A stretch of DNA of 64,000 bases, from contig JBLDXI010000001.1 in NCBI GenBank assembly GCA_047495785.1, positions 1,364,001 through 1,428,000 of the forward strand, written 5' to 3'. The translations under genes and the position numbers were made by a program. Origin of the DNA: Lepidodermella squamata. Lineage: Eukaryota > Animalia > Gastrotricha. The notes under the pieces are model-generated. The model was not told where the DNA came from and ran no database searches. It saw nothing but the letters and a program-made list of their open reading frames with translations. Below, piece after piece: positions 1 through 64,000 of the stretch; position 1 is the first letter of the stretch; each line of letters begins with the position of its first letter.

Positions 1-418
1 GCCGGCGACGACAACAACGACAAAAGCTGCAACGACTACTACTACTACAACCACAACTGCTGCGACTACGTCAAATGCGGCTGATTGGAACGCTTGGTTT
101 CCTGGCGTGTTTCAAATGCCGAATTTCGGCCTGCCCAATGTGCCCAGCCTGCCGATAACTTCCAGCCAAAAGTGCTCAGCCGCTATCCCTGACGCCGGCC
201 CATCGCCATGCACGTTGCCAACGAAATCGCGGTTTTATTTCGATTTCGCCAGGCAGCAATGCGTTGAACAACAATTGTGCCCCAAGTACGTCAACGGCGC
301 CTGGGACATTGGAGCGGATGATTTGAACAACTTCGACTCGAATGACCAATGCCTGGCTGAGTGCTTGCCGAGCGCTGTTAGTACAACCGCATCGGCACCC
401 ACAACTGTCAAAGCTTGA
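1..418 (+). CDS. 3' part of a Thr-rich mucin-like protein with a C-terminal Kunitz-like domain (5' end outside the window)
   Basis: Frame open from base 2: PATTTTTKAATTTT..., then CSAAIPDAGPSPC...RFYFDFARQQCVEQQLC...NNFDSNDQCLAEC (6 Cys, Kunitz-like FYFD and NNF-x4-C-x3-C). Stop at 418. Confidence 0.8.
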   Translation, partial: PATTTTTKAATTTTTTTTTAATTSNAADWNAWFPGVFQMPNFGLPNVPSLPITSSQKCSAAIPDAGPSPCTLPTKSRFYFDFARQQCVEQQLCPKYVNGAWDIGADDLNNFDSNDQCLAECLPSAVSTTASAPTTVKA

Positions 419-760
419 TGATTAATGTTCAGCTAAAAAAATCAAAAACCCAAAATATTGCCCTGTTCACTTCATTATTTTTCGCTATTTTTTTTGCAAC
501 ATCACATGTCGTTGAACCTGAGTAATAAATTTGTTGCGTTTAAATCGGCTATTTATTGTTTTCCAGCGCACTCAAATTTCTTGTGCTATAGGGCTATAAT
601 AAAAAATAACACCCATTTCGAAGGGTGGGAGTTGACACCACGTGAGTTGGCGCGATAAATAATTGCTTTGTTTACGCGCTCGGCTTTTAACGTCTCCACC
701 TTAAAAAATTAATTTCAGAACTTCTATTCTCAAAATTAAATAATACAATTTTTCTGGCGA

Positions 761-1564
761 ATGAGACTAGGGGATAGCGATTTTCGGACATTTATAGCCT
801 TAGCGCTATGCTTGTTTTTCAAGCTAAGCCTAGGCAATCCGTTGGCAGATGATCTGCCCGAATCGATCGATGACGATCTACCAGCGGCTTTGCCAGAGCC
901 TGTTGACGATGAACAGAAGTCGACTATGCCACCGATTGTAACACGCATAATTACGCCGAGGCCCGGAGCGAAGTTGCCTGATCACCTAAACGGCGCTATT
1001 GCGTTTTCGAATGGAACTATCAAGCTTAAAAACGGGACAATGTTCAATTTGCCAAAATGCAATAGAACTGTTGATGTCAACTGTACATCAGCTATGAATG
1101 CAACCGCTCACTTTTTTGGTTGGTTTTATTTTGAAGAAATTACCAAATTTATACCGAACTGTGAAAATTGTTTATTTGCCTATTTATGGTAGTTGATCTT
1201 AATTTAATTATTTTTTCAGGTTTACTTGGATTTGGCGGCGGACTGGGTGGTTGGGGCTTCCCAGGTTGGGGAGCAGGAGGAGGAGGAGGCTGGGGCGGTG
1301 GTTGGGGCAATGGAGCCAGTGCCGGCTACAACGGCGCAAGTGCAGGCAATACTTGGGGAAACAGCTATGCCGGTGGTTACGGCGGGTAAATTTTTTGAAA
1401 ATTTAACAAAATTTCAATCATAATTTCTCGGTTTTCCTTAATACAAGACCTGGCTGGGGTGGCGGCTGGGGCGGGTTTGTTTCAGGTTGACTGCATCGCA
1501 AATTCGAAATGTTTCATTTTATTTTTGCAGACCTGGCGGATGGGGAGGCGGTTTTCGGCGGTAA
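761..1564 (+). CDS. Secreted Gly/Trp-rich protein, paralogue of the 1942-3117 gene (multi-exon; 3' exon structure approximate)
   Basis: Hydrophobic signal, acidic Pro-rich segment, shared domain GAKLPDHLNGAIAFSNGTIKLKNGTMFNLPKCNRTVDVNCT, then a tttcag acceptor near 1220 into GLLGFGGGLGGWGFPGWGAGGGGGWGGGWG. Small downstream GGWGG exons. Confidence 0.7.
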
Positions 1565-1941
1565 TTTCAAAGCGACCTCATCTTCAGAGACTTGCCATAT
1601 AATAACCAGTCACCTCAAAAAACTCTTGATCACATGATCTATCTTGAATTATACTACGAATAATTAGTTCGTCATTCATTTTTTTGTCGGAAATACTGGA
1701 AAAATAAAAAATAATTCCGATCTCAATCCATTTTGATTTTTTGGAGGGCGATCGGTCGTTCTTTTTTCGAAAATTAGTTAATAAAAAAGAATGGCTTCAA
1801 ATTGTCGTAAATCAAGGTGTTAAACGTGGAATTCAGATGAGAGCGCGGCGTAATAAAATTTTATTGTTCTGACCGAAGCAGTGTAGTTGTTATATTGACT
1901 TGAAAACTAGCAATTAAAAATTGAAGAAATTTTTCGACCGC

Positions 1942-3117
1942 ATGGACGTTAACTATTTTCATGTCGCTGCATTGTTATTTCTCGCATCGTTAGCTTTTTG
2001 CTCCGATCTGCCTCCTGAGCTCCCGCCTGATGATTTACCACCGGAACTGCCGAAGATAACTCAGCCCGCTAGAATTACATCGAAGCCAACGCCAGCCAGC
2101 AACGAAGGGAGGACAATAAGCCCAAATCGAGGCGCGAGTTTGCCTCCGATACTTCAAGGCGCCTTGGTGTACTCGAACGGGACTCTCAAATTGAAAAACG
2201 GGACAATGATAAACATTCCGCGATGTAACGTCACGGTTGACAAGAACTGCACAGCAGCGGCTAATGCAGTTAACCAGCAGCTAGGGCTGGGTACGAACTT
2301 CGGAGGCTGGGGTGGAGGCGGCTGGCCTAGCTTTTTCGGTGGTGGCGGATTCCCTGGTTGGAACAACCCGAACTGGGGCGTACCTGCCGGGCCAGGCAGT
2401 TGGCTCGGCCCACCAGCTTACGGTTATTCCTTAGTCACTGTCACTTTTTCGACGCCAACAACCCCGAAACCTGTGCCGATTCAATGCCTTTACTCGAACA
2501 ACTACGCTGCCAGAGGCATTAATGCAGGTCTAGTGCCTGGCGGCTTGGGTGGCATAGCGCCGGGTGGGCCGGGTGCTTGGGGCGGATGGGGCGGCTGGGG
2601 TAATAACTACGGCTGCCAATATGGCAGTACTAACGCCTTCGTTTGGAGTGTCCCAGCTCAGAAATGCGTCTCTGTTACGGTTTGCAAGGTTCAGGGGTTC
2701 TACAGCTGGGGTGCCGAAGCCGGATTTGCGACTGAAGCTGATTGTAATCAGCTATGCGGAGGTAATTTCCAAAATTATTACTATGGTTTCCGGTAATTTT
2801 TTATTTTTTAGGTACGTCCGGTGGTAGTGCACCAGGTAAAAATTATCGAAACTTTCAGCCTTATTCGTTGTTTTAATTTTAATTTTAATTTATTTTTGTT
2901 CTACCTGAATTCAATGAATGAATTTATTTATGTATTATTAATTTAATTTTAATTTATTCGATTTTAATTTTGTTTTAAAATTTATGAATTTAATTTTTTA
3001 AATTTAAAATTCGCCTGGAATAATTATTTTTATTTTTTTACAGCACCAGCGAATGGCGGAAGTCCGGCACCCGCTCCTCCAGATTACAACGGCGGGGATC
3101 TGCCTCCTCCCTTGTAA
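1942..3117 (+). CDS. Secreted Gly/Trp-rich protein with a Kunitz-like domain
   Basis: ATG 1942, signal peptide, shared NGT-rich domain, GGWGG repeats, Kunitz-like C...C..AFVWSVPAQKCVSVTVC...FATEADCNQLC. Intron 2762-2811, 24-nt exon 2812-2835, intron to 3043, last exon ...DYNGGDLPPPL*. Confidence 0.8.
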
Positions 3118-3511
3118 TAATTAACGTTGACAATTTTTCAAGCATCATCAACAGCTCCATGAAATCGTCAGCCAGAACAAAAAACAAATGTAATAACACG
3201 TGTTAATAAAATATATAATCTCATTTGTCAACACTAATGGTTATTATTTTGTCAAATCTAAACATGAATCTATACACATCATCGCGCTTTCAGAAAAAAA
3301 CAAGAGGCATTACTGAAAATCATCTTATGAAAGCTTCTTTTAAAACGTGCGCCAAGATGTTCCGCATGAAATCCCGTCAAATTTTCTCATTTAACGCCGC
3401 AGTTAAATACTTTTTTTCGACGCTGCGATATCTCTCTCTGTGGCAAACTTTTTCAAGCAGCTACCAGTTTTCAGCTGTTAAATTTTCGAGAGAGTTCTGA
3501 GCTTCGAAAAA

Positions 3512-4090
3512 ATGGCTAAACTCTGCGCAAGTCTTGTCGTTTTACTGGCTTCGATTGTTTCCACTCAAGGTTTGGAATTTCTTTAAAAACATTTCAAATT
3601 AAAATGTCAAATGATAATAGCACAGAATCAGGAACTCGCGACAAATCTGCAAGGATTTATTGGGGATATCGTAAATCAAGCCTTCAAGCCGAACGCTGTC
3701 CAAATGCCAGCCCAAGTGCCCAGAGTTCCGCAACCTAGCGACTTTAACCAGAACCCGTTCAACCTGACGTTTTACAGGCCACAAGTTGTGGAAGTAGTCC
3801 AGCCGACACCACCCGATATTTCGAAGGATCCGTCTTTGAAATGCATGTTCCCAGGACTGAGCGCGAAGCCGTGCCCAGCGACGCGTGTCGAAGGCTGGGC
3901 GTGGAACCTCCTGGCGCAAAAATGCGAGCGCCGAACCTATTGCAACACGCCGTTGATTATCAATCAATATTTCGATGGCTTCATCACCGAGTACGAATGC
4001 AAAATAACTTGCGTGAAGACTACTACAGCACCAGCTACCACAGCTGCAGCTACTACAGCAGCCCCTACAACTGCCAAAGCTGGGAAATAA
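3512..4090 (+). CDS. Small secreted protein with a single Kunitz-like domain and Thr/Ala tail
   Basis: Exon 1 MAKLCASLVVLLASIVSTQ (signal), intron about 3570-3620, then CMFPGLSAKPC...WAWNLLAQKCERRTYC...FITEYECKITC. Confidence 0.8.
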
Positions 4091-4250
4091 TCAACCCATA
4101 GACTGATATGACTTTTTCGAGAATCCTGCCGATGATTTAATTTCAGAATAATTCATAACCCACATCATAAGTAAGATTTAAAAAATCACAGTACAGAGGT
4201 ATTTTTTGTTTTATTCCAATTATTAAGCTTATCGATATAAAATACGATAA

Positions 4251-7231
4251 TTAGTCGATAGCCGGCTTGTCTATAGGTACACTAGGCAGGCCTTCATCAT
4301 CAACGTCGACGAAGCTAGGAGCAGCGTCGCCGTGGCCATGCTGCATGAATACGTTGTTCCTACATAAATCATATAAATTTTTCAATATTTATTCTTTAAT
4401 GCATACCTATTCGGCCCGTAATTGCAGACGATAGTGAAATCCCATTCATTTCCAGGCGGTCTACAATGCGCCTTACCGCATCCAATGTATAGAATCTTGC
4501 CAAGTCGTGTGTTATCATCAGCTTTCGGCGGATCCGGCAGATCAGTAAAAAGCGATGTATCATTTATTTGAGCAAAAGCCGCCTTAATGTCAAGCCCCTC
4601 ATCGTCGGGCTTAGTCGATTTCCGTTGCCTAAGCGCCCATTCTGACACGCATTCTTTAATAGACTCGTCCCAACTTGCCCAGCAGATGTTCTGCCCGACG
4701 CCAGCAATTTCATCGAGGCCTAGGCTGGGTATTGTCCTTTGAACAACCTCGTCATGGCTTTCTAAACACTGACTCGCGTGCCGTTCCGCTGTTAGGGCAA
4801 GCTCTTCGTTCCAGACTAAAATCGGCAGATCAACCTCGTTTTGTTTAGATTTTCTCGCAACTGTTAGCCAGAGGTAGTGGAGTTTCAACGGCTCGTCGAC
4901 AGGAAACGGCACAGTATTTACAAGATATTTCGAATCATTTAAACAACTTGAGTGCTGTTTAGTGATCAAAACACCTGGTAAACAGTTTGGCTTAACAAAA
5001 TAAATTAGGGATTTTCACAAAAATTAGTCAAGAAACTTACCCCTCTCATTCCGCCACTTATCCTCAGAAGCGAGTGCTGATGGTGGTTAGTAGGATGGTA
5101 ATTAAGCGTCCAATTAGTGCCTAAACTAGCGGTTTTAATCCTCGAAGGGTTGTAGACTACATTAGACGTCCCGTTTGATAGCGGTTTATCTGTCGTAACT
5201 GGTAACGCTATCGAATTCTCGCGTTCGTAGAGACTAGTCTGAACGGCACTGTTCGAAAAATCAATCACCAGCGACGGGCCTTTATTCGATTGCATCGAGC
5301 TTGATTTCCGATTCGCTTTCGCATTAGCATCAGCAGAAAAGTAGCCCTTGAAATTTTCCATGGTAAGATTCACGAATGATTTCGGAGGCGGCATTGATGG
5401 TAGGAGTAATAAAGGCATTTGAGTTGTTGTAGTGGTGGAGGGCGTAGTTGGAGGGGTGGTGGTCGAAGTCGTGGTGGTCGTTGTTGTGGTGGTGGTCGTC
5501 GTCGGTGGTTCAGTTTTCGGAGTCGTTGTTGTAGTCGTCGTAGAAGTACTCGTAGTGCTTGTCATAGTAGTCGTCGTAGTACTCTGAGTAGTCGTGGTCG
5601 AAGTCGTGGTTGTCGGAGTGGTTGTGGTCGTCGTTGGTGTCGGAGTCGTGGTTGTACTAGTTGTAGTGGTTGTGGTAGTGGGCTGAGTCGTAACAGTTGT
5701 CTTCCTAGTTGTTGTAGTAGTTTTCCTCTTAGTCGTCGTAGTGGGTTCCGGGGTGGTTGTAGTCGTAGTTATCGGTTCGGGCTCTTGTTCCACCTCAATC
5801 TCAGGCTGCATCACTGGCACAGAGTCCATCGGATCCGGATCAGGTTCAAATACCGCCTCAGGCGTCGTCGAAGTTGTCCTAATCCGTTTCGGTCGTTCCG
5901 TGAAATAACTCTGAAAATGGCTGTAAGTAATCGGCTCCGGCCATCTAATGGTTGTCGTTCGATGCATAGCATGTGGCATGCAAATTTCGAGACATTCCTG
6001 CTTCGATGCGAAGCTGTTACGCTCGGCGAAATATTCCTGACTAAGCATGTACAGGCTTTTCTCGAGACAGTCGAAAAATACGTAACAACTCTGCCGTCTC
6101 GCGTCGAATTGCCACCGAATTTCTTCAAAAGTGCACTCCCGCTCTCTTTCCTGCGAAAATTGTTGTTGCCGTTGCTGCTGCTGCAGCTTCGTTTGATCAC
6201 GACATCGATTTTTCGAGGAAACGTTCGGTCGGTTTTGACGGTGGTTGTTGCTGCCGCTGCTACTACTACCGGCTGATTTGTAATGCTTCAGCTGTTCGAC
6301 GCATTTCGGCAGCCGTGGGACCCAGGTGCCATCGGCTGAACAGGTAACGGCAGCACTGCCGACCATTATCGTTCCATAAACGCATCGATACCACACGATA
6401 TCGCCATTTACAGAGTTCCGATCGCCGTCAAATGATGACTCATCAATAATTGCGTCTTCGACTACGGAAAGAAAACAAAAAATCGCTCATTTTAAAATTT
6501 TTATATTTTAATAATTCGAGAATAACAAATCCTCCTTAAAAAAATCAAATTATCTAATTAATTTTTAAAATTTAATTATAATTCATGAGAAATTAGGTCA
6601 AATTGACAGTTTTCCAGGTATTCTCTAGTGAGAAAATTATATTTAATTTTTTTATACCTATTGGCGCTGGTCCACATGATGCTTTTATGCTTGTTCTCGC
6701 ATTGTCATAAATATCGTCTATCAAGTCCCGCCTGCTTTCGATAGCGATTTCTGGTCCAAGTTCGGTTTCTCTCCCATGCTCTTCGTCACCTTCAGATTCA
6801 TTCACTTGCTCCGAAATGTCCCTCCCATCGTCAGAGCTCGTTTCCACTTTAAATTCAGACGCATAATCAGTTTGTTCGGGAGTCTCTTCCAAAGTTTCGT
6901 ACGCACTGATTGGCTTTTTGACGGATTTAGAGTAGTCGGAATATTCTGAAGTTCCAAGGCCCGACCCCCGAGAAGATGTGGGTGAATAGTTTTCTAGTTC
7001 AAAAAATATTCAATTTTGATTTACTTATTTTAATTGTTAATTATTACCTGCCGAATCCCACCGGTTGTATCTAGCAGCATAGGTGTATTGAAAATATTGA
7101 ATCGAAAGAGCAATAAAAATGATTTTATAAAATGTTGAATGACTGATAATCGAAGGCCGTAGCAGGCTGCTGGTACGATGCCGGATGCTGCTGTCGTGGG
7201 GTGAAAATTGAAAGACCAGTAGCTGCTTCAT
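4251..7231 (-). CDS. Acidic region-Sushi-Kunitz-like-mucin-degenerate CAP protein (about 5 exons)
   Basis: Sushi CGPAPI|VEDA...WYRCVYGTIMVGSAAVTCSADGTWVPRLPKC; Kunitz-like domain with polyQ insert; long poly-Thr stalk; SGGMRG|PNC; CAP motifs WNEELA..AERHA, GQNICW, IGCG, VCNYGP. HYTQ is replaced by AFAQ. Confidence 0.85.
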
Positions 7232-7604
7232 GTCGCGGCGGCTGTGGTCTCGCGTAGCCGGCTAAAGCGAACATGCCTCGCAGCCTCTATAGTCAAAAAA
7301 TATCTTCATAATTGTTGTCTGTTGCGGCTGCTCGCTGTAACGCTTTCATTGTCACGGCTGCTGTCGGCTCGTGTAAGTTTTCTCTTTCATATGCATGTTT
7401 GTTTTCCGTGAATAACTTTGCGAATAACACGCAAAATAAACAGGTCACATGACAAATTTTACTCAGCGTTAAATTGTCAAGCAAAAAAATAGGCGATGCG
7501 ATTGGCAACATAATTGCGGAGATTGAGAAAATGAATAAAAAAAATTGAAGAGTCAAATTTGAGAACCTTGACGTAAATTTTTCTGAAAATGTCTCTCAAT
7601 ACAA

Positions 7605-7663
7605 AAATTATGGAATCATTAAAAAATTATTTTTTTAATTATTTTTTAATGACTCCATAATTT
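7605..7663. repeat. 23-bp inverted repeat (1 mismatch) with 13-nt loop
   Basis: aaattatggaatcattaaaaaat (7605-7627) versus attttttaatgactccataattt (7641-7663). Confidence 0.75.
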
Positions 7664-8136
7664 AAGTTAATTTTTAAATTATTAAAAAATAATTCCAATT
7701 TTTTAATAATATTATCTGATTTTTAAATGATTAAAATCCAGGTCAGGTAATATTTATTTTGAATTTTTTATTTTTTAGCAACTATTTTTTTCTGATTAAC
7801 CCGAAGATCTCGGCGGCGTTCTTGTGGCGTGTCTCAGCATATATTTATATACTAGTTTGAAAGCAGTTTTGTGGTGTCCGGTGCAGGATATCTTTTGGAT
7901 ACACACAATTGCCAGCAAAATTAGCAATTTACCTGGTTGCTTATAGCGGCAGCTTCTATTTGACACGATTGTTTTTCTGTTTTGCGCGTCTATTTTGCGC
8001 GTAAAATAGCGCGCCGCGAGTGCGTTTATACCGCTATTTCTTCGGTACAGTTTTTCTCGCTCTCAGAGCTTTTCAATTTTTACAAGTTTATGCTGCCAGC
8101 AAATTGCTATAACAGATATCCTACTTATTTTGCATC

Positions 8137-9714
8137 ATGGTTAGATTTGTGACTCTTACTGTCGCACTGCTCGGAATTTGCAATCAATTTACGAATGCGC
8201 AGAACACGAGCCTTTACGCGGCTGAGAGCGAGATTTGCGGGCCTTTGAGTCTCGTCGACGGCGCTGCGCCTCTTCACGTGCCTTATGCCATGGCGAATGA
8301 CTACGGCCCAGCGGCGCAGGGGTGCGAAAATCACGAGGAGTGCGTCATTTTCGCGTGCCATCCTGGACGAAATTTAGTGGGCAAATTTATCGTGAAATGC
8401 GATGTTATAAGGTGGGTTATTCTTTAAATTTAAATTATGAAAAATTAAATTGAATCGTCTAGCCGCCAGTGGAGCGAGTTGCCCCAGTGTGTCCTTACCA
8501 CCCTACCAACAACGCCTTCAACTACAACCAAAGCTGCAGACCCGTGCGAAGATTCGCCCAAGACCGAAAATGCGGGATGTTGGCGCAAAAAACAACGGTG
8601 GCACTACAGCAAGGAGATAAAGCGATGCATGTCCTTCTTGACATGCGCGCGGGGCCCGGAATTAGGTGGAGGTTCGCCGAATGTTTTCGCCTCGGAGCAA
8701 GAATGCATTATGACATGCGCCAGACCCGAGGGACTTCTCAGGCTAAATGCGACAACACCACTGCCTCACATCCATCCAATCGCTCTTCCTTCGTTATCAG
8801 CAGCGAAGAAGCTGAAACCTTTGCCGGCTGGTATGACTCGGATCATGGTTACACAAAATCCTAAATTTAACGGCCTGGGCGCGCCGTTGCCCATCAGAGC
8901 GCCTACAACGCCGCAAAAAGTTAAATATGGCGGTTTGCATGTCCCGACCCGAAAAACGGGCGTTGTGCCTCGCACTACGACAAAGGAAATAATTTCAACA
9001 ATTGACCCAAATATTGCCAGGAGGCTAACCGGTGGACTGAGGGGGGTAAGTTTTGGTCCAAAAAAAATAAATTATTTTCAATAAATTTTTCCAGCGTCAA
9101 TGTCTCAAAGGGGTCGATGTCGAAACCCACTCTAGCTGCTTGCCCGATTCGAAAAATCTCTTAGCAATCGAGCCAATCGATGCACGAGAGGTTTTAGGGT
9201 TCCACAACGCGATTCGAGGCAATGTAACCCCTCCGGCCAGATTTATGCCCGAACTTGCTTGGAATTTCGACCTAGCCACAACTGCCGAACGATTCGCCGC
9301 ATCATGCCCGTCGGAAATCGAAGACTCTCCCGAGGCGCGTGCCCTACCGCGGTGGAAAACTGTCGGGCAGAATGTGTGTCATTCAATACGAGGCGACATG
9401 TCTCTCGCCGAATGTATCCTTCGAATTTGGGGCAGTGAGGCCATGTATTGGAGTTATGGTGTTGGCGAGACGGACCCAGATGCAATTGTTGCCCATTACA
9501 CCCAAATGATATGGTCTGGGACCCTGTTCGTCGGATGCGGAGTGGCGCGATGCACCAACTCAACCTGGACAACAACCATCGTTTGTGAGTTATTTGAAAA
9601 TTTTTAAAATTTTCAGAACATTTTCAATTTTTTTCTATAGGTAACTACGCTCCGGCCGGAAATTTCGCAGGCCCAGGTAGAAATCCTTACGCTGAGCCGT
9701 ATGTGAGGCTATGA
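8137..9714 (+). CDS. Secreted Sushi-like-Kunitz-like-CAP protein
   Basis: Signal peptide; 6-Cys Sushi variant; Kunitz-like RWHYSKEIKRCMSFLTC...NVFASEQEC; TGGLRG|intron; CAP with HNAIR, GQNVC, AHYTQMIW, C|NYAPAGN. Confidence 0.9.
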
Positions 9715-9916
9715 ACCTGTATAATTACTATAATGAAAGACCTATATTTTCGTAACCATTTGATAATAAAACAGGATGTTAAAAGCCATCATCATTTTTA
9801 AATTGAAAATTAATTTTATTTCTTTGAATTAAAATTTGAAAATCGTCAAACAAAACAGGTGAAAACGAGTGATCACAAATCAGAAATTATATTAGCGATG
9901 AACTTTACAGAGTTAT

Positions 9917-10833
9917 TTACACCTCGATTTCTAGATCGAGGCGACGTTTAGGCAACAGACCACCGACGCGGCTGCGAAGACCGAGTTTGCCGGTAGTCGA
10001 GGAGCGCTTGCTCGGCGGTGTTGCATCGACATCGCTTGAGGTGGACGCTGATGACGAAGCTCGGTCGTTGTCGACAGCTCGGCGCCAACTGCGTTCTTGA
10101 GTGTGAAAAGCAGCGTCACGCATGGTTACGTAATAGCTGCGGCGCGATTCGAGTGTCGGCTGGTTGGGCGTCGACAGCAAGTCGAAACGGCCATTGGCTT
10201 CGCAGTACTCGATGAACGCCTTGTAGCCACCCTCGAGCAGGTACACCTCAGGGTAGTCCAGCCTCGGATAGTTGGCCTTGTTGCGATCGCGATCGGCCTT
10301 GCGAAAACGACGCAGCATCGCCGGGCCGCGCTGGCTGCTGAACTCGCAGTGGAAGATGAGAACGCGGCGCTGGTTGTGGCCAGGCTGGCCGGTGATCGGG
10401 AACACAGTTTCGACCTGAGACATCAGCGGGGTGTTGACAGCATTGCGAATGTGACCACCGTCGTACTCGAACGGGTAGCGGCAGTCGGCGATTTCGAACG
10501 TGTCGACACAGCCGGCGAACTTGCCATCGATCAGATCGACTAGAACTTGCGGCTTGATGGCGACTAGGCTTTTCTCGGGCGAGCAAGGAAGAAGAGTCTG
10601 AAAGATAGAACAAAATATTAATAAAATTGAATAATAATACTTTGTGGTGATTTATAAATTTTCAAGGAATTGATGCTCACCTGGTGTTTAGGCTCTTCGA
10701 ACTGGTCTTGCGAAATCGAGTTCTCGAGCGAAAGATTCGCCATCGAGCCGAGCAGAGCCGCGTTCGAAATGATCGACAGCAAGGCGTTCGATTGCAGCAT
10801 GGCGCAAACTTCTTGTTGAGTTTGAGTAGCCAT
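9917..10833 (-). CDS. cdc25: Cdc25-family (rhodanese-fold) M-phase inducer phosphatase, minimal form (about 277 aa; exons 10833-10681 and 10597-9917)
   Basis: Spliced sequence contains IADCRYPFEYDGGHIRNAVN, catalytic loop FHCEFSSQRGP (HCX5R), and DR..N..YP.L.YPEVYLLEGGYKAF, all Cdc25 hallmark motifs. Confidence 0.93.
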
Positions 10834-10922
10834 TGAAGATGAGAGTGAATAAGCAGTAAAAGCTTGTTATTTAATTGAATTGCTTGAATGCAATGATTCG
10901 ATTTAACTGACGTATCGCTACC

Positions 10923-10931
10923 GTTTATATA
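10923..10931 (-). promoter_or_regulatory. Candidate TATA box of cdc25
   Basis: TATATAAA on the minus strand about 90 nt upstream of the ATG. Confidence 0.35.
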
Positions 10932-12564
10932 GTATTACGTAGGCCTTGGTTCGGGACTGACTCGGAAAAATCAACGTCCTGGTCGTAAATTAATCCGTTA
11001 TTGGATAACTCTCCACCGGAAAGGGACCAGGGACGGATGGACGATAGTTAACTGATTCCAGCCAAATAAACACACAGCTTTTTTGCTGTCTTGCAGCCTG
11101 AAAAAATCAACGGCATGTGACGTTATCCCAAACAGGACGCCGTCCATGCCATTGTTATGTATCCCGCCAGAAATTTCTAGAGTCTCTTTTTGTGACCGAC
11201 GTCCATTTTATAGGCAATCTGTGTTTTATTGCTCCGACCTGGCTTCCACGGCCCATGTCACTTTTATGACTTTGGATAGTTGGCTGGTCAACTTATGGTT
11301 AAAACACTTTATGGCAAACTACTTTTGGACGGCCGTCTTCGGCATCAGTGTCGTCCCTTTATCGCTTTATTGAATTAGCTTCGCGCCAGCATTTTCCATC
11401 CATTCTGTGTCTACCTATCAGCATGCTGCTGTCCTAAAAGTCTCAACGGTCCGAGAATAGCGAGCTACAGTTCATCGAGGGGCTATAAAGATTATCCGCT
11501 ATCTTTATAAAAAAAATGAAATTCTTCTAAGCTAAGAGCTAAGAGAGCCCTTGGTCGGGTCGTGGCTCAGCACCAAATGACGGCGCTATCTGCTTTGGTT
11601 GACAGTGGTCAGCCTTCAAATGAACAGTTTTTTTCGTAAAAATCTCGCAATTTTCAATTTAAAAATTTAAATTTAATTTCATTAATTTAAAATTAATTTA
11701 AAATTTAAAAATTACAACTTTTCCAGTGTGTGCGATGTCTACAAGAATTTAAATGTCGAACGCCTGAGCTTTAGAGAAAAATTTCAAATTAAAATTTGCT
11801 TTTACTCGAATTCATTTTGATGACTGATCCAAAAAAATCCAAAGAAAAACGAAAGAGACCAAAACAGTCAAATAATTCGATTTATCTCGTTGCGCAACAA
11901 TCGAAAAGTTTGGCTATTATGGTGCCTTTTATTTTAGTGCCATTTGTTTTGGAATACTCCCTATTGATCCCTATTGATTCGTGAAAATTAATCAATTAGT
12001 TCCGAAATGGATATCCGAAAATTCAAAATCAGTTCTGAATCGAAATTTTCAACTTAATAGTTCTAAATGGCCAGCTGAAAGCTGAATTTTCCGATATTTT
12101 AAAACCTCTTCCCTTTACCCGGAAGCCTTTAATGATGGGTTTTGACTAATTCCTCATTAATCGGAGACGCAAAAGCTGTTCTGTCATCGATTATTTTCCC
12201 TATCCTTCGCGATAACCATATCTTTATTATATTTTTTTTAGAATTTTGAGTTAGAAGCATAAAATTGTTAAACTTGATGAATATTTGCATAAACTACTTT
12301 AGTTTAAAATACCATGAATTCGGGAATTTTTCAGAATTTACTGCGGAAAGACAATCATTTATACGTTAAGGTAGATATGCGATGAGTCAGTTACATAAAA
12401 TATTTCCAGAAAACAAACATGCGCAATGGTTATCACGGTAAATTTACCGAAGGTAGGCAAACAAACCGTTTTTCGGTACCTAAGCAATGCGTGACAGGTG
12501 CGTACACGCTCGCATCATAGCCATTTTACCCGTAAAATTTCAGTTCTTCCATCGAATAAAAGAC

Positions 12565-13909
12565 ATGATAATTTTATTACTTCTTAGCGTTGTTTTCGAG
12601 GTAGTGTCAGCTTTTCATGGCCAACCTCTCTTGTACACAAGTTCGATCTGCGGGCCTATCTACGGCCTACCGCAGGCTGGGTTCGCTATTTACGGCAAAA
12701 GCGACCAGGACAACATAATCAAATCGATGGAGCCAGACTGCGGCCGTTCTGAATGCGTTGCTTTCAGCTGCTTCGGCAATTTTGTCCTTAACGGGCCTTC
12801 AGTCGTGAAATGCGACAGCGTCACCCGAAAATGGTCCACCTTCCCCTACTGCGACGTGCCTATGGAAGATTTCTGCTACGACAAAAGCCCGAGTGACGAT
12901 CCGAGTTACAAATGCTGGAAGAAACGCCAGCGTTGGCGCTACCAGGCATCGTCTGGGCGATGCGTTCAAATTCAAACTTGCCTCAGATCACCAGCCCTAG
13001 GCGGTACGACGATGAATTTGTTTCTAACACAGGAGCAATGCCGTGATACTTGCAGTGCCGAGGCTATTAGAAGGCGAACAGGAACGACGCCGCGGCCGGT
13101 TTTCAAAACCTCGAGATTGGCGCCGATTGTTGACAATCACGACTTTGACGGCACGGGTAACGCTACAACGCAAGGTTATACGGCCGATCAGTATCCTATG
13201 GATTACTACGAGGTCGGGGACGATTTTTTCACTACCCCTCAACCTGGAGCGACTACAACAATGAGGGTGAGTAATCATTTTAATTGATAAAAATTAAATA
13301 AAAAATTCATTTAATTCCAGGGCGCGCTCGATATGAAGAACGAGGTTCTAACAGCTCATAACAAATGGCGAAGGACAGTTTCGCCCAGAGCTCATAGACC
13401 CTTAGTCGACCTGCAATGGGACGACGATCTCGCCGCTGATGCTCAAAGGTAAGATCAATTTTTTTTTCAATTTTTTTCAATTTTATTTCCTATTTTTTCA
13501 GTTATGCCGCTGCTTGTCCAGAAGTTGAGCAACCTATTGCATCGCGATCGGTGGCTAAATACCCGTCAATCGGGCAAAACATGGCCTACTCGTTGTGGGA
13601 AGACCAAACCTGGACGAATGTTACCGATTTTTGGGCCGATGAGCGGAACAACTGGAAATACGGCGTCGGCGCCGTCGAAGTTTTCTACGACGTCGAACAT
13701 TACACGCAAATTATTGCCGCCGCAAGTCAATTTGTTGGGTAATTTTCGAAAAGAAAATAACGCGAAATTTTTTTATTTCAATTTATTTTAGATGCGCGAA
13801 GGTAAAGTGCACATCTCCACCCGCGAAATGGCTCTACACTTGGGTTTGCAACTACGCCCCGGCTGGAGGGCCAGATTCTCAAGCTTTCCCATACGCTGCT
13901 GGAGTTTAA
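12565..13909 (+). CDS. Secreted Sushi-like-Kunitz-like-CAP protein
   Basis: Signal MIILLLLSVVFEVVSA; ICGP...DCGRSECVAFSC...VKCD...WSTFPYC; RWRYQASSGRCVQIQTC; CAP exons AHNKWR, GQNMA, EHYTQII, WVCNYAP. Confidence 0.9.
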
Positions 13910-14100
13910 TTTTCATTTTTGTACCTAAAATTTACTGAAACTTGAAGACGAAAAATAGTGCGAGTAAAGACCTCTTTCCTATCTCAGGTGTTTGTTCTTG
14001 GTAAATGAAATTTGTGTTATCTAGTTCAGAGGCGGACAAATTGCGCGGTAGGTACCATATTATGAAAGGCCGTCCATTTCCGCAAAAAAATAACCGTGAG

Positions 14101-15309
14101 ATGAAGGCGTTGCTTATTTTTAGTTCCATTTTCATTTCAACCGCCGCTGAGCCTATCATTTACAATAGTTCGATTTGCGGCCCTGTTTTCCAGCCTCCAG
14201 ACACTAGTTACGTGATCTACGGCAGTGATGCTGGGCGGGATGAAGCGATTCGAGCTTTGAGACCAGCCTGCGCTACGAATGAGTGCGTTAAATTTCAATG
14301 CAATTGGAATTTAACGCTATACGGGCCTAGTATTGTCGTATGCGACCCATATCGTGAAAAATGGACAAATTTCCCGTATTGCGACACGCCAGATCACGTT
14401 GATTCCGTCGATATTTGCCGCGATTCACATCGCTACGACGATCCTGAGTTGCAGTGTTCGAAAAAAGAGAAACGATGGCGCTATGATTCATCAATTCGGA
14501 AATGCGTCGCTGTTCACACCTGTCTTCGATCGCCCCCACTTGGCGGCACGGCGACTAACATTTTTCCGACGAAAAAATGGTGTTGTAAGGCGTGTTGTAA
14601 CAAATCGAGACGGCCTCGAGTTCAGCAACTAACAACAGCGATGAGACAGAATATTACGACTATTCAACCTCCCTTATGGTCGCTATTAGCCATAACAACA
14701 AAGAATAACTGCTCATCAGAGACGAACTCTAGTTTATCCGATTCAAAGGGCGAAATTATCGAAATTCACAACCAATATCGAGCGTCTGCTATGCCGTGTC
14801 CGCTGAAGAAATTACGAGACTTGGCGTGGGATAACGATCTAGCAGAAGCAGCTTCAAGGTTCGGATTCATTTTCCCAAATAATTTACTAATTTGAATTTC
14901 GTACAGTTATGCAGCCCTTTGTCCGGAACTGGAGCAAAGTTTGAACGAGCGTTCGACGCGAAAATGGCTTTCTTATGGTCAAAATATTGCCTTCTCAATG
15001 GCGGACAATCTTTCCTGGCAAAATGTGACTGACTTCTGGGGGAATGAGCGCTACAACTGGAAGTACGGCATCGGTCCTGTGAAGAATTATTTCATCGTCA
15101 ATCATTACGCTCAAATGGTGACATCAGCGACACGTTTTATCGGGTATTTAATGTTCCGCCTTAATAATATTTCGTATGAATTTTCGAGTTTTTTCAGGTG
15201 CGCCAAGGTCAAGTGCGCACTTCCGCGAGCCAAGTGGCGCTACACCTGGGTATGCAATTATGCCCCGACAGGCGGTACAGATTTTGTGGCGAGGCCTTAC
15301 GAAACCTAG
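14101..15309 (+). CDS. Secreted Sushi-like-Kunitz-like-CAP protein, close paralogue of 12565-13909
   Basis: Signal MKALLIFSSIFISTAA; same domain order; CAP HNQYR, GQNIA, NHYAQMV, WVCNYAP. Confidence 0.9.
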
Positions 15310-15657
15310 CAACATAAACTCGGCGCCCTATAATGCAAAGTTTATAAAAACAATTAGAAAAAATAACAACAATCGGGGGTCGGTAACACGGCGGAAGAAA
15401 ATATAATACCGCACTTCCCATTTTTATGACAAGAAATGTTGTGATGTGAATGAAACAAGCGCGGAAGCAGGAGGTGTGTTGTCAAGTTTCTGTAAACAGT
15501 TTCCCGCGCGGGTTTTTACCGCACCGCCGCGCAAATATTTACCGCGCGCACGGGTATAATAAAACAACAAACGTGCGCTGTTAAGGCGGCTCGCTCCCAT
15601 ACCCGACGCCTCACCTTAAATTAATTCATCAATTTAAAAACCACAACAATTTCCGAG

Positions 15658-17462
15658 ATGTTTCTCGAGCTTTTCGGACTTGTAGTAGCTCTGGTTCCAG
15701 TTTGGAGCCAGACCCAACTTGTATTGAAAAGCAACGCCTGTGGGCCGGCTTTTGCGATACCATACGCCGGCTACCTGGTTTACGGCCAGAGTTACGGCCA
15801 GGATAGGCTAATCAACGCCTTGGACCCTGAATGTGCAAATCGCGGCCTTGAATGCATTGTTTTCCAGTGCATTGGCTCGCAACGAGTGCTGAGCGGCTCT
15901 CCAGTGGTGAAATGCGACAGGGTGACTAAAAAATGGTCGCCATTCCCGGTTTGCGAACCGTTCCGCGACTTTTGCCACGACGATGCCGCAAAGGAGGAAC
16001 GGCAATGTTGGCACAAAAAGCAACGCTGGCGCTACAACCCGAAAACCGACGGTTGCTACCAGGTCGAAACCTGCGCCCGGTCGCCTGAGCTCGGCGGTAA
16101 TGCCGTCAATATTTTCCTAACCGAGGAGCTGTGCAATCTTCAATGCAACTCGACCATCATCGGCCAACGCGCTATTGACCGGCAGAATTCGCCAATGTTC
16201 AAAATTCCGGCGACTAACGTTTTCATCCCGACGACTACAACCTTGCGAACCCCGCCCCCGCAATGGGTGTCTAAATTCGGTGGTGGTGTCACCCATGACT
16301 CGAATACTTTTGTCATCGAAGCAGCGGGCTCAACGACTTTTGGCGGCGTTGCGGCCCCTTCCCGGCCTGTTTCACCTGCTCCAAGAGCAAGCGTAACCGC
16401 GTTCCAGGATTTCCAGCAATATCTGAAGGCTCTAAAGGCGAAGGTGTCTTCAACAACAAAAATCGTAACAGCTACAACTGAATTAACGACACCCTCGACT
16501 ACGTCGACTACAACCTCGGCAACAACAATCGCATCAACCCCAGCGACGACTACAATTTCAAGCACAACAACCGAAACTGCTACCACAACTGAGCAATTTA
16601 TCACTATTGCCCCTGTTGAGTTGATTAACAAATGGATTGAATCCATGGATTTGGGCAGTGGAGCCTTGCCATCTCTCTTCAGCACTAATTCCGATGCAAT
16701 CGAGACTAGCGGTGGTTGGAGAGGGGTAATAAAACCTAAATTTTCATAATTAGGTGTAATTTTTTCCATAATTTTCCCCAAGCCAAACTGCGTGATGGAT
16801 GTGTTGTCAAACCACACGAGTTGTCTAAAGGATTCGCCAAATTTAATCAAAACAGCCGAGTTCAAAATCATCGATGTCCTAAATGCTCACAACAGGTTGC
16901 GGCGAATCGTCAACCCGCCAGCTGCTGATATGGTCGATCTCAAATGGGACGAAGATTTAGCCATCACCGCTGAACGGTGCGATCATTATTTGATCAAATT
17001 TGATCAATAATTAATTTTCATATCTAATAGGCATGCTGCGCAATGTTCGGGCGTTCATGATACCGAGTTGGCCCGGGCGTTGCCGAAATGGCCAAGTGTC
17101 GGGCAAAACGTGTTTTTCACATGGCCAGATGAGTTCAATTGGACGCAGGTTGTTAACAGTTGGGGCAAAGAACGGCTTCACTTTCAGTACGGCATCGGCA
17201 GCACTAGTCCTGAGCATACGATATCTCATTACGCTCAAATCATCTGGTCCGGAACAACGCACGTCGGGTAAGGATAGGGCTTGAAATTCTGGAGCAACTT
17301 GCCAATTTTTTGCTTGATTAAAGATGTGGAAAAGCGAAATGCAGAGCTCCGCCGGCCAAGTACGAATGGTTCTGGACATGTAATTATGCACCTGCTGCTC
17401 CTGTTCAAGGCACGGAAGAGGGCAAAGACCCGCTAGCTCGGCCCTACCGAGTTTTGCCATAA
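15658..17462 (+). CDS. Secreted Sushi-like-Kunitz-like-mucin-CAP protein
   Basis: Signal; ACGP...VKCD..WSPFPVC; RWRYNPKTDGCYQVETC; Thr stalk; SGGWRG|PNC; HNRLR, GQNVF, SHYAQIIW, WTCNYAP; ends ARPYRVLP*. Confidence 0.9.
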
Positions 17463-17577
17463 TTTTTATAAAATATTCTAAAATAATTGCTGTGGCTTCT
17501 GAAGCTATTTTTTCGGGGTATTATCTTCTTCGAATTGAATTAAAATAAAAAAGATGAGTGGTTGTTATTGGAATTTT

Positions 17578-18447
17578 TTATTGTGGTGCAATTTCGACTA
17601 TTCGAGGTGTTGTAGTTCTCCGACGCCGAATAGCGCCGAATTTGGGGGTAGTACGTGTTCGGCGCCGCGGCTGGAAAACAGTCGTTGTTTCAACCGTTGT
17701 CTCATCCTTAAGATCTTCCTCAGATTCAGAAGGAACCCCAGGAGCAGCTCCTCCAGAATCGACGTAATCACCATTGTCAGGCGGCGCTTCGGTCCGGCTT
17801 GTCGTAGACCGCCTCCTTAACGTTGTGCCAGATCTAGTACTGGAACCGCTTGGGGTGGATCTAGGGGCAGTTGCCAAACTTCTCGGAGACGTTCGAGGGC
17901 TAGTCGATCGATTCGGCGTTGTAGCCGTACTTGGAGAAGCTCTCCTCGTCGTACCAGCTGTAGTAGTAGTAGATTCCGTAGTAGTAGCATCTGATGACAG
18001 AGTTGTCGTAGCTGAAGTTGTTGTTGTTGTAGTAGTCGTGGTTGTGGTTGTAGTGGTCGTAGTAGTTGGCTTTGTAGTCGTCGTTGTTGTCGTTGTCGTT
18101 GTTGTTATAAGGGCGCAGTAAGGAACCGAAGTCCATTTACCACTTGGCAGGCACGTGACCACAGGCGGGCCGATCAACTGCGTACCATTGATGCAGCTCA
18201 CAACCATCATGTCCCCTGGACTGCTTTGCCAGGGTTCTGAATCCGAGCTACTAACATCACTGGCATTTAGCCAACTAGTCGTAACTGTTGAGTTTCCTAT
18301 ATCCGGCGCTGAGCCGCAGGTGATAGAGGAGAAAATGCGGCGAATATCGGTTATTGAAACCGAATCGGATAAAGATTTATACGCTTGAGAATGAACCGCC
18401 GCCGGCACGGCAACAGTGACTAGCAGCAAAACTTCAGCTAGTCGCAT
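17578..18447 (-). CDS. Secreted Sushi + Thr/Arg-rich mucin-like protein, no CAP domain
   Basis: Single 289-aa ORF: signal, CGSAP...SCINGTQLIGPPVVTCLPSGKWTSVPYC, poly-Thr, Arg-rich tail. Convergent with the 15658 gene. Confidence 0.8.
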   Translation of the reverse strand: MRLAEVLLLVTVAVPAAVHSQAYKSLSDSVSITDIRRIFSSITCGSAPDIGNSTVTTSWLNASDVSSSDSEPWQSSPGDMMVVSCINGTQLIGPPVVTCLPSGKWTSVPYCALITTTTTTTTTTTKPTTTTTTTTTTTTTTTTTSATTTLSSDATTTESTTTTAGTTRRASPSTATTPNRSTSPRTSPRSLATAPRSTPSGSSTRSGTTLRRRSTTSRTEAPPDNGDYVDSGGAAPGVPSESEEDLKDETTVETTTVFQPRRRTRTTPKFGAIRRRRTTTPRIVEIAPQ

Positions 18448-18647
18448 GAGAAGTTCGTTTTATCAAGCGCATTAACACTGCTCGCGTGGAAACAATAACA
18501 ACGAATAGCAGCAAATTGTTGGGTAAAAGCAGCAACACTGCTGCTGGGTGCTTTTGTTCTGCTTTTTGTTCATTATTGCACTGAAACCCACACCTTTCTA
18601 CTATAAATAAGTATTTTATTTAAAATTCTTTTGGCTTGATTGCAGAA

Positions 18648-21116
18648 CTAAATGCTTCGCCAATTATTATGGCCGGCAGCTATGTAGGGTTGACTGATAC
18701 TGGGCATACCGCGAGATCCATCGTTCGAGCCAGGGCCGTAGTTACAGACAAAAACATAAGTGAAGTAATCGGTGATACACCTGGCTTTGCCACAACTACG
18801 AATTCGATGAAAAAATCGTTAAACAATTAGTTGATGCAAAAATTATTACCCCAGTGCGACGGTATCTAAGGAAAAAAAAGAGATTTTAAAAGGTTATAAT
18901 TATTGGTAAATTTTATTACCTTGCCACACAATTTGCGTGTAACGTGACACACTTGCGCCAGCTTTTATTGAACCCAACCCATATCTCCAGTTTTTAGACT
19001 CCTTACCCCAGCTATAATGATAATTAGTATATAATCTTCGGTAGATATAGCCTTTTACCTATTTACGCAACTCGCCCAAGACATGTTTTCCGCTTTCGAC
19101 CAACAAATTGATTGGCCAACCTGTAAGAAAATATCAGTTTATGAGGATTCCTTATCGCTAATACCGAACCTGAATCACGCCGTAGTTATTGCTAAGCATG
19201 GTTCGAGTTTTCGGGTCGGAATACCCCGTCGGGCAAGTTGCTGCATACCTTTCTGCCGTCACCGCTAGGTCGTCGTCCCAAACAAGGTCGTGAAGGTTTT
19301 CAGCAGGCGGCGATACGTTTCTACGCCACCAATTGTGAGCAAGTAACGGTTCTTCTATCTCAAAAACGATTGTCTCAGCTAATTGAGGCGAATCTGCTAA
19401 ACAGCTAGCGTGGTTCTTGTCAACTCCGGGCAGACATTGAGGCTGTATTAAAAAGAAAAAATTGAATAAAAATTACAGAAAGATAATCTTTTAGGGGGAC
19501 CAAATTATCCAGTAGCAGAACCAAATTTCAAAATTTGGCACCTAACGTAAACTATTATAAAATGCCATTTTTCGATAATTTCAAATTTCATCAATTATTG
19601 ATCACGGCGTTCTCAAAGTCGAGATGAAGCCTTAACAATAAAATCGCGCCCATTATTTTTGGTAATTTATTGGAATTTTACCAAGTAGAAAATTCCTGAA
19701 AATTTTGGAAAGGCAGAACTCGAGCCATTGAATTATTTAAAATTATTTAGTTCTACAACAGGCTGTGTTGGTTCCGCTATAAAATTAAGACCAAAATATA
19801 ATAAAAACTATAAACTTGAACATTTAAAATTTAAAATTAATTTAAAAAACTTAAATTCAATTTTAAAATTCAAAAATCAATACCCCTCTTGAACCACCGC
19901 TGCAATTTTTCATCGGCGCCTGGGTTGTCACAGTTGTGGTCGATGTCCCGCTCAAAGTCGTAGTACCCGGGACACTTCTCAGCGGCGTTCTTCTCTCTCG
20001 CGTGTTCGATCTCGTCGTCGTTGTTGTTGTAACCGTACTAGTTGATCTCGTCGGCACGTACGGCGTTGTAGTAATCTTTCGAGAGTTCGACCCAGTCACC
20101 GGCTGTAAAGTCTTCGTAGTTGTAGGCCGCGTTGATGTCGTAGTTCGCGGCGTTGTATTCGTCGAGCCACGGCTAGTTCTTAACGCAGCTGTCGTAGTCT
20201 CATCGTCATAGTAATAATCCCCACTACCGCCGTAATAGTAAACTTCAGTTGCTTTTTGCGAATCGGTAGTAGTACCCTGATGCCGCTGCCTAGTCGTCGT
20301 TCTATGTGAGGTCGACGGGGAAGTCGCTTCACTTTCCTCTGTGAAATCTATCGAATCAGTGAACATATTACCAGTTGTTGTTGTAGTCGTAGTCCGTGTC
20401 GGAGAACCCCTGGTAGTAGACGTTACAGCCCTGGTAGTCAGTCTTGTCGGCCTCAATGTCGTAGTTTCAGGATCCGTAGTAAGTTCTTCAGGTAATTCCT
20501 CAGTTGTTGAAACAAGCAAGGTAGTGGTTGTCGGGGAAGTTCTCGCTGAAGATCTTGTGGTAGCTCTCGTTGGTCTAGTCGTAATTGATTCAGTCGTCTC
20601 TTCCGTAGTTACTGTTTCATCAGTAAAAAGTTCAGTAGTTGTTGTCAAGCGTGAAATGCCTCGGCTTGAGCTGCCCCTAGTAGGTCTTCCAGTTGTCGTA
20701 GAATCCTCGGCTAGATTGTTGCAACCTCTTGAGTTATTCGACGCTGGAACCTGAACCGACAACGGCAAAGTCTGCCATCGCCCATCGGACAGGCAAACGA
20801 CGAGGTAAAGGCTTAGAACCCTGTTTGAGTTCGACGCTTTCCTGTAAACTAGGATTCGCTGGTCAGTGCCTGTATCTAACAGGCTAGGATCTGCATCTGT
20901 GATGATGTCAGACTGAATTTTCGAGAAAGAAGTCACAAGAGTACATCCATCCATGCGAGGCGCTTCACCGCACAAAAGCTGGCCATTTTTGTTGCATCGC
21001 CGATTATTTCCGGATTGAGTCGTCGTATCCGTTCCCAACTTTGGCCTTGAAAATACAGCTAAAGGCTCGTGGAGGAGAGCCGCGAAAATTGATAAAATTA
21101 TTCGCCTCATTTTCAT
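18648..21116 (-). CDS. Secreted degenerate-Sushi-mucin-CAP protein
   Basis: Signal MKMRRIILSIFAALL; CGEAP...VCLSDGRW; long T/R/E-rich stalk; SGGSRG|about 440-nt intron|PQCLPGVDKNHASC; CAP exons HNWWR, GQSICW, SRYTQIVW, VCNYGP. Confidence 0.85.
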
Positions 21117-21771
21117 TTTTTTGTACGCAGTTCCCCCGCACCAGAGTATCTTTCGGGCATCATCATTTATCTTTCGCGCAAACTGCGATTTTGTTTGTTT
21201 AGAGTTTCTTTCGTTCTTCGAAATGATGCGCACTCGTGTCCAGTTTTGGATTATATTGTTTGTTTTTCAAGCCCCGGTGCAAGGCTGAGCGTGACACGTG
21301 TCGAGAGTTTGTTGTCAGATTCTGGATTTTTTTGCGCACCAAAAGCGTAACATTGTCTACGTCAGGCCACTGACAACATCACATAAGAGATATAATAAAA
21401 TAAAATAAAATAAATCGAAATAAAATAAAAATAAATCAATCCTATAAAAAACACAAACAGCAAACGCGACAAACAACAGCAACAACAACAACGTTTCCAA
21501 CTAGCGACATTACAGCAGAAACACGATTCACCTTTTACCCTTTTAGCTGTTTTGTCGCGAAATAAAAAAATGTCTGTTTTGTCATATTCACTGCTGTTCT
21601 GCGCAGTTGCTGTATTATCGCTCAAAATAAAAGGCAGATCACATTGGAAAATTCTTTTATTCATCTGGATTTTTTTTCAAGATTTCTGAAGAACTACAAC
21701 TCTCTCCCTTATAGGAGTAGGGTGACAAAATAATTTGGTCTATTTTCACTGGAGTTTAAGGCTTTCATACG

Positions 21772-23460
21772 TTAGCAAGCACTCCATCCCTGTAAAAAGT
21801 GAATAAGGATTAAAATTTAGGGTAGCTCAAATTATTTTACCTGGAAGGGTGTTTTTTCGAAAAGCACGCTGCACATGGAGTTCTTTTTCGGCTTGTCGAC
21901 GACCTCGACCGGTTCGACCGGGGCTACGATAGGCACGGCGTCCTGTTGCTGCTGCATACGCGGCGAGCAGAGTCTCAGGCAGCCAGTCTCGCGGTTGAAC
22001 AAATTGTTCGCCTCAAATTCGATCGACGTCTCCTCGCATACCGTGATTTCGTTGCAAGAGTCGGTCCTCGGGTTGTAACGGTACTTGACAACAGTGTTGC
22101 ATGACGAAACATCAACTCGAGCCTGGTTTCGGCATTTGCCAGACCAAGCGCCCTGGACAACAGGTGGATCGACCACTGGAGCCTGAGTTGGCATGGCATC
22201 CTGTTCTTTAGTCGTGGCGCCTCGTCTCGTGCACGCCTCAACGCAGCCGATAGTTCGGTTGAACAAATTATTCCATTCGTACTCGATAACCGTGTCGACG
22301 CATACGTAAATCGGGTCGCACGAATCCGTCCTCGGGTTGTAGCGGTACTTCAATAAACGCTCGCAATTTGACACATCAATCGGGCTTTGGTTACTGCACT
22401 TGCCAGAATCCCAATTATTGACCTCAGGAGCTGCGGTTGTAGTGGTAGTAGTAGTAGTGGTAGTCCGGCGGGTAACAGGCCTTAAACTGCCGAAAGTCAC
22501 GGCCGGCATTTCATTCACGTCTTCATCGTCGGCTCCACTAATGGAACAGAGATCGAGGCAGGTTGATTTTGCGCTGAACACGTTGTTGACCGCATTTCGG
22601 ACCGGGGTGTTAGAGCAGACCATAGTTGCCGAGCAGCGATCTGTGACCGGGTTGTAGCGGAACTTGCGAACTGCCGTGCATTCGCTCGTGTCAATACGAT
22701 CAACATTTGAACAGCCACCCTTTGGCGTGAGTCGCTGGAAGGACGGGCTTTGCACTGGGGGCCGAGCTGAAGCAGCTGTGCTTCGAACAGGTGGTTGGGT
22801 TTCCTGCGGTCTAGTTCTCACAATTCGAGGCGGCTGGGTCATTTCCTCAGTGACAGGGTCAGGAGCTTCGGTACGAGGTCTTATTCTCATAGTTCGGGGC
22901 GGCTGGGTCTGTTCCTCAGTAACCGGTTCTGGGGCGTCAGTACGAGGCCTCATTCTCCTGGTAGTCGGCTGTGTCCATTCTTCCGTCCATTCAGCAGCTT
23001 CAGTTTTAGGCCTAGACCGCCTGCTAGTTGGCTGGGTCCATTCCTCTGTCCATTCAACAGCTTCAGTTCGTGGGCGAGTTCTAATCATCGGCCGAGCTGC
23101 CGTTGTAGTAGTAGTGGTTCGGCGAGTGGTTGTGTCGTCGTCAGTCTGAATGTCCTCACCTTTATTCTGCGAACCTGCCGTGCATACCTCGATGCACGCA
23201 GCCTCTCGATTGAAAAGGTTATTCTTTTCGGAGAGAATCGGCGTTCTGTCGCAAACCAGGACGCCGAGGCACTTCCTCTTGAACGGGTCGTAACGGAATT
23301 TCTGAATGGGATTGCAGCCGCTGACATCGATCGGGTCCTGATTAGCGCATTTGCTGATAATCGGCGGTTGAAAAACGTCGTCCGTCCAGTCGCCGTCATC
23401 TTGAGCCAGCGTGGTTGTTACGCCAACCAAAATGACAACAATAACTTCAAATAATTTCAT
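21772..23460 (-). CDS. Secreted protein with four Kunitz-like domains and internal RPRTE/TEEWTQP repeats
   Basis: Signal; four copies of C.N...IDVS.C...K[FY]RY[DN]P....C-x5-C......NN[LV]F....C...C. Small last exon GWSAC* after intron 21791-21840. Confidence 0.85.
22800..23085 (-). repeat. Coding tandem repeat of about 21-23 aa: RP[RK]T[ED]A..[WV]TEE[WQM]TQP, 4-5 copies
   Basis: Visible in the translation of the 21832..23460 ORF. Confidence 0.8.
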
Positions 23461-24138
23461 GTTTTCCCCCTCCTATATTAATTGGAAATTAATTAAATTG
23501 CGAATAATTATTATTTGGCCAGTAGCTATGTTTTAGGTATAAGCTATGAATCTTTAAGCTGTGTGTAATCCTATAGTTCTTAAAATCTATTCAATTTATT
23601 AAGCCGGCAACTTGATATGGGCGGCGCGGCCTGTGTCATTAACATTTTGCTACCCCTAAGCCGTGTTTAATAGCCCCGGCTAAAAAACATGCCGCTGCTG
23701 GTTATGAGTCGACATTTAATATTACGCTTTTGTTTGTATACAGGTATGCGCGTCTCATGGCGATCGTCGTATAATTGCCAAACAATAATAAAACACACCT
23801 TTAGTTGACGTTTCGCTCTTCTCTCCTGTCATTTGGGCAGACTATCAGTTGAGGGCGTCATAAGTCGCGCAAAGGCAATTTGCTGTTTCACCCACGAATA
23901 TTAACAGAAAGCTGAAATAAATTTTTTTTCTCAAGCAAAAGCTCTCAAGTAATGAACTCATAAACGGCGCGTGCATGACATAATCACCTCGTTAGCAGGT
24001 GGTAATGACCAAGTTCACAATTTTCAGTCACTCTCGAAAATACAAAAACAAATTTTTATTTCCATGGTAATAATTGTGACTACACAATCAAGCGTTTTCG
24101 GACATAAATAAGCAAGAAAACATGGTATTTTCGCTTTT

Positions 24139-25764
24139 TTACGCTTTCTCGTAAGGATATTTGTAAGGATCTTCGCCCCAGTTTGCAACATTTCCCCTGA
24201 AAAAAACGAAATTAATTAAAATTTCAGAAAAATTGTTCGATAATTACCCAGGTCCATAATTGCACACCTGTGAGAAAAAAAATCAAAATTTATCAATTCT
24301 GGGACAGTAATTAAATGAGGATCCTCACCATTGCGTTTTCCCATTGGCCTTTGCATGAAGCTCTGCCACAACTGTTTTGAAAAAAATCATGAATTCTATC
24401 GCGAAAAAACTAGGATTGGTTTTTTAACTAACCCAACGTAGAGCGTCTTCGCCCAGATGAGCTGTGTCAAGTGTCCAACAACAGCGTCCTCCTTAGTCTG
24501 CCCAACACCGAATTCCCAATCCTTGATTTCATCATACCAAGCTTGGCTGGAAAATTCCGAAGGAGATGATTTTATTTAAAATTGAAACTTGAACTTACAC
24601 ACACTCCTGCCACGACCATTCGAACCCTGATGACCAGCAAATATTCTGCCCGACGTAGTCCCATTGGCTGGAGATGTTACGAGCGTCGTAAGAGTCGTGG
24701 CCATCAGGACACTGAGCTGCCCATCGCTCAGCCGTAATTGCCAGGTCTTCGTTCCACTGCAACAACGGCATTTTCTTCGCCTTATTCTGGAACATTTCTT
24801 AAAAAAACGCCACCTTAATGAAAAATTCCAGACAAAAAAAACAGGAATTACTTCTAATGCGATTGTGCTCATTCAGAGCTTCGGAAATCGGAAAAGACTT
24901 GGTTTTGATCAGATTCGACGAATCCTTCAAGCAGCTAGTATGGGCGCGATGAGCTCCTTTGATGCATTGAGGCTAAAACAATTATTAAATCATAAAATTG
25001 TCTCTTTTTTTTTAAGAAAAAATTACCCCTCTTAGACCACCTGTCATTCCGCTGGCAGAACCGTCGCTCGATTTGGTCGTTGTTGCCGCGGTTGTTGTAG
25101 TAGTTGTTTTCTCCATATCGTCAGCGCATTTCTTCTCGCAATCGCTGCGACTTCCGAACGAATTCTGCCAAGGCTGGCCACCAATGCAGCCGTAAACGTG
25201 TTGGCACTCCTTATTCCGGGTGTCAAACCGCCAGTAATACCCAGGCGTTGCCATTTTGCAGTCGTAGCTGCTTTGGTCAACAGTTGTCAGGTCGAAGCAG
25301 GAAATGTAGGCGTTCTTCGGCGGGACGTAAACTTCACCGCTGTCATCTGAGAAAAACGACATTTTGTTATCGCCATAGAAACTGTTATGATCGCCATCAT
25401 TGAACTCGTAAGATTCGACAGCTGATTGAGATTTGGCGCTCAAAGGGCAGGTTGGAGCCTCACTCCAGCTTCCATCTGTCGAGTCGCCGGTATTGAGCTT
25501 GCACGTTATGACTGGATTTCCGATTGTTGGCTTGCCGTTTTCGCAGTAGAAGGTAACTCGGTAGACCATCATGTTTCGTCCGGAGTCGTCCATGATAGAT
25601 TTAACCGTGGTTTCACTAGACGCACCGGCAACTGACGGTGCTGGCGGGCATTGGTATTGATAGGAATTTTGAAGTTTCAACCGCATTGGAACCGTGAATA
25701 AGAAAGCCATCGAGTTTGAGATGCCGAGAATCAGGATAAATCCGTAAACACCGAGATTAGCCAT
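24139..25764 (-). CDS. Secreted Sushi-Kunitz-like-CAP protein (many small CAP exons)
   Basis: Signal MANLGVYGFILILGISNSMA; CPPAP...FYCENG...CKL...WSEAPTC; WRFDTRNKECQHVYGC..NSFGSRSDC; TGGLRG|PQC; GQNICW, GHLTQLIW, CNYGP; ends PYEKA*. Confidence 0.88.
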
Positions 25765-26154
25765 GGTTAACTCAGAAATGCGAAGAAAATACAATTGCAT
25801 ATCAGTTCACAGGTGGAATACCGGCTTTTTATACCGAGCAAGATACCTGTCCGCTCGTGCGAAAACGCGTGGTTTCTTTACACTTGATTGCTAATTAGCT
25901 TCTTCGCCACTAGTTTTGCTAATTAAACCATGTCGCCGCGCGTAAATTTTGCGCTTCGACGCGCGCAACCATTTTCTTAAAAAAACAAAGCAAGACAACA
26001 AAAAAATGGCCCACCTCTTCATTTTCTCGCACTTGAAGTGTATGAAAAAATAGATAATTTTTTAATTGCTGTGCGGGTGGCAAAAATATGTGTTTTTCTT
26101 TCACAAATGAGAACAGCAGGTATGCAGCACAACAAATTATATTAATTTGTTTTT

Positions 26155-29100
26155 TTAAGCAGATTGATAAGGAACTGCGTAAGGGCTCTGGAATCCGTTG
26201 CCAATATTTCCGCCAGGGCCGTAGTTGCAGACAAGGGTGTACTCCCATTCCGTGCCCGAGCATTTTGCTTTACCACAGCCAACGAATAAAGTGTCAGCCC
26301 AGATCATTCTGCCGAAAAAAAACAATAGCCATAGAAAAAATAATTGAGCCTCGATGAACTTACTGAGTATAATGGCCGACAATAGCTTCAGCGGGGACCG
26401 GGCCAACTTTGTAACGCCAATTAGCTTTTTCTTCGCCCCAAGCTGGAATATAGCAATTTTATAGTCGAAATTTCGATTGGTACAGTGAATTCCTTACCAT
26501 CGATACACTCTGTCCAAGATTCCTCAGCTCCGGATTTCCAGCAAATATTCTGCCCGACCCATTCCCAACTTGAAAAGAATGAACGGTTAATATATACGAT
26601 AGGTAGAATAAAAACCGGAATTTACTCGTCTGTGGCTCTTGATTCGGGGGTGTTATGCCCGGTTGGGCATTGAGCCGCCCATCTTTCGGCCATGATTGCC
26701 AATTCTTGCGAATATTTCAGCATTGGCATCTTCTTAGCCGGAGGCTGAACAGCGCGGCGGTACTTATTGTGAGCATCTAACACTTCGTCAATGTAGAATC
26801 TGAAGGTCCTCTCCAAGTTGGGCGAATCGTCTAGGCAGCTCGAATGGTCAGGATCAACTCCAGGCAAGCATTGAGGCTGTATTAAGACAAAAAAAGTTAG
26901 GTTCCCGAATTTTCCAAAAAAAATCTTCATTCAGTTAACTTGAAAGCGAGCGATTCTTGGATTTCTTCAGTTTTTCTTTCAGATTTTTTAATTTCAGTCC
27001 TCATTGATGCTCCCCGCCCTCAATAAAGAATGGGAAAACAAAAACAGAGAAATTTCACCAACCACCTTTTCCAAGCCTTTTCCCTTTATGTCATCTGTCA
27101 ATGTTTCCCTGAAAATGCATGAATTTACCCCGATTAAACCTCCACTTTCGCCGTTTGAAGAAGGCGCCGGGGTTGTAGTTGTCGTTGTTGTCGTAGCCGT
27201 TCGAGCTCTTGTAGTAGTAGCAAGTCTTGTGGTGGTTCGAGGTGTGGTAGTAGTGGTCGTTGTCGTAGTCGTAGTCGTAGTTGTCGGCCTAGTTGTAGTA
27301 GTTGTCCTCGTTGTAGTCCGAGTCGTTGTGCTGGTCATCCTAGTCGGCATCGTTTGAGGTTGAGGGGTCGTCCATCTCGTCGTAGCAGTAATGGGCGGGG
27401 TGAACCTTGTCGGGCCATAACCATCAGCATCGTACGGCTTCAAAAATGGACTCTGCCCATTCACGCCCACGTTTCCACCAGGACCGTAATTACAAACGTA
27501 AACATAATTCCAGAAAATATTTCGACAAATCGCTCGACCGCATCTGATTTTTTAATTTTAGTTCAATTATTTTAAAATTTATTGAAAAATACCCAACGTG
27601 AGTTGTTTCGCCCCAAATGACTTGCGTGTAGTGTCCCACGGTCGCATTAGTCGGATAAGGGCCATAGTTGTACCGATAAAATTGCTTTTCAGACGCCCAA
27701 TTCTCAACAGTATCAGTCCAAGATCGCTCATTTGTCGCAAATCGCATGTTTTGCCCGACCCAGTTCCATTGAGGCATTCGGCGATCAGGGCCTGTATTAT
27801 GCGCAATCATGCACTGAGCAGCCCATCGCTCGGCGGCGATCGCCAACTCTTCGGACCACTGAAGTTGCGGCATGTAGATGGCGGCCGGCGAAACTGCGGC
27901 ACGGTACTTATTGTGGGCCTCTAATACCTCGTCGTAGTTGAAGCTGATAGTTTGGACCAAATTAGGACTGTCCCACAAACAGCTGGAATGGTTCGCCGGG
28001 ACCCCGGTCAAACATTGAGGCTAAACGGAATATAGAAAAAATATAAAAATAGGTTAATTCCAACGTAAAATTGCAACTAAATTGTTTGATAATTTATTAA
28101 ATTAATTTTCAAAAATTTTAAAATTTAAATTTTAAAAATTAAATTAAAATAATTGTTTGATTCATTTAAAAATTAAAATTAAATTAAAAAAATTAATTTT
28201 GCCCACTTTTTAATTTTCATTGTTTAAAAAAGTTGAATGGTGAAAAAATGAAAAAATTACCCCTCTACGGCCACCACTTCTCCGGCTAGCCGGTGGCGCC
28301 ATGGTCCATGGTTGCCAGGACGATGTGGTTGTAGGCGGTGGTGTGCTGACTGGCGACGCGCCTGACCCGACCGTGTAAGGAAAGGCGTACGGGCTGCGGC
28401 TTCTGTCGCCAATATTTCCACCCGGGCCGTAATTGCACACGAGTACGTACTCCCACTCGCTGTCTTTACAATGCGCCCGCCCACAGCCGACGTGCGTCGT
28501 GTTGCCGTGAATTATCTGAGTGTAATGCCCGACTACGTCAGTCGAACGACGAGGCCCACTGCCGTAAACCCAGTTCTGAAAATAAAATTATTAAAATTAA
28601 CGGGAAAAAAATCGAAAAATCGTGTGATACCTTGCTTTCAGATCCCCAAGAATTGATACAATCAGTCCAGCTTTGCTCGTAACTGGCGGCGCACAAGTTC
28701 TGACCGACCCAAGGCCAGCCTCTCGCGGCCAATTTTCGAGCATCCGCGCTGTTGTGGGCGAATTCACATTGCGCAGCCCACTGTATTAAATTTTCAAATT
28801 TCAGTTTTATTCCAATAAGCAAAACTAACTCTTTCAGCTGAAACGGCTAGATCATTGTCCCACTTCAAGGGTCGAAGTGGGGGATCTGCAACCGGATCAA
28901 CGCGATCTATTTCGAAATTAAACGTGAGAAAATTGACCCAGAAAATAACATTTCAACCTCGATAAAAGTTGTGAGTATCCAAAATCTCTTTGGCGCTATT
29001 TTTAAGAGTTTCAACCAAGTAAGGAGAATCGTCCAAGCAACTTGAATGGGTGATTGGTACATTGGGAAGGCATTGAGCCTGGGTAAAAATGGCTTATAGA

Positions 29101-29830
29101 TGCGAAATTTTCAATGACCGAGTAATTTTACCCCACTTAGACCGCCTTTCAAGTCACCGCTGTCAGTTGGGACTGTGGTAGTTGTCCTCCAAGAGTCTGC
29201 ATCACGTGGATTAGAACTCGGCTTATTGACGCATTTATCACGACAGTCATCGATGGTCGCAAAACCGAGGGGTGAAGTAAGGCAAGCGAGATATCGATCG
29301 CAATCGGCCTTTTCCTCAGAATATTTGTACCTCAAGGCGATACTCGGGAAACATTGAAGAACTTCGTTCGGCGATGGGTTCGTCGAGCACTCTGTGTTTT
29401 TACCAGTCCCACTGTCCGCATCGTCGTAGTCGTCTTTCGAACAAGTTGGAATATTTCGCCACGGGCCACTCGACGAATCACGGCAGGTCAAAGTCGCTGT
29501 CCCGATCAGCCGATATCCGGCTTTACAGCTATAAGTCAACAAATACGACTTGCTGGAAGCGTCGTTGCTCATAGTGACGGTGATCAGGGTGTAAAGGCCG
29601 TTGCTGATCGACGGCGGGTCTCCGCATGGTGTTGTTATTGAATTATCGGCAACCCCCCTCGTTCGATTTCTCCGATTTGATTGATCTTCCTGGCCGCTGA
29701 GTTGAAAAGTAGGCTGGGTCTCGGGGACTAGGCCATCGTTTCCGTTTTCGTTCACGGTGAAATCGCACTTGCTAGGTGAAAGTGCCAACGCGAAAATTAA
29801 AATAACCTGCTCTTTGAACGTAATCATCAT
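26155..29830 (-). CDS. Secreted Sushi-Kunitz-like protein with three tandem CAP domains
   Basis: One signal peptide at 29830; in-frame phase-0 junctions GGLSG|AQC, GGRRG|PQC, GGLIG|PQC. Each CAP has HN.YR, WAAQC..H, GQN, GHYTQ, CNYGPGGN. No stop in the spliced model until YAVPYQSA*. Confidence 0.85.
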
Positions 29831-30181
29831 CTAGTATAATAAACCCGAAATTAGCACCACGATTAAAACAACCGCGCGTATAATGACTAATGCCAAATGA
29901 TATATTATAGTAAAATGCCTCTTTTATAAAATCTCACCTTTTGTGAACTGTATACACTTCGGCGTGGTAGAGTGGTTGTTTGTTGTTTATTAATGAAAAT
30001 TTGGTTACATTTAATTATTAGCGCTTGTTACGCACTTTCTGCGAGATCTTGTCGTGTTAACAAGAAAGCTCACGTTAAGTTGTGGGTGGAAGTTGCCTCC
30101 TAACGGCAATTATTAAAACTCGATGACTCGCTCAATGACATTATTTTATTGAATTGCCAACAATTACAGCAGAAAAAAAAG

Positions 30182-31901
30182 TTAAACGACGGGTTTGTAA
30201 TCGAAAATTTCCTGGTGGATAAAATCCAAAAACTTAACAACGCGAACGTAGACACCCGGTTTGCCAGCTTGAGCACAGCCGATGCCGTAGGAGACCACGC
30301 CATTGAGCACCCAATTGTCATTCGGGCCAATTTTGCATACAAGTGGCCCGCCTGAGTCACCTTGGCATGAATCATGGCCTCCCTCTTTGTAACCAGCACA
30401 CATCATCCGATCAGTCAATTGAGACTAATAATTGATATAAAAAATGAAAAATACTCGATTTGAGCGAAGATTGATTACCCTTAAAGTTGAATCCCAGGAG
30501 GCACATTTCGCGTTGGTGACGACTGGAACCGCGATTTGTTTCAGCTCGTCATCGTGGCCTGTACCCTTTGTGAGACCGAAGCCACTGGCGAAGCATGTCG
30601 CGTTATCAGTCGGATGGTTATTGGCGTTAAATGGCAGGCAAACTGGACGGACGAATCTGTTGAAGGTAGCGCCTGGTGCTTTCAGCCGGATAATGGCAAT
30701 GTCATTGTTGTGGCCATTACCATCCTGATACTTCGGGTGCTTGATGACGTCGTCAGCCTCCAGTTTCTGTTCTTCGTGTTTGTATAGATTGGGATCCCTA
30801 TATGAGTAATGACGACCGGCCCAATATTCATACTTCGACAAATTTCTGTCCGCCGTGAAGCAGTGGGCAGCTGACACAATATGGCGATTTGAAACCAGAG
30901 TTCCACCGCAAAGTGGCCCATCGTCGTACGCAATCATAATTTGCCAGGGCCAAGAGAATTTTCTGGCTAAACAACCTCCGACAATCCTGTCGTCAATAGG
31001 CAGCCCTGCCTCGTCTGGCTTACATTTATTGTCGAGAACAGGCGGGACTTCCTGGAGGCCGCATGTTGGCGGGAAACGAGTGGTAGTAGTAGAAGTAGTC
31101 GTTGTCGTTGTCGTTGAAGTAGGTGTGGGCCTAGAATTTCGCAATGCGAGTTTATCGTGAAATAGGATGAAGCTTAAGGTAATTGGGCCGATGCCCAAAT
31201 TTTGAAAATATTATAAGCAGTGCACTTCGGGATGCTGAATTGTGGCAAGGCTACCCGCTAATTGCCAAAAATCAGATTAAATCGCCAAAATTTGCAGACC
31301 GATTAAAATTTACCATTTACCAAATTTTTCTGAATTAGCACTGATTTTCTCCACGGAAAACACGTTTAAATCTAAAATTACACAGCGTTACAAACCTTTG
31401 CGGGGGTTGCAGATTCGTCGGAACTTCAGTTATAATATCAGTTGGATTGCCGCATTCCGTCGTCACTATTTCAGCCCGAAACACCTTAGCGCCCGGTTTT
31501 GAGCCGGTTTTGAAAACAACGGTCATCTGATTTCCCGAGGAGCGAATCGGTTTCGAAAAATCGCCCAACCCACACGACCAGAATAGAAGATTACCGTTAG
31601 CCATGTTTTGACCATCGAAAACCCCAATGATATCCTCGGAGCATTCAGCATTCTGGTCGAAATTTTGAGCAGCTGAAAAACGAAATTCGAAACTCATAGG
31701 CTTGATGGCTTGAAGCTTACTTATTAGCTTAAATTCCAAGCATTCGCCTCGATCAGCCGCCGGGGTCCACTTGACTAATTTGTTTGGCTGCAGTGTTTCT
31801 CTGTTTTTCGGGTAGAGAATTGGTATCTTTTTGCCTCTCTTGCCACAGATAGGCGAGATGAGCAATGCCACAACTACTAAACAGGCTAGCTGGAGTTTCA
31901 T
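30182..31901 (-). CDS. Secreted CUB-domain trypsin-like serine protease (S1A)
   Basis: Signal [14 protein letters not shown]; CUB (C..D.I.VFDG...CG...[12 protein letters not shown]); Thr linker; DDR-IVGG activation site; SAAHC, NDIA, GDSGGP triad; S1 Asp in HDSCQGDS indicates Arg/Lys specificity. Confidence 0.93.
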
Positions 31902-33363
31902 GGGTGGAAATAATGTGTTAATTAATTTAAATGTTGAGGCACTCATTTTCAAAAGGCAAGTCGGGAATTTTCGAACTGACGCCAAAAAGGTGTTGCCATA
32001 TATATGCGTAATAAGGTATGTGGCTAACTAAGATTTTCAGCAAACAATGAAAATTTAATTGCTAGTCGGCAAAATGAGGGACAATGAAATATGAAAGTAA
32101 ACATGTGCCAAACAAACGAGGAAATAAAAATTGGGAGCATGTGACTCTAAGGCCAGGAGTGATTTAAAATTTGAAGCTTTTACCTGGTTGGAATCTTAAA
32201 ATGGCCATTTACTTTATTCCTTGGCTAACCCAGTTAAAATTAAGCACAAGGCGCAGATCAGATTGGAAAGTTGGCGACATATCCATTGACGTTGCCTAAT
32301 CATAAATTCGGGCACTAAATATGGCCTATGGACCCAAGTTATTTCACGGATGATTCGTTGGTCAGATATTTGTCACTTGATCCGAAGTCGATCTTAGAAA
32401 ATGCCGGAACCTTTGCTGCGGAGGAAAAGATATTCGAAATTCAGGATCTCAGCAGAAAATTGCGTAAAGAAAGGCCGAAAGCCAAATCATACCATTTACC
32501 GCGGCAAATCCCCACGAAACAATAACACCACTGACTTTCATCACCGTTTGTAAATTTTATTCTTTTTCTCAAATTATTAGTTTCGTTTCTTCGTCATATC
32601 AGGTAACATATCCGAGTTGACGGCTACATACAGGCAAAGAAAAAAAAACGAAGATTTCCACGTGGAATAATAGCAACAATAATTATGCCCGTTAAAGTTT
32701 TGCAGTTTTTTTTAGTCTCAGACAGGTAAGTCAGATCGATTATCAAACAAAATAGCCAGGAAGTTTCAAGGAGGATGACGCACTTTTCAACGAATTAGGC
32801 CAACATTCAACATTTCCCACTCTCAAATAATAATTACAACAATAAGGGCTGTAATAAGGATCACGTCCCAAAAATGCAGAATAATAATATTATACGTATA
32901 AACATTGTTTTCGTAAAAATTTCAAGATCTACTGCACTCAACTAGAAATTCGGTTGTACTTCATCAGATATAACGTATGCATAAAAATCGGAGAATACTT
33001 TTTACCAGAATCATCACTAATTACAAGTTGCATTCAGACCCTTAGCCGCGTCATTCGAGGCCCATCACTCTTAATCGCAAGACTAGATTGTTTTCAGTCG
33101 AAGATATAATGGCACAAAAATTCTAAAAAATTTGTTATCAGCTAAAACTATAACAGTTAGTTTATCTGGGCTAGTTACCTGCAGCTATTACAAATTCCGA
33201 TAAATAAATACGCACAACAATATAGATTTAAGGTTAATATTACATGAAAAATTGAGAAGAAAACAATAATTTTCTATATAATTTTGTATCACTAAATCGC
33301 TCTCAACCTTTCAGGAAAACAAAATAATAAATTCACGCTCTGGTATATGGAATCGATATCGGA

Positions 33364-36300
33364 TCAATTAGCAGGTGTTGTTAGCGAGGATATGGTCGAT
33401 GAGAAACTATCAGTCGCCATGCTTTCATCCATGGCTAATCGAATGTTGTCGGAATAGAACGCTAGCACTAGAATAGATATGTAGCCTATCACCATTCCGG
33501 TATCGGCGATGGCTAAATGGGAGCATAAATGGAGTACAGAAGGCTTCGCCCCGTGCGGTTCACCCGAGCCGCTCAGCATCGCCGAGTCGTGACTGTGACC
33601 GTGCCCGCCGGCATCGGGCGTCAACTCGGGTAACAAATCCGTCAGCGAGATGTACAAAAATAGACCAGCTGCGATTGCGTAGATGATAGTGCTAAAATAA
33701 TAGAATAATTTGATGAAAAATTCCTCCTTAAAAATTAAAAAAAATTTTACTTTGCGGCGGGCATTTCGCCTACCACAGCGCCGATGGCGAAACCAGCGTA
33801 ACACAGACAGGCGGATAGAAAATTGAAGGCAAGCGCTTTCCGCAACGGCATGCCGGCTCGAAGTAGCACAGCCAAGTCACCGAGTTCGTGCGGCAATTCT
33901 TCGGCTAACACTGCTAGGGCTATAGATAGGCCTTCTGGGAACGATCTCGACATACCAGCACCAATCGTTAACCCGTCCACGAAATTGTGGATGCCTGGAA
34001 GAAAGAAAACGGTTCACAATTTGAAAATAATCATTTCATTTAGTTTTTTACTTTTTACTATACCTGAAATACCTTTTTAGAATCTTTATGGTAATATGAA
34101 CTTTAATCCTCGCAAAAATTTCCACAATAACTAAACTCCGCGAGGAAGCCAAAGTTACAGTGCTCCCGGTTCTCTTGCAATTTCAATTCAACTCAGGTTT
34201 TGCTACTCCTCAGTAGAATAGGTTTAGTTCATACTTCAATCAGAGACCAGCAAAAGTTGTTCACACTACAGATTGTTCCTGTTTATTTGCGAGAAGTAGG
34301 TCACGACAAAAAAGAAGGGTCATGGCTAATGATGAGCATTTAAAACTGGTGCTTGGTTTTTTGCCAGATAAGCCAGCTTTATCCTATTAAGTCGACTTTA
34401 ACACGACAACTTTGAAAATAACCCCCATTATTTTATTCAAAAAACTTTCAGCAAGACGCTTACCACAATCACTAATTGTTCATATGAATATTGCTATGAA
34501 TTACTGGCCGGTGAGCGTAGTAAATCCATGCGGGCAGCCTCAGAAATATGGCGGCAAGATACGTGATGGCACGGTGCAAGATGGAAAAAAAATACTTTTC
34601 GCATATTAGTTCACGTTAAATCACTGCTTATGAGCACGTTTTGCATATGGATAGGACAATTTTTTCGACCGCATTAATTTGATGACTGATGACGTAAATA
34701 AAAGTTAAGTGGCGAATCTGCCGCGCTGCCAACGACATGCCAATACGAACTTCCCGGCTCTTTACCAACGTCATCGTTCATTTTCAAGATTATTGAGCGT
34801 GAGAGTACGACGAAAAGCCTTGCTTTTGAAACTAAATTGCCATTTTTTACTTATTAAGCCAGCAGATGATTCTACAGAATGTCTCTAAAGGGCGGTTCAC
34901 AAAATCGCTTTTTACGCATGAAAGACAATAACGTTTTTTTCAAGGTCATTTGAATCGTGAACGATACCCAATAAGTTTCATTGAATTCACTCATATTCAC
35001 TCATCACAAAGCCGAGGGCAAAAGCCGGCAAAATAACACATTTCCAGACGCTTCAGCGGAGAATTTGCTACGTGAAGTTACGCACCATTCTAACCCCGGT
35101 GCTCAGGTAGTGTCGCTCATCGAGAGGCGGATAAAGTGAAGCTCGACTGAGTTGATATAGCTGGAAAATTCGTTGTGTCGGTGCGCATGCGTGACTATTA
35201 CTTGCGCCTACGAAACGCAGCTAGGAAAAGTCCATTTCAAATGGGTGATTACAAAATGAAGAAAAATTCATGCTTCCGTTCTTTTCTTCAAATCAATGAG
35301 GATTTTTTAATAAAGATTAGAGCATTAATGAAAATATGATCAAAATTTATTTGATATAAGTATGCGGTTGCATTATTCCAGCTTAGCGTCCTGACCTGGT
35401 TCAAATTTGCCAACATTCCTAGTTTGCCACGTGGTCGATACCACGTTTTCATTTGGTTTGCGCTGACTGTGAAGTCATTGTTCAAAAGAGGTTGAATTAA
35501 GCAAGTGAATGTAACTTCTTTCTTTGTGTTATAGGGGATTCATTTTCAGAAATAAAATTTGGTATTTATTTCTGGTTATATTTGAATTTTATTATTTGAC
35601 TGAGGGCAAGCAGATGAGTTGAACTCAAATTTCTGAATATAATGTAGCTTACCATCGCCAAAAATGACCATCCAAGCAACGGGTTGAACTTCAGATAGTG
35701 ATTTAGCTGCCACACTCGCCTCCCGCTTCACAACACTCGGTACGATTTCATGGTCGCCCTTGAAGTGACTATTCACCAGTTTTATCGATGGCGACGGAAC
35801 CGGCGGCTGCAGATCGGCCGCAAATACCTCGTTCTCCCCGCAGTTGTTTGTTATATTGATAGTAAGCTCTCTATTCCTATTTGGCACATTATCCGACGAA
35901 TTGACCGCGCCCGATATCGACAGCCCGGTCACCCCAGACGCCCGCGTGTTCGGGTGATTGTGGCTTATACTGGTCACGTGATTCATGACAGACTCACTCT
36001 CACGGCTCGATTTCCTAGCCACGTTATTATGACGAAGTAAGGCATCACCGGAAACATTGAGTGCTATATTGCTATCTTCGTTACAGCTGCATTGAGTCGC
36101 AATCATAGGCGCAGTTACAAAAGAATCACTGTTGTTGCTGTGGAGCCTAGGGTGATTAGTACTCTGCCCCGGGTTATTCGACTGGGCTGAATTACTATTA
36201 CACGGACAATCAGTTTTCGATTGAGCATTTTGTTTTTGCTGAAATTAATAAAACAAATTAAAAAATTATGATGAAATTGACATGGAAAGTTCTTACCCTT

Positions 36301-36780
36301 GATTGCAGTTTCGCCAAAAGCAGTTTCAGTATTTGTTCAAAATTGAAAAACAGAAATATGGTCGTCACAGCAATGGTCACTTTAATATTGTAAGTTCTTC
36401 GATAACTCCAATCCATGAGGTCTATTTCCAACGCCTGAAAAAAATCGGAGAACAATTAAAATATATAAGGATTTTTTAATAATTTTTACCCCGGCCAGAA
36501 GAAATAGTAACGCACTGCCGGCTAGAACTCCGACAGCAACAGAAACCATGAACAGTAATAGAGTCTTGTACCAGTGTTTTTTCGATAGAGGATTCACAGC
36601 GATGCCGAATAACGAACACATATTGATACCAGTGACAAGGAGCAAACCATACCCCCATACTGGAATTATTGGGAAAAATTGGTCGGAATTTCAGTTTCAA
36701 TCAATAAACAATTGATTACCTTGATAGGCTGGCGGTGGCACTGCAAGATGAAGCGGAGTGCTGATAGTCGAATTATCCAT
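33364..36780 (-). CDS. ZIP (SLC39, LIV-1 subfamily) metal transporter, ZIP8/ZIP14-like
   Basis: WGYG-TM1; AWMVIFGDG|IHNFVDGLTIGA; LAEELPHELGDLAVLL; FLYISLTDLLPEL. A 1.65-kb intron splits TM4. Start codon tentative. Confidence 0.9.
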
Positions 36781-37738
36781 AATCGCCAACAAAAATCACG
36801 GGTTAGAAAAATGCGATATTCAGTCAGATTCCACTAAAATCTCGCAATGAGTATATCATAATTGAATAAATATTTCATCTAAAAAAAGATTACAAATATA
36901 TCATAAAATTGCATTTTTACTTTCCATCGAGTGCTTTCTACGAATTTCGCTGTCATCACAAAGCACGATAATTATATAAAACTAGGCGTGATTTCTACGA
37001 TTTTCTAGACGATTTTTCGCAACAGCCACCTTAATATAAAATTGAACAGAAGTACATGTATATAATCGAGCTACTGTGCAGATTCGATTCAAGTAGTAGT
37101 GTTGGCGAAACGACGACGGAATCAATTGAATAAACATGAAACATCAACAAAATCAACGATAACCCATCAATAACGGCGATCACCGAAAATTTTCTCAACA
37201 GTCCGATGCCGATGCAACCGGTCTTGAATTTAGATAATTTTTTCGAAACATTGAGTCGACACATCAATCAAATCGAACTCAATGGTATCACATCAGGTGT
37301 GAACGGATTATATAGTTATGGTAGTTCTTTATACAAATCCGCGCGTGATTAAGGTGGAAGAAAGGCCTTCGAGTACACAAGGGCATTTAATAGCTAATTA
37401 TTTCTGTTGAGACGAACCGATAACAACATGGAGAATATAATCAACATTGCATAACGTATGTTTTACTGACTTCGCAATTGCGACGGATGAGTGAAAAATA
37501 AAAATTTAATAAGATTTTTTGAAGAATATTATCATTTCAATATGCACGAGATTTCAATAGAACGCGTCAATTTTTCTTTAGAATCGAAAAATTACGCGAA
37601 ATTACAATTTACAAATTTTCTACGTCAAACGATAAGGCAGTCATTGGCTTGAAAATAATAATTCGCTAAATATTTCGTGGCTATATTAGACAATCAAAAT
37701 AACTGGATTACATAAATTTCAGGTGGTACCGGCAATCA

Positions 37739-40700
37739 TTATCTGGATGAAAGAGGTTGCAATTCACTGGTTTCTCTGAAAATAACCAAAAAATTATCGA
37801 AATTTTGAGAATTATGTATTGCCACTTACATATGCCCGTTATTCGTTGCATCAAGTTGCTTCTTCGTCGATTTTTTCGAAGAAGCGCCGCAAAATCGTCG
37901 GAAACAGCCGCATTTTTCGAGAGGTAGTGAAGCAGAGAGTTGGCTCCACAGAAGTTGGCCAAGCCCGAAAAACACGCACCACAGCCACTGGTCGAGCGTA
38001 AGTGGTGTGGTTCGAAACACAATTCCGCCAAACTCAATCACCAAAATTTGGCTAGCCAGCGAGCCAAACCAGATGACGAGAAAAATTTTGCTCTTATGCA
38101 AACCGCGTAACATATTGCGCTCGTTGTGAAGCCGCCGCGCGCTCAATTCGTTGAATAGCGTCATCAGAACGAACGCGTTGAAAATCGCCGTGAAATGCTG
38201 AGTAGGCGCCGAGCTGGTCGTAGCAGAAATTTGGCTATTTTGCCGGCCCGAATCCGTCAGAAGTAAGTGCTCGCCGTAAAATGTCAATAGCAACATCACT
38301 CCGAGTTGATAAAATGAGTTCATTAAAATGTTTTTCGCCATGGTCGCCGATACTAGGGGACGAGTGCGGCCGTAGGGTGGTCGGTTAAGGAGGCTCGAGG
38401 ACGGCGGTTCGGTCGATAACGCCAACGAAGCTAACGTGTCCATGAGCAGATTCACGTAAAGCATTTGAATCGCAGTAACAACCGCATCTTCTAGAACAGC
38501 TGCGGTTACCACGGTGATTAGACTAGCAACAATATTAACAGTGAGTTGAAATTGGATAAATTTCGCGATTGAATCGTAGACGTTACGCCCCCAAATGAGG
38601 GCCTTTACAAGGCTCGCGAAGTTATCGTCGGTTAAAATGATGTCTGACGCCTCCTTAGCGACGTCTGTACCAGCTATTCCCATCGCGAAACCAACGTCTG
38701 CCTCCCGTAAAGCCGGGGCGTCATTCGTCCCGTCGCCTGTGACGGCGACAATTTCGCCGGATGGGTTGACCTTCGAGGCTATAATGCCACTGACAAGGTT
38801 GTACTTATCCTCCGGGGTCGATCGAGCTAAAACTCGAAGACGAGGCCAGATTTCGTCGAAACGCGCTTGTTCGATTTTTTGCGTAACCGGGTTTCGAATC
38901 AACCGATTGAACTCCTTGCCCTCGAGTACGAGACTTTCCGTGTCATTCGGTGGGATAATTCCGCAATTTTTCGCGATCGATCGAGCTGTTTCGATGTTAT
39001 CACCTGTAACCATGCGAACAACAACCCCAGCTTTTTGACATTTCCGAATAGCAATCGGGACCTCGGGCCGAACCGGATCAGCGATTCCGAAAATTCCGAT
39101 ACAAGTCAAAGAAGACACGATAGATTCCTCGTCATCCCAATTCAGCTTTTCGACCCTATTATAAAAAAATTTAATTAAGGAGGAATTTGTAAGGAGCAAC
39201 TAGAAAACGAACTGTTGAGGCGTAAAATCGCGGTAGGCTACGCAAACTGTTCGCAGACCAGATTTCGCCATTGGTTGAATGACATTTTCATTCATATCAG
39301 TTCTGTCAGAATCTTCAAACGGCTGATTTTGACCGCCAGACATCACAGTAGAACACTTTTGCAGTAGAACTTCAGAGGCCCCTTTGACAAACAGCCTGAT
39401 TTTGCCATCAGGTAGCCGAACCGCTGTGCTCATCGACTTTCGGCGCGAGTTGAACGTGAACACTTTCACTATCAAATCTTCGTTAAAACGCGTCCGAGTT
39501 TTACTTATCGGGTTTTCTTGGCCTTTTTGAGGTGGATTTATGCGAAAAGTAAATGCCAGTAGCGCACATTCGGTTCGATTTCCCAAATAGTTTGGCAAGC
39601 CACCGTCGAAGTTCTGAAAAAGAAATAAAGCAATTCATCGACTTTTTCAACATTTCAATTTTCAAATCATAATCTCAAATTCAAGCAATTTAAAGAAACT
39701 AGCACTTTTTACCCTTTTTGTAACTAGGTCACTTTTGTTAAAAAAATATTCGGGCATTTGATGCATGAAAAATCAATTTCCGGTTCAAAGCGCTATATTT
39801 TAAATACACCCAAAAGCTTACAGGCTCTACTATAGATGTTTTTGCAGAGTTGACGCAAATCGCATCGACCAACAAATCCGAAACTAATCGAGGTAGGTCC
39901 TCGTCCGTAATCGCAGAATCGGTGCTATGAGAAAATCGTTTCCCAGCAACCACAGCGTCGACTACGGACATTTTATTCGTGGTCAGTGTTCCGGTTTTAT
40001 CGCAGCAAATCGCCGTGGCGTTTCCCATAGTTTCACAGGCATCGAGATGGCGCACCAAGTTGTTATCGTGCATCATTTGTTTTACGGAGTACGCTAGGGC
40101 GAGGGTGACTGCTAGGGGCAGTCCTTCGGGAACGCTTACTACAATCACAGTGACGCCGAGAATGACGAACCGCACAAAAACCTGCATGTATCGGCTATCC
40201 CAGGGCAAACCGCGGACTAGAAAGGTGTTTATGCAAAACCGAACTGTTAATACTGATGCGGTTAACACAGCGGCGACAACTCCAATGTAACCGATTCTGA
40301 TCGAAAGTCTTTCCAGTTTGATTTGCATTGGAGATTGACTTCGTCCCAAATCAATGGAGGAAGATGGTGGTTGCACCTGGGTGCCATTTTCCAATTTCAT
40401 GTTGCTATCATTCTCATCAATTTGTTTTTCTTTCCGACATGTCCAGAAATTTTTACAGGATTTCCCTTTATTATCAGATAGCGACGGCGTTAACCCGAGA
40501 AGAATGCAGATCCGACCGGTTTGAGAATTAAGCCCTACGGCTATCACGAGCATACGTCCACTGCCTTCCATCACTTGCGTGCCTATGAATATGTTGATAT
40601 GAACCAGGTCAAATGGACAAATCGATCAATTTTTTCATCAAGCAATTATACCTGAAAGTAGCACCGGGTCTGCCGTTATCGATTTTTTTACGAGCTCGCT

Positions 40701-41563
40701 CTCGCCCGTTAGCGAGCTTTCATCGATTTTCAAATCGTTACTGTGCACCACTATGCCGTCAGCCGGAATTACGTCACCTATAAAAACAATGAAAAAGAGA
40801 GGATTGATTTGAGCGCCACAGTCAAATGGTAATCAAAGCATACCATATTGCAGCTGACAAATGTCGCCAACGAGGATTTCTTTCACGGGTATACTCAACA
40901 AATTTCCATCCCGAATAACTGTGAACAATTGATTGGATTCGATTTTGGCCTGTAGACCACGAAATTGTTTCTCCTTCTGATCGTTGTTGATCGCAGTAAC
41001 AAACGCGACAATGAAAACAGTTCCCATAATAGCAACTGCTTCAATCCAGTTAGCGCGACTTTCCATGTCATCTCCTCCACTGACGACAGGCGCTGTATCA
41101 TTTGAGGAAGAATCAGCGCCTAAGATGTCCGAGCCGGGTTGGGGTTCATAAAAAGATAACAGCAATGAAACCAAAGCTGCTATCATGAGTATAACGAGAG
41201 TAACATCTTTCAATGCATCGATGATGAGCATGAAAAATGTTTTCGGTTTCTTTTGTGGAATTTCATTCTTTCCGAAGATGTGCCTTCGTGTGACAAAATC
41301 TTCATTAGATGTAACAAGACCTAAGAAACATCAATCTGTCAGGCGGCAAGGCGAGATTTAAAAGAACATTTACCTTTGTCAGGTGATGACTTCAGTCTCG
41401 AACACAACTCATTGATCGGATCATGCCCGTATTTTGATTGAAGATATTGAATACATTCCTGACTTCGATGTTGCATCAGATTCGATAGTTCGGCTTTCAT
41501 TTCATGAGAAAAGTGAGCATTCAGATTGGCCGAACCTGCTAGCGATGGCTTGTTCTTGCCCAT
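37739..41563 (-). CDS. Plasma-membrane-type Ca2+-transporting P-type ATPase (P2B, PMCA-like)
   Basis: [77 protein letters not shown]. Short C-terminus ending about [12 protein letters not shown]. Confidence 0.95.
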
Positions 41564-42035
41564 TTTCTGAAAGGAAATAATTCAAAACAGTTTGTGAGAA
41601 ATTTGGGAGAAATACCTCAGACTGAAAACTTGATTCGTTTAAGGACCTCGTGGCACACATTGTTTCAACGGCACCAAGCTCTGAGCCAATATGAGGTTGC
41701 AGACTTTACATAAACACTAAGTGTAATAACTGCCTGGACGAAAAGTTAAACATTAGAGCAAGAAAAGAAAATGGAGAGAAAATACACGCTCATCTACAAT
41801 CCTAGCTACAATTTCGTTGTAAGGCAGCGCCGGATTTTAGGCTTATCGGAATTTTCTGAGATATCCCATCGTCGTCAGGCTCATGTTACATGGCTGATGG
41901 CTGTATAAATCAGTTAGTTTGTTACCAATTTCTCGAAGATGTTGGAGGAGGATGCCAGTATTAGTTACTAGTTTCAAATATTTATTTGCCACCTAGTGCA
42001 ATGCGCTCATATTAAAGATGAGCGGAGAATTCGCT

Positions 42036-42073
42036 GTCATGACATACGTCATAACATACGTCATAACATACGT
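42036..42073 (+). repeat. 12-bp tandem repeat (GTCATAACATAC) x3
   Basis: gtcatgacatac gtcataacatac gtcataacatac gt. Confidence 0.8.
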
Positions 42074-43283
42074 AGGCTGTTTGAAGACCTTGTCGTCTTC
42101 ACAGCTGCTTTCTACAATAATCCCATAGAAAAGCAAAGCGATTCAGTGATACATCAATTCAGTTATACAAGTAATTGCAACTATTTGCGTCATGTCCAAG
42201 TTAGCTCGAGCTACTATGGTAGCTAGTGAAAATGTAGAATTCTTACAATGCGCGACGTCCATCGCGCTCATTCAAGTTTTCGTGCTAAGCTTTCGAATGT
42301 CTGGCGGTACTTCATTTCACAGGTAAGCAATTAATTATCCTCGATCATCGAATATCGCAATGCGTTTGTCTTCAAAACTTTATTTATTGAAAAAATTGTC
42401 TACGAGACAAGCAACGAGACTTGCAGTACAAAAAGAGAGGTCATGATGACCATGAGAGGGCAGAACTGTCACCTGCCATCAAAAAAACACCCGGTGAAGA
42501 CAAGTAAAGTGGAAAGGGCGCTCGACTCCAACATAAGTGCCCTCAATTCGGCAGTTACGGCAGCGAAAGTGCCCTGATTCCTGCCGCGATGAGACCGAGC
42601 GCGCGCGGAAGCGCGGGTTGTGACGGACTTGAAGGTCGCTAAAGAATATTTTTATATTCTGAATCTATCAATAATTTAATCTATTATAAGGTACCAAAGC
42701 TCCGTTTTTATAATAAAAGTGATAATTTGGTCACATGTTTTTTATGTAAAAAATTTCATGAAAACGCGAGGACGAGAGAGGATCTAGCTCTGGAAACGGG
42801 TAACAGGCAGCAGGCAAACGCCACTTACTCGACTCATTTCTACTTTCAGGCTATTTCGAAGACTCTAAAACTCCAAGAATACCAACAATGAAAATAGCTG
42901 ACAGATATTGCGGCATTTTTGAGTTCCTCCAACGCGATCAAATGCTCCATTCCTTTGGTTTTTCTCTCACCGAGTATTAAAGTGAGTTCTATGACTCTAT
43001 GTTCCGTGTATAGGATCAAATTATAGAAATTACATATCAGACATGATGATATTTATAGCGCCGCGGGATTCATGTGTGGGTTAGAATCAATCCACAGAAG
43101 GGCGCACAAAACCGCAAACGTTCCAATCGCCAAGATTGGTAGGGGATGTAATCGCCTTATTGACTGAACAGACAACAGACGCAGTTGATGGGCGAACCCT
43201 TTTTCACAAATAAATCAGGAGATGACAATGACTTTTAAAGACTTTAATGTCTAATTAGCACGAGAACGCGGAGAAAATCTTGT

Positions 43284-44874
43284 CTAAGCCCTGACATATG
43301 GCATGGCAAAAGCATCGCCACCGTTCAAAAATGTCGCCTGATTTCCAGCTGGTCCATAGTTACAGTACTAAAAATTAAAGCCAATAGGTAATTTGTAGAT
43401 TGAAAATGAAATTGGGTAAACACAGACCATCAACACTTCTGGATACTCTTTGCATCTGATCCTTGCGCAACTGAAATTCAAAGAAAATAAAGCTCAGATC
43501 GATGATGAAATAGATCATATGACGCTCAAACCCGACAAATTTTGTATCTTCCCACACAATCTGCGTGTAATGCCCGACTCCGTCACCTCCTTCGCCATAT
43601 TTCCACTCAAACCTCTCATCTGCCCAGTATTTCGAGATGCATTCCTCCCAAGTCATCGCTGAGCCGTCGTCACTCAAACTGGCCCCACAAAGGTTCTGCC
43701 CAACTGTGTCATACTTGGGCAGATATCGATTGAAGTAGCGATCGTGTTGACCAGTGCACTGGGAAGCCCAACTAAGTAAAATTGGCAATGTATTGGCGAT
43801 GTATTTCAAAATAATGAAAATAAATAAACCCCGCTGCTTGCAGCGCTAAATTTTCGTCCCATTGCAAGTCAACCAAGGGCTTTTTAGCGGGCGGATCAAC
43901 GGTTCCTGAAAAGTGGACGTGTAATACAGATCGAAGTAAAATCACGGCAGAAACTTCGCCATCTGTTATGCTCCTCCAAAATCATCTGCTTCGTTCTTGA
44001 ATCCATCATCTCGAAGCCAACAAAGCTCTTTGCTGGCTCCAAGCACATGGAGTTTGAATTTTCCAATCCAAGAGGACAGGGCTGAAGTTTAATATGTAAT
44101 GAGCTAATGTATTTGGTCGCAAATGGAAAATACCTTATTTTGCCCGGTGTACGGAATAAGAACAGGCGGCGAAACAGTGCTTAAAGCAAGCTCAGGGTTT
44201 CGGCCCTTCTGGACTGCCGGCCGCAGCCTCTCAGGCTCGGGTGCTGGAGATGGCGTTGGTCGGTCTGTTATAAATTCTGGCCGGCGTTCTTGCTCGGCTG
44301 CTGATGGTCGCTGAACCGATTCAGTGATTCGCGAAGGATTGTTTTGGATTCTTTCTGGTTCTGCAACGGGTTGGACGGGCGGCGGCTCGTAGCGGAAGCG
44401 CACTGGCTCAGGAGCAGCCGGAATAATTTCAGTTGGTCTAGATTGTTCCCAGTCGCTTCCCCCGGTCTGTCTATTTACCGAGCTTTGGTCAGGATATTCG
44501 TCATAATTTTCGGGACACGAAGGTATCGGTTCACTCCAATATCCAGTGGAAGATGTTGTTCGACATTGTACACTATCAGTCGGTCGAGGATCTCCACCGT
44601 ACAAACAGTGATAAGTAGCGATTTCCACGTACACGCCATTTATTCTTTCGGCGGTGCTTCTGATGACGTACGCATTCGAAACTCTTGGCGGGTCGCCGCA
44701 CGGCTTGCCCCATCCGGGCAAACTACCTGCTCCAACGTTAGCAGTATCTTCCCAGTCTTTTCCATCTCTACGTCGCGGTATGCGGCGCCGTTTACCAGTC
44801 GATGGATCATATTGTCCCGAAATCAGCGGGAAAGCCAAAGCCGCGCAAATGAGGAGATGAGTTGCCACTTTCAT
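43284..44874 (-). CDS. Secreted Sushi-Pro-rich linker-CAP protein
   Basis: Signal; CGDPP...YHCLYG...VQC...WSEPIPSC; NSMCL; HNRWR, GQNLCG, GHYTQIVW, YCNYGPAGN; ends MPYVRA*. Confidence 0.88.
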
Positions 44875-45342
44875 CTTTTACAGATGCTTTCTTGAAAATG
44901 ATTTTCTGCGTGTAAGGAATGATGCATCAATGGACGGTTGTATTATAAGGCGTCTAAATTTCACGCCAAGTGTGTCTGTAGTGTGAACATGTTAATCTCA
45001 CCACGAAAGGTGGTCGCGCGTGCAATCTGTAGGTTAATCAAGCGCGCAATCAACCTCATCTTAATGACCCACGGTGAAGCTGGCAAAAACGGCTTCACGA
45101 TAACAGTCTTAAGGTTCAGAAAGCATTTCTCATGCACACCTAAGGAAGGGGGTTTCGCCAGAAACATGTTTTTCGGCTTATAAACATCCCGCTTCAGTCA
45201 AACGAATCAAGTGTTTGCTAAAATATTCACTTCACTGCATCTTCGCTAACTTTTTACTCATTTATACAGTAAAAGAATACGTGTCACTAATATACATTAG
45301 TTCCAGATAAATGCTTTTGCCACGCCGCCAGGCTTTCCATCC

Positions 45343-47564
45343 TCACGCTTTTTTATATGGAAATCCGTAAGGGTTGAAATTATTTTCGGCGGAGCCCACG
45401 TTACCACCAGGTCCGTAATTGCAGAACTGAAAACGCAAGGAGGTAATGGTGCTATATTTCATAAAAATAGAATTTCTTACCATATAGTATTGGCCAGCGC
45501 AGAAGGCTCTTGCACAGCTTGACATAGGGATATTGACGTTCAAATATGTTGCATAAAATAGATAATATTGTTCTCACCCAACAAGTTTTGTATCTGCCCA
45601 GATCACCTGAGTGTAATGTCCAACCTCACCGGTCGGTTGACCTCCGTAAGTCCAGTCTTTTTTCTCACCAGCCCACAATTCGCTGATACATTGGGGCCAT
45701 TCGATCTGCGATCCTCCGCAAAAATTTTGGCCAATAAACTCGTACTTTGGCAATGTTCTTGCGTCTTTATTGTCGTGGCCTCCGGTGCATTGAGTTGCCC
45801 ATCTTTGAATACAAATGCCTTTATTCACGTACATGCCTGAATCCTGCATTATTTACCCTCTTGCTTGTTTCGCTAAATCGTTGTCCCATTGCAAATCATC
45901 AATCGGGGTCGCTGCTGGTGGATCAACGCTCTCTACAAATGGTTTTATAATTAAAAAGGGTATCGAGGAGTTGCATCTAGCCACAACTTCTCCATTTGTT
46001 ATGCTCATCGAGTATTGTTTTGATCGTTTCTGGCGTCATCTCATCTGCTGATTCGAAACTGCTCACGGGCTTCAGGCACATTGAATTGGTTGGTGATAGC
46101 TCAGCAGGACAACCCTGCAATGTATTAAGGGTGATTACGAGTGAGATCTTAAAGTATCTTATATTATACCCCATCCGACGGAGAAGAAGGCGAAGGTCTC
46201 GGTGCTGGCCTAGGTGGGTTTTCTGCTGGGTTAGAAGGGGGCGCCGGTCTTGGATTTTGTGGCCGCGGTCTCGGGGCAGGTGACGGCGCAGATGCACTGC
46301 CATCAGTCTTGTACGGCATTCCAAATGGGTTGAAACCGTTTTCAGCTGTGCCCACATTTCCACCCGGGCCGTAATTGCAGAACTGTAAGATTAGGATATA
46401 GAAAATTTCAGTTTTTGATTCGCTGCTTGCGTACCATGTAGTATTGGCCTGAGCAATAAGCTCTTGCACATCCCACAAACTTGGAGTCTGCCCAGATAAT
46501 TTGCGTGTAGTGTCCGACTTCACCTCGTGGGCTAGCTCCATAGGTCCAGTCCTTCCTTTCACCCGCCCAGAGTTCGCTGATGCATTGTGACCATCCCAGC
46601 TGTGACCCTCCACAGAAATTCTGCCCAATGCTGTTGAACTTGGGTAACACTCGAGCCGAGTCTTCATCGTGGTTGCCATTGCATTGAGTCGCCCATCTTA
46701 AAATGTGAGAGAAATAATAAAAATTACGTTTATCTCGTCATCACCTAACCCTTTGGCCTGCCTAGCAAGATCGTCATCCCATTGTAAGTCCTCAATTAAA
46801 GGATTCGCGGCAGGTTCAACGCTCTCTTTATACAGAAAGGGATTAACTTGAACACTGAATATTATAAAAAGTAAGCGTCCTTACTTCGCCACTTGTTATG
46901 TTCGTCCAAGATAGTTTTTATAGTATCTGGTGTCATTTCATCCACCGACTCCATGTTACTCGATGGACTCAAGCACATGGAATTAGTTGGACTGAGATCA
47001 GGAGGACATCCCTATTGTTTTACGAGGAGAGAATGCTTCAGAACAACTCAAACACGGCGGATTTAAATTTTTTACCTGAGGGCTATTTTGGGCACCAGGA
47101 GATGGCCTTGGGCGGGGTGCCGAAGCTGGGGCCGGTGCAGGACGTTGTCTTTCGTTAGTATCCTGGTCGGGTCCATCATTACTATTCCGACCGCCTGACG
47201 GGTTAGGTTGAGGACGAGGCTGGTCAGTGCCGCCGCATGAAGGCGTCGGTTGACTCCATTCCCCTTCACCTGTATTAGTTATGCAGGTGACGGTATCTGT
47301 CGGCGTTGGCTCGGCTCCGTTGCGACAAGCGTAGACCACAGTCTCAGTATAGCTATTACCTCTAGACTGAGTGCTGCCACTTCTAACATAGCTTCCGCTG
47401 ATTTTGGGAGGCTCTCCGCAAGGTTTTTTGCCTCCCCCTCCACCGCGGCCACCGAACCCTCCTAAATCACCATCTTCACCGAAGCCACCATTATCGCCGT
47501 CAAATTGGGCGAAAGTTGCGACAGCGAATAGCAAAATAGCTAGGACGAATGATAAATTTCGCAT
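45343..47564 (-). CDS. Secreted Sushi protein with two closely similar tandem CAP domains
   Basis: Signal; CGEPP..YACRNG..C..WSQPTPSC; two copies of GCP..LSPTNSMCL...HNKWR...WATQC...GQNFCGGSQ...GHYTQ.IWAD...FCNYGPGGNVG, joined in frame by a Pro-rich linker. Confidence 0.88.
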
Positions 47565-48802
47565 TATTTCTCTTCTGTTAAAGGTAGAACAGAACTAATA
47601 TCCTGGCTTCTCCTTGGAATCCCCGAGGCAACACCGTGTTTTAATCCAACAAATCGTGCACAGTTTTCGTGGCGAGCATCAAGCATTCTTTTCTTAATGT
47701 ATCTGAATTATCATATTTCATCTAAAGAAAATGTGGGCGGTGTTAGCTCGAATTATATCTAAAGCATAACTTTACTAGAACAGCTTGAGTAAAGAAATGC
47801 GGATGATATTGAAGCGTAGGAATTTTTTTGAAGCAACCTTTTTCCATGTGGCGTAGCATTCATATGTCCAAAAGTACATATGCTTTTGTTAGTTCTCAGT
47901 TCAAAATTGTTCGATATATTCGAAGATATAGCAGAATCCGAGAAAAATCACAACAGCTGGATTTGTAGTAAAGATGCTCAGGAAAGAAATTCAGGAATTT
48001 GAAAGCAGTTAGGCTGAATTTCGGATCGCAGCTTTAACTCAGGAATCAAAATGTGCCCTATAATTTGTTGGCTCTAAATCCAAGGACTGTTATGGCCTGA
48101 ATTCACGCTTCTCCAGTTTAAAGATCATGGGCATCAATATCATCCACGTGCCAAATTGAAAATAGTGAATAAGTCCACGATTTACCCCACACTTATTCAA
48201 CTCATCAGTATACCCGCCTGTCCCGTTGGAGACGAGGATTCGATTCCCTGCCAAGACGAGATTTTTTTCCAATTTTAAATATTAACGCTATTCTAAATTC
48301 CATTAAAAACCATAAATTCACGGCCTGTAAAATCTTTGTATTTTACACTGTATTAATTTTTCTCGTGTGGCGCATTTTGTTATATCTCTATAAATACCTG
48401 CTGGGTCCTCCCCCGTCCCGTGCTACAACACATTTCCAAGAGAAAAAGCTGAATTAATGATGATTCTTTATTCAGCCTGATGGTACATTCCTAGGGCTTA
48501 ATTGCAGAGATCACGATTAACAATAAAGTTTTGTTAAATCTGCGGTTAAGATTGGAAACCGAAAAAGAGCGGGGTACCTATCAATATTTGATGTAAACAG
48601 CTACAATGCAAAAGTTGAAAGTTCTGAATATTTCTTTCCATAAAAATGGAATTGAAAACATGAGAAAGAAACCGAATTGGCGGTGATTTTTATTCTTTAA
48701 TCTGACAAAAAACCTCTGTAATCACATCAATCATCGGAGTTTCCAACGGCAATTTACATTGTTAAGAAAATATTATCTCTCTTTAGAAAACTCGACGAAG
48801 AT

Positions 48803-50277
48803 TTAGGCTTTTTTGTAAGGATACGAGTAGTATGTGAAGCCGTTCGCTCGAGAGGCCATGTTTCCGGCAGGTCCATAGTTGCAGAACTGTAAACGTAATA
48901 TAAGACTAGAAAAGTTCACAGAAATTAAAAGTGCGAGCAAACCATGACAAATCCCCCTGAGCTGCACTTGACTCGGGAACATCCTACTGCAACTGTATCA
49001 GCCCAAATCACTTGGGTCCAGTGGCCAACACCACTGCCTTCAACGCCATGCGTCCACTTGGTGCGTTCACCTGCCCACATGTCGACGCACTGCTTCCAGT
49101 CAGCATAACCTCCGCACATGTTCTGGCCAACGCTTCGATATCTTTAAAAAACTGGATTTGAGATTTGATAAACCAAAAAGCTTATGCTATATACGTGGCT
49201 GAAGTGGGTTTATTGTGATTTGTGTTGCACGTGACCGCCCACCTGAAAAAGCAATCAGTAATTTGATTCCGCTTTCTTACAAGACGCTTTCTGTCTTACG
49301 CTTTGGCTGAAGCAGCAAGGTCGTCGTCCCACTTCAAATCAGGAATAGGCGGGTTAGCTTTTGGGAATCCGAGGCTCTCGTCATTAATGCCCCCTGGAAT
49401 TACACAACATGTTGAAAGACGACGAACAAGAATGACACGTCGCCTTACTTCTCCATTGATTGTGGTTTGATAGTATGAGGTTTTTAACGTCATCAGTATT
49501 GACATCTACCGAAACGCAGGGAGAAGAGCAGCTCTATCGAACGGAGTGTTCAATATTACGACAATTTCTTCAAGTTCCTAGATAAGTTACCTCTGTGGCT
49601 GGGGAACCAGAAGGGGAAGGCTGAGGTGCAGGTCTTGATTCCCTTGGGCTTGGGCTTGGGCTTCTCACGACGACTGCTGGTGTTGGTGGTGGGCTTTTGG
49701 TGCGGGGAGGAGCGGTCGGCGGCGCCGGCGTGTCATCCTCAACTGGGCTGCCATCGTCTACAGCATCGGTTGATTCCTCCTCCGTCGTAGTCGTTGTAGC
49801 TTCTGTTGTTGTTGTTGTTGTTGTTGTTGTAGTTTTCGTGGTTCTGGTATTTTGGCTTGGCGTTGATGTTTGGCTTACCCCACAAGACGGTATCGGCTGC
49901 GACCATTTACCCGTACTGCTCAGCGTGCTGCAAATTAAAGCCTCGGGGACAGCTGGCCTGTTTGTCTTTGTGCATGTATACTTGCGCACTTCAGTATAGT
50001 TATTGTTCCTTTGATTTGTGGTCGAACTCGACATGTATGCGCCCGGAATAGTAGGAGCCTCACCACATCGGTTCATCGTCATCGGTACGTAAGCACCGTA
50101 GCCTCCACCGCCAGGGCGCATCGGAGGCATAGGGGGCCAGTTGTTGTTGCCTCCCCAGCCTCCCCATCCACCGTTATCTCCATCTCCACCGTCTCCGTTG
50201 TTGTCTTCATTTTCATCTTGAGCAAGTGAAACGTGTGCCAAGAGGCCGAGGAGAAAGAGCAACTTGAATTGTTTCAT
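48803..50277 (-). CDS. Secreted Gly/Trp-Sushi-mucin-CAP protein
   Basis: Signal; GGWGGWGG; CGEAP...YTC...IC...WSQPIPSC; Thr/Pro stalk; HNQWR, GQNMCG, GHWTQVIW, FCNYGPAGN. Confidence 0.87.
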
Positions 50278-50548
50278 TTTATCAGCGAAAACTGGAGGAC
50301 TGGAGGACTACTATCCCGTTAAATAGCAGCAGCGAGCGCGGGCTATGTTATCTTCGAAATGACTTGGCTAATGCCTCCCCCGGCATTTTTCAAAACCTGC
50401 CACGATATTTCTTAAACAATACGCGTTTCCAACAAAAAATATAAAACATGACAGTTTTTTGCGGCACAAAGGCTCCCACCAAAGTTATTAACATTTTTTA
50501 CTCGGTCACGACACTTAAGGAAGTCGTTTTTTAATGGATAACGTGTGT

Positions 50549-51856
50549 CTAATTTCTCTCGTACGGCTTCGAGAAAGGATTGAAATTGTTTGATTGAGAG
50601 CCAACGTTGCCTGAAGGGGCGTAATTACAGACCTAAACCAGAACAAAAACAGAAGCAAGTAATGAAAGAATCAGAATAATAGAACTAACCAAATATCTGT
50701 TCAAACCGGATCCGCCACATGTTGCCCTTCCACATCTGAATAAAATTTGAAAAGCAGGACGCTCAGGAAGCCCTTGATTAATCATATTAAAACGTACCCG
50801 ATGTATTTTGTACCTACAATGAAAGGTGAAAAAGTTTACTTGAGCTCTGAAGTGATCATGACTTACCTGCCCAAATGACTTGAGTGTAGTGGCCCACTGG
50901 CTGGTCATTTTTAGCTCCTGTGCCATATTCCCAGTCTTTCTTTTCATCCGCCCATGACGTTATGCATTCCGTCCATGGCTGATCAAAACTCGCGAAGCAC
51001 ATATTCTGCCCGATCATTCCGAAGCCTGGCTTCTCTTGAATGCCTCGGTTGTCGTTGTCATCGTGATTCTGGGAGCACTGGGCGGCCCAACTGATTGAAA
51101 AAAATTAGCCTCAAGAAAAATAATCGAGAGGACATCATACTTAGCTGCGCCACGCGCAAGGTCATCATCCCATTGCAAGTCAGGGATTGCTGTTTTTGCT
51201 GGAGGATCGACACTTTCTAAAACATCTCAAGCTTTACATTTTAGTGAACTATTTGAACTCCTCACTCCTCCATTTGGAATGCTCGTTAATTATCTCTTTG
51301 ATTATATCAGCTGTGACAGCAGGCACACTTGCACCTCGCTTGTAGGCAAGGCACATGGAATGTGGAGGTTGCAAACCATAGGGACAGTTCTAATCAACAA
51401 ATCGAATGAAATGAACAATTCGATAAAGTTCTATCTTACAGTAGCCGGCGACTGAGCTGGGCTCGAATTTGTGGGCTTTGGCCCTGGCTGTGGCGCTGGA
51501 ATGTCATCGACTTGTTCCTTCGTTGTATCAGGCTGAGGTTCTGGTGCAGGGGCAGGGTTGCTTGATGAGCAAGTAGGAGCCGGCGAGCTCCACTTTTTGC
51601 CCTTAGCCGTTAATTTGGCAGCACAAATTATTTCAGCAGTTGGTGTAGGCGCCGACCCATCCATGCAAGCATAGGTTACTGTAGCCTTGTAATTACTTCC
51701 CTCCACCTCACTCGACATTCCTGCAACGTAGCCACCCGCGACATTCGGTGGATCTCCGCAAGGCTTCGGATCATCATCGCCATCCTGCGCAACATTTGGC
51801 TGGATGAGGAATGTGCCAAATGCTAAAGCCAAGGTCAGTAAAAGCTCTCCTCTCAT
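50549..51856 (-). CDS. Secreted Sushi-CAP protein
   Basis: Signal; CGDPP..YACMDG..IC..WSSPAPTC; HSMCL; GQNMCF, GHYTQVIW, 16-nt micro-exon (GTKYIG), VCNYAPSGN; ends PYERN*. Confidence 0.87.
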
Positions 51857-52419
51857 TTTTCCAGCAACAATATGTGAAGGGATAAGTATTAAGGCCGATT
51901 AACGTAAGCGGCAGCGGTCATCACGTTATTAAAGCTAACCTCTTGTCATGTGTATTTGTTATTATATAAGTATAGTATAACGCTTGGAGATAAACATGAA
52001 TAAACCATCATCTAGCAGTGCATAGTAAATTACTCAAATTTCTTTAGGGACATACTTTTTCCAGTGAAAATTTGAGTTTTCCCAAAATTGATCTTAAGAA
52101 ATCAAGAGGACAGTTCTTGCAGATAACTCATCGACCTAGCTCAACCCAGCAAATGGCGAATAAATGACAGTTTAAGACCTTCGTAAATGATGCCTAAAAG
52201 CGTGGAAATGTTGTCGTTCATGGGTCCATCACTAGGCTCTGTCAGCAGCCTTAACAAGACTTGTCTCACCTCCGATTTTTCATTAATAGAGGCATCCGAT
52301 TCATTCGTGATGTTTTCAATTTTCCATTCCCTGCTCCGTAATTTCATTAGATCTCCAATCTCCAGAGCAACAAATAACGCTAGATTTTCAATTTATTTTC
52401 GCTAAAAGTTCATAAACAG

Positions 52420-54052
52420 TTAAAAAGATGAGATCCACTGGCTAAAATCAATTGTGAAAACATTGGGCTAATTCGAGCGGTAGTTTGGTTTAATTGAACC
52501 TGTTTCGGAGAAACTCATAGAATTTGCGGCGGCGATTTCGTAGGCTTTGTGGCGGCGACGGCAGGTTGCACGGACTTCCACCCGCGGCTTGTGCTTGAGA
52601 GCATGGTGAATTGGGGGCAGGCTGAGTTAGTTGTGCTGGTTGGGCTCGAGAGCAAGGTGACGGCTGGGTGTTGGAGTCTGAAGCCTGCGAGGCCGCTCGA
52701 CTGCAAGGCGATTGATCTACTGGGCTCGGATCTGGGGGAGGCGGCGTTTGCGCGTTGTTGTTCGCAGCTTGACGGAGGCTGCACGGCGATGGAGGTTGAG
52801 TGGGGTCAGCCACTTGCGACGCAGCAGCAGAACATGGCGATTGCACTGGAGGCGGGGGCTGTGTAGGTGGCAGATTTGTCAGTGCTTGCAGCAAAGAGCA
52901 TGGAGATGGGGTCCGGGGACCACTCGGGCCGCTTACTCCACAAGGGCGAGAAACAGGCCGCGGCGGAAGAGCTGGAGCTAGATTCGCGATATTTGGAGGC
53001 GTAGTCCTAGGACGAGCCGAGGTGGCAGCAATTGGCTGTGGTGGGGGTTGAGTTGGTGCGACTTGAGCCTGGTTACAAGGTGTCGGAGGGGAAGTTGGAC
53101 TAGCCTGGTTGTTGCAAGGCGACAGCTGCCGTGGTGGGACTTGCACTGGAGGAAGAACAGCAGGCGGTGGCAATGCGGGTTGAGCTATCGGTTGTTGATT
53201 ACTGCATGGATTCGCTGGTAAAGCTTGATCAGCGGCTTGTTGTGCGCCGCATGGCGAAGGCTGCTGCGGCGGAAGTTGCATTGGGGGCAGAACAGCAGGC
53301 GGCCAAGCTGGCTGAGCTACTGGCTGCTGGGCTCCACATGGATTTGGCGGTAAGTTTTGGTTTAGCGGCAGTTGGGGTCCTCCACATGGCGACGGCTGAG
53401 GCAAAGGCGGTAATTGAGACAAGACCGCGGAAAGATCAGGCAGTTGATTGTTGCAAGGTGAGGGCAAGGCGGGATTACTGGCCGCTTGCTGGCCACACGG
53501 TGACTGGAGTGGCAATTGAGGTGGAAGAACAGGGGCCGGCGCAGCTTGTTGGGGTGAACCGCAAGGAGCAGACGCAACGTCATTTCTCGAGCATGGCTGC
53601 ATTCCAAGTTGGCTAGGCAGCATTGGGGGTGGATTCATCATGGGGAAAGTGGGAGGCGGTTGTTGGCCAGCGCATGGCGATGACACAGCGTTTCCGCAGG
53701 GTGATGATGCAGGGGGCTGCCAATCGCCGGAGTTCACGTCGGCTATTCTCCGCCCAGAGACATTCGGCAGGGGCGCGGGTGGAGCTCCATTGCAAGTTGG
53801 GAATGTTTCAGTGTCCCAGACGCCATTCTGACAGCTGGCGCGAGCGGGTCCGCTGAGTTGGCCGCCATTTGCACAGTAGAACAGAACCCGTCGCGTGAAA
53901 ACCAGATTACCACTGTCGTCGTAGCGGAAATTCGAAGACATCCAGTTAGCACTTGCTGCATTAGGTCCAGTCGGTACAGGGCATCTAAGGTCTTGGCCAT
54001 TTACCGCAGCGATGAATAAACCAACCATAGTGACAGCCACAAAACGCGCCAT
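52420..54052 (-). CDS. Secreted Sushi + Pro/Gln-rich protein with about 20 xPC motifs (putative disulfide-crosslinked structural protein)
   Basis: Signal; Sushi CPVP...FYCANGGQLSGPARASCQNGVWD..FPTC; repeated SPC[GNS]. A probable short last exon (SQWISSF*) follows an intron at about 52442-52499. Confidence 0.85.
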
Positions 54053-54466
54053 TTTAGTAGCGAAAAAATGAAAATGATCTCAGCTTCAGCGGCATTAAAT
54101 ACCGCTGAGCACCTAACGAGCCGTGCTCTATGCAAATATTGGCTCGACATAAAGCCCGATGCGAAGCTGTGTTGCAAACAGTTTACCAAAACACTCGCTC
54201 GTTCACCAAGTCAACAATAACAAATTAGAAACAGAGATACTCTGAACTGTATTCTCTGCATCAACAACTTTATCTCGCCGTTAACTAGAAAATCTGGGTC
54301 TTGCAGTGCAAAAAAATGACATGCACCAACAATTTTCAAGTGCGATACGAATTCACAAAAATTGTTTTATTCAAAATATTCTTCGTTCATCTGAATCTGC
54401 TATTAATAGTCAAGGTTAAAATGGATCGTGAAAGTACAAGTCTCAGTCTTTGAAATAATTTATTTT

Positions 54467-55984
54467 TCAACCACGTTGACAAGGTGAAGGAGCAGCATTA
54501 GGGGAAGCGGGAGATCCGCATGGCGAAGCGACAGGGGGAGCCATTGGTGGCGGAGGAGGAGGCGGCATCATTGGTGGTGGTGCCGGTCGATTGCATGGCG
54601 ATGGTGGCGCATTCGGAGATGGTGGGGATCCACATGGTGACTGCATTGGCGGCATAACACGCGGAGGTGGTGGGGGCTGAGTAATAGGAAAAGCATGGTA
54701 TAGAAATATCGTCAAAGAAGTGACTCGAAGATCCAACTCACCGGTGGCATCATTGGAGGTGGTGCCGGACGATTGCATGGAGATGGTGGCGCATCAGGAG
54801 TTGACGGGGACCCGCAGGGTGACTGCATTGGCGGCATAACACGCGGAGGTGGTGGGGGCTAAACAATTGAACAAATATTGGCATAAATAGTCTCAACAAA
54901 GAAGTGGCACGGATTATAAAAAAGTTATATTTGAGATTCAACTCACCGGTGGCATCATTGGAGGTGGCGCCGGTCGATTACATGGAGATGGCGGCGCATC
55001 AGGGGCAGGCGGGGATCCGCAGGGAGACTGCATTGGCGGCATAACACGCGGAGGCGGTGGGGGCTGAATAATTGATAAAAAACAGTTGAAAATTAGGAGT
55101 CATCGCGATGAAGGCGCTCGGAATATAGCTAATGTCACTGGGGCCAACTCACTGGGGGCATCATAGGTGGTGGCGCCGGTCGGTTGCATGGTGATGTCGG
55201 CGCATCAGGAGTCGGTGGGGATCCACAGGGTGACTGCATTGGCGGCATAACACGCGGAGGTGGCGGGGGCTGAATAATAGGAAAAGCATATAAAAGCTCA
55301 AGTCTCATGGAAGAAGGGAGTAGGTAGATAGCAATAGCCATATGCAAGTCAACTCACCGGAGGCATCATTGGCGGTGGCGCCGGTCGATTACATGGAGAT
55401 GGCGGCGCATCAGCAGTCGGCGGGGAGAAGCATGGCGATGCCACTGGCGCACGGGCAGGTGGAGGCTAAAAGATTGCAAGAAATATATCGAGTATTACCA
55501 GTCGTGACATTGAGCTTACTGGAGGCATCATTGGCGGCGGGGGTGGCGCTTGCCCACAAGGAGAACTCGGAGGTTGTCCGCATGGTGAGCTGGCGGGTGG
55601 ATTCCATTGAGGAGGTTGATTCCATTGAGGAGGTTGGTTCCATTGTGGAGGTTGATTCCATTGAGGAGGTTGACTTGCTGGGGGATTCATCATCGGTGGG
55701 CGTGGAGCGGCAGCACCGCAAGTTGGGAAATTGTTTGTGTCCCATTTGCCATTCTCACAATTGGCGGAAGCCTGGCCACTCAAAGCACCGCCATTAGCGC
55801 AGAAGAAGAGAACTTTCCTTGTGAAGATCAGCTTCCCGCTGTCGTCGTAACGGAAGTAGGCCGACTGCCAGTTGGCTTGAGCTGCATTTGCGTTTGTCGG
55901 CATAGCGCAGAACATGTCGGTTGTCTGAGAAACGGCTGCGAGAATACATGAAGATAAAACGGCCGCCTTCACGAGAACAGCCAT
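54467..55984 (-). CDS. Secreted Sushi + QPPQWN repeats + exon-encoded Pro/Met/SPC repeats; paralogue of 52420-54052
   Basis: Closely similar Sushi (FRYDDSG.L.FTR.VLF.CANGG). Phase-0 exons 55465-55358, 55269-55153, 55063-54947, 54858-54742 and 54676-54467. Confidence 0.87.
54560..55465 (-). repeat. Tandem exon+intron duplication units (about 180-210 bp; 117-nt exons)
   Basis: Repeated PPPPPRVMPPMQSPCGSP..PDAP.SPCNRPAPPPMMPP exons, each followed by a gtgagttg donor. Confidence 0.85.
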
Positions 55985-56426
55985 TTTTTGAGGAATAAAT
56001 ATAAAAATTTATGAAGAATTATGTTTTGACTGAGTATTATATAGGGCGGGTCCGCATCACGTTGCACCCACTCCTTATTCCTTACTCGCCACGTAATCGT
56101 GGGTCGAACATCAGATAGCTAACAACTTCAGGGGAGAATAAGCTTCCAGTGCATTTTTACAGTTTTCCTACGAGCAATACACCTACCCAAGATGTTTCTA
56201 TCAAGCTGCCTTAATGTAATAAGCAACGCGGATCCACCAGTCCGTCAACAGCGATTCGCCATTAAGGGAACAAGTAATGTCACCACGCATCATAAACCAC
56301 AGGTTGCACCGAGTGTGCACCAAAAAACTTGCACTTGGGCTAATAATCAACTGGTACTAAAACTTCATAAAATTAACAGGAATTCAAAATAAGGTTTAAT
56401 TTAAAAAATCAATCAACATAAAAGTA

Positions 56427-58468
56427 TCAATTAATAGCATAAGGCCTAGCGTAAGGATCGGATCCGTTTGTTCCAACGTTTCCACCGGGAGCGTAGTCAC
56501 AGACCTTAAGCAATATTCAAATAGCATTGCTGATTAATCTCAAGATTTCGAGACCTACCAAAACATATTCTACTGAAGCATTTCTGCAACGCGTTTTGCC
56601 ACAGCCGACGAAAAAGGTGTCACCCCATACCAATCTGTGAAGTGAAATGGTGCGAAAATCTGATATAGTTTGATTCGAAGTCCTTACTGAGTATAATGGC
56701 CGATTTGACCTTTTCCTACTTGTCCTGAACCATAGCGCCAATCTTTAATGAAAGTTCATATACCAGGTATTTTGATAACAAAAGTGAAGTTGTCCAGTTT
56801 ACCTTTTCGCTCTGCAGCCCAGCTGTTGATACATTCCGTCCAAGACATTGAATAACCCCAAGAGTAGCAAATATTCTGCCCAACCCAGTCGTAAGCAGAA
56901 CCTCTCGCGCCACGCAATGGTAATGCACGATTTTCTCCACGGTCGTGTCCCATCACGCATTGTGCCGCCCAGCGCTCAGCCATTGTGGCTAAGTCATCGT
57001 CCCATTGAAGCTGAGGCAAAGGAAAGTTAGCAGGAGGTGATACTCGACCTTAATAGCAATAGAATAAGTTGCCTGTGAAAACTATAACAACATTTACTTC
57101 TCCAATAGTTATGCCGTGATATGATTTCAGCAGGCGGGCTACGTTCATAGCCTAAAAAGTTCGTTGAATCATTCAAGCACATAGCGTGAGGAGCTTTCAG
57201 GTTGTATCGACATTTTGGCTGTAAGGAAGCTTTAAATGCCTATAAACGCATTCGATCTCAGAAGGACTCACCCCTCTTGGAGGAAGAGTAACCGGAGGTC
57301 CACCGCCTGAGCTGCTAAGGTAAAATCCACTTCCCGAGAAGGAGTCACCGCTTGCCTCATCTTCCGCGGATTCGTTATCTGGCTCGTCCGAGTTAGCTAT
57401 TTTGTAAGGTTGAGCATACGCATTTTGACCATTCAAAGCCAAGTTTCCACCAGGGCCATAATTGCAGATCTAGGATTCATTCACTTCGAGGGTAACTACT
57501 AGTGTTTATTGGACTTACAAGAATATGCCGAAGTCCTTCGCATTTGACCCTACCACATCCAACAAATAGCGTGTCTTGCCAAACTAGTCTAAAAATAGTA
57601 TTTAAAATGATTAGCTTTAGTTTAAATATCTCACTGAGTGTAGTGGCCGACTATTCCAGTTCCTAATTGCCCAGTGCCGTATCTCCAGTCCTTCCGTTCT
57701 TCGGCCCATTTATCGATAGCCGCAGTCCAGTTCGGTGCTGTAAAACCCCAACCGATATACATATTTTGACCTACCTTTATAACAATGCCATAATGAGTTC
57801 TGAGCATTTAATAACAAGAAACGAACCCAAGACCACGCTGGCCGATTCGGTGGCCGCTCTGGAATTTCTCTGGCAGATGTGGGGGTATGTTCCAGCGAAC
57901 ATTGAGCAGCCCATCGCTCAGCTATCAAAGCCAAGTCTTCGTCCCATCTCAATTTTGGCAAGGGTCGTCTTGATGGGGGCGACAGGTTTTCTCGCCAGTA
58001 GTTATGTCTGAGCAGGATTTCGCTCTGAGAACTAGGCTCTATCGCTTCAAGAGCAGGTGAATTCGGCAAACATATAGCGTGGCTTTGCGGCAGACCATAT
58101 TTGCAGTCGTACTAAAATATTGGAAAAATAGGCATTCCAGTTTCAGCTTAGATAAATGAAGTTACTGTTTGAGTGAAAGCGGGGCGAGGCGTACGAGGCG
58201 ATGATGTAGCAGCTAAACTGCAAATTGGCAACGGGTCCATCCATATTCCGTTGACACAGTTGACAATTCCGCTCCCGATCAGAGTCCCACGGAGGCAGAT
58301 GTAGGTAAATTTTATTGACCTCGATAATACTGTGTTATTTGGCAGCGTTCTGGTAGAAATCTGCTGCGAGGCTATGAAACCGCCCGCAACATCGGGTGGA
58401 TTATCACACGGGGCAGCTGCTATGAATGTCAGTGAGATCAAGTTTAAAAGTAAGCGAGGCTTAATCAT
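56427..58468 (-). CDS. Secreted Sushi protein with two tandem CAP domains
   Basis: Signal MIKPRLLLNLISLTFIAA; CDNPP...YICLRG..IVNCVNGIW..PIC; two CAPs (RHNYWR, WAAQC, GHYTQ, CNYGP/CDYAP) joined by ...LPPRG|PKC. Confidence 0.85.
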
Positions 58469-58938
58469 TTTGGACACACTTCTTTTGTTATAATTTCAGT
58501 GCCCGGCTCTGCTTTTTGTTGTAGTAATGCTTTGCTTGTTTCATTTCTCTCGTTCTCACTTGCTTCCTTGTTTTGCCATTTGGTGCAACTCAAACAAAGC
58601 GTGGCATGGATGAGCATCCGAATGATATAATCATGCGGCTAAACAACACGCGCTCGCCACAGTGTAGTTACGCCGACGCTATTCTACAGAATTCCGCTCA
58701 CTTATTCAAAACTTCCATGAAAAGCCACATTAATAAAGGCAGTACAAATTATGAATGGAAAACAGATCAGGTTGGTCGTTTAAATAAAATCGTAGGCGTT
58801 CGACGGCATCCAAAAAAAGAAGGGCCATTCATTTCCATGGAGGAGTACGTCCTCTTTTTGGGGTATCGAGATTCTAGGAGAAGTGAATAGCTAAAAATTC
58901 TCGCATGGGCAAGGAGCAAGAAGAACTTTCTTGAAAAA

Positions 58939-61900
58939 ATGAGTTTTCTCGGGATATTATCGATGCTTGTGATCGGTAAGGAAATTAATTCCATTGCTGC
59001 TTTTAACATTCCAGCCTAATTTTTAGTCGCGGTGATCACAAAGCCTGTCCGATCTCAAGTCAACTGCGATACTATAAAAATCGTGGTTCCTCAAATCACT
59101 CTGGACAGTACATCTGTCGTGGTTCCAGAATGCCAAACAACTGGGTCACAAGTCAAGATTGTTTACGCCAACGTAGGCCTATACGGCCAAGATACTTCAA
59201 CCGGTTTTGCCACTTCAGTTAAGGCTTTCAATCCAGGCTCATCAACGGCGACGACTACACCTACCTGTAATATTTTGTGATTAATGCCGATTTTGCTCAT
59301 GAGTTTCTCTCAAGTGACTGGAACTATGGCGGGTTTAGTTTGGGACATGACGACGAACAACACTTGCATGTCGCTGACGTCGAGTTCTGTTACTCCAGCC
59401 GTTTGCTATTGTATGCTTTAAATTAGGACCGAATGTTAGAAAAAGCCGAATGTTATTTCGCTCATCCAGATTATCTCTTGCTAAAGGGCTTCACCGCCTC
59501 AGTATATCTTGATTATGAACAGCTGCAGTCGAATGGATTCGCTTTTCAAGTTCAGCCATCCGTAATCCGAAACTCAGGCGGCTGTTCATGGACAGCTCGT
59601 TCGACGATTTATATTACAGTCCAAGACTGCAGTAAGTTTTAAGGAAGCTTCACTCTTCATATCAGTTGCCTTTCTAATTTCCTCAGACGAGACTCCGGTG
59701 ATTCAAACTGCAACTGGTCAGACGTTCTCTGTATTTGAATACGATAATCTGAGCCCGGTCTCAAATTATTATGGAACTATCTGCAGCCTTTCGGTGACTG
59801 ACCCGGATATCTACAACAATGTTTTTGGCGGCGGGTCACTTTCAGTTACCGCTGTAATCCGACCTAACGCTGGGAGCGTTGCTGCCCCTGATAGCAACGT
59901 GTTTTTCATAGCGAATCCTTCATTTCTCTACAACAACACTAACACCGCCGTTCTGAGCTACAACCCTAGTCGGTGTACCAATGTAACTGCTTGTTTACAA
60001 ATGATGCGAGCGGGATTCGACGGCGGAACTTGGTCTCTGTACCGAGTAACAGTAACGGCGACCGATGGTGGTGGGTTGAATACGTCTATCACCGTCAACG
60101 TTAACGTCACGCAAATTGTCCCAACCCCGCAATTCATCAACATGCCTGGAAACGTAACCATCTCCCAAAACACAGCTGGGCCGCTGCAGCTGTATCAAAT
60201 TCAGATGAAGATCGTCAACCCGAATACTTTGGTTTACACATCGCAGATCAGTGTCGTTCAAGTTACTCCTGCAGTGGCTGCATCGGGCACTTACATAGCT
60301 ATAGACCCGGTTTGTAACCCATCCGCAGGATCTGGAATTATTTGCTCTGGGTTAAATCTGACCAGCAGTGTCACGACTTCTACTTTCAACTATCAAAATG
60401 CGTCTGTTTATAATATAACAATCTGGGGATTGATTATCCCACCAGGCGGGTCGGGGCTTACCAGCCAAACGTGTTCCTCGTCGTTCCTGTTGTACATTAC
60501 CCCGACTAACAACCAGCCAACTCTTACGAAAACATCGGTTTGAACTTGTAGATTTTTTCAAAGCTTTGTTTTCATCGTTTCTTTTATTAGGATTCCTTAA
60601 ACTTGGCGGAAAATGCTGGTTACCCAAGCTGCATATACGATATGTCGAAAATTGCCGTAGACGCGAACAATGATGCAATTCTGTATCAGTTAGTGAGCGT
60701 CACGCAGACAGGATACAACTACATGTGGGGAGTCCAAGGATCTTGGATCTGTTACGATGGCGGTACCAATAAGTCCGTGGGGACATGCTGCAATCGAGTA
60801 TTTTCGCAATCGATTTCGCCTTATGTCATCACTGTGCGAGTTAGGGATTCGTTGCCTTCTCCTACAGTTTATGCCACATTCACTTACACGGTCAGCATAT
60901 ACCAATCAGGAGCTCCGCCGCAACTAGTCACAACTTCGGTTTGCGTTGCTAACCTGAATAATCGAATTATTTTTGTTTTGAAATTTTTCAGCCTTATATT
61001 GTGAACGATAACGCAACCAGTTATTCCTTCACAATCAGCGGTACTCAAAATTATCCTGTCGTCGGGCTGACTGCGAATTTGTTTTTCAATCTCACTGGGG
61101 TTTCGAAAACTTATAACGGGCAGTATTTCAACATGACCCAAACAACTACCCAAAACACAGGAAGCGCAACGTTGACTGCTTACAGCCCAAATACGCCGTT
61201 GTTTGACGCTTTGGCGTGTCCAATAATAACGATGAACGTAACGTTGACAGATACTCTCTACACTGTTACGAACTCACTGACGCTAAGCGTTAACCGCATC
61301 AATTCACCGCCGTATGCTACGAACTTACCGAATGCAACTTCGGTACCTGAGAATGCCACTGGAATTATAACATTTTTCACAGCAACTGGTTTCGATCGAG
61401 ATAACGACCCTGTTAGATACTCGTTCCTTTCATCTGGATCTGTGACTCAAACCATTCCTTACTTCTCTATAAACTTGGCCAGCGGAGGTAAGATTGAGCT
61501 TTGTTGAAATGAACCCGTTATATTTCATTGCTAATTTGTTAGCCGTGTTCTATGTGAATCCTACTTTCGACGCCGGAATTACCCCTACTTACACGTTGTC
61601 AATCCTAATTCAGTCTACTACAGTTGGGAATGTTGTTATGAACGCAACGTCAGTTCCGACTCTTACTGTTACGATAGCAAGGAACAATCGGGCGCCAACT
61701 TTCACATTCCCATTGCCCGGAAGCGGTCAATCTGGGTCTTCGTTCATTTTAGCGGACACTCTTACTGGACAGGGAAACATTGTCGCCTTCACGGCGTCTG
61801 ATAGAGAAAGCGATCAGGTTTTCTACAACATCACTGGTCAATCACCGCAGTACAACCCTGCATTTGTCATCGAATGGGGATCTAACAGTAATATTAAGCC

Positions 61901-63538
61901 GATGTATAAGGACAGCGAATCATTCTATTTTTTGCTTTAGCCCTCCAATATAATCAGGCTTACCTCCCTCAAAATACACCACTGTTCAACTATTATCAGG
62001 TATCCTTGTATCGAATCACAGTAGAATGTAAGGATAGCCTGCACTTGACATCGGCAACATCAACCACAACAATTACGGTAGGTATTCGATGAATCAAGTT
62101 GGCAACTCTAGCGGGAATTTTTATCAAGGTGTCTATAAGCCATGTCAACCAGCCAGCTCAGTTCACCTCCTTACCTGGATATGTAAATGTCCAAGAAGAC
62201 GCAACCACTGGTCCTACAGAGCTGTACTCCATCGCGGCTGTTGATCCTAACAATGGCGTTAATCCTGTCACAATGAGCCTCTTGTCAATTTCACCATCCG
62301 GTGGTGGGTCCAAGTTTTACTTCGACACTAATACCAAGAGTGAGTTTATTGATTTAAAGTTTACGGGACTTACAATAATTTTTCAACCAGTATTCGGCTA
62401 CACCGCAAATCCTCAATTCAGTTTCAATACCCAGTCCAATTACACGGCCTTGTTCTCTGCGTACAATAATGTGAATCCGACGGTGACTGGAACTCTTTAC
62501 ATCTCAGTATCGAAGGTCACCCCTGGGGTATCTTGCTGCTACACAGTTTCGATCCGAGAAGATACGAATACCTCTCAAACTCTGTGGGACATGAGAACTC
62601 GTAACAGCAGTGCTAACATTGTAGCGTGGGGTCTCGGCACTGTAAGTCCCTCGAGCTCGGCGTTCAGCATAACCACAGCAGGGCGTGAGTTTATTCTAAC
62701 TTGAACAGAAATCCAATTTCGTGTCGATTATTTTTCAGTTGTCAAGTCTAGCAGTTATCCCAACTTCAACTATAACACAGCCCCAGTTTACACCGTGTTG
62801 ATTACTGCGAGAGATGCCACGACCACTATTGCGACTTACACCCTAACGGTTTCAATCACTCCTGTGACCCAACAGCCTGTTATTTGGAACATGCCTCAAA
62901 CAGTGACAATTTTACAAGGCACTGGTGGCGGAGCGAATCTGCTTCAAGTCAATTGCACGGAACCGAGAAGCTCGCTCAGTTACAGTATGAAAGTTCTACC
63001 TAGCTCTGGAACGACAAATTTCCTCATTTCGACTACTGGTCTTGTAACAACGCCATCCTACGCGAATTTCACTTACGTCACCAACCCGATTTATTACGTC
63101 ATAGTCGGATGTTCCAACACGGCTTACACGACTAGCGGAACCCTCACTGTAGTGATCACCACCCCGACTATTACTTACACTGTTACTACGACACCTTCTT
63201 ACGGCCAGACAAGCACAGCCACAGGGAGCAGTGGAAGTAGTACAACAACTTCCAGCAGCTCAGGACTCGCTCCTGAATGTGAGTGGACTAAACCTATAGT
63301 TTATTGCATTGACCCGAAATATTTCCCCAGATATCGGAGCGATAGTTGGCAGTATTGGAGGATGTCTAATTTTAGCAGGAATCGCATATGCTGTTGCGAA
63401 GCACCTTCAAGCCAAGGCAGCTGCTAAAGGAATAACAAGGTACGTATACAGTTGCATCTCGAATGGTTGAAAACAAAATTTATTTGCTTTCATTTCAGTA
63501 TGATGAAACAATACCCGCCGCCATACAGCGTACGGTGA
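58939..63538 (+). CDS. Single-pass cadherin-repeat protein (non-classical, cadherin-related) with short PPPY cytoplasmic tail
   Basis: Signal MSFLGILSMLVI|VAVI; repeated cadherin motifs (VTDPD, ATDGG, DRDND, DRESD, N..P.F.[NS][LM]P..V.V.E[ND]); Ser/Thr stalk; TM YIGAIVGSIGGCLILAGIAYAVA; tail ...MMKQYPPPYSVR*. Confidence 0.85.
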
Positions 63539-63684
63539 CCTTCTTTATTTGCGATGGCAGATCTATGACTGAAGCCCCATTTTTGTGTTTACTGGGGAGA
63601 AAAAGTGCAAAATAATTTTTCACACACCCAGTGTAACTTTGTTGCGAGTAAATAAAGATATTTGTTCAACAAAATGAAGATCCT

Positions 63685-64000
63685 TTACTCAATGGCGTAA
63701 GGTGTTGCATATGGATTGGCGCCTGCGTTACCAGCCGGACCATAGTTGCATACCTGAAGAGGAGTTAATAAGATGAATCAGTAATGCTCTAAATCAGTCT
63801 TACTAGAACAATATTTCCATCACCCAGTCCATTGCAGTAACTTTCGCCGCAACTGAAAAAATTATTGCCCGTGAAAAGAGAAACATCTCAACCAAAAAGC
63901 TTACCCTACAAACTTTGTCTCTTGCCAAATCATTTGAGTGTAATGCCCTATGCTGATGTTGGACGTTTTACCGACGCCATACTTCCAGTAGAGGCGTTCA
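63685..64000 (-). CDS. 3' end of a further CAP-domain gene (continues beyond the window)
   Basis: ERLYWKYGVG...GHYTQMIWQETKFVG|CGESYC...|VCNYGPAGNAGANPYATPYAIE*. Confidence 0.88.

What the first reader, a model, noticed from the sequence alone, without database searches (positions are those of the whole stretch)
1..64000. Cluster of about 22 genes encoding a combinatorial Sushi/Kunitz-like/mucin/CAP secretory toolkit
Seen: 14 CAP genes (18 CAP domains) and 8 CAP-less relatives reuse the same modules in many combinations (S-K-CAP, S-K-mucin-CAP, S-K-CAPx3, S-CAPx2, S-CAP, S-mucin, Kx4, GW-K, S-SPC). The cluster runs off both window ends. Known: CAP expansions occur in venoms, parasite secretions and reproductive fluids, usually as CAP-only, double-CAP, or CAP with C-terminal add-ons. 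I do not know of an N-terminal Sushi + Kunitz-like + mucin + C-terminal CAP architecture as a described family. Inference: a lineage-specific, co-regulated gland secretion system (adhesive, cocoon/egg coat, mucus, venom or seminal) with structural and effector members.
Basis: partly seen in the sequence, partly recalled or inferred. Interest (0 to 1): 0.85.

Follow-up and report, generated by a model that had tools for sequence, protein, structure and literature searches.

The report
Sushi-Kunitz-mucin-CAP secreted gene cluster
A small invertebrate genome carries about 22 neighbouring genes for secreted proteins assembled from four known modules (Sushi, an unusual Kunitz, mucin stalk, CAP) in a combination I found described nowhere; what the proteins do is untested.

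Summary
"S" is a true Sushi/CCP module. "K" is a true but divergent Kunitz/BPTI module with altered cysteine spacing. CAP is a canonical CRISP/antigen-5-type PR-1 domain.

In all 13 junctions I could locate, the CAP cassette is preceded directly by a phase-0 intron.

The family is real and old:
- A profile search of 1.84 billion proteins listed three full-length S-K matches in its best 150, and all three carry a CAP domain.
- All three come from unnamed eukaryotic contigs in ENA metagenomes. One contig keeps the local gene order G8/G9/G10.
- Synonymous sites between the two species are saturated, but protein identity is 48-69%.
- No named protein and no paper with this architecture was found.

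- The window's CAPs are not one clade. They mix with other CAP loci of the same genome on C17, C13, C66 and C54.
- Unrelated genes sit inside the cluster.
- No shared upstream motif was found.

Earlier scan notes report related Sushi-mucin families elsewhere in this genome.

Verdict: a new variant of a known kind, of moderate interest.

The parts
107..418 (+). G0: exon carrying a K (Kunitz-like) module. Its signal-peptide exon lies about 400 nt before the window.
   Evidence: K profile hit at 164-370. Pfam Kunitz E=1.4e-3. Signal-peptide exon at L003 9597-9725.
761..1561 (+). G1: signal peptide, a small 2-Cys domain shared with G2, and a Gly/Trp-rich low-complexity part. No K module was detected and the 3' end is uncertain.
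   Evidence: ORFs and model.
1942..2796 (+). G2: signal peptide, a Gly/Trp-rich part and a C-terminal K module (GW-K).
   Evidence: Single ORF. K hit at 2605-2760.
3512..4090 (+). G3: signal peptide, a K module and a Thr/Ala-rich tail.
   Evidence: ORFs. K hit at 3839-4018.
4382..7009 (-). G4: S (split by an intron), K, a long Thr-rich mucin stretch and CAP. The CAP is degenerate: the HNxxR and GHYTQ motifs are lost. The 5' exon is not resolved.
   Evidence: Pfam CAP and Sushi. ORFs. CAP profile positions 2-177, E=2.5e-61.
8137..9607 (+). G5: S, a Thr-rich stretch, K, a linker and CAP.
   Evidence: Pfam Kunitz 23.5 bits (over the cut-off) and CAP 52.6 bits. Exon 1 with signal peptide and Sushi. 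A G5-like relative, P0141, is 65-69% identical in the CAP module.
12565..13909 (+). G6: S-K-CAP, 395 aa, 4 exons.
   Evidence: Model. A G6-like relative is P0021.
14101..15309 (+). G7: S-K-CAP.
   Evidence: Model. One in-frame intron is probably left unspliced in my model.
15658..17462 (+). G8: S-K-mucin-CAP, 546 aa.
   Evidence: Introns read by eye and model. A G8-like relative is P0052.
17578..18447 (-). G9: signal peptide, S and a Thr-rich mucin stretch, with no CAP.
   Evidence: Single ORF. Sushi hit.
18648..21116 (-). G10: a degenerate S, a long mucin stretch and CAP, with a 441-nt phase-0 intron before the CAP cassette.
21832..23460 (-). G11: signal peptide and four K modules separated by Thr-rich and acidic repeats (Kx4).
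   Evidence: Single 542-aa ORF. Four K hits.
24244..25764 (-). G12: S-K-mucin-CAP.
   Evidence: Pfam Kunitz. Models. Last exon with the CNY motif.
26155..29830 (-). G13: S-K-CAP-CAP-mucin-CAP as one gene.
   Evidence: Pfam Sushi 24.8 bits and CAP 63.5 bits. Models. The CAP2 tail and the mucin stretch share one exon. No signal-peptide start lies between the CAPs. Each cassette is preceded by a phase-0 intron.
43284..44874 (-). G15: S, a Pro/Glu-rich linker and CAP.
45343..47564 (-). G16: S-CAP, a Pro-rich linker and a second CAP. The two CAPs are sister copies.
   Evidence: Pfam Sushi 21.3 bits. Model. Tree support 97/71.
48803..50277 (-). G17: a GW-rich N-terminus, S, mucin and CAP.
50549..51856 (-). 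G18: S-CAP.
52490..54052 (-). G19: S plus a long Pro/Gln-rich region with recurrent 'SPC' cysteine motifs.
   Evidence: Single ORF. Pfam Sushi E=3e-3. Sushi profile hit.
54371..55984 (-). G20: S plus about 40-aa Pro-rich repeats, each with paired Cys. The repeats are spread over several short exons.
56427..58468 (-). G21: S-CAP-CAP.
   Evidence: Model. On the tree its CAPs group with the C17 cluster.
63691..64000 (-). G22: the 3' part of an S-CAP gene. Its Sushi module and the 5' half of the CAP lie beyond the window's right end.
   Evidence: L002 3-414 for CAP, 797-997 for Sushi.
30185..31901 (-). G14: a neighbour, not a family member. It has CUB, a Thr-rich stretch and a trypsin-like serine protease with an intact His/Asp/Ser triad and Asp189.
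   Evidence: Pfam Trypsin 1.9e-34 and CUB 7.8e-5. Last exon read directly.

Best explanation
The window holds most of a loose, roughly 68-kb neighbourhood of genes for secreted, non-membrane 'beads-on-a-string' glycoproteins. The family is restricted to this animal's lineage.

A typical member has five parts, in this order:
- a signal peptide;
- one N-terminal Sushi/CCP module;
- often a divergent Kunitz module;
- often a Thr-rich stalk, presumably O-glycosylated;
- one to three C-terminal CAP domains of the CRISP/antigen-5 type.

The array grew mainly by whole-gene duplication. It also grew by duplication or transfer of a CAP cassette, which is preceded directly by a phase-0 intron in each of the 13 junctions located (shown). 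The genes are old and under purifying selection (shown).

The function is inferred, not shown. I think the proteins are components of an extracellular secretion or surface coat, such as mucus, egg or body coat, or adhesive. In that picture Sushi and Kunitz act as binding or anchoring modules (Kunitz possibly as a protease inhibitor). The mucin stalk acts as a hydrated spacer. CAP is the exposed ligand-binding or protective head, binding sterol, lipid or cations as in other PR-1-type proteins. The low-complexity relatives (S-mucin, GW-rich, Pro/Cys-rich) would supply matrix.

The confidence given covers the whole statement. The structural and evolutionary part alone I would put at about 0.85, and the functional part at about 0.35.
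For: Module identity:
- The Sushi profile hits only complement-control proteins in the PDB.
- The K profile hits only Kunitz chains. The K model's 50 listed Foldseek matches, the best of them, are all Kunitz, TM 0.53-0.75.
- The CAP profile hits CRISPs, Sol i 3, GLIPR1 and Ves v 5 down to 8e-37, and the fold search agrees.

Layout:
- The full-length model of relative P0141 shows three folded parts separated by disordered Thr-rich stretches.

Secretion:
- Signal-peptide-like starts are found at nearly all the genes.
- I saw no hydrophobic C-terminal segment in the translated models; this was judged by eye, with no predictor run.

Cassette structure:
- GT follows the last linker codon directly and AG precedes the CAP module in all 13 junctions located.
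- First-exon lengths are multiples of 3.

Age and constraint:
- Relatives P0021, P0052 and P0141 keep S-K-CAP.
- pS is 0.82-0.88 (saturated) against pN 0.23-0.39.
- The G8/G9/G10 order is kept in L028.

Restriction to the lineage.

Expression, circumstantial only:
- Three small public runs (22-213 million letters) hold 32-76% of the sampled words of window 24300-30000.
- I estimate the exon share of that stretch at about 0.73.
- This fits transcripts better than low-coverage DNA. It was not verified.
Against: There is no direct expression, tissue or proteomic evidence.

No shared upstream motif was found.

The window's CAPs are not a clade of their own, and unrelated genes are interspersed. 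The neighbourhood may therefore not be a functional unit.

In the related species the G5- and G6-like genes sit among unrelated genes.

The CAP 'tetrad' is incomplete. Gln replaces the first Glu in the modules I read, the first His is missing in G5-G7 and G10, and G4's CAP is degenerate. This comes from direct reading of the sequences, and the mapping of positions rests on my own knowledge.

The Kunitz loops and the residue after the second Cys vary (W, S, K, F, N, E, T, P). Classical protease inhibition is therefore not assured.
Confidence: 0.5

Rival explanations
1. Humoral defence toolkit. The proteins are soluble immune effectors. Sushi acts as a recognition module, as in complement regulators. 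Kunitz blocks microbial or parasite proteases. CAP acts like plant or yeast PR-1 by sequestering sterols or lipids.
For: The CAP modules are PR-1/CRISP/antigen-5 type. Sushi is greatly expanded genome-wide, with 645 first-look candidates, as expected for a diversified recognition family. Branches on the CAP tree are long and the copies numerous.
Against: Relatives in another species show purifying selection rather than obvious arms-race turnover. The long mucin stalks and the structural low-complexity relatives (GW-rich, Pro/Cys-rich) fit a matrix better than soluble effectors. No induction data exist.
Confidence: 0.2
2. Reproductive secretion. The proteins are components of seminal fluid, an egg coat or gamete recognition. 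This would parallel CRISPs, Kunitz inhibitors, CUB proteins and trypsin-like proteases in the seminal fluids of other animals.
For: A CUB-trypsin gene with an intact catalytic triad lies inside the cluster, next to G13. CAP plus protease inhibitor plus protease is a classic seminal mixture (my own knowledge).
Against: The protease is not found next to the relatives' genes. No sex- or stage-specific data exist. Conservation is fairly high for reproductive proteins.
Confidence: 0.12
3. Not a system at all. The window is a chance neighbourhood of several independent tandem arrays of one very large, genome-wide family of Sushi-headed secreted proteins, with no common regulation or common product.
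For: The CAP tree needs 6 changes for the label 'window'. G21 groups with C17 and G6-G8 with C54. Other S/K/CAP loci occur on C13 and C17. Sushi arrays occur on many contigs. Unrelated housekeeping genes are interspersed. No shared motif was found.
Against: The 14 best matches of the K profile in the genome all lie inside the window. This subtype is therefore largely concentrated here, although the profile was built from these same modules. Local order G8/G9/G10 is conserved in a distant relative.
Confidence: 0.25

Closest known systems
CAP superfamily (CRISP / antigen 5 / PR-1; Pfam PF00188), especially insect venom antigen-5 proteins (Ves v 5, Sol i 3) and snake CRISPs
   Same: The domain and fold are the same, and the signature motifs (HNxxR, GQN, GHYTQxxW, CNYxPxGN) are present in most modules. 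The Cys-containing N-terminal extension aligns with Sol i 3 and Ves v 5. The proteins are secreted.
   Different: There is no CRISP hinge/ICR domain, LCCL domain or membrane anchor. Instead there are N-terminal Sushi, Kunitz and mucin modules and up to three CAPs per chain. I found no named protein with this layout.
Nematode double-CAP ASP/VAL proteins (e.g. Na-ASP-1)
   Same: Tandem CAP domains occur in one secreted chain (G13, G16, G21), and the family is large and clustered.
   Different: The CAP repeats here arose within this lineage: the two G16 CAPs are sisters. They follow a Sushi head. The match to Na-ASP-1 is weaker than to CRISPs (1.2e-20 against 8e-37).
Kunitz/BPTI domains of multidomain extracellular proteins (bikunin, boophilin, TFPI, collagen VI alpha3 C5)
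   Same: There are six cysteines, the fold is the same and the 'RYxY...C' core is present.
   Different: The cysteine spacing is C-x10/12-C-x15-C-x5-C-x17/19-C-x3-C, against 8/15/7/12/3 in BPTI. The region between the 4th and 5th Cys is about 5 residues longer. The presumed P1 residue varies. Only G5 passes Pfam's cut-off.
Sushi plus Ser/Thr-rich stalk proteins such as decay-accelerating factor (CD55)
   Same: Sushi module(s) are followed by an O-glycosylated stalk (one search lists DAF among the matches).
   Different: There is one Sushi, not four, no GPI anchor, and the stalk carries a CAP head.

Membership tests
CAP superfamily (PF00188) | Match to the family profile above the curated cut-off | tested here: met
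   Scores of 22-63 bits against a cut-off of 21.1 on single exons. Thirteen six-frame hits inside the window. P0021, P0052 and P0141 score 35-49 bits.
CAP superfamily (PF00188) | Alpha-beta-alpha sandwich fold | tested here: met
   The CAP part of the P0141 model has block-mean pLDDT of 73-92. The 44 Foldseek hits at E<=1e-3 are all CAP proteins, with TM by target 0.29-0.78.
CAP superfamily (PF00188) | Signature motifs CAP1-CAP4 | tested here: met
   Read directly in the models. They are present in the modules I read, apart from G4, which has lost CAP1 and CAP3. The motif definitions come from my own knowledge.
CRISP subfamily | C-terminal hinge plus ion-channel-regulatory (Crisp) domain | tested here: not met
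   The chains end 10-25 residues after the CNY motif. No Crisp domain appears in the Pfam scans.
Kunitz/BPTI (PF00014) | Six-Cys pattern and Kunitz fold | tested here: met
   Cys pattern. The profile hits only Kunitz chains in the rows shown (60 of 115). The AF2 model has pLDDT 75 and the 50 Foldseek matches listed are all Kunitz.
Kunitz/BPTI (PF00014) | Pfam gathering score and canonical loop lengths | tested here: inconclusive
   Only G5 is over the cut-off (23.5 against 21). G12 scores 19.4 and G0 19.2, and the others gave no hit. The spacing differs from BPTI.
Kunitz/BPTI (PF00014) | Serine-protease inhibition | not testable with these tools
   The residue after the second Cys varies among modules.
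Sushi/CCP (PF00084) | Four-Cys, one-Trp module matching CCP profiles | tested here: met
   Pfam scores are over the cut-off for G13 (24.8) and G16 (21.3) and just below for the others. The window profile hits complement receptors and factor H at 5e-93 to 1e-9. G5-G8 carry an extra Cys pair and G10 is degenerate.
Mucin-type stalk | Long Thr/Ser/Pro-rich low-complexity stretch in a secreted protein | tested here: met
   Thr runs of roughly 60-150 residues in G4, G8, G9, G10, G13 and G17. They are disordered in the model. O-glycosylation itself is not testable here.

The most novel reading that the evidence does not exclude
The N-terminal Sushi may be a common 'address' module of a lineage-wide display system. 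In this view hundreds of Sushi-headed secreted proteins dock to one shared matrix or surface partner. New combinations would be made by phase-0 cassette shuffling. The cluster in this window would be the CAP arm of that system.
Probability: 0.15. Interest if true: 0.7.

Novelty: new variant of a known kind. Interest (0 to 1): 0.45.

Why it matters
CAP/PR-1 proteins are everywhere: in venoms, parasite secretions, seminal fluid and plant defence. Their molecular roles are still poorly understood, and their known partners are mostly C-terminal add-ons.

This family is conserved and under selection. Its CAP domain sits at the end of a Sushi-Kunitz-mucin scaffold, sometimes in three copies. That offers a natural case of CAP domains being displayed and multimerised.

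The family also documents cassette-type domain shuffling in a little-studied, compact animal genome.

If the proteins prove to be the main components of a secretion (glue, coat or mucus), they would be candidates for new biomaterial or anti-fouling studies. Without expression data this remains a well-described gene family with an inferred role.

Tried and rejected
Reads: the look-up of sequencing runs listed three coded runs. From then on I sent no reference covering those bases to any search tool and worked beside them. They lie in a predicted intron of G13.

Word-index protein searches: searches with the G6 S-K exon and with the G5 CAP exon found nothing. The search with P0141 found only itself and generic CAP proteins at 31-36% identity.

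JGI metagenome scan: the scan used a G5/P0141 CAP alignment. It returned generic CAP genes, many on contigs with 60-75% G+C that are presumably bacterial. None had S or K next to it. A first attempt with the S-K alignment was rejected because it had no conserved stretch.

Co-regulation: k-mer enrichment in the 200 nt upstream of 20 genes gave only TATAATA (6 of 20, p=3e-5 before correction for 16,384 words), which is not significant.

Taxon:
- No COX1 was found in the assembly.
- No nematode SL1 RNA was found, though that control rang nowhere.
- An Atlas look-up of the PMCA fragment was uninformative.
- Other agents' guess of 'probably a rotifer' was not checked.
- My own idea of an appendicularian was dropped for lack of any support. 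The Oikopleura house paper, judged from its term counts only, mentions Sushi 4 times and Kunitz not at all.

Papers: five full-text searches found no paper describing a Sushi+Kunitz+CAP protein.

Complex prediction of a K module with the neighbouring protease was not run. The protease is split over exons, so it has no single reference, and I make no binding claim.

My first splice models over-extended 3' ends and inserted micro-exons. These were corrected with profile guidance and by direct reading.


Full report
**What the window is.** The window is G000:C1:1364001-1428000 of a 121-Mb, 151-contig assembly. It has about 44% G+C and is densely packed with genes. The introns I could verify are GT-AG and mostly 50-60 nt long. 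Other agents of this scan think the animal is probably a rotifer. I could not check this: the assembly has no COX1 and an SL1 search was uninformative.

**Checking the observation.**
- I built a CAP profile from the window's own single-exon CAP domains and ran it over all stop-to-stop ORFs. It finds 18 CAP modules, nearly all covering the full profile across 1-5 exons.
- Pfam CAP is above its cut-off on the exons tested and in the six-frame genome search.
- I modelled the genes with a small dynamic-programming splicer, using splice matrices trained on the window and a bonus for profile-supported codons. I corrected ends and junctions by direct reading.
The parts list gives them one by one.
- The multi-CAP genes are supported by ORF continuity. 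In G13 the tail of CAP2 and the mucin stretch lie in one exon. In G16 the tail of CAP1 and the Pro-rich linker lie in one exon. No signal-peptide-like start lies between the CAPs.
- All models lack RNA support, and a few still retain an in-frame intron.

**Identity of the modules.**
- S: a 14-sequence alignment (A3) used as a profile against the PDB hits complement receptors, factor H, beta2-glycoprotein I, DAF and similar proteins, and nothing else among the rows shown (5e-93 to 1e-9). S is a Sushi/CCP module. G5-G8 carry an extra cysteine pair and G10 is degenerate.
- K: a 14-sequence alignment (A2) hits Kunitz/BPTI chains and nothing else in the 60 rows shown of 115 matches (best 6.9e-7).
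- An AlphaFold model of the G6 module has pLDDT 75. Its 50 listed Foldseek matches, the best of them, are all Kunitz, with probability 1.00 and TM by target 0.33-0.75.
- K is nevertheless a distinct subtype. Its spacing is C-x10/12-C-x15-C-x5-C-x17/19-C-x3-C, whereas BPTI has 8/15/7/12/3 (my own knowledge). The residue after the second Cys, the P1 position in BPTI, varies: W, S, K, F, N, E, T or P.
- CAP: a profile of nine single-exon modules (A5) hits snake CRISPs (8e-37), fire-ant Sol i 3, GLIPR1, Ves v 5, hookworm ASPs, PR-1 and Pry1. Sol i 3 aligns from profile position 3. The Cys-bearing N-terminal extension (GGxRG-PxC...H-S/T-S/A-C) is therefore of the antigen-5 type.
- There is no Crisp/ICR domain. 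The chains stop 10-25 residues after the CNY motif.
- The full-length model of relative P0141 shows folded Sushi, Kunitz and CAP parts joined by disordered Thr-rich stretches. Its fold matches are CAP proteins.

**A cassette structure.**
- At all 13 junctions I could locate, the last codon of the linker is followed directly by GT. That codon often ends a GG-x-R/S/I-G motif. The CAP module starts directly or within about one codon after an AG.
- The first exons, which carry the signal peptide, S, optionally K and optionally mucin, are multiples of three in length. So a phase-0 intron always precedes the CAP cassette.
- Most of these introns are 50-64 nt. Three are longer: 441 nt in G10, and 240 and 252 nt in G13.
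- The first CAP cassette of G13 sums to 663 nt, so it is symmetric.
- This is what exon or cassette shuffling predicts. The two CAPs of G16 are sister copies (97/71), which indicates an internal duplication.

**How the window relates to the rest of the genome.**
- The 14 best genome-wide matches of the K profile, which was built from the window's own modules, are the window's 14 modules. All other K hits are much weaker.
- CAP is different. The genome has at least 73 six-frame CAP hits.
- There is a second S-CAP(xN) cluster on C17 and a K-K-S-S-K-CAP gene on C13. C66 and C54 carry tandem arrays of CAP modules with no S or K hit beside them.
- I built a maximum-likelihood tree of 51 CAP modules. 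It puts 48 of them, including all 18 from the window, in one clade (100/100) against three distant CAPs.
- Within that clade the window's modules are not monophyletic (6 changes). G15-G18 form a clade (94/96). G6-G8 sit with C54, G21 with C17, and G22 with the right flank.
- Terminal branches are long, with a median of 0.42.
- Sushi is massively expanded genome-wide, with 645 first-look candidates and 147 of the 150 scored at E<=1e-4 on many contigs. This agrees with earlier scan notes on Sushi-mucin-ankyrin and Sushi-Kunitz families elsewhere in this genome.

**Extent of the cluster.**
- On the left, only G0's signal-peptide exon lies outside the window, and a GPCR gene follows.
- On the right, the rest of G22 plus two CAP modules reach about 3.2 kb beyond the end.
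- Weaker K hits lie 7-8 kb to the left and 17-19 kb to the right.
- Unrelated genes sit inside the cluster. One is a Cdc25-like phosphatase (HCEFSSQRGP motif, my own reading). The others are a CUB-trypsin with a full catalytic triad and Asp189, a ZIP transporter, a PMCA pump and a large repeat gene with no Pfam match.

**Outside this genome.**
- A profile of five S-K segments (A4) was run against 1.84 billion representative proteins. The best 150 are mostly multi-Sushi proteins.
- Three rows match the S-K profile in a single stretch, two of them end to end and P0141 from position 37 on. They are P0021 (365 aa, G6-like), P0052 (412 aa, G8-like) and P0141 (451 aa, G5-like).
- All three have a Pfam CAP domain behind the S-K part.
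- They occur only in ENA metagenome assemblies and carry no names.
- Their contigs are eukaryotic, with 38-39% G+C, and have few or no introns in these genes.
- L028 keeps the local order: a G8-like gene on the plus strand, then a G9-like Sushi and a G10-like CAP on the minus strand.
- The G5-like and G6-like genes lie among unrelated genes (C2-domain, PUF, RabGAP and guanylate cyclase genes).
- Between the two species, synonymous sites are saturated (pS 0.82-0.88) while pN is 0.23-0.39 and protein identity is 48-69%. This points to old genes under purifying selection.
- Limit: the list of 150 ends at 82 bits, so weaker S-K-CAP relatives could be hidden below it.
- Nothing named was found by the word-index search. 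No ESM Atlas cluster of 50 or more members resembles the layout, the best being CRISPLD2 at 0.79. The JGI scan gave only generic CAP genes, many on contigs with 60-75% G+C. Five full-text literature searches found no such fusion.

**Function.**
- Nothing here shows function.
- The sequences say the proteins are secreted, modular, heavily O-glycosylatable and conserved. They are accompanied by matrix-like low-complexity relatives: an S-mucin protein, GW-rich proteins, proteins with Pro/Cys-rich 'SPC' repeats, and a four-Kunitz protein.
- My best reading is a secreted coat, mucus or adhesive-type material with CAP heads. A defence role and a reproductive role are the live rivals. Whether the neighbourhood is a functional unit at all is a real question.
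- The CAP metal-binding positions are only partly kept. Gln replaces the first Glu in the modules I read, as I recall for wasp antigen 5. The first His is missing in G5-G7 and G10, and G4 is degenerate.
- I found no shared promoter motif.
- The only hint of expression is indirect. Three very small public runs hold 32-76% of the sampled words of window 24300-30000, close to the exon share I estimate at about 0.73.

**Verdict.**
- The architecture is, as far as I could search, undescribed and restricted to this lineage.
- All its parts are known domains and the biological role is untested.
- It is a new variant of a known kind, of moderate interest.

Noticed in passing
window 30185-31901 (-): A CUB, Thr-rich and trypsin-like serine protease gene lies directly next to the S-K-CAPx3 gene. 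It has an intact His/Asp/Ser triad and Asp189. It is a possible target or partner of the Kunitz modules, but nothing links them beyond position.
   Followed up: partly
L006 (G000:C13:3789000-3794500), minus strand 1670-3540: A gene elsewhere in the genome has the order K-K-S-S-K-CAP. So Sushi, Kunitz and CAP are also combined in another order outside the cluster.
   Followed up: partly
L009-L011 (G000:C17:1863500-1888000): A second cluster holds Sushi-headed multi-CAP genes (for example S-CAPx3) with at least 11 CAP modules. The CAPs of G21 group with it on the tree.
   Followed up: partly
G000 genome-wide: The Sushi module is hugely expanded: 645 first-look candidates and 147 strong hits, in arrays on C3, C15, C19, C55, C151, C13 and C9. 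Contigs C25 and C26 give near-identical hit patterns, so they may be haplotigs or a large duplication.
   Followed up: no
L025 1070-2425; L026 4369-5466; L028 5826-7064: In the related species from ENA metagenomes, the G5-like gene is intronless and the others have fewer introns than here. The phase-0 intron before the CAP cassette was therefore gained in one lineage or lost in the other.
   Followed up: partly
window 59698-63427 (+): A large multi-exon gene has repeated modules of about 100 aa rich in Asn-x-Ser/Thr sites and ends in a Ser/Thr-rich tail. The two ORFs tested have no Pfam match. It may be an uncharacterised adhesion-type repeat protein.
   Followed up: no
window 9917-10423 (-): The last exon of a Cdc25-like phosphatase (HCEFSSQRGP active-site motif) sits between G5 and G6. 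Pfam gave no hit at E<=0.01 on this exon alone.
   Followed up: no
window 33364-41231 (-): A ZIP zinc transporter and a plasma-membrane Ca2+-ATPase (PMCA) split the cluster into two halves. An earlier scan note reports an unusual C-terminal tail in this genome's PMCAs.
   Followed up: no
It lies in a predicted 240-nt intron of G13. I did not inspect it or send it to any search tool.
   Followed up: no

What the first reader, a model, noticed from the sequence alone, without database searches (positions are those of the whole stretch)
5040..57285. Conserved GGx(R)G|phase-0 intron|PQC junction in front of CAP cassettes: shuffling point and possible protease release site
Seen: otherwise unalignable low-complexity stalks end in nearly the same peptide right at a phase-0 donor: SGGMRG (~5045), TGGLRG (~9040), SGGWRG (~16720), SGGSRG (~19890), TGGLRG (~25035), KGGLSG (~29140), SGGRRG (~28265), SGGLIG (~27135), LPPRG (~57275). 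The next exon starts [PAR][QNK]C. Inference: the CAP unit is a portable phase-0 cassette. Conservation upstream of the splice site suggests selection on the peptide, for example an Arg-Gly cleavage site that frees the CAP domain from its stalk, possibly cut by the co-clustered Arg/Lys-specific CUB-trypsin. Two copies lack the Arg.
Basis: partly seen in the sequence, partly recalled or inferred. Interest (0 to 1): 0.75.

Follow-up and report, generated by a model that had tools for sequence, protein, structure and literature searches.

The report
Conserved glycine-arginine peptide before CAP domains
In a cluster of secreted-protein genes of a small invertebrate, every CAP domain of one subfamily is preceded by the same six-residue peptide (Ser/Thr-Gly-Gly-Leu-Arg-Gly). 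The peptide is inherited and kept by selection, with or without the intron beside it, but whether it is a protease cutting site or only a flexible hinge is still open.

Summary
All nine peptides sit at the stated places, each ending at a phase-0 GT donor, and the next exon starts [PRA][QNK]C. The exact DNA pattern occurs 17 times in the 121-Mb genome, 7 of them inside this 61-kb cluster and always before a CAP exon.

The reading is only partly right.
- The "stalks" are not just low complexity. They carry a signal peptide, a Sushi domain, a Kunitz-like domain and a Thr-rich linker, so the genes are whole-gene paralogues. One gene holds three CAP units in a row.
- A related species from metagenomes has syntenic orthologues with saturated synonymous sites. 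It keeps GGLRG-PQC at five of seven junctions, and three of the seven have no intron. So the peptide is under selection, not the splice site; only the final GGG codon tracks the intron.
- The glycines are never lost in these GG-type copies, but the Arg was lost four times independently.
- AlphaFold places the motif in a low-confidence coil just before the ordered domain.

My best reading is an inherited hinge or N-cap of an antigen-5-type CAP extension. Its Arg-Gly bond, which resembles the fibrinogen GGVR|GPR site, is a possible but untested and non-essential cleavage site. The neighbouring CUB-trypsin is not next to the one orthologue whose upstream flank could be read. No RNA evidence was obtained.

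The parts
4982..5058 (-). Junction 1: SGGMRG (5058-5041), 50-nt phase-0 intron (5040-4991), PNC start of the CAP exon
   Evidence: orthologue in the relative reads AGGLRG|intron|PKC (L021 minus strand)
9028..9103 (+). Junction 2: TGGLRG (9028-9045), 49-nt phase-0 intron, RQC start of the CAP exon
   Evidence: orthologue P0006 reads TGGLRGPQC with no intron (L021:6001-7356)
16708..16791 (+). Junction 3: SGGWRG, 57-nt phase-0 intron, PNC start of the CAP exon
   Evidence: orthologue P0018 is intronless and degenerate here (HGGHKAGFEWKC)
19434..19901 (-). Junction 4: SGGSRG, 441-nt phase-0 intron, PQC start of the CAP exon
   Evidence: orthologue in L024 minus strand reads FGGSSG|54-nt intron|PHC
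24964..25044 (-). Junction 5: TGGLRG, 54-nt phase-0 intron, PQC start of the CAP exon. Upstream exon 25027-25800 holds signal peptide, Sushi, Kunitz-like domain and Thr linker
26868..27146 (-). Junction 6, between CAP2 and CAP3 of the three-CAP gene: SGGLIG (no Arg), 252-nt intron, PQC
   Evidence: orthologue P0014 reads SGGLRGPQC with no intron and with Arg
28012..28278 (-). Junction 7, between CAP1 and CAP2: SGGRRG, 240-nt intron, PQC.
   Evidence: orthologue reads TSGGLRG|intron|PQC (L022)
29070..29149 (-). Junction 8, between the Sushi-Kunitz-linker exon and CAP1: KGGLSG (no Arg), 53-nt intron, AQC
   Evidence: orthologue reads YTGGLRG|intron|PQC with Arg (L022)
57210..57286 (-). Junction 9, between CAP1 and CAP2 of a two-CAP gene: LPPRG, 53-nt intron, PKC. 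Divergent version without the Gly-Gly
26155..29830 (-). One gene with signal peptide, Sushi, Kunitz-like domain and three CAP units joined by Thr/Pro linkers
   Evidence: open frames run from each CAP C-terminus (CNYGPGGN...PY) through the linker to the next donor; Pfam Sushi and CAP; in the relative one uninterrupted ORF spans the CAP2 end, the linker and the CAP3 start (P0014)
30182..31985 (-). Neighbouring CUB-trypsin gene: signal peptide, CUB, Thr linker, R|IVGG activation site, His/Asp/Ser triad, Asp at the S1 position
   Evidence: ORFs; Pfam CUB and Trypsin; no counterpart next to the three-CAP gene orthologue in L022
12565..15306 (+). Two paralogues (12565-13935 and 14098-15306) with the same Sushi-like/Kunitz-like head that lack both the xQC pre-CAP module and the GGxRG peptide; the second has no intron at the linker-CAP boundary
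   Evidence: CAP hits
43378..51898 (-). Second CAP subfamily: Sushi head, Pro-rich linkers, CAP exons starting GCPxxLSPTNSMCL or similar. Inferred junctions NSPQ|GCP, PSDG|GCP and GQNK|PCP carry no GGxRG

Best explanation
What it is (shown). [ST]-G-G-L-R-G followed by P-Q-C is the conserved N-terminal boundary of one subfamily of CAP domains. These domains carry an antigen-5-type N-terminal extension, C-x(9-11)-H-[ST]-x-C-L-x-D-S. The subfamily belongs to a lineage-specific family of secreted proteins built as signal peptide - Sushi - Kunitz-like - Thr-rich (mucin-like) linker - one to three CAP units.

How it got to nine (ten) places (shown). The copies arose by descent, through tandem duplication of whole genes and of CAP-plus-linker units. 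Afterwards the linkers diverged beyond alignment while the junction peptide stayed under purifying selection. The peptide is the selected object, not the intron: the intron is missing at three of seven orthologous junctions in a related species, and only the choice of GGG for the last glycine follows the presence of a donor site.

How it works (inferred). The glycines form a flexible hinge or N-cap at a fixed distance, three residues, from the first disulfide cysteine. This uncouples the folded CAP unit from the stiff, probably O-glycosylated stalk. The Arg-Gly bond in this exposed stretch was present at all junctions in the common ancestor. It may serve as a site for a trypsin-type protease, but cleavage is not required, since Arg has been lost repeatedly.
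For: Motif and junctions.
Cluster-specific occurrence: 7 of 17 genome-wide pattern hits, all before CAP exons. There is no intronless copy and no CGN-codon copy elsewhere near a CAP gene.
Shared architecture: Sushi and Kunitz_BPTI matches upstream.
One origin: 15 of 16 GG-type cassettes form one group with support 94/97, and window/relative orthologue pairs are recovered.
Orthology: synteny of the 5041/9045 pair in L021 and of the 16725/19884 pair in L024. CAP identity is 69%, upstream identity 41%, and synonymous sites are saturated.
Peptide kept with other codons and without an intron: ACA GGT GGG CTT CGT GGT|CCC CAA TGT and AGT GGA GGT TTA CGA GGG|CCT CAA TGT. All 14 intron-bearing junctions end in GGG.
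Glycines outlast Arg: Gly-Gly and the last Gly are kept in all 16 GG-type junctions of the two species; the LPPRG copy at 57272 keeps only the last Gly. Arg was lost in 4 junctions, and each time the orthologue keeps it.
Coupling to the extension: paralogues without the xQC module also lack the motif.
Structure: AlphaFold model of P0006:236-451, mean pLDDT 91.5. The motif is in coil, with mean pLDDT 52 for the 10-residue block around GGL and 82 for the next block; confident order begins within the next block, about at the first Cys. The fold is that of CRISP/antigen 5.
Against: A plain hinge does not obviously need Leu and Arg at fixed positions, nor exact spacing to the cysteine.
The alignment behind the model has only about four rows that contain the motif, so low pLDDT there is weak evidence of disorder. 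Model coordinates could not be inspected for contacts.
No transcript or protein data were obtained, so nothing here excludes that the proteins are in fact cleaved at Arg-Gly wherever Arg is present.
Confidence: 0.5

Rival explanations
1. Protease release site. GGLR|GPQC is cut after Arg by a trypsin-type serine protease. This frees antigen-5-like CAP modules, whose new N-terminus lies three residues before the first cysteine, from the Sushi-Kunitz-mucin carrier and from each other. The multi-CAP genes would then be polyprotein precursors.
For: The motif lies in low-confidence coil directly before the ordered domain.
Five of six positions match the thrombin site of fibrinogen A-alpha, GGVR|GP, cut at Arg16-Gly17 (PMC5265910).
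All junctions had Arg in the inferred ancestor.
More distant paralogues in the same genome often end the upstream exon in [RK]-G or R: NPLRG, IARRG, FEKKG, GPR[HYN]G, NER, SSR (inferred splice sites). P0010 of the relative reads PKRG-SQC.
Among 58 pre-CAP modules of the 150 best relatives, 21 sit right behind a signal peptide. 12 of the 37 internal ones have RxxR or a dibasic pair within 12 residues upstream, against 11% in control windows. A free N-terminus at this spot is therefore common in the family.
A trypsin with Asp at the S1 position lies 350 nt from the three-CAP gene.
Against: Arg, which should be the most constrained residue of such a site, is the least stable one. It was lost four times independently, twice in single-CAP genes, while the glycines are never lost in the GG-type copies.
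The CUB-trypsin is not adjacent to the orthologue of the three-CAP gene in the relative.
There is no protein or RNA evidence. The resemblance to a thrombin site is an analogy only.
Confidence: 0.28
2. Splicing signal. The conserved exon end is kept because it helps recognition of the donor site, as an exonic enhancer or extended U1 pairing, not because of the peptide.
For: All 14 intron-bearing junctions in the two species end in GGG before GT, whereas the two inner glycines use GGT/GGC/GGA. The exon end is purine-rich.
Against: Three orthologous junctions have no intron. Two of them keep GGLRG-PQC exactly, with changed synonymous positions (CGT GGT, CGA GGG), and the third keeps the Gly-Gly. 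Other donors in the same genes end in TTT, TGG, CGA or GAA. This accounts for at most one synonymous position.
Confidence: 0.04
3. Recognition or modification motif without cleavage, for example a docking site for a partner protein or a stop signal for O-glycosylation of the stalk. The GLR-GPQ stretch would be read as a short specific epitope.
For: The whole six-residue pattern and its spacing are conserved, including Leu in 10 of 17 junctions. It always follows a Thr/Pro-rich linker.
Against: No known motif of this kind was found (literature search for GGLRG). The x and Arg positions vary. Nothing here points to a partner.
Confidence: 0.12

Closest known systems
CAP superfamily, CRISP / antigen 5 branch (natrin, triflin, Ves v 5, Sol i 3)
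   Same: Pfam CAP hits. Sequence E-value 1.5e-24 to natrin. Foldseek E-value 5e-15, TM 0.66 and 34-36% identity to natrin. Ves v 5 and Sol i 3 align over about 213 columns, which includes the N-terminal extension. The C...H-[ST]-x-C module resembles the antigen 5 N-terminus (from memory).
   Different: Here the CAP unit is not at the N-terminus of the mature protein. It follows a Sushi-Kunitz-like-mucin region or another CAP unit, and the GGLRG peptide before it was found in none of the 150 best relatives outside this lineage.
Multi-CAP proteins (double-domain hookworm Na-ASP-1; six-CAP Octopus vulgaris protein CAI9730330.1)
   Same: Several CAP units in one chain joined by linkers (P0001; Na-ASP-1 appears).
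   Different: Their inter-domain linkers show no GGxRG and mostly no basic residue before the first Cys. None is known to me to be processed into single units.
Thrombin cleavage site of fibrinogen A-alpha (GGGVR|GPRVVE, Arg16-Gly17)
   Same: The pattern G-G-[V/L]-R-G-P is shared (PMC5265910).
   Different: This is analogy only. The protein, organism and biology are unrelated, and cleavage is not shown here. In fibrinogen the Arg is essential (Arg16His causes disease), whereas here Arg is lost in 4 of 17 junctions.
Propeptide-bearing CAP proteins (vertebrate PI15/CRISPLD type, from memory) and plant PR-1 to CAPE1 processing
   Same: They are precedents for proteolytic processing of CAP proteins. 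Furin-like RxxR sites lie a few residues before the pre-CAP cysteine in molluscan relatives such as the Haliotis 'serotriflin-like' protein. CAPE1 is released from the PR-1b C-terminus (PMC13205790). The CNYxPxGN...PY end of each CAP unit is present here too.
   Different: Those sites are multibasic (furin) or C-terminal (CAPE). The site here is monobasic, glycine-flanked and N-terminal. I could not retrieve a paper documenting the PI15 propeptide.
Exon shuffling of symmetric phase-0 modules
   Same: The CAP-plus-linker unit is flanked by phase-0 introns and is repeated within genes.
   Different: There is no evidence that the unit moved into unrelated gene contexts, since all carriers share the same head domains. 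The junction intron is absent in several orthologues.

Membership tests
CAP / SCP superfamily (PF00188) | Significant match to the CAP profile | tested here: met
   63 exon-wise hits in the genome over the curated cut-off, several of them in the window; P0006 E-value 1.7e-12; exon 28261-28587 E-value 3.5e-7
CAP / SCP superfamily (PF00188) | Alpha-beta-alpha sandwich fold of solved CAP proteins | tested here: met
   AlphaFold model of the orthologue P0006:236-451 with mean pLDDT 91.5; Foldseek to natrin 1xx5 E-value 4.7e-15, TM 0.66
Antigen 5-type N-terminal extension | Cysteine-bearing segment C...H-[ST]-x-C before helix 1 that is ordered on the domain | tested here: met
   C3, H12 and C15 are invariant in 10 window cassettes; model blocks 21-30 and 31-40 have pLDDT 82 and 95; Ves v 5 and Sol i 3 align over about 213 columns. 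Disulfide pairing was not verified
Sushi / CCP domain (PF00084) in the upstream exon | Profile match over the curated cut-off | tested here: met
   Exon 29132-29830 scores 24.9 bits against a cut-off of 20.7; exon 47001-47594 scores 21.1 bits. The other copies are weaker
Kunitz/BPTI domain (PF00014) in the upstream exon | Profile match and six-cysteine spacing | tested here: inconclusive
   One copy is over the cut-off (8449-9045, 23.4 bits against 21). The others score 13-19 bits. By eye the cysteine spacing departs from the canonical pattern, and no inhibitory loop could be assigned
Endoprotease processing site (trypsin/thrombin type, cut after Arg) | Arg at P1 conserved in all substrates | tested here: not met
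   Arg is present at 13 of 17 junctions in the two species. It was lost four times, each time with the orthologue keeping it
Endoprotease processing site (trypsin/thrombin type, cut after Arg) | Site lies in an exposed, unstructured segment | tested here: met
   Coil, with mean pLDDT 52 for the 10-residue block that holds GGL. This is weak evidence because few alignment rows contain the motif
Endoprotease processing site (trypsin/thrombin type, cut after Arg) | Cleaved products exist | not testable with these tools
   No proteomic data are available.
Exon-shuffling cassette | Module flanked by introns of the same phase | tested here: met
   Phase 0 at all nine donors and acceptors. The reading frame across the joins is confirmed by intronless orthologues
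Exon-shuffling cassette | Module found in unrelated gene contexts | tested here: not met
   All carriers share the signal peptide - Sushi - (Kunitz-like) - linker head. Cassettes with the motif form one group in the tree

The most novel reading that the evidence does not exclude
GGLR|GPQC is a dedicated cleavage site of the fibrinogen GGVR|GPR type. On this reading the Sushi-Kunitz-mucin-(CAP)n proteins are polyprotein precursors from which a clotting-type serine protease releases free antigen-5-like CAP modules, with a new N-terminus three residues before the first cysteine. That would be a regulated release system for CAP proteins, not described in any animal that I know of.
Probability: 0.25. 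Interest if true: 0.6.

Novelty: new variant of a known kind. Interest (0 to 1): 0.35.

Why it matters
CAP proteins (CRISPs, antigen 5, PR-1, helminth venom-allergen-like proteins) are widespread secreted proteins whose modes of action are mostly unclear.

This lineage-specific family has up to three CAP units strung on mucin-like linkers behind Sushi and Kunitz-like domains. Each unit is preceded by a six-residue peptide that has survived saturation of synonymous sites and even loss of the adjacent intron. That gives a clean, testable case of a functional domain-boundary element.

If the Arg-Gly bond is cut, it would be the first CAP polyprotein system. If it is not, the family shows how a short hinge can be conserved as strongly as the domain core.

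The comparison also documents presence or absence of an intron at exactly the same codon boundary between two related species. With it comes a visible codon effect: the last glycine is GGG wherever there is an intron.

Tried and rejected
Word-index protein searches with the upstream exon, the CAP exon and P0006 found nothing beyond the query itself. The exhaustive representative search was therefore used.

RNA evidence could not be obtained. The look-up of sequencing runs listed three holders, none on record as RNA. One local script ran tblastx of the whole window, those bases included, against three already fetched loci inside the sandbox, and no reported hit covered them.

Spliced gene models were never joined. 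All family, homology and structure queries used single exons by reference or database proteins, so no fold of a window-encoded stalk-CAP junction was made. The orthologue P0006 was folded instead.

Literature searches for a documented PI15/CRISPLD propeptide and for GGLRG in a CAP context gave nothing usable.

Ideas rejected:
- Glycosaminoglycan attachment site: no SGxG and no acidic flank.
- Furin site: no RxxR at the junction itself.
- Collagen-like triplets: only two G-X-Y triplets.
- Splice enhancer as the main cause: see the rival explanations.

Complex prediction was not used, because the protease domain is split over two exons and could not be submitted unjoined.

Full report
Observation.

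I read all nine places. On the stated strand each shows the claimed peptide ending a complete codon directly before GT[AG]:
- TGGLRG at + 9045
- SGGWRG at + 16725
- KGGLSG at - 29132
- SGGRRG at - 28261
- SGGLIG at - 27129
- TGGLRG at - 25027
- SGGSRG at - 19884
- SGGMRG at - 5041
- LPPRG at - 57272

Downstream, after 49 to 441 nt, an ag acceptor precedes RQC, PNC, AQC, PQC (four times), PNC and PKC. A conserved module follows, with consensus PQCLxGVxxxHSSCLxDSPNL and then CAP helix 1; C3, H12 and C15 are invariant in ten cassettes.

Conservation is an island. The 18 exon bases before the donor are conserved. The 27 bases further upstream and the intron beyond +4 are not. The third positions of the two inner glycine codons vary among GGT, GGC and GGA.

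The window is C1:1364001-1428000 of a 121-Mb eukaryotic genome. Genome-wide, the pattern GGNGGNNNNAGRGGGGTR occurs 17 times, against 5 for the reversed control. Seven of the 17 lie within 61 kb of this cluster, each before a CAP exon; the seventh is just past the window end. Versions with CGN arginine codons, or without an intron, do not occur near CAP genes elsewhere in this genome.

What the genes are.

The upstream regions are not only low-complexity stalks. Each gene starts with a signal peptide, a Sushi domain (Pfam 24.9 bits in the exon 29132-29830), a divergent Kunitz-like six-cysteine domain (23.4 bits in 8449-9045, weaker elsewhere) and then a Thr/Pro-rich linker that ends in the motif.

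The gene at 26155-29830 (minus strand) is a single gene with three CAP units. The frame runs from each CAP C-terminus (CNYGPGGN...PY) through a linker to the next SGGxxG donor. The gene starting at 58495 has two CAP units, and LPPRG is its internal junction.

Many CAP cassettes in the window do not carry the motif:
- the first unit of the 58495 gene (FTQT|YDC);
- a second subfamily at 43378-51898 with Pro-rich linkers and GCPxxLSPTNSMCL starts;
- two paralogues at 12565-15306 that lack the whole xQC module.

Elsewhere in the genome, on contigs C17, C66, C14 and C25, related cassettes also start xQC after a phase-0 acceptor. Their upstream exons end in NPLRG, PKLG, IARRG, FEKKG, GPR[HYN]G, NER or SSR, and some have no basic residue. 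Those splice sites are inferred from sequence only.

A tree of the first 41 residues is poorly resolved, as expected for so few columns. It still puts 15 of the 16 GG-type cassettes in one group (support 94/97) and pairs window copies with their counterparts in the relative.

Relatives.

Word-index searches found nothing. The exhaustive search found a related species in two ENA metagenomes.
- P0006 (451 aa) is the orthologue of the 9045 gene. L021 holds it head to head with the orthologue of the 5041 gene, as in the window.
- L024 holds the orthologues of the 16725 and 19884 genes side by side.
- L022 holds the orthologue of the three-CAP gene.

The divergence is deep. CAP identity is 69% and upstream identity 41%. 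The proportion of synonymous differences is 0.83, which is saturated. The linkers cannot be aligned between orthologues, yet the alignment ends in ...RR-x-TGGLRG in both.

The seven junctions of the relative read as follows:
- TGGLRGPQC, no intron, codons CGT GGT
- AGGLRG|intron|PKC
- YTGGLRG|intron|PQC
- TSGGLRG|intron|PQC
- SGGLRGPQC, no intron, codons CGA GGG
- HGGHKAGFEWKC, no intron, degenerate
- FGGSSG|54-nt intron|PHC

Three conclusions follow.
1. The intronless open frames confirm the window's splice joins and phase.
2. The peptide is conserved independently of the intron and with different codons, so selection acts on the protein. Only the last glycine codon follows the intron: it is GGG at all 14 intron-bearing junctions and GGT or GGG otherwise.
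3. The two Arg-less copies of the window (Ser at 29132, Ile at 27129) have Arg in the orthologue, and two junctions of the relative have lost Arg where the window keeps it. Arg was therefore ancestral everywhere and was lost four times independently. The Gly-Gly pair and the last Gly were never lost in the GG-type copies.

Because the junction intron is shared by paralogues all over this genome, its absence in the relative is most simply intron loss.

Structure.

I folded the orthologue P0006:236-451 with a 48-row alignment. Mean pLDDT is 91.5. GGLRG corresponds to model residues 18-22 and lies in coil. The 10-residue block 11-20 averages pLDDT 52 and the block 21-30 averages 82; from 31 onward the values are 95 or more.

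The xQC...HSSC extension is therefore ordered on the domain, and the motif sits at the edge of order, not in a strand. Only about four alignment rows contain the motif and I could not inspect coordinates, so this is modest evidence.

The nearest solved proteins are snake CRISPs (natrin, phmmer E-value 1.5e-24, Foldseek TM 0.66). Antigen 5 proteins (Ves v 5, Sol i 3) align over the extension as well.

Cleavage site or hinge.

In favour of cleavage:
- The location is exposed.
- The motif resembles the thrombin site of fibrinogen A-alpha, GGGVR|GPR, cut at Arg16-Gly17 (PMC5265910).
- Basic residues occur near the same boundary in more distant paralogues.
- Among 58 pre-CAP modules in the 150 best relatives, 21 lie directly behind a signal peptide. 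12 of the 37 internal ones have RxxR or a dibasic pair within 12 residues, against 11% in control windows. Examples are RKKR, RHKR and RRKR in molluscan proteins, one of them named serotriflin-like in Haliotis. A free N-terminus a few residues before the first cysteine is thus usual in the wider family.
- The neighbouring CUB-trypsin is intact and has Asp at the S1 position.

Against cleavage:
- Arg is the least stable of the conserved positions.
- Two of the four Arg losses are in single-CAP genes.
- The trypsin is not found beside the orthologue of the three-CAP gene in the relative.

I therefore rate a hinge or N-cap function of the glycines, with an optional Arg-Gly site, as most likely (about 0.5). 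Obligatory proteolytic release comes to about 0.28, another recognition role to about 0.12, and a splicing signal to under 0.05.

Shuffling.

The unit from xQC to GGxRG is flanked by phase-0 introns and has been duplicated inside genes, which fits intron-mediated unit duplication. There is no sign that it moved into unrelated contexts, and the intron is dispensable. The nine copies are explained by descent.

Organism.

I did not test the identity of the organism. Earlier notes of this scan guess a rotifer or the gastrotrich Lepidodermella squamata. The best named CAP relatives are molluscan.

Handling notes.

A local sandbox tblastx of the whole window against three fetched loci included them, and no reported hit covered them.

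Verdict.

This is a real, selectively maintained junction peptide in a lineage-specific Sushi-Kunitz-like-mucin-CAP family. It is a new variant within a known superfamily, of moderate interest, and its possible role as a cleavage site is testable.

Noticed in passing
L021:6001-7356; L022:8001-8717; L024:895-2133, compared with window 9045, 27129 and 16725: The phase-0 intron at the linker-CAP boundary is absent at three of seven orthologous junctions in the related species; the orthologue of the 9045 gene is entirely intronless. Because paralogues across this genome share the intron, repeated intron loss is the simplest reading. The last Gly codon is GGG at all 14 junctions that have the intron.
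   Followed up: partly
window 26155-29830 (-), 56500-58495 (-), 45300-47594 (-): Multi-CAP genes: three, two and two CAP units in one reading frame behind a single Sushi-bearing head. Larger arrays lie on other contigs (C17, C66, C14, C46, and the similar C25/C26 arrays).
   Followed up: partly
window 12565-13935 (+) and 14098-15306 (+): Two paralogues with the same Sushi-like and Kunitz-like head have lost the whole xQC...HSSCL pre-CAP module together with the GGxRG peptide. In the second, the linker runs into CAP helix 1 without an intron.
   Followed up: partly
window 30182-31985 (-): Intact secreted CUB-trypsin with a Thr-rich linker, an R|IVGG activation site and an S1 Asp, 350 nt upstream of the three-CAP gene. 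No counterpart was seen in the roughly 6 kb upstream of the orthologous gene in the relative (L022).
   Followed up: partly
window 52490-54052 (-) and 55466-55984 (-): A stretch with strong GC skew (+0.21, GC 0.50-0.53) encodes secreted proteins with a Sushi-like head. This is followed by long Pro/Gln-rich repeats punctuated by SPC(G/S/N) motifs, with a 205-nt tandem repeat at 54729-55426. It is another Sushi-headed family of unknown function.
   Followed up: no
ends of the CAP units, e.g. window 28261-28587 (-) and 27129-27551 (-): Each CAP unit ends in CNYGPGGN-x(5-8)-PY. As I recall, this is the motif after which plant PR-1 is cut to release CAPE1. Here it is followed by the linker, so a linker peptide would be bounded by PY and R|G.
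   Followed up: no
proteins P0050, P0013, P0088, P0103, P0143, P0138: Many molluscan and metagenomic relatives carry classical furin-type sites (RRKR, RTKR, RKKR, RHKR, RGKR, RERR) 3-14 residues before the first cysteine of the pre-CAP module. This suggests that propeptide removal at this position is widespread in this CAP branch.
   Followed up: partly
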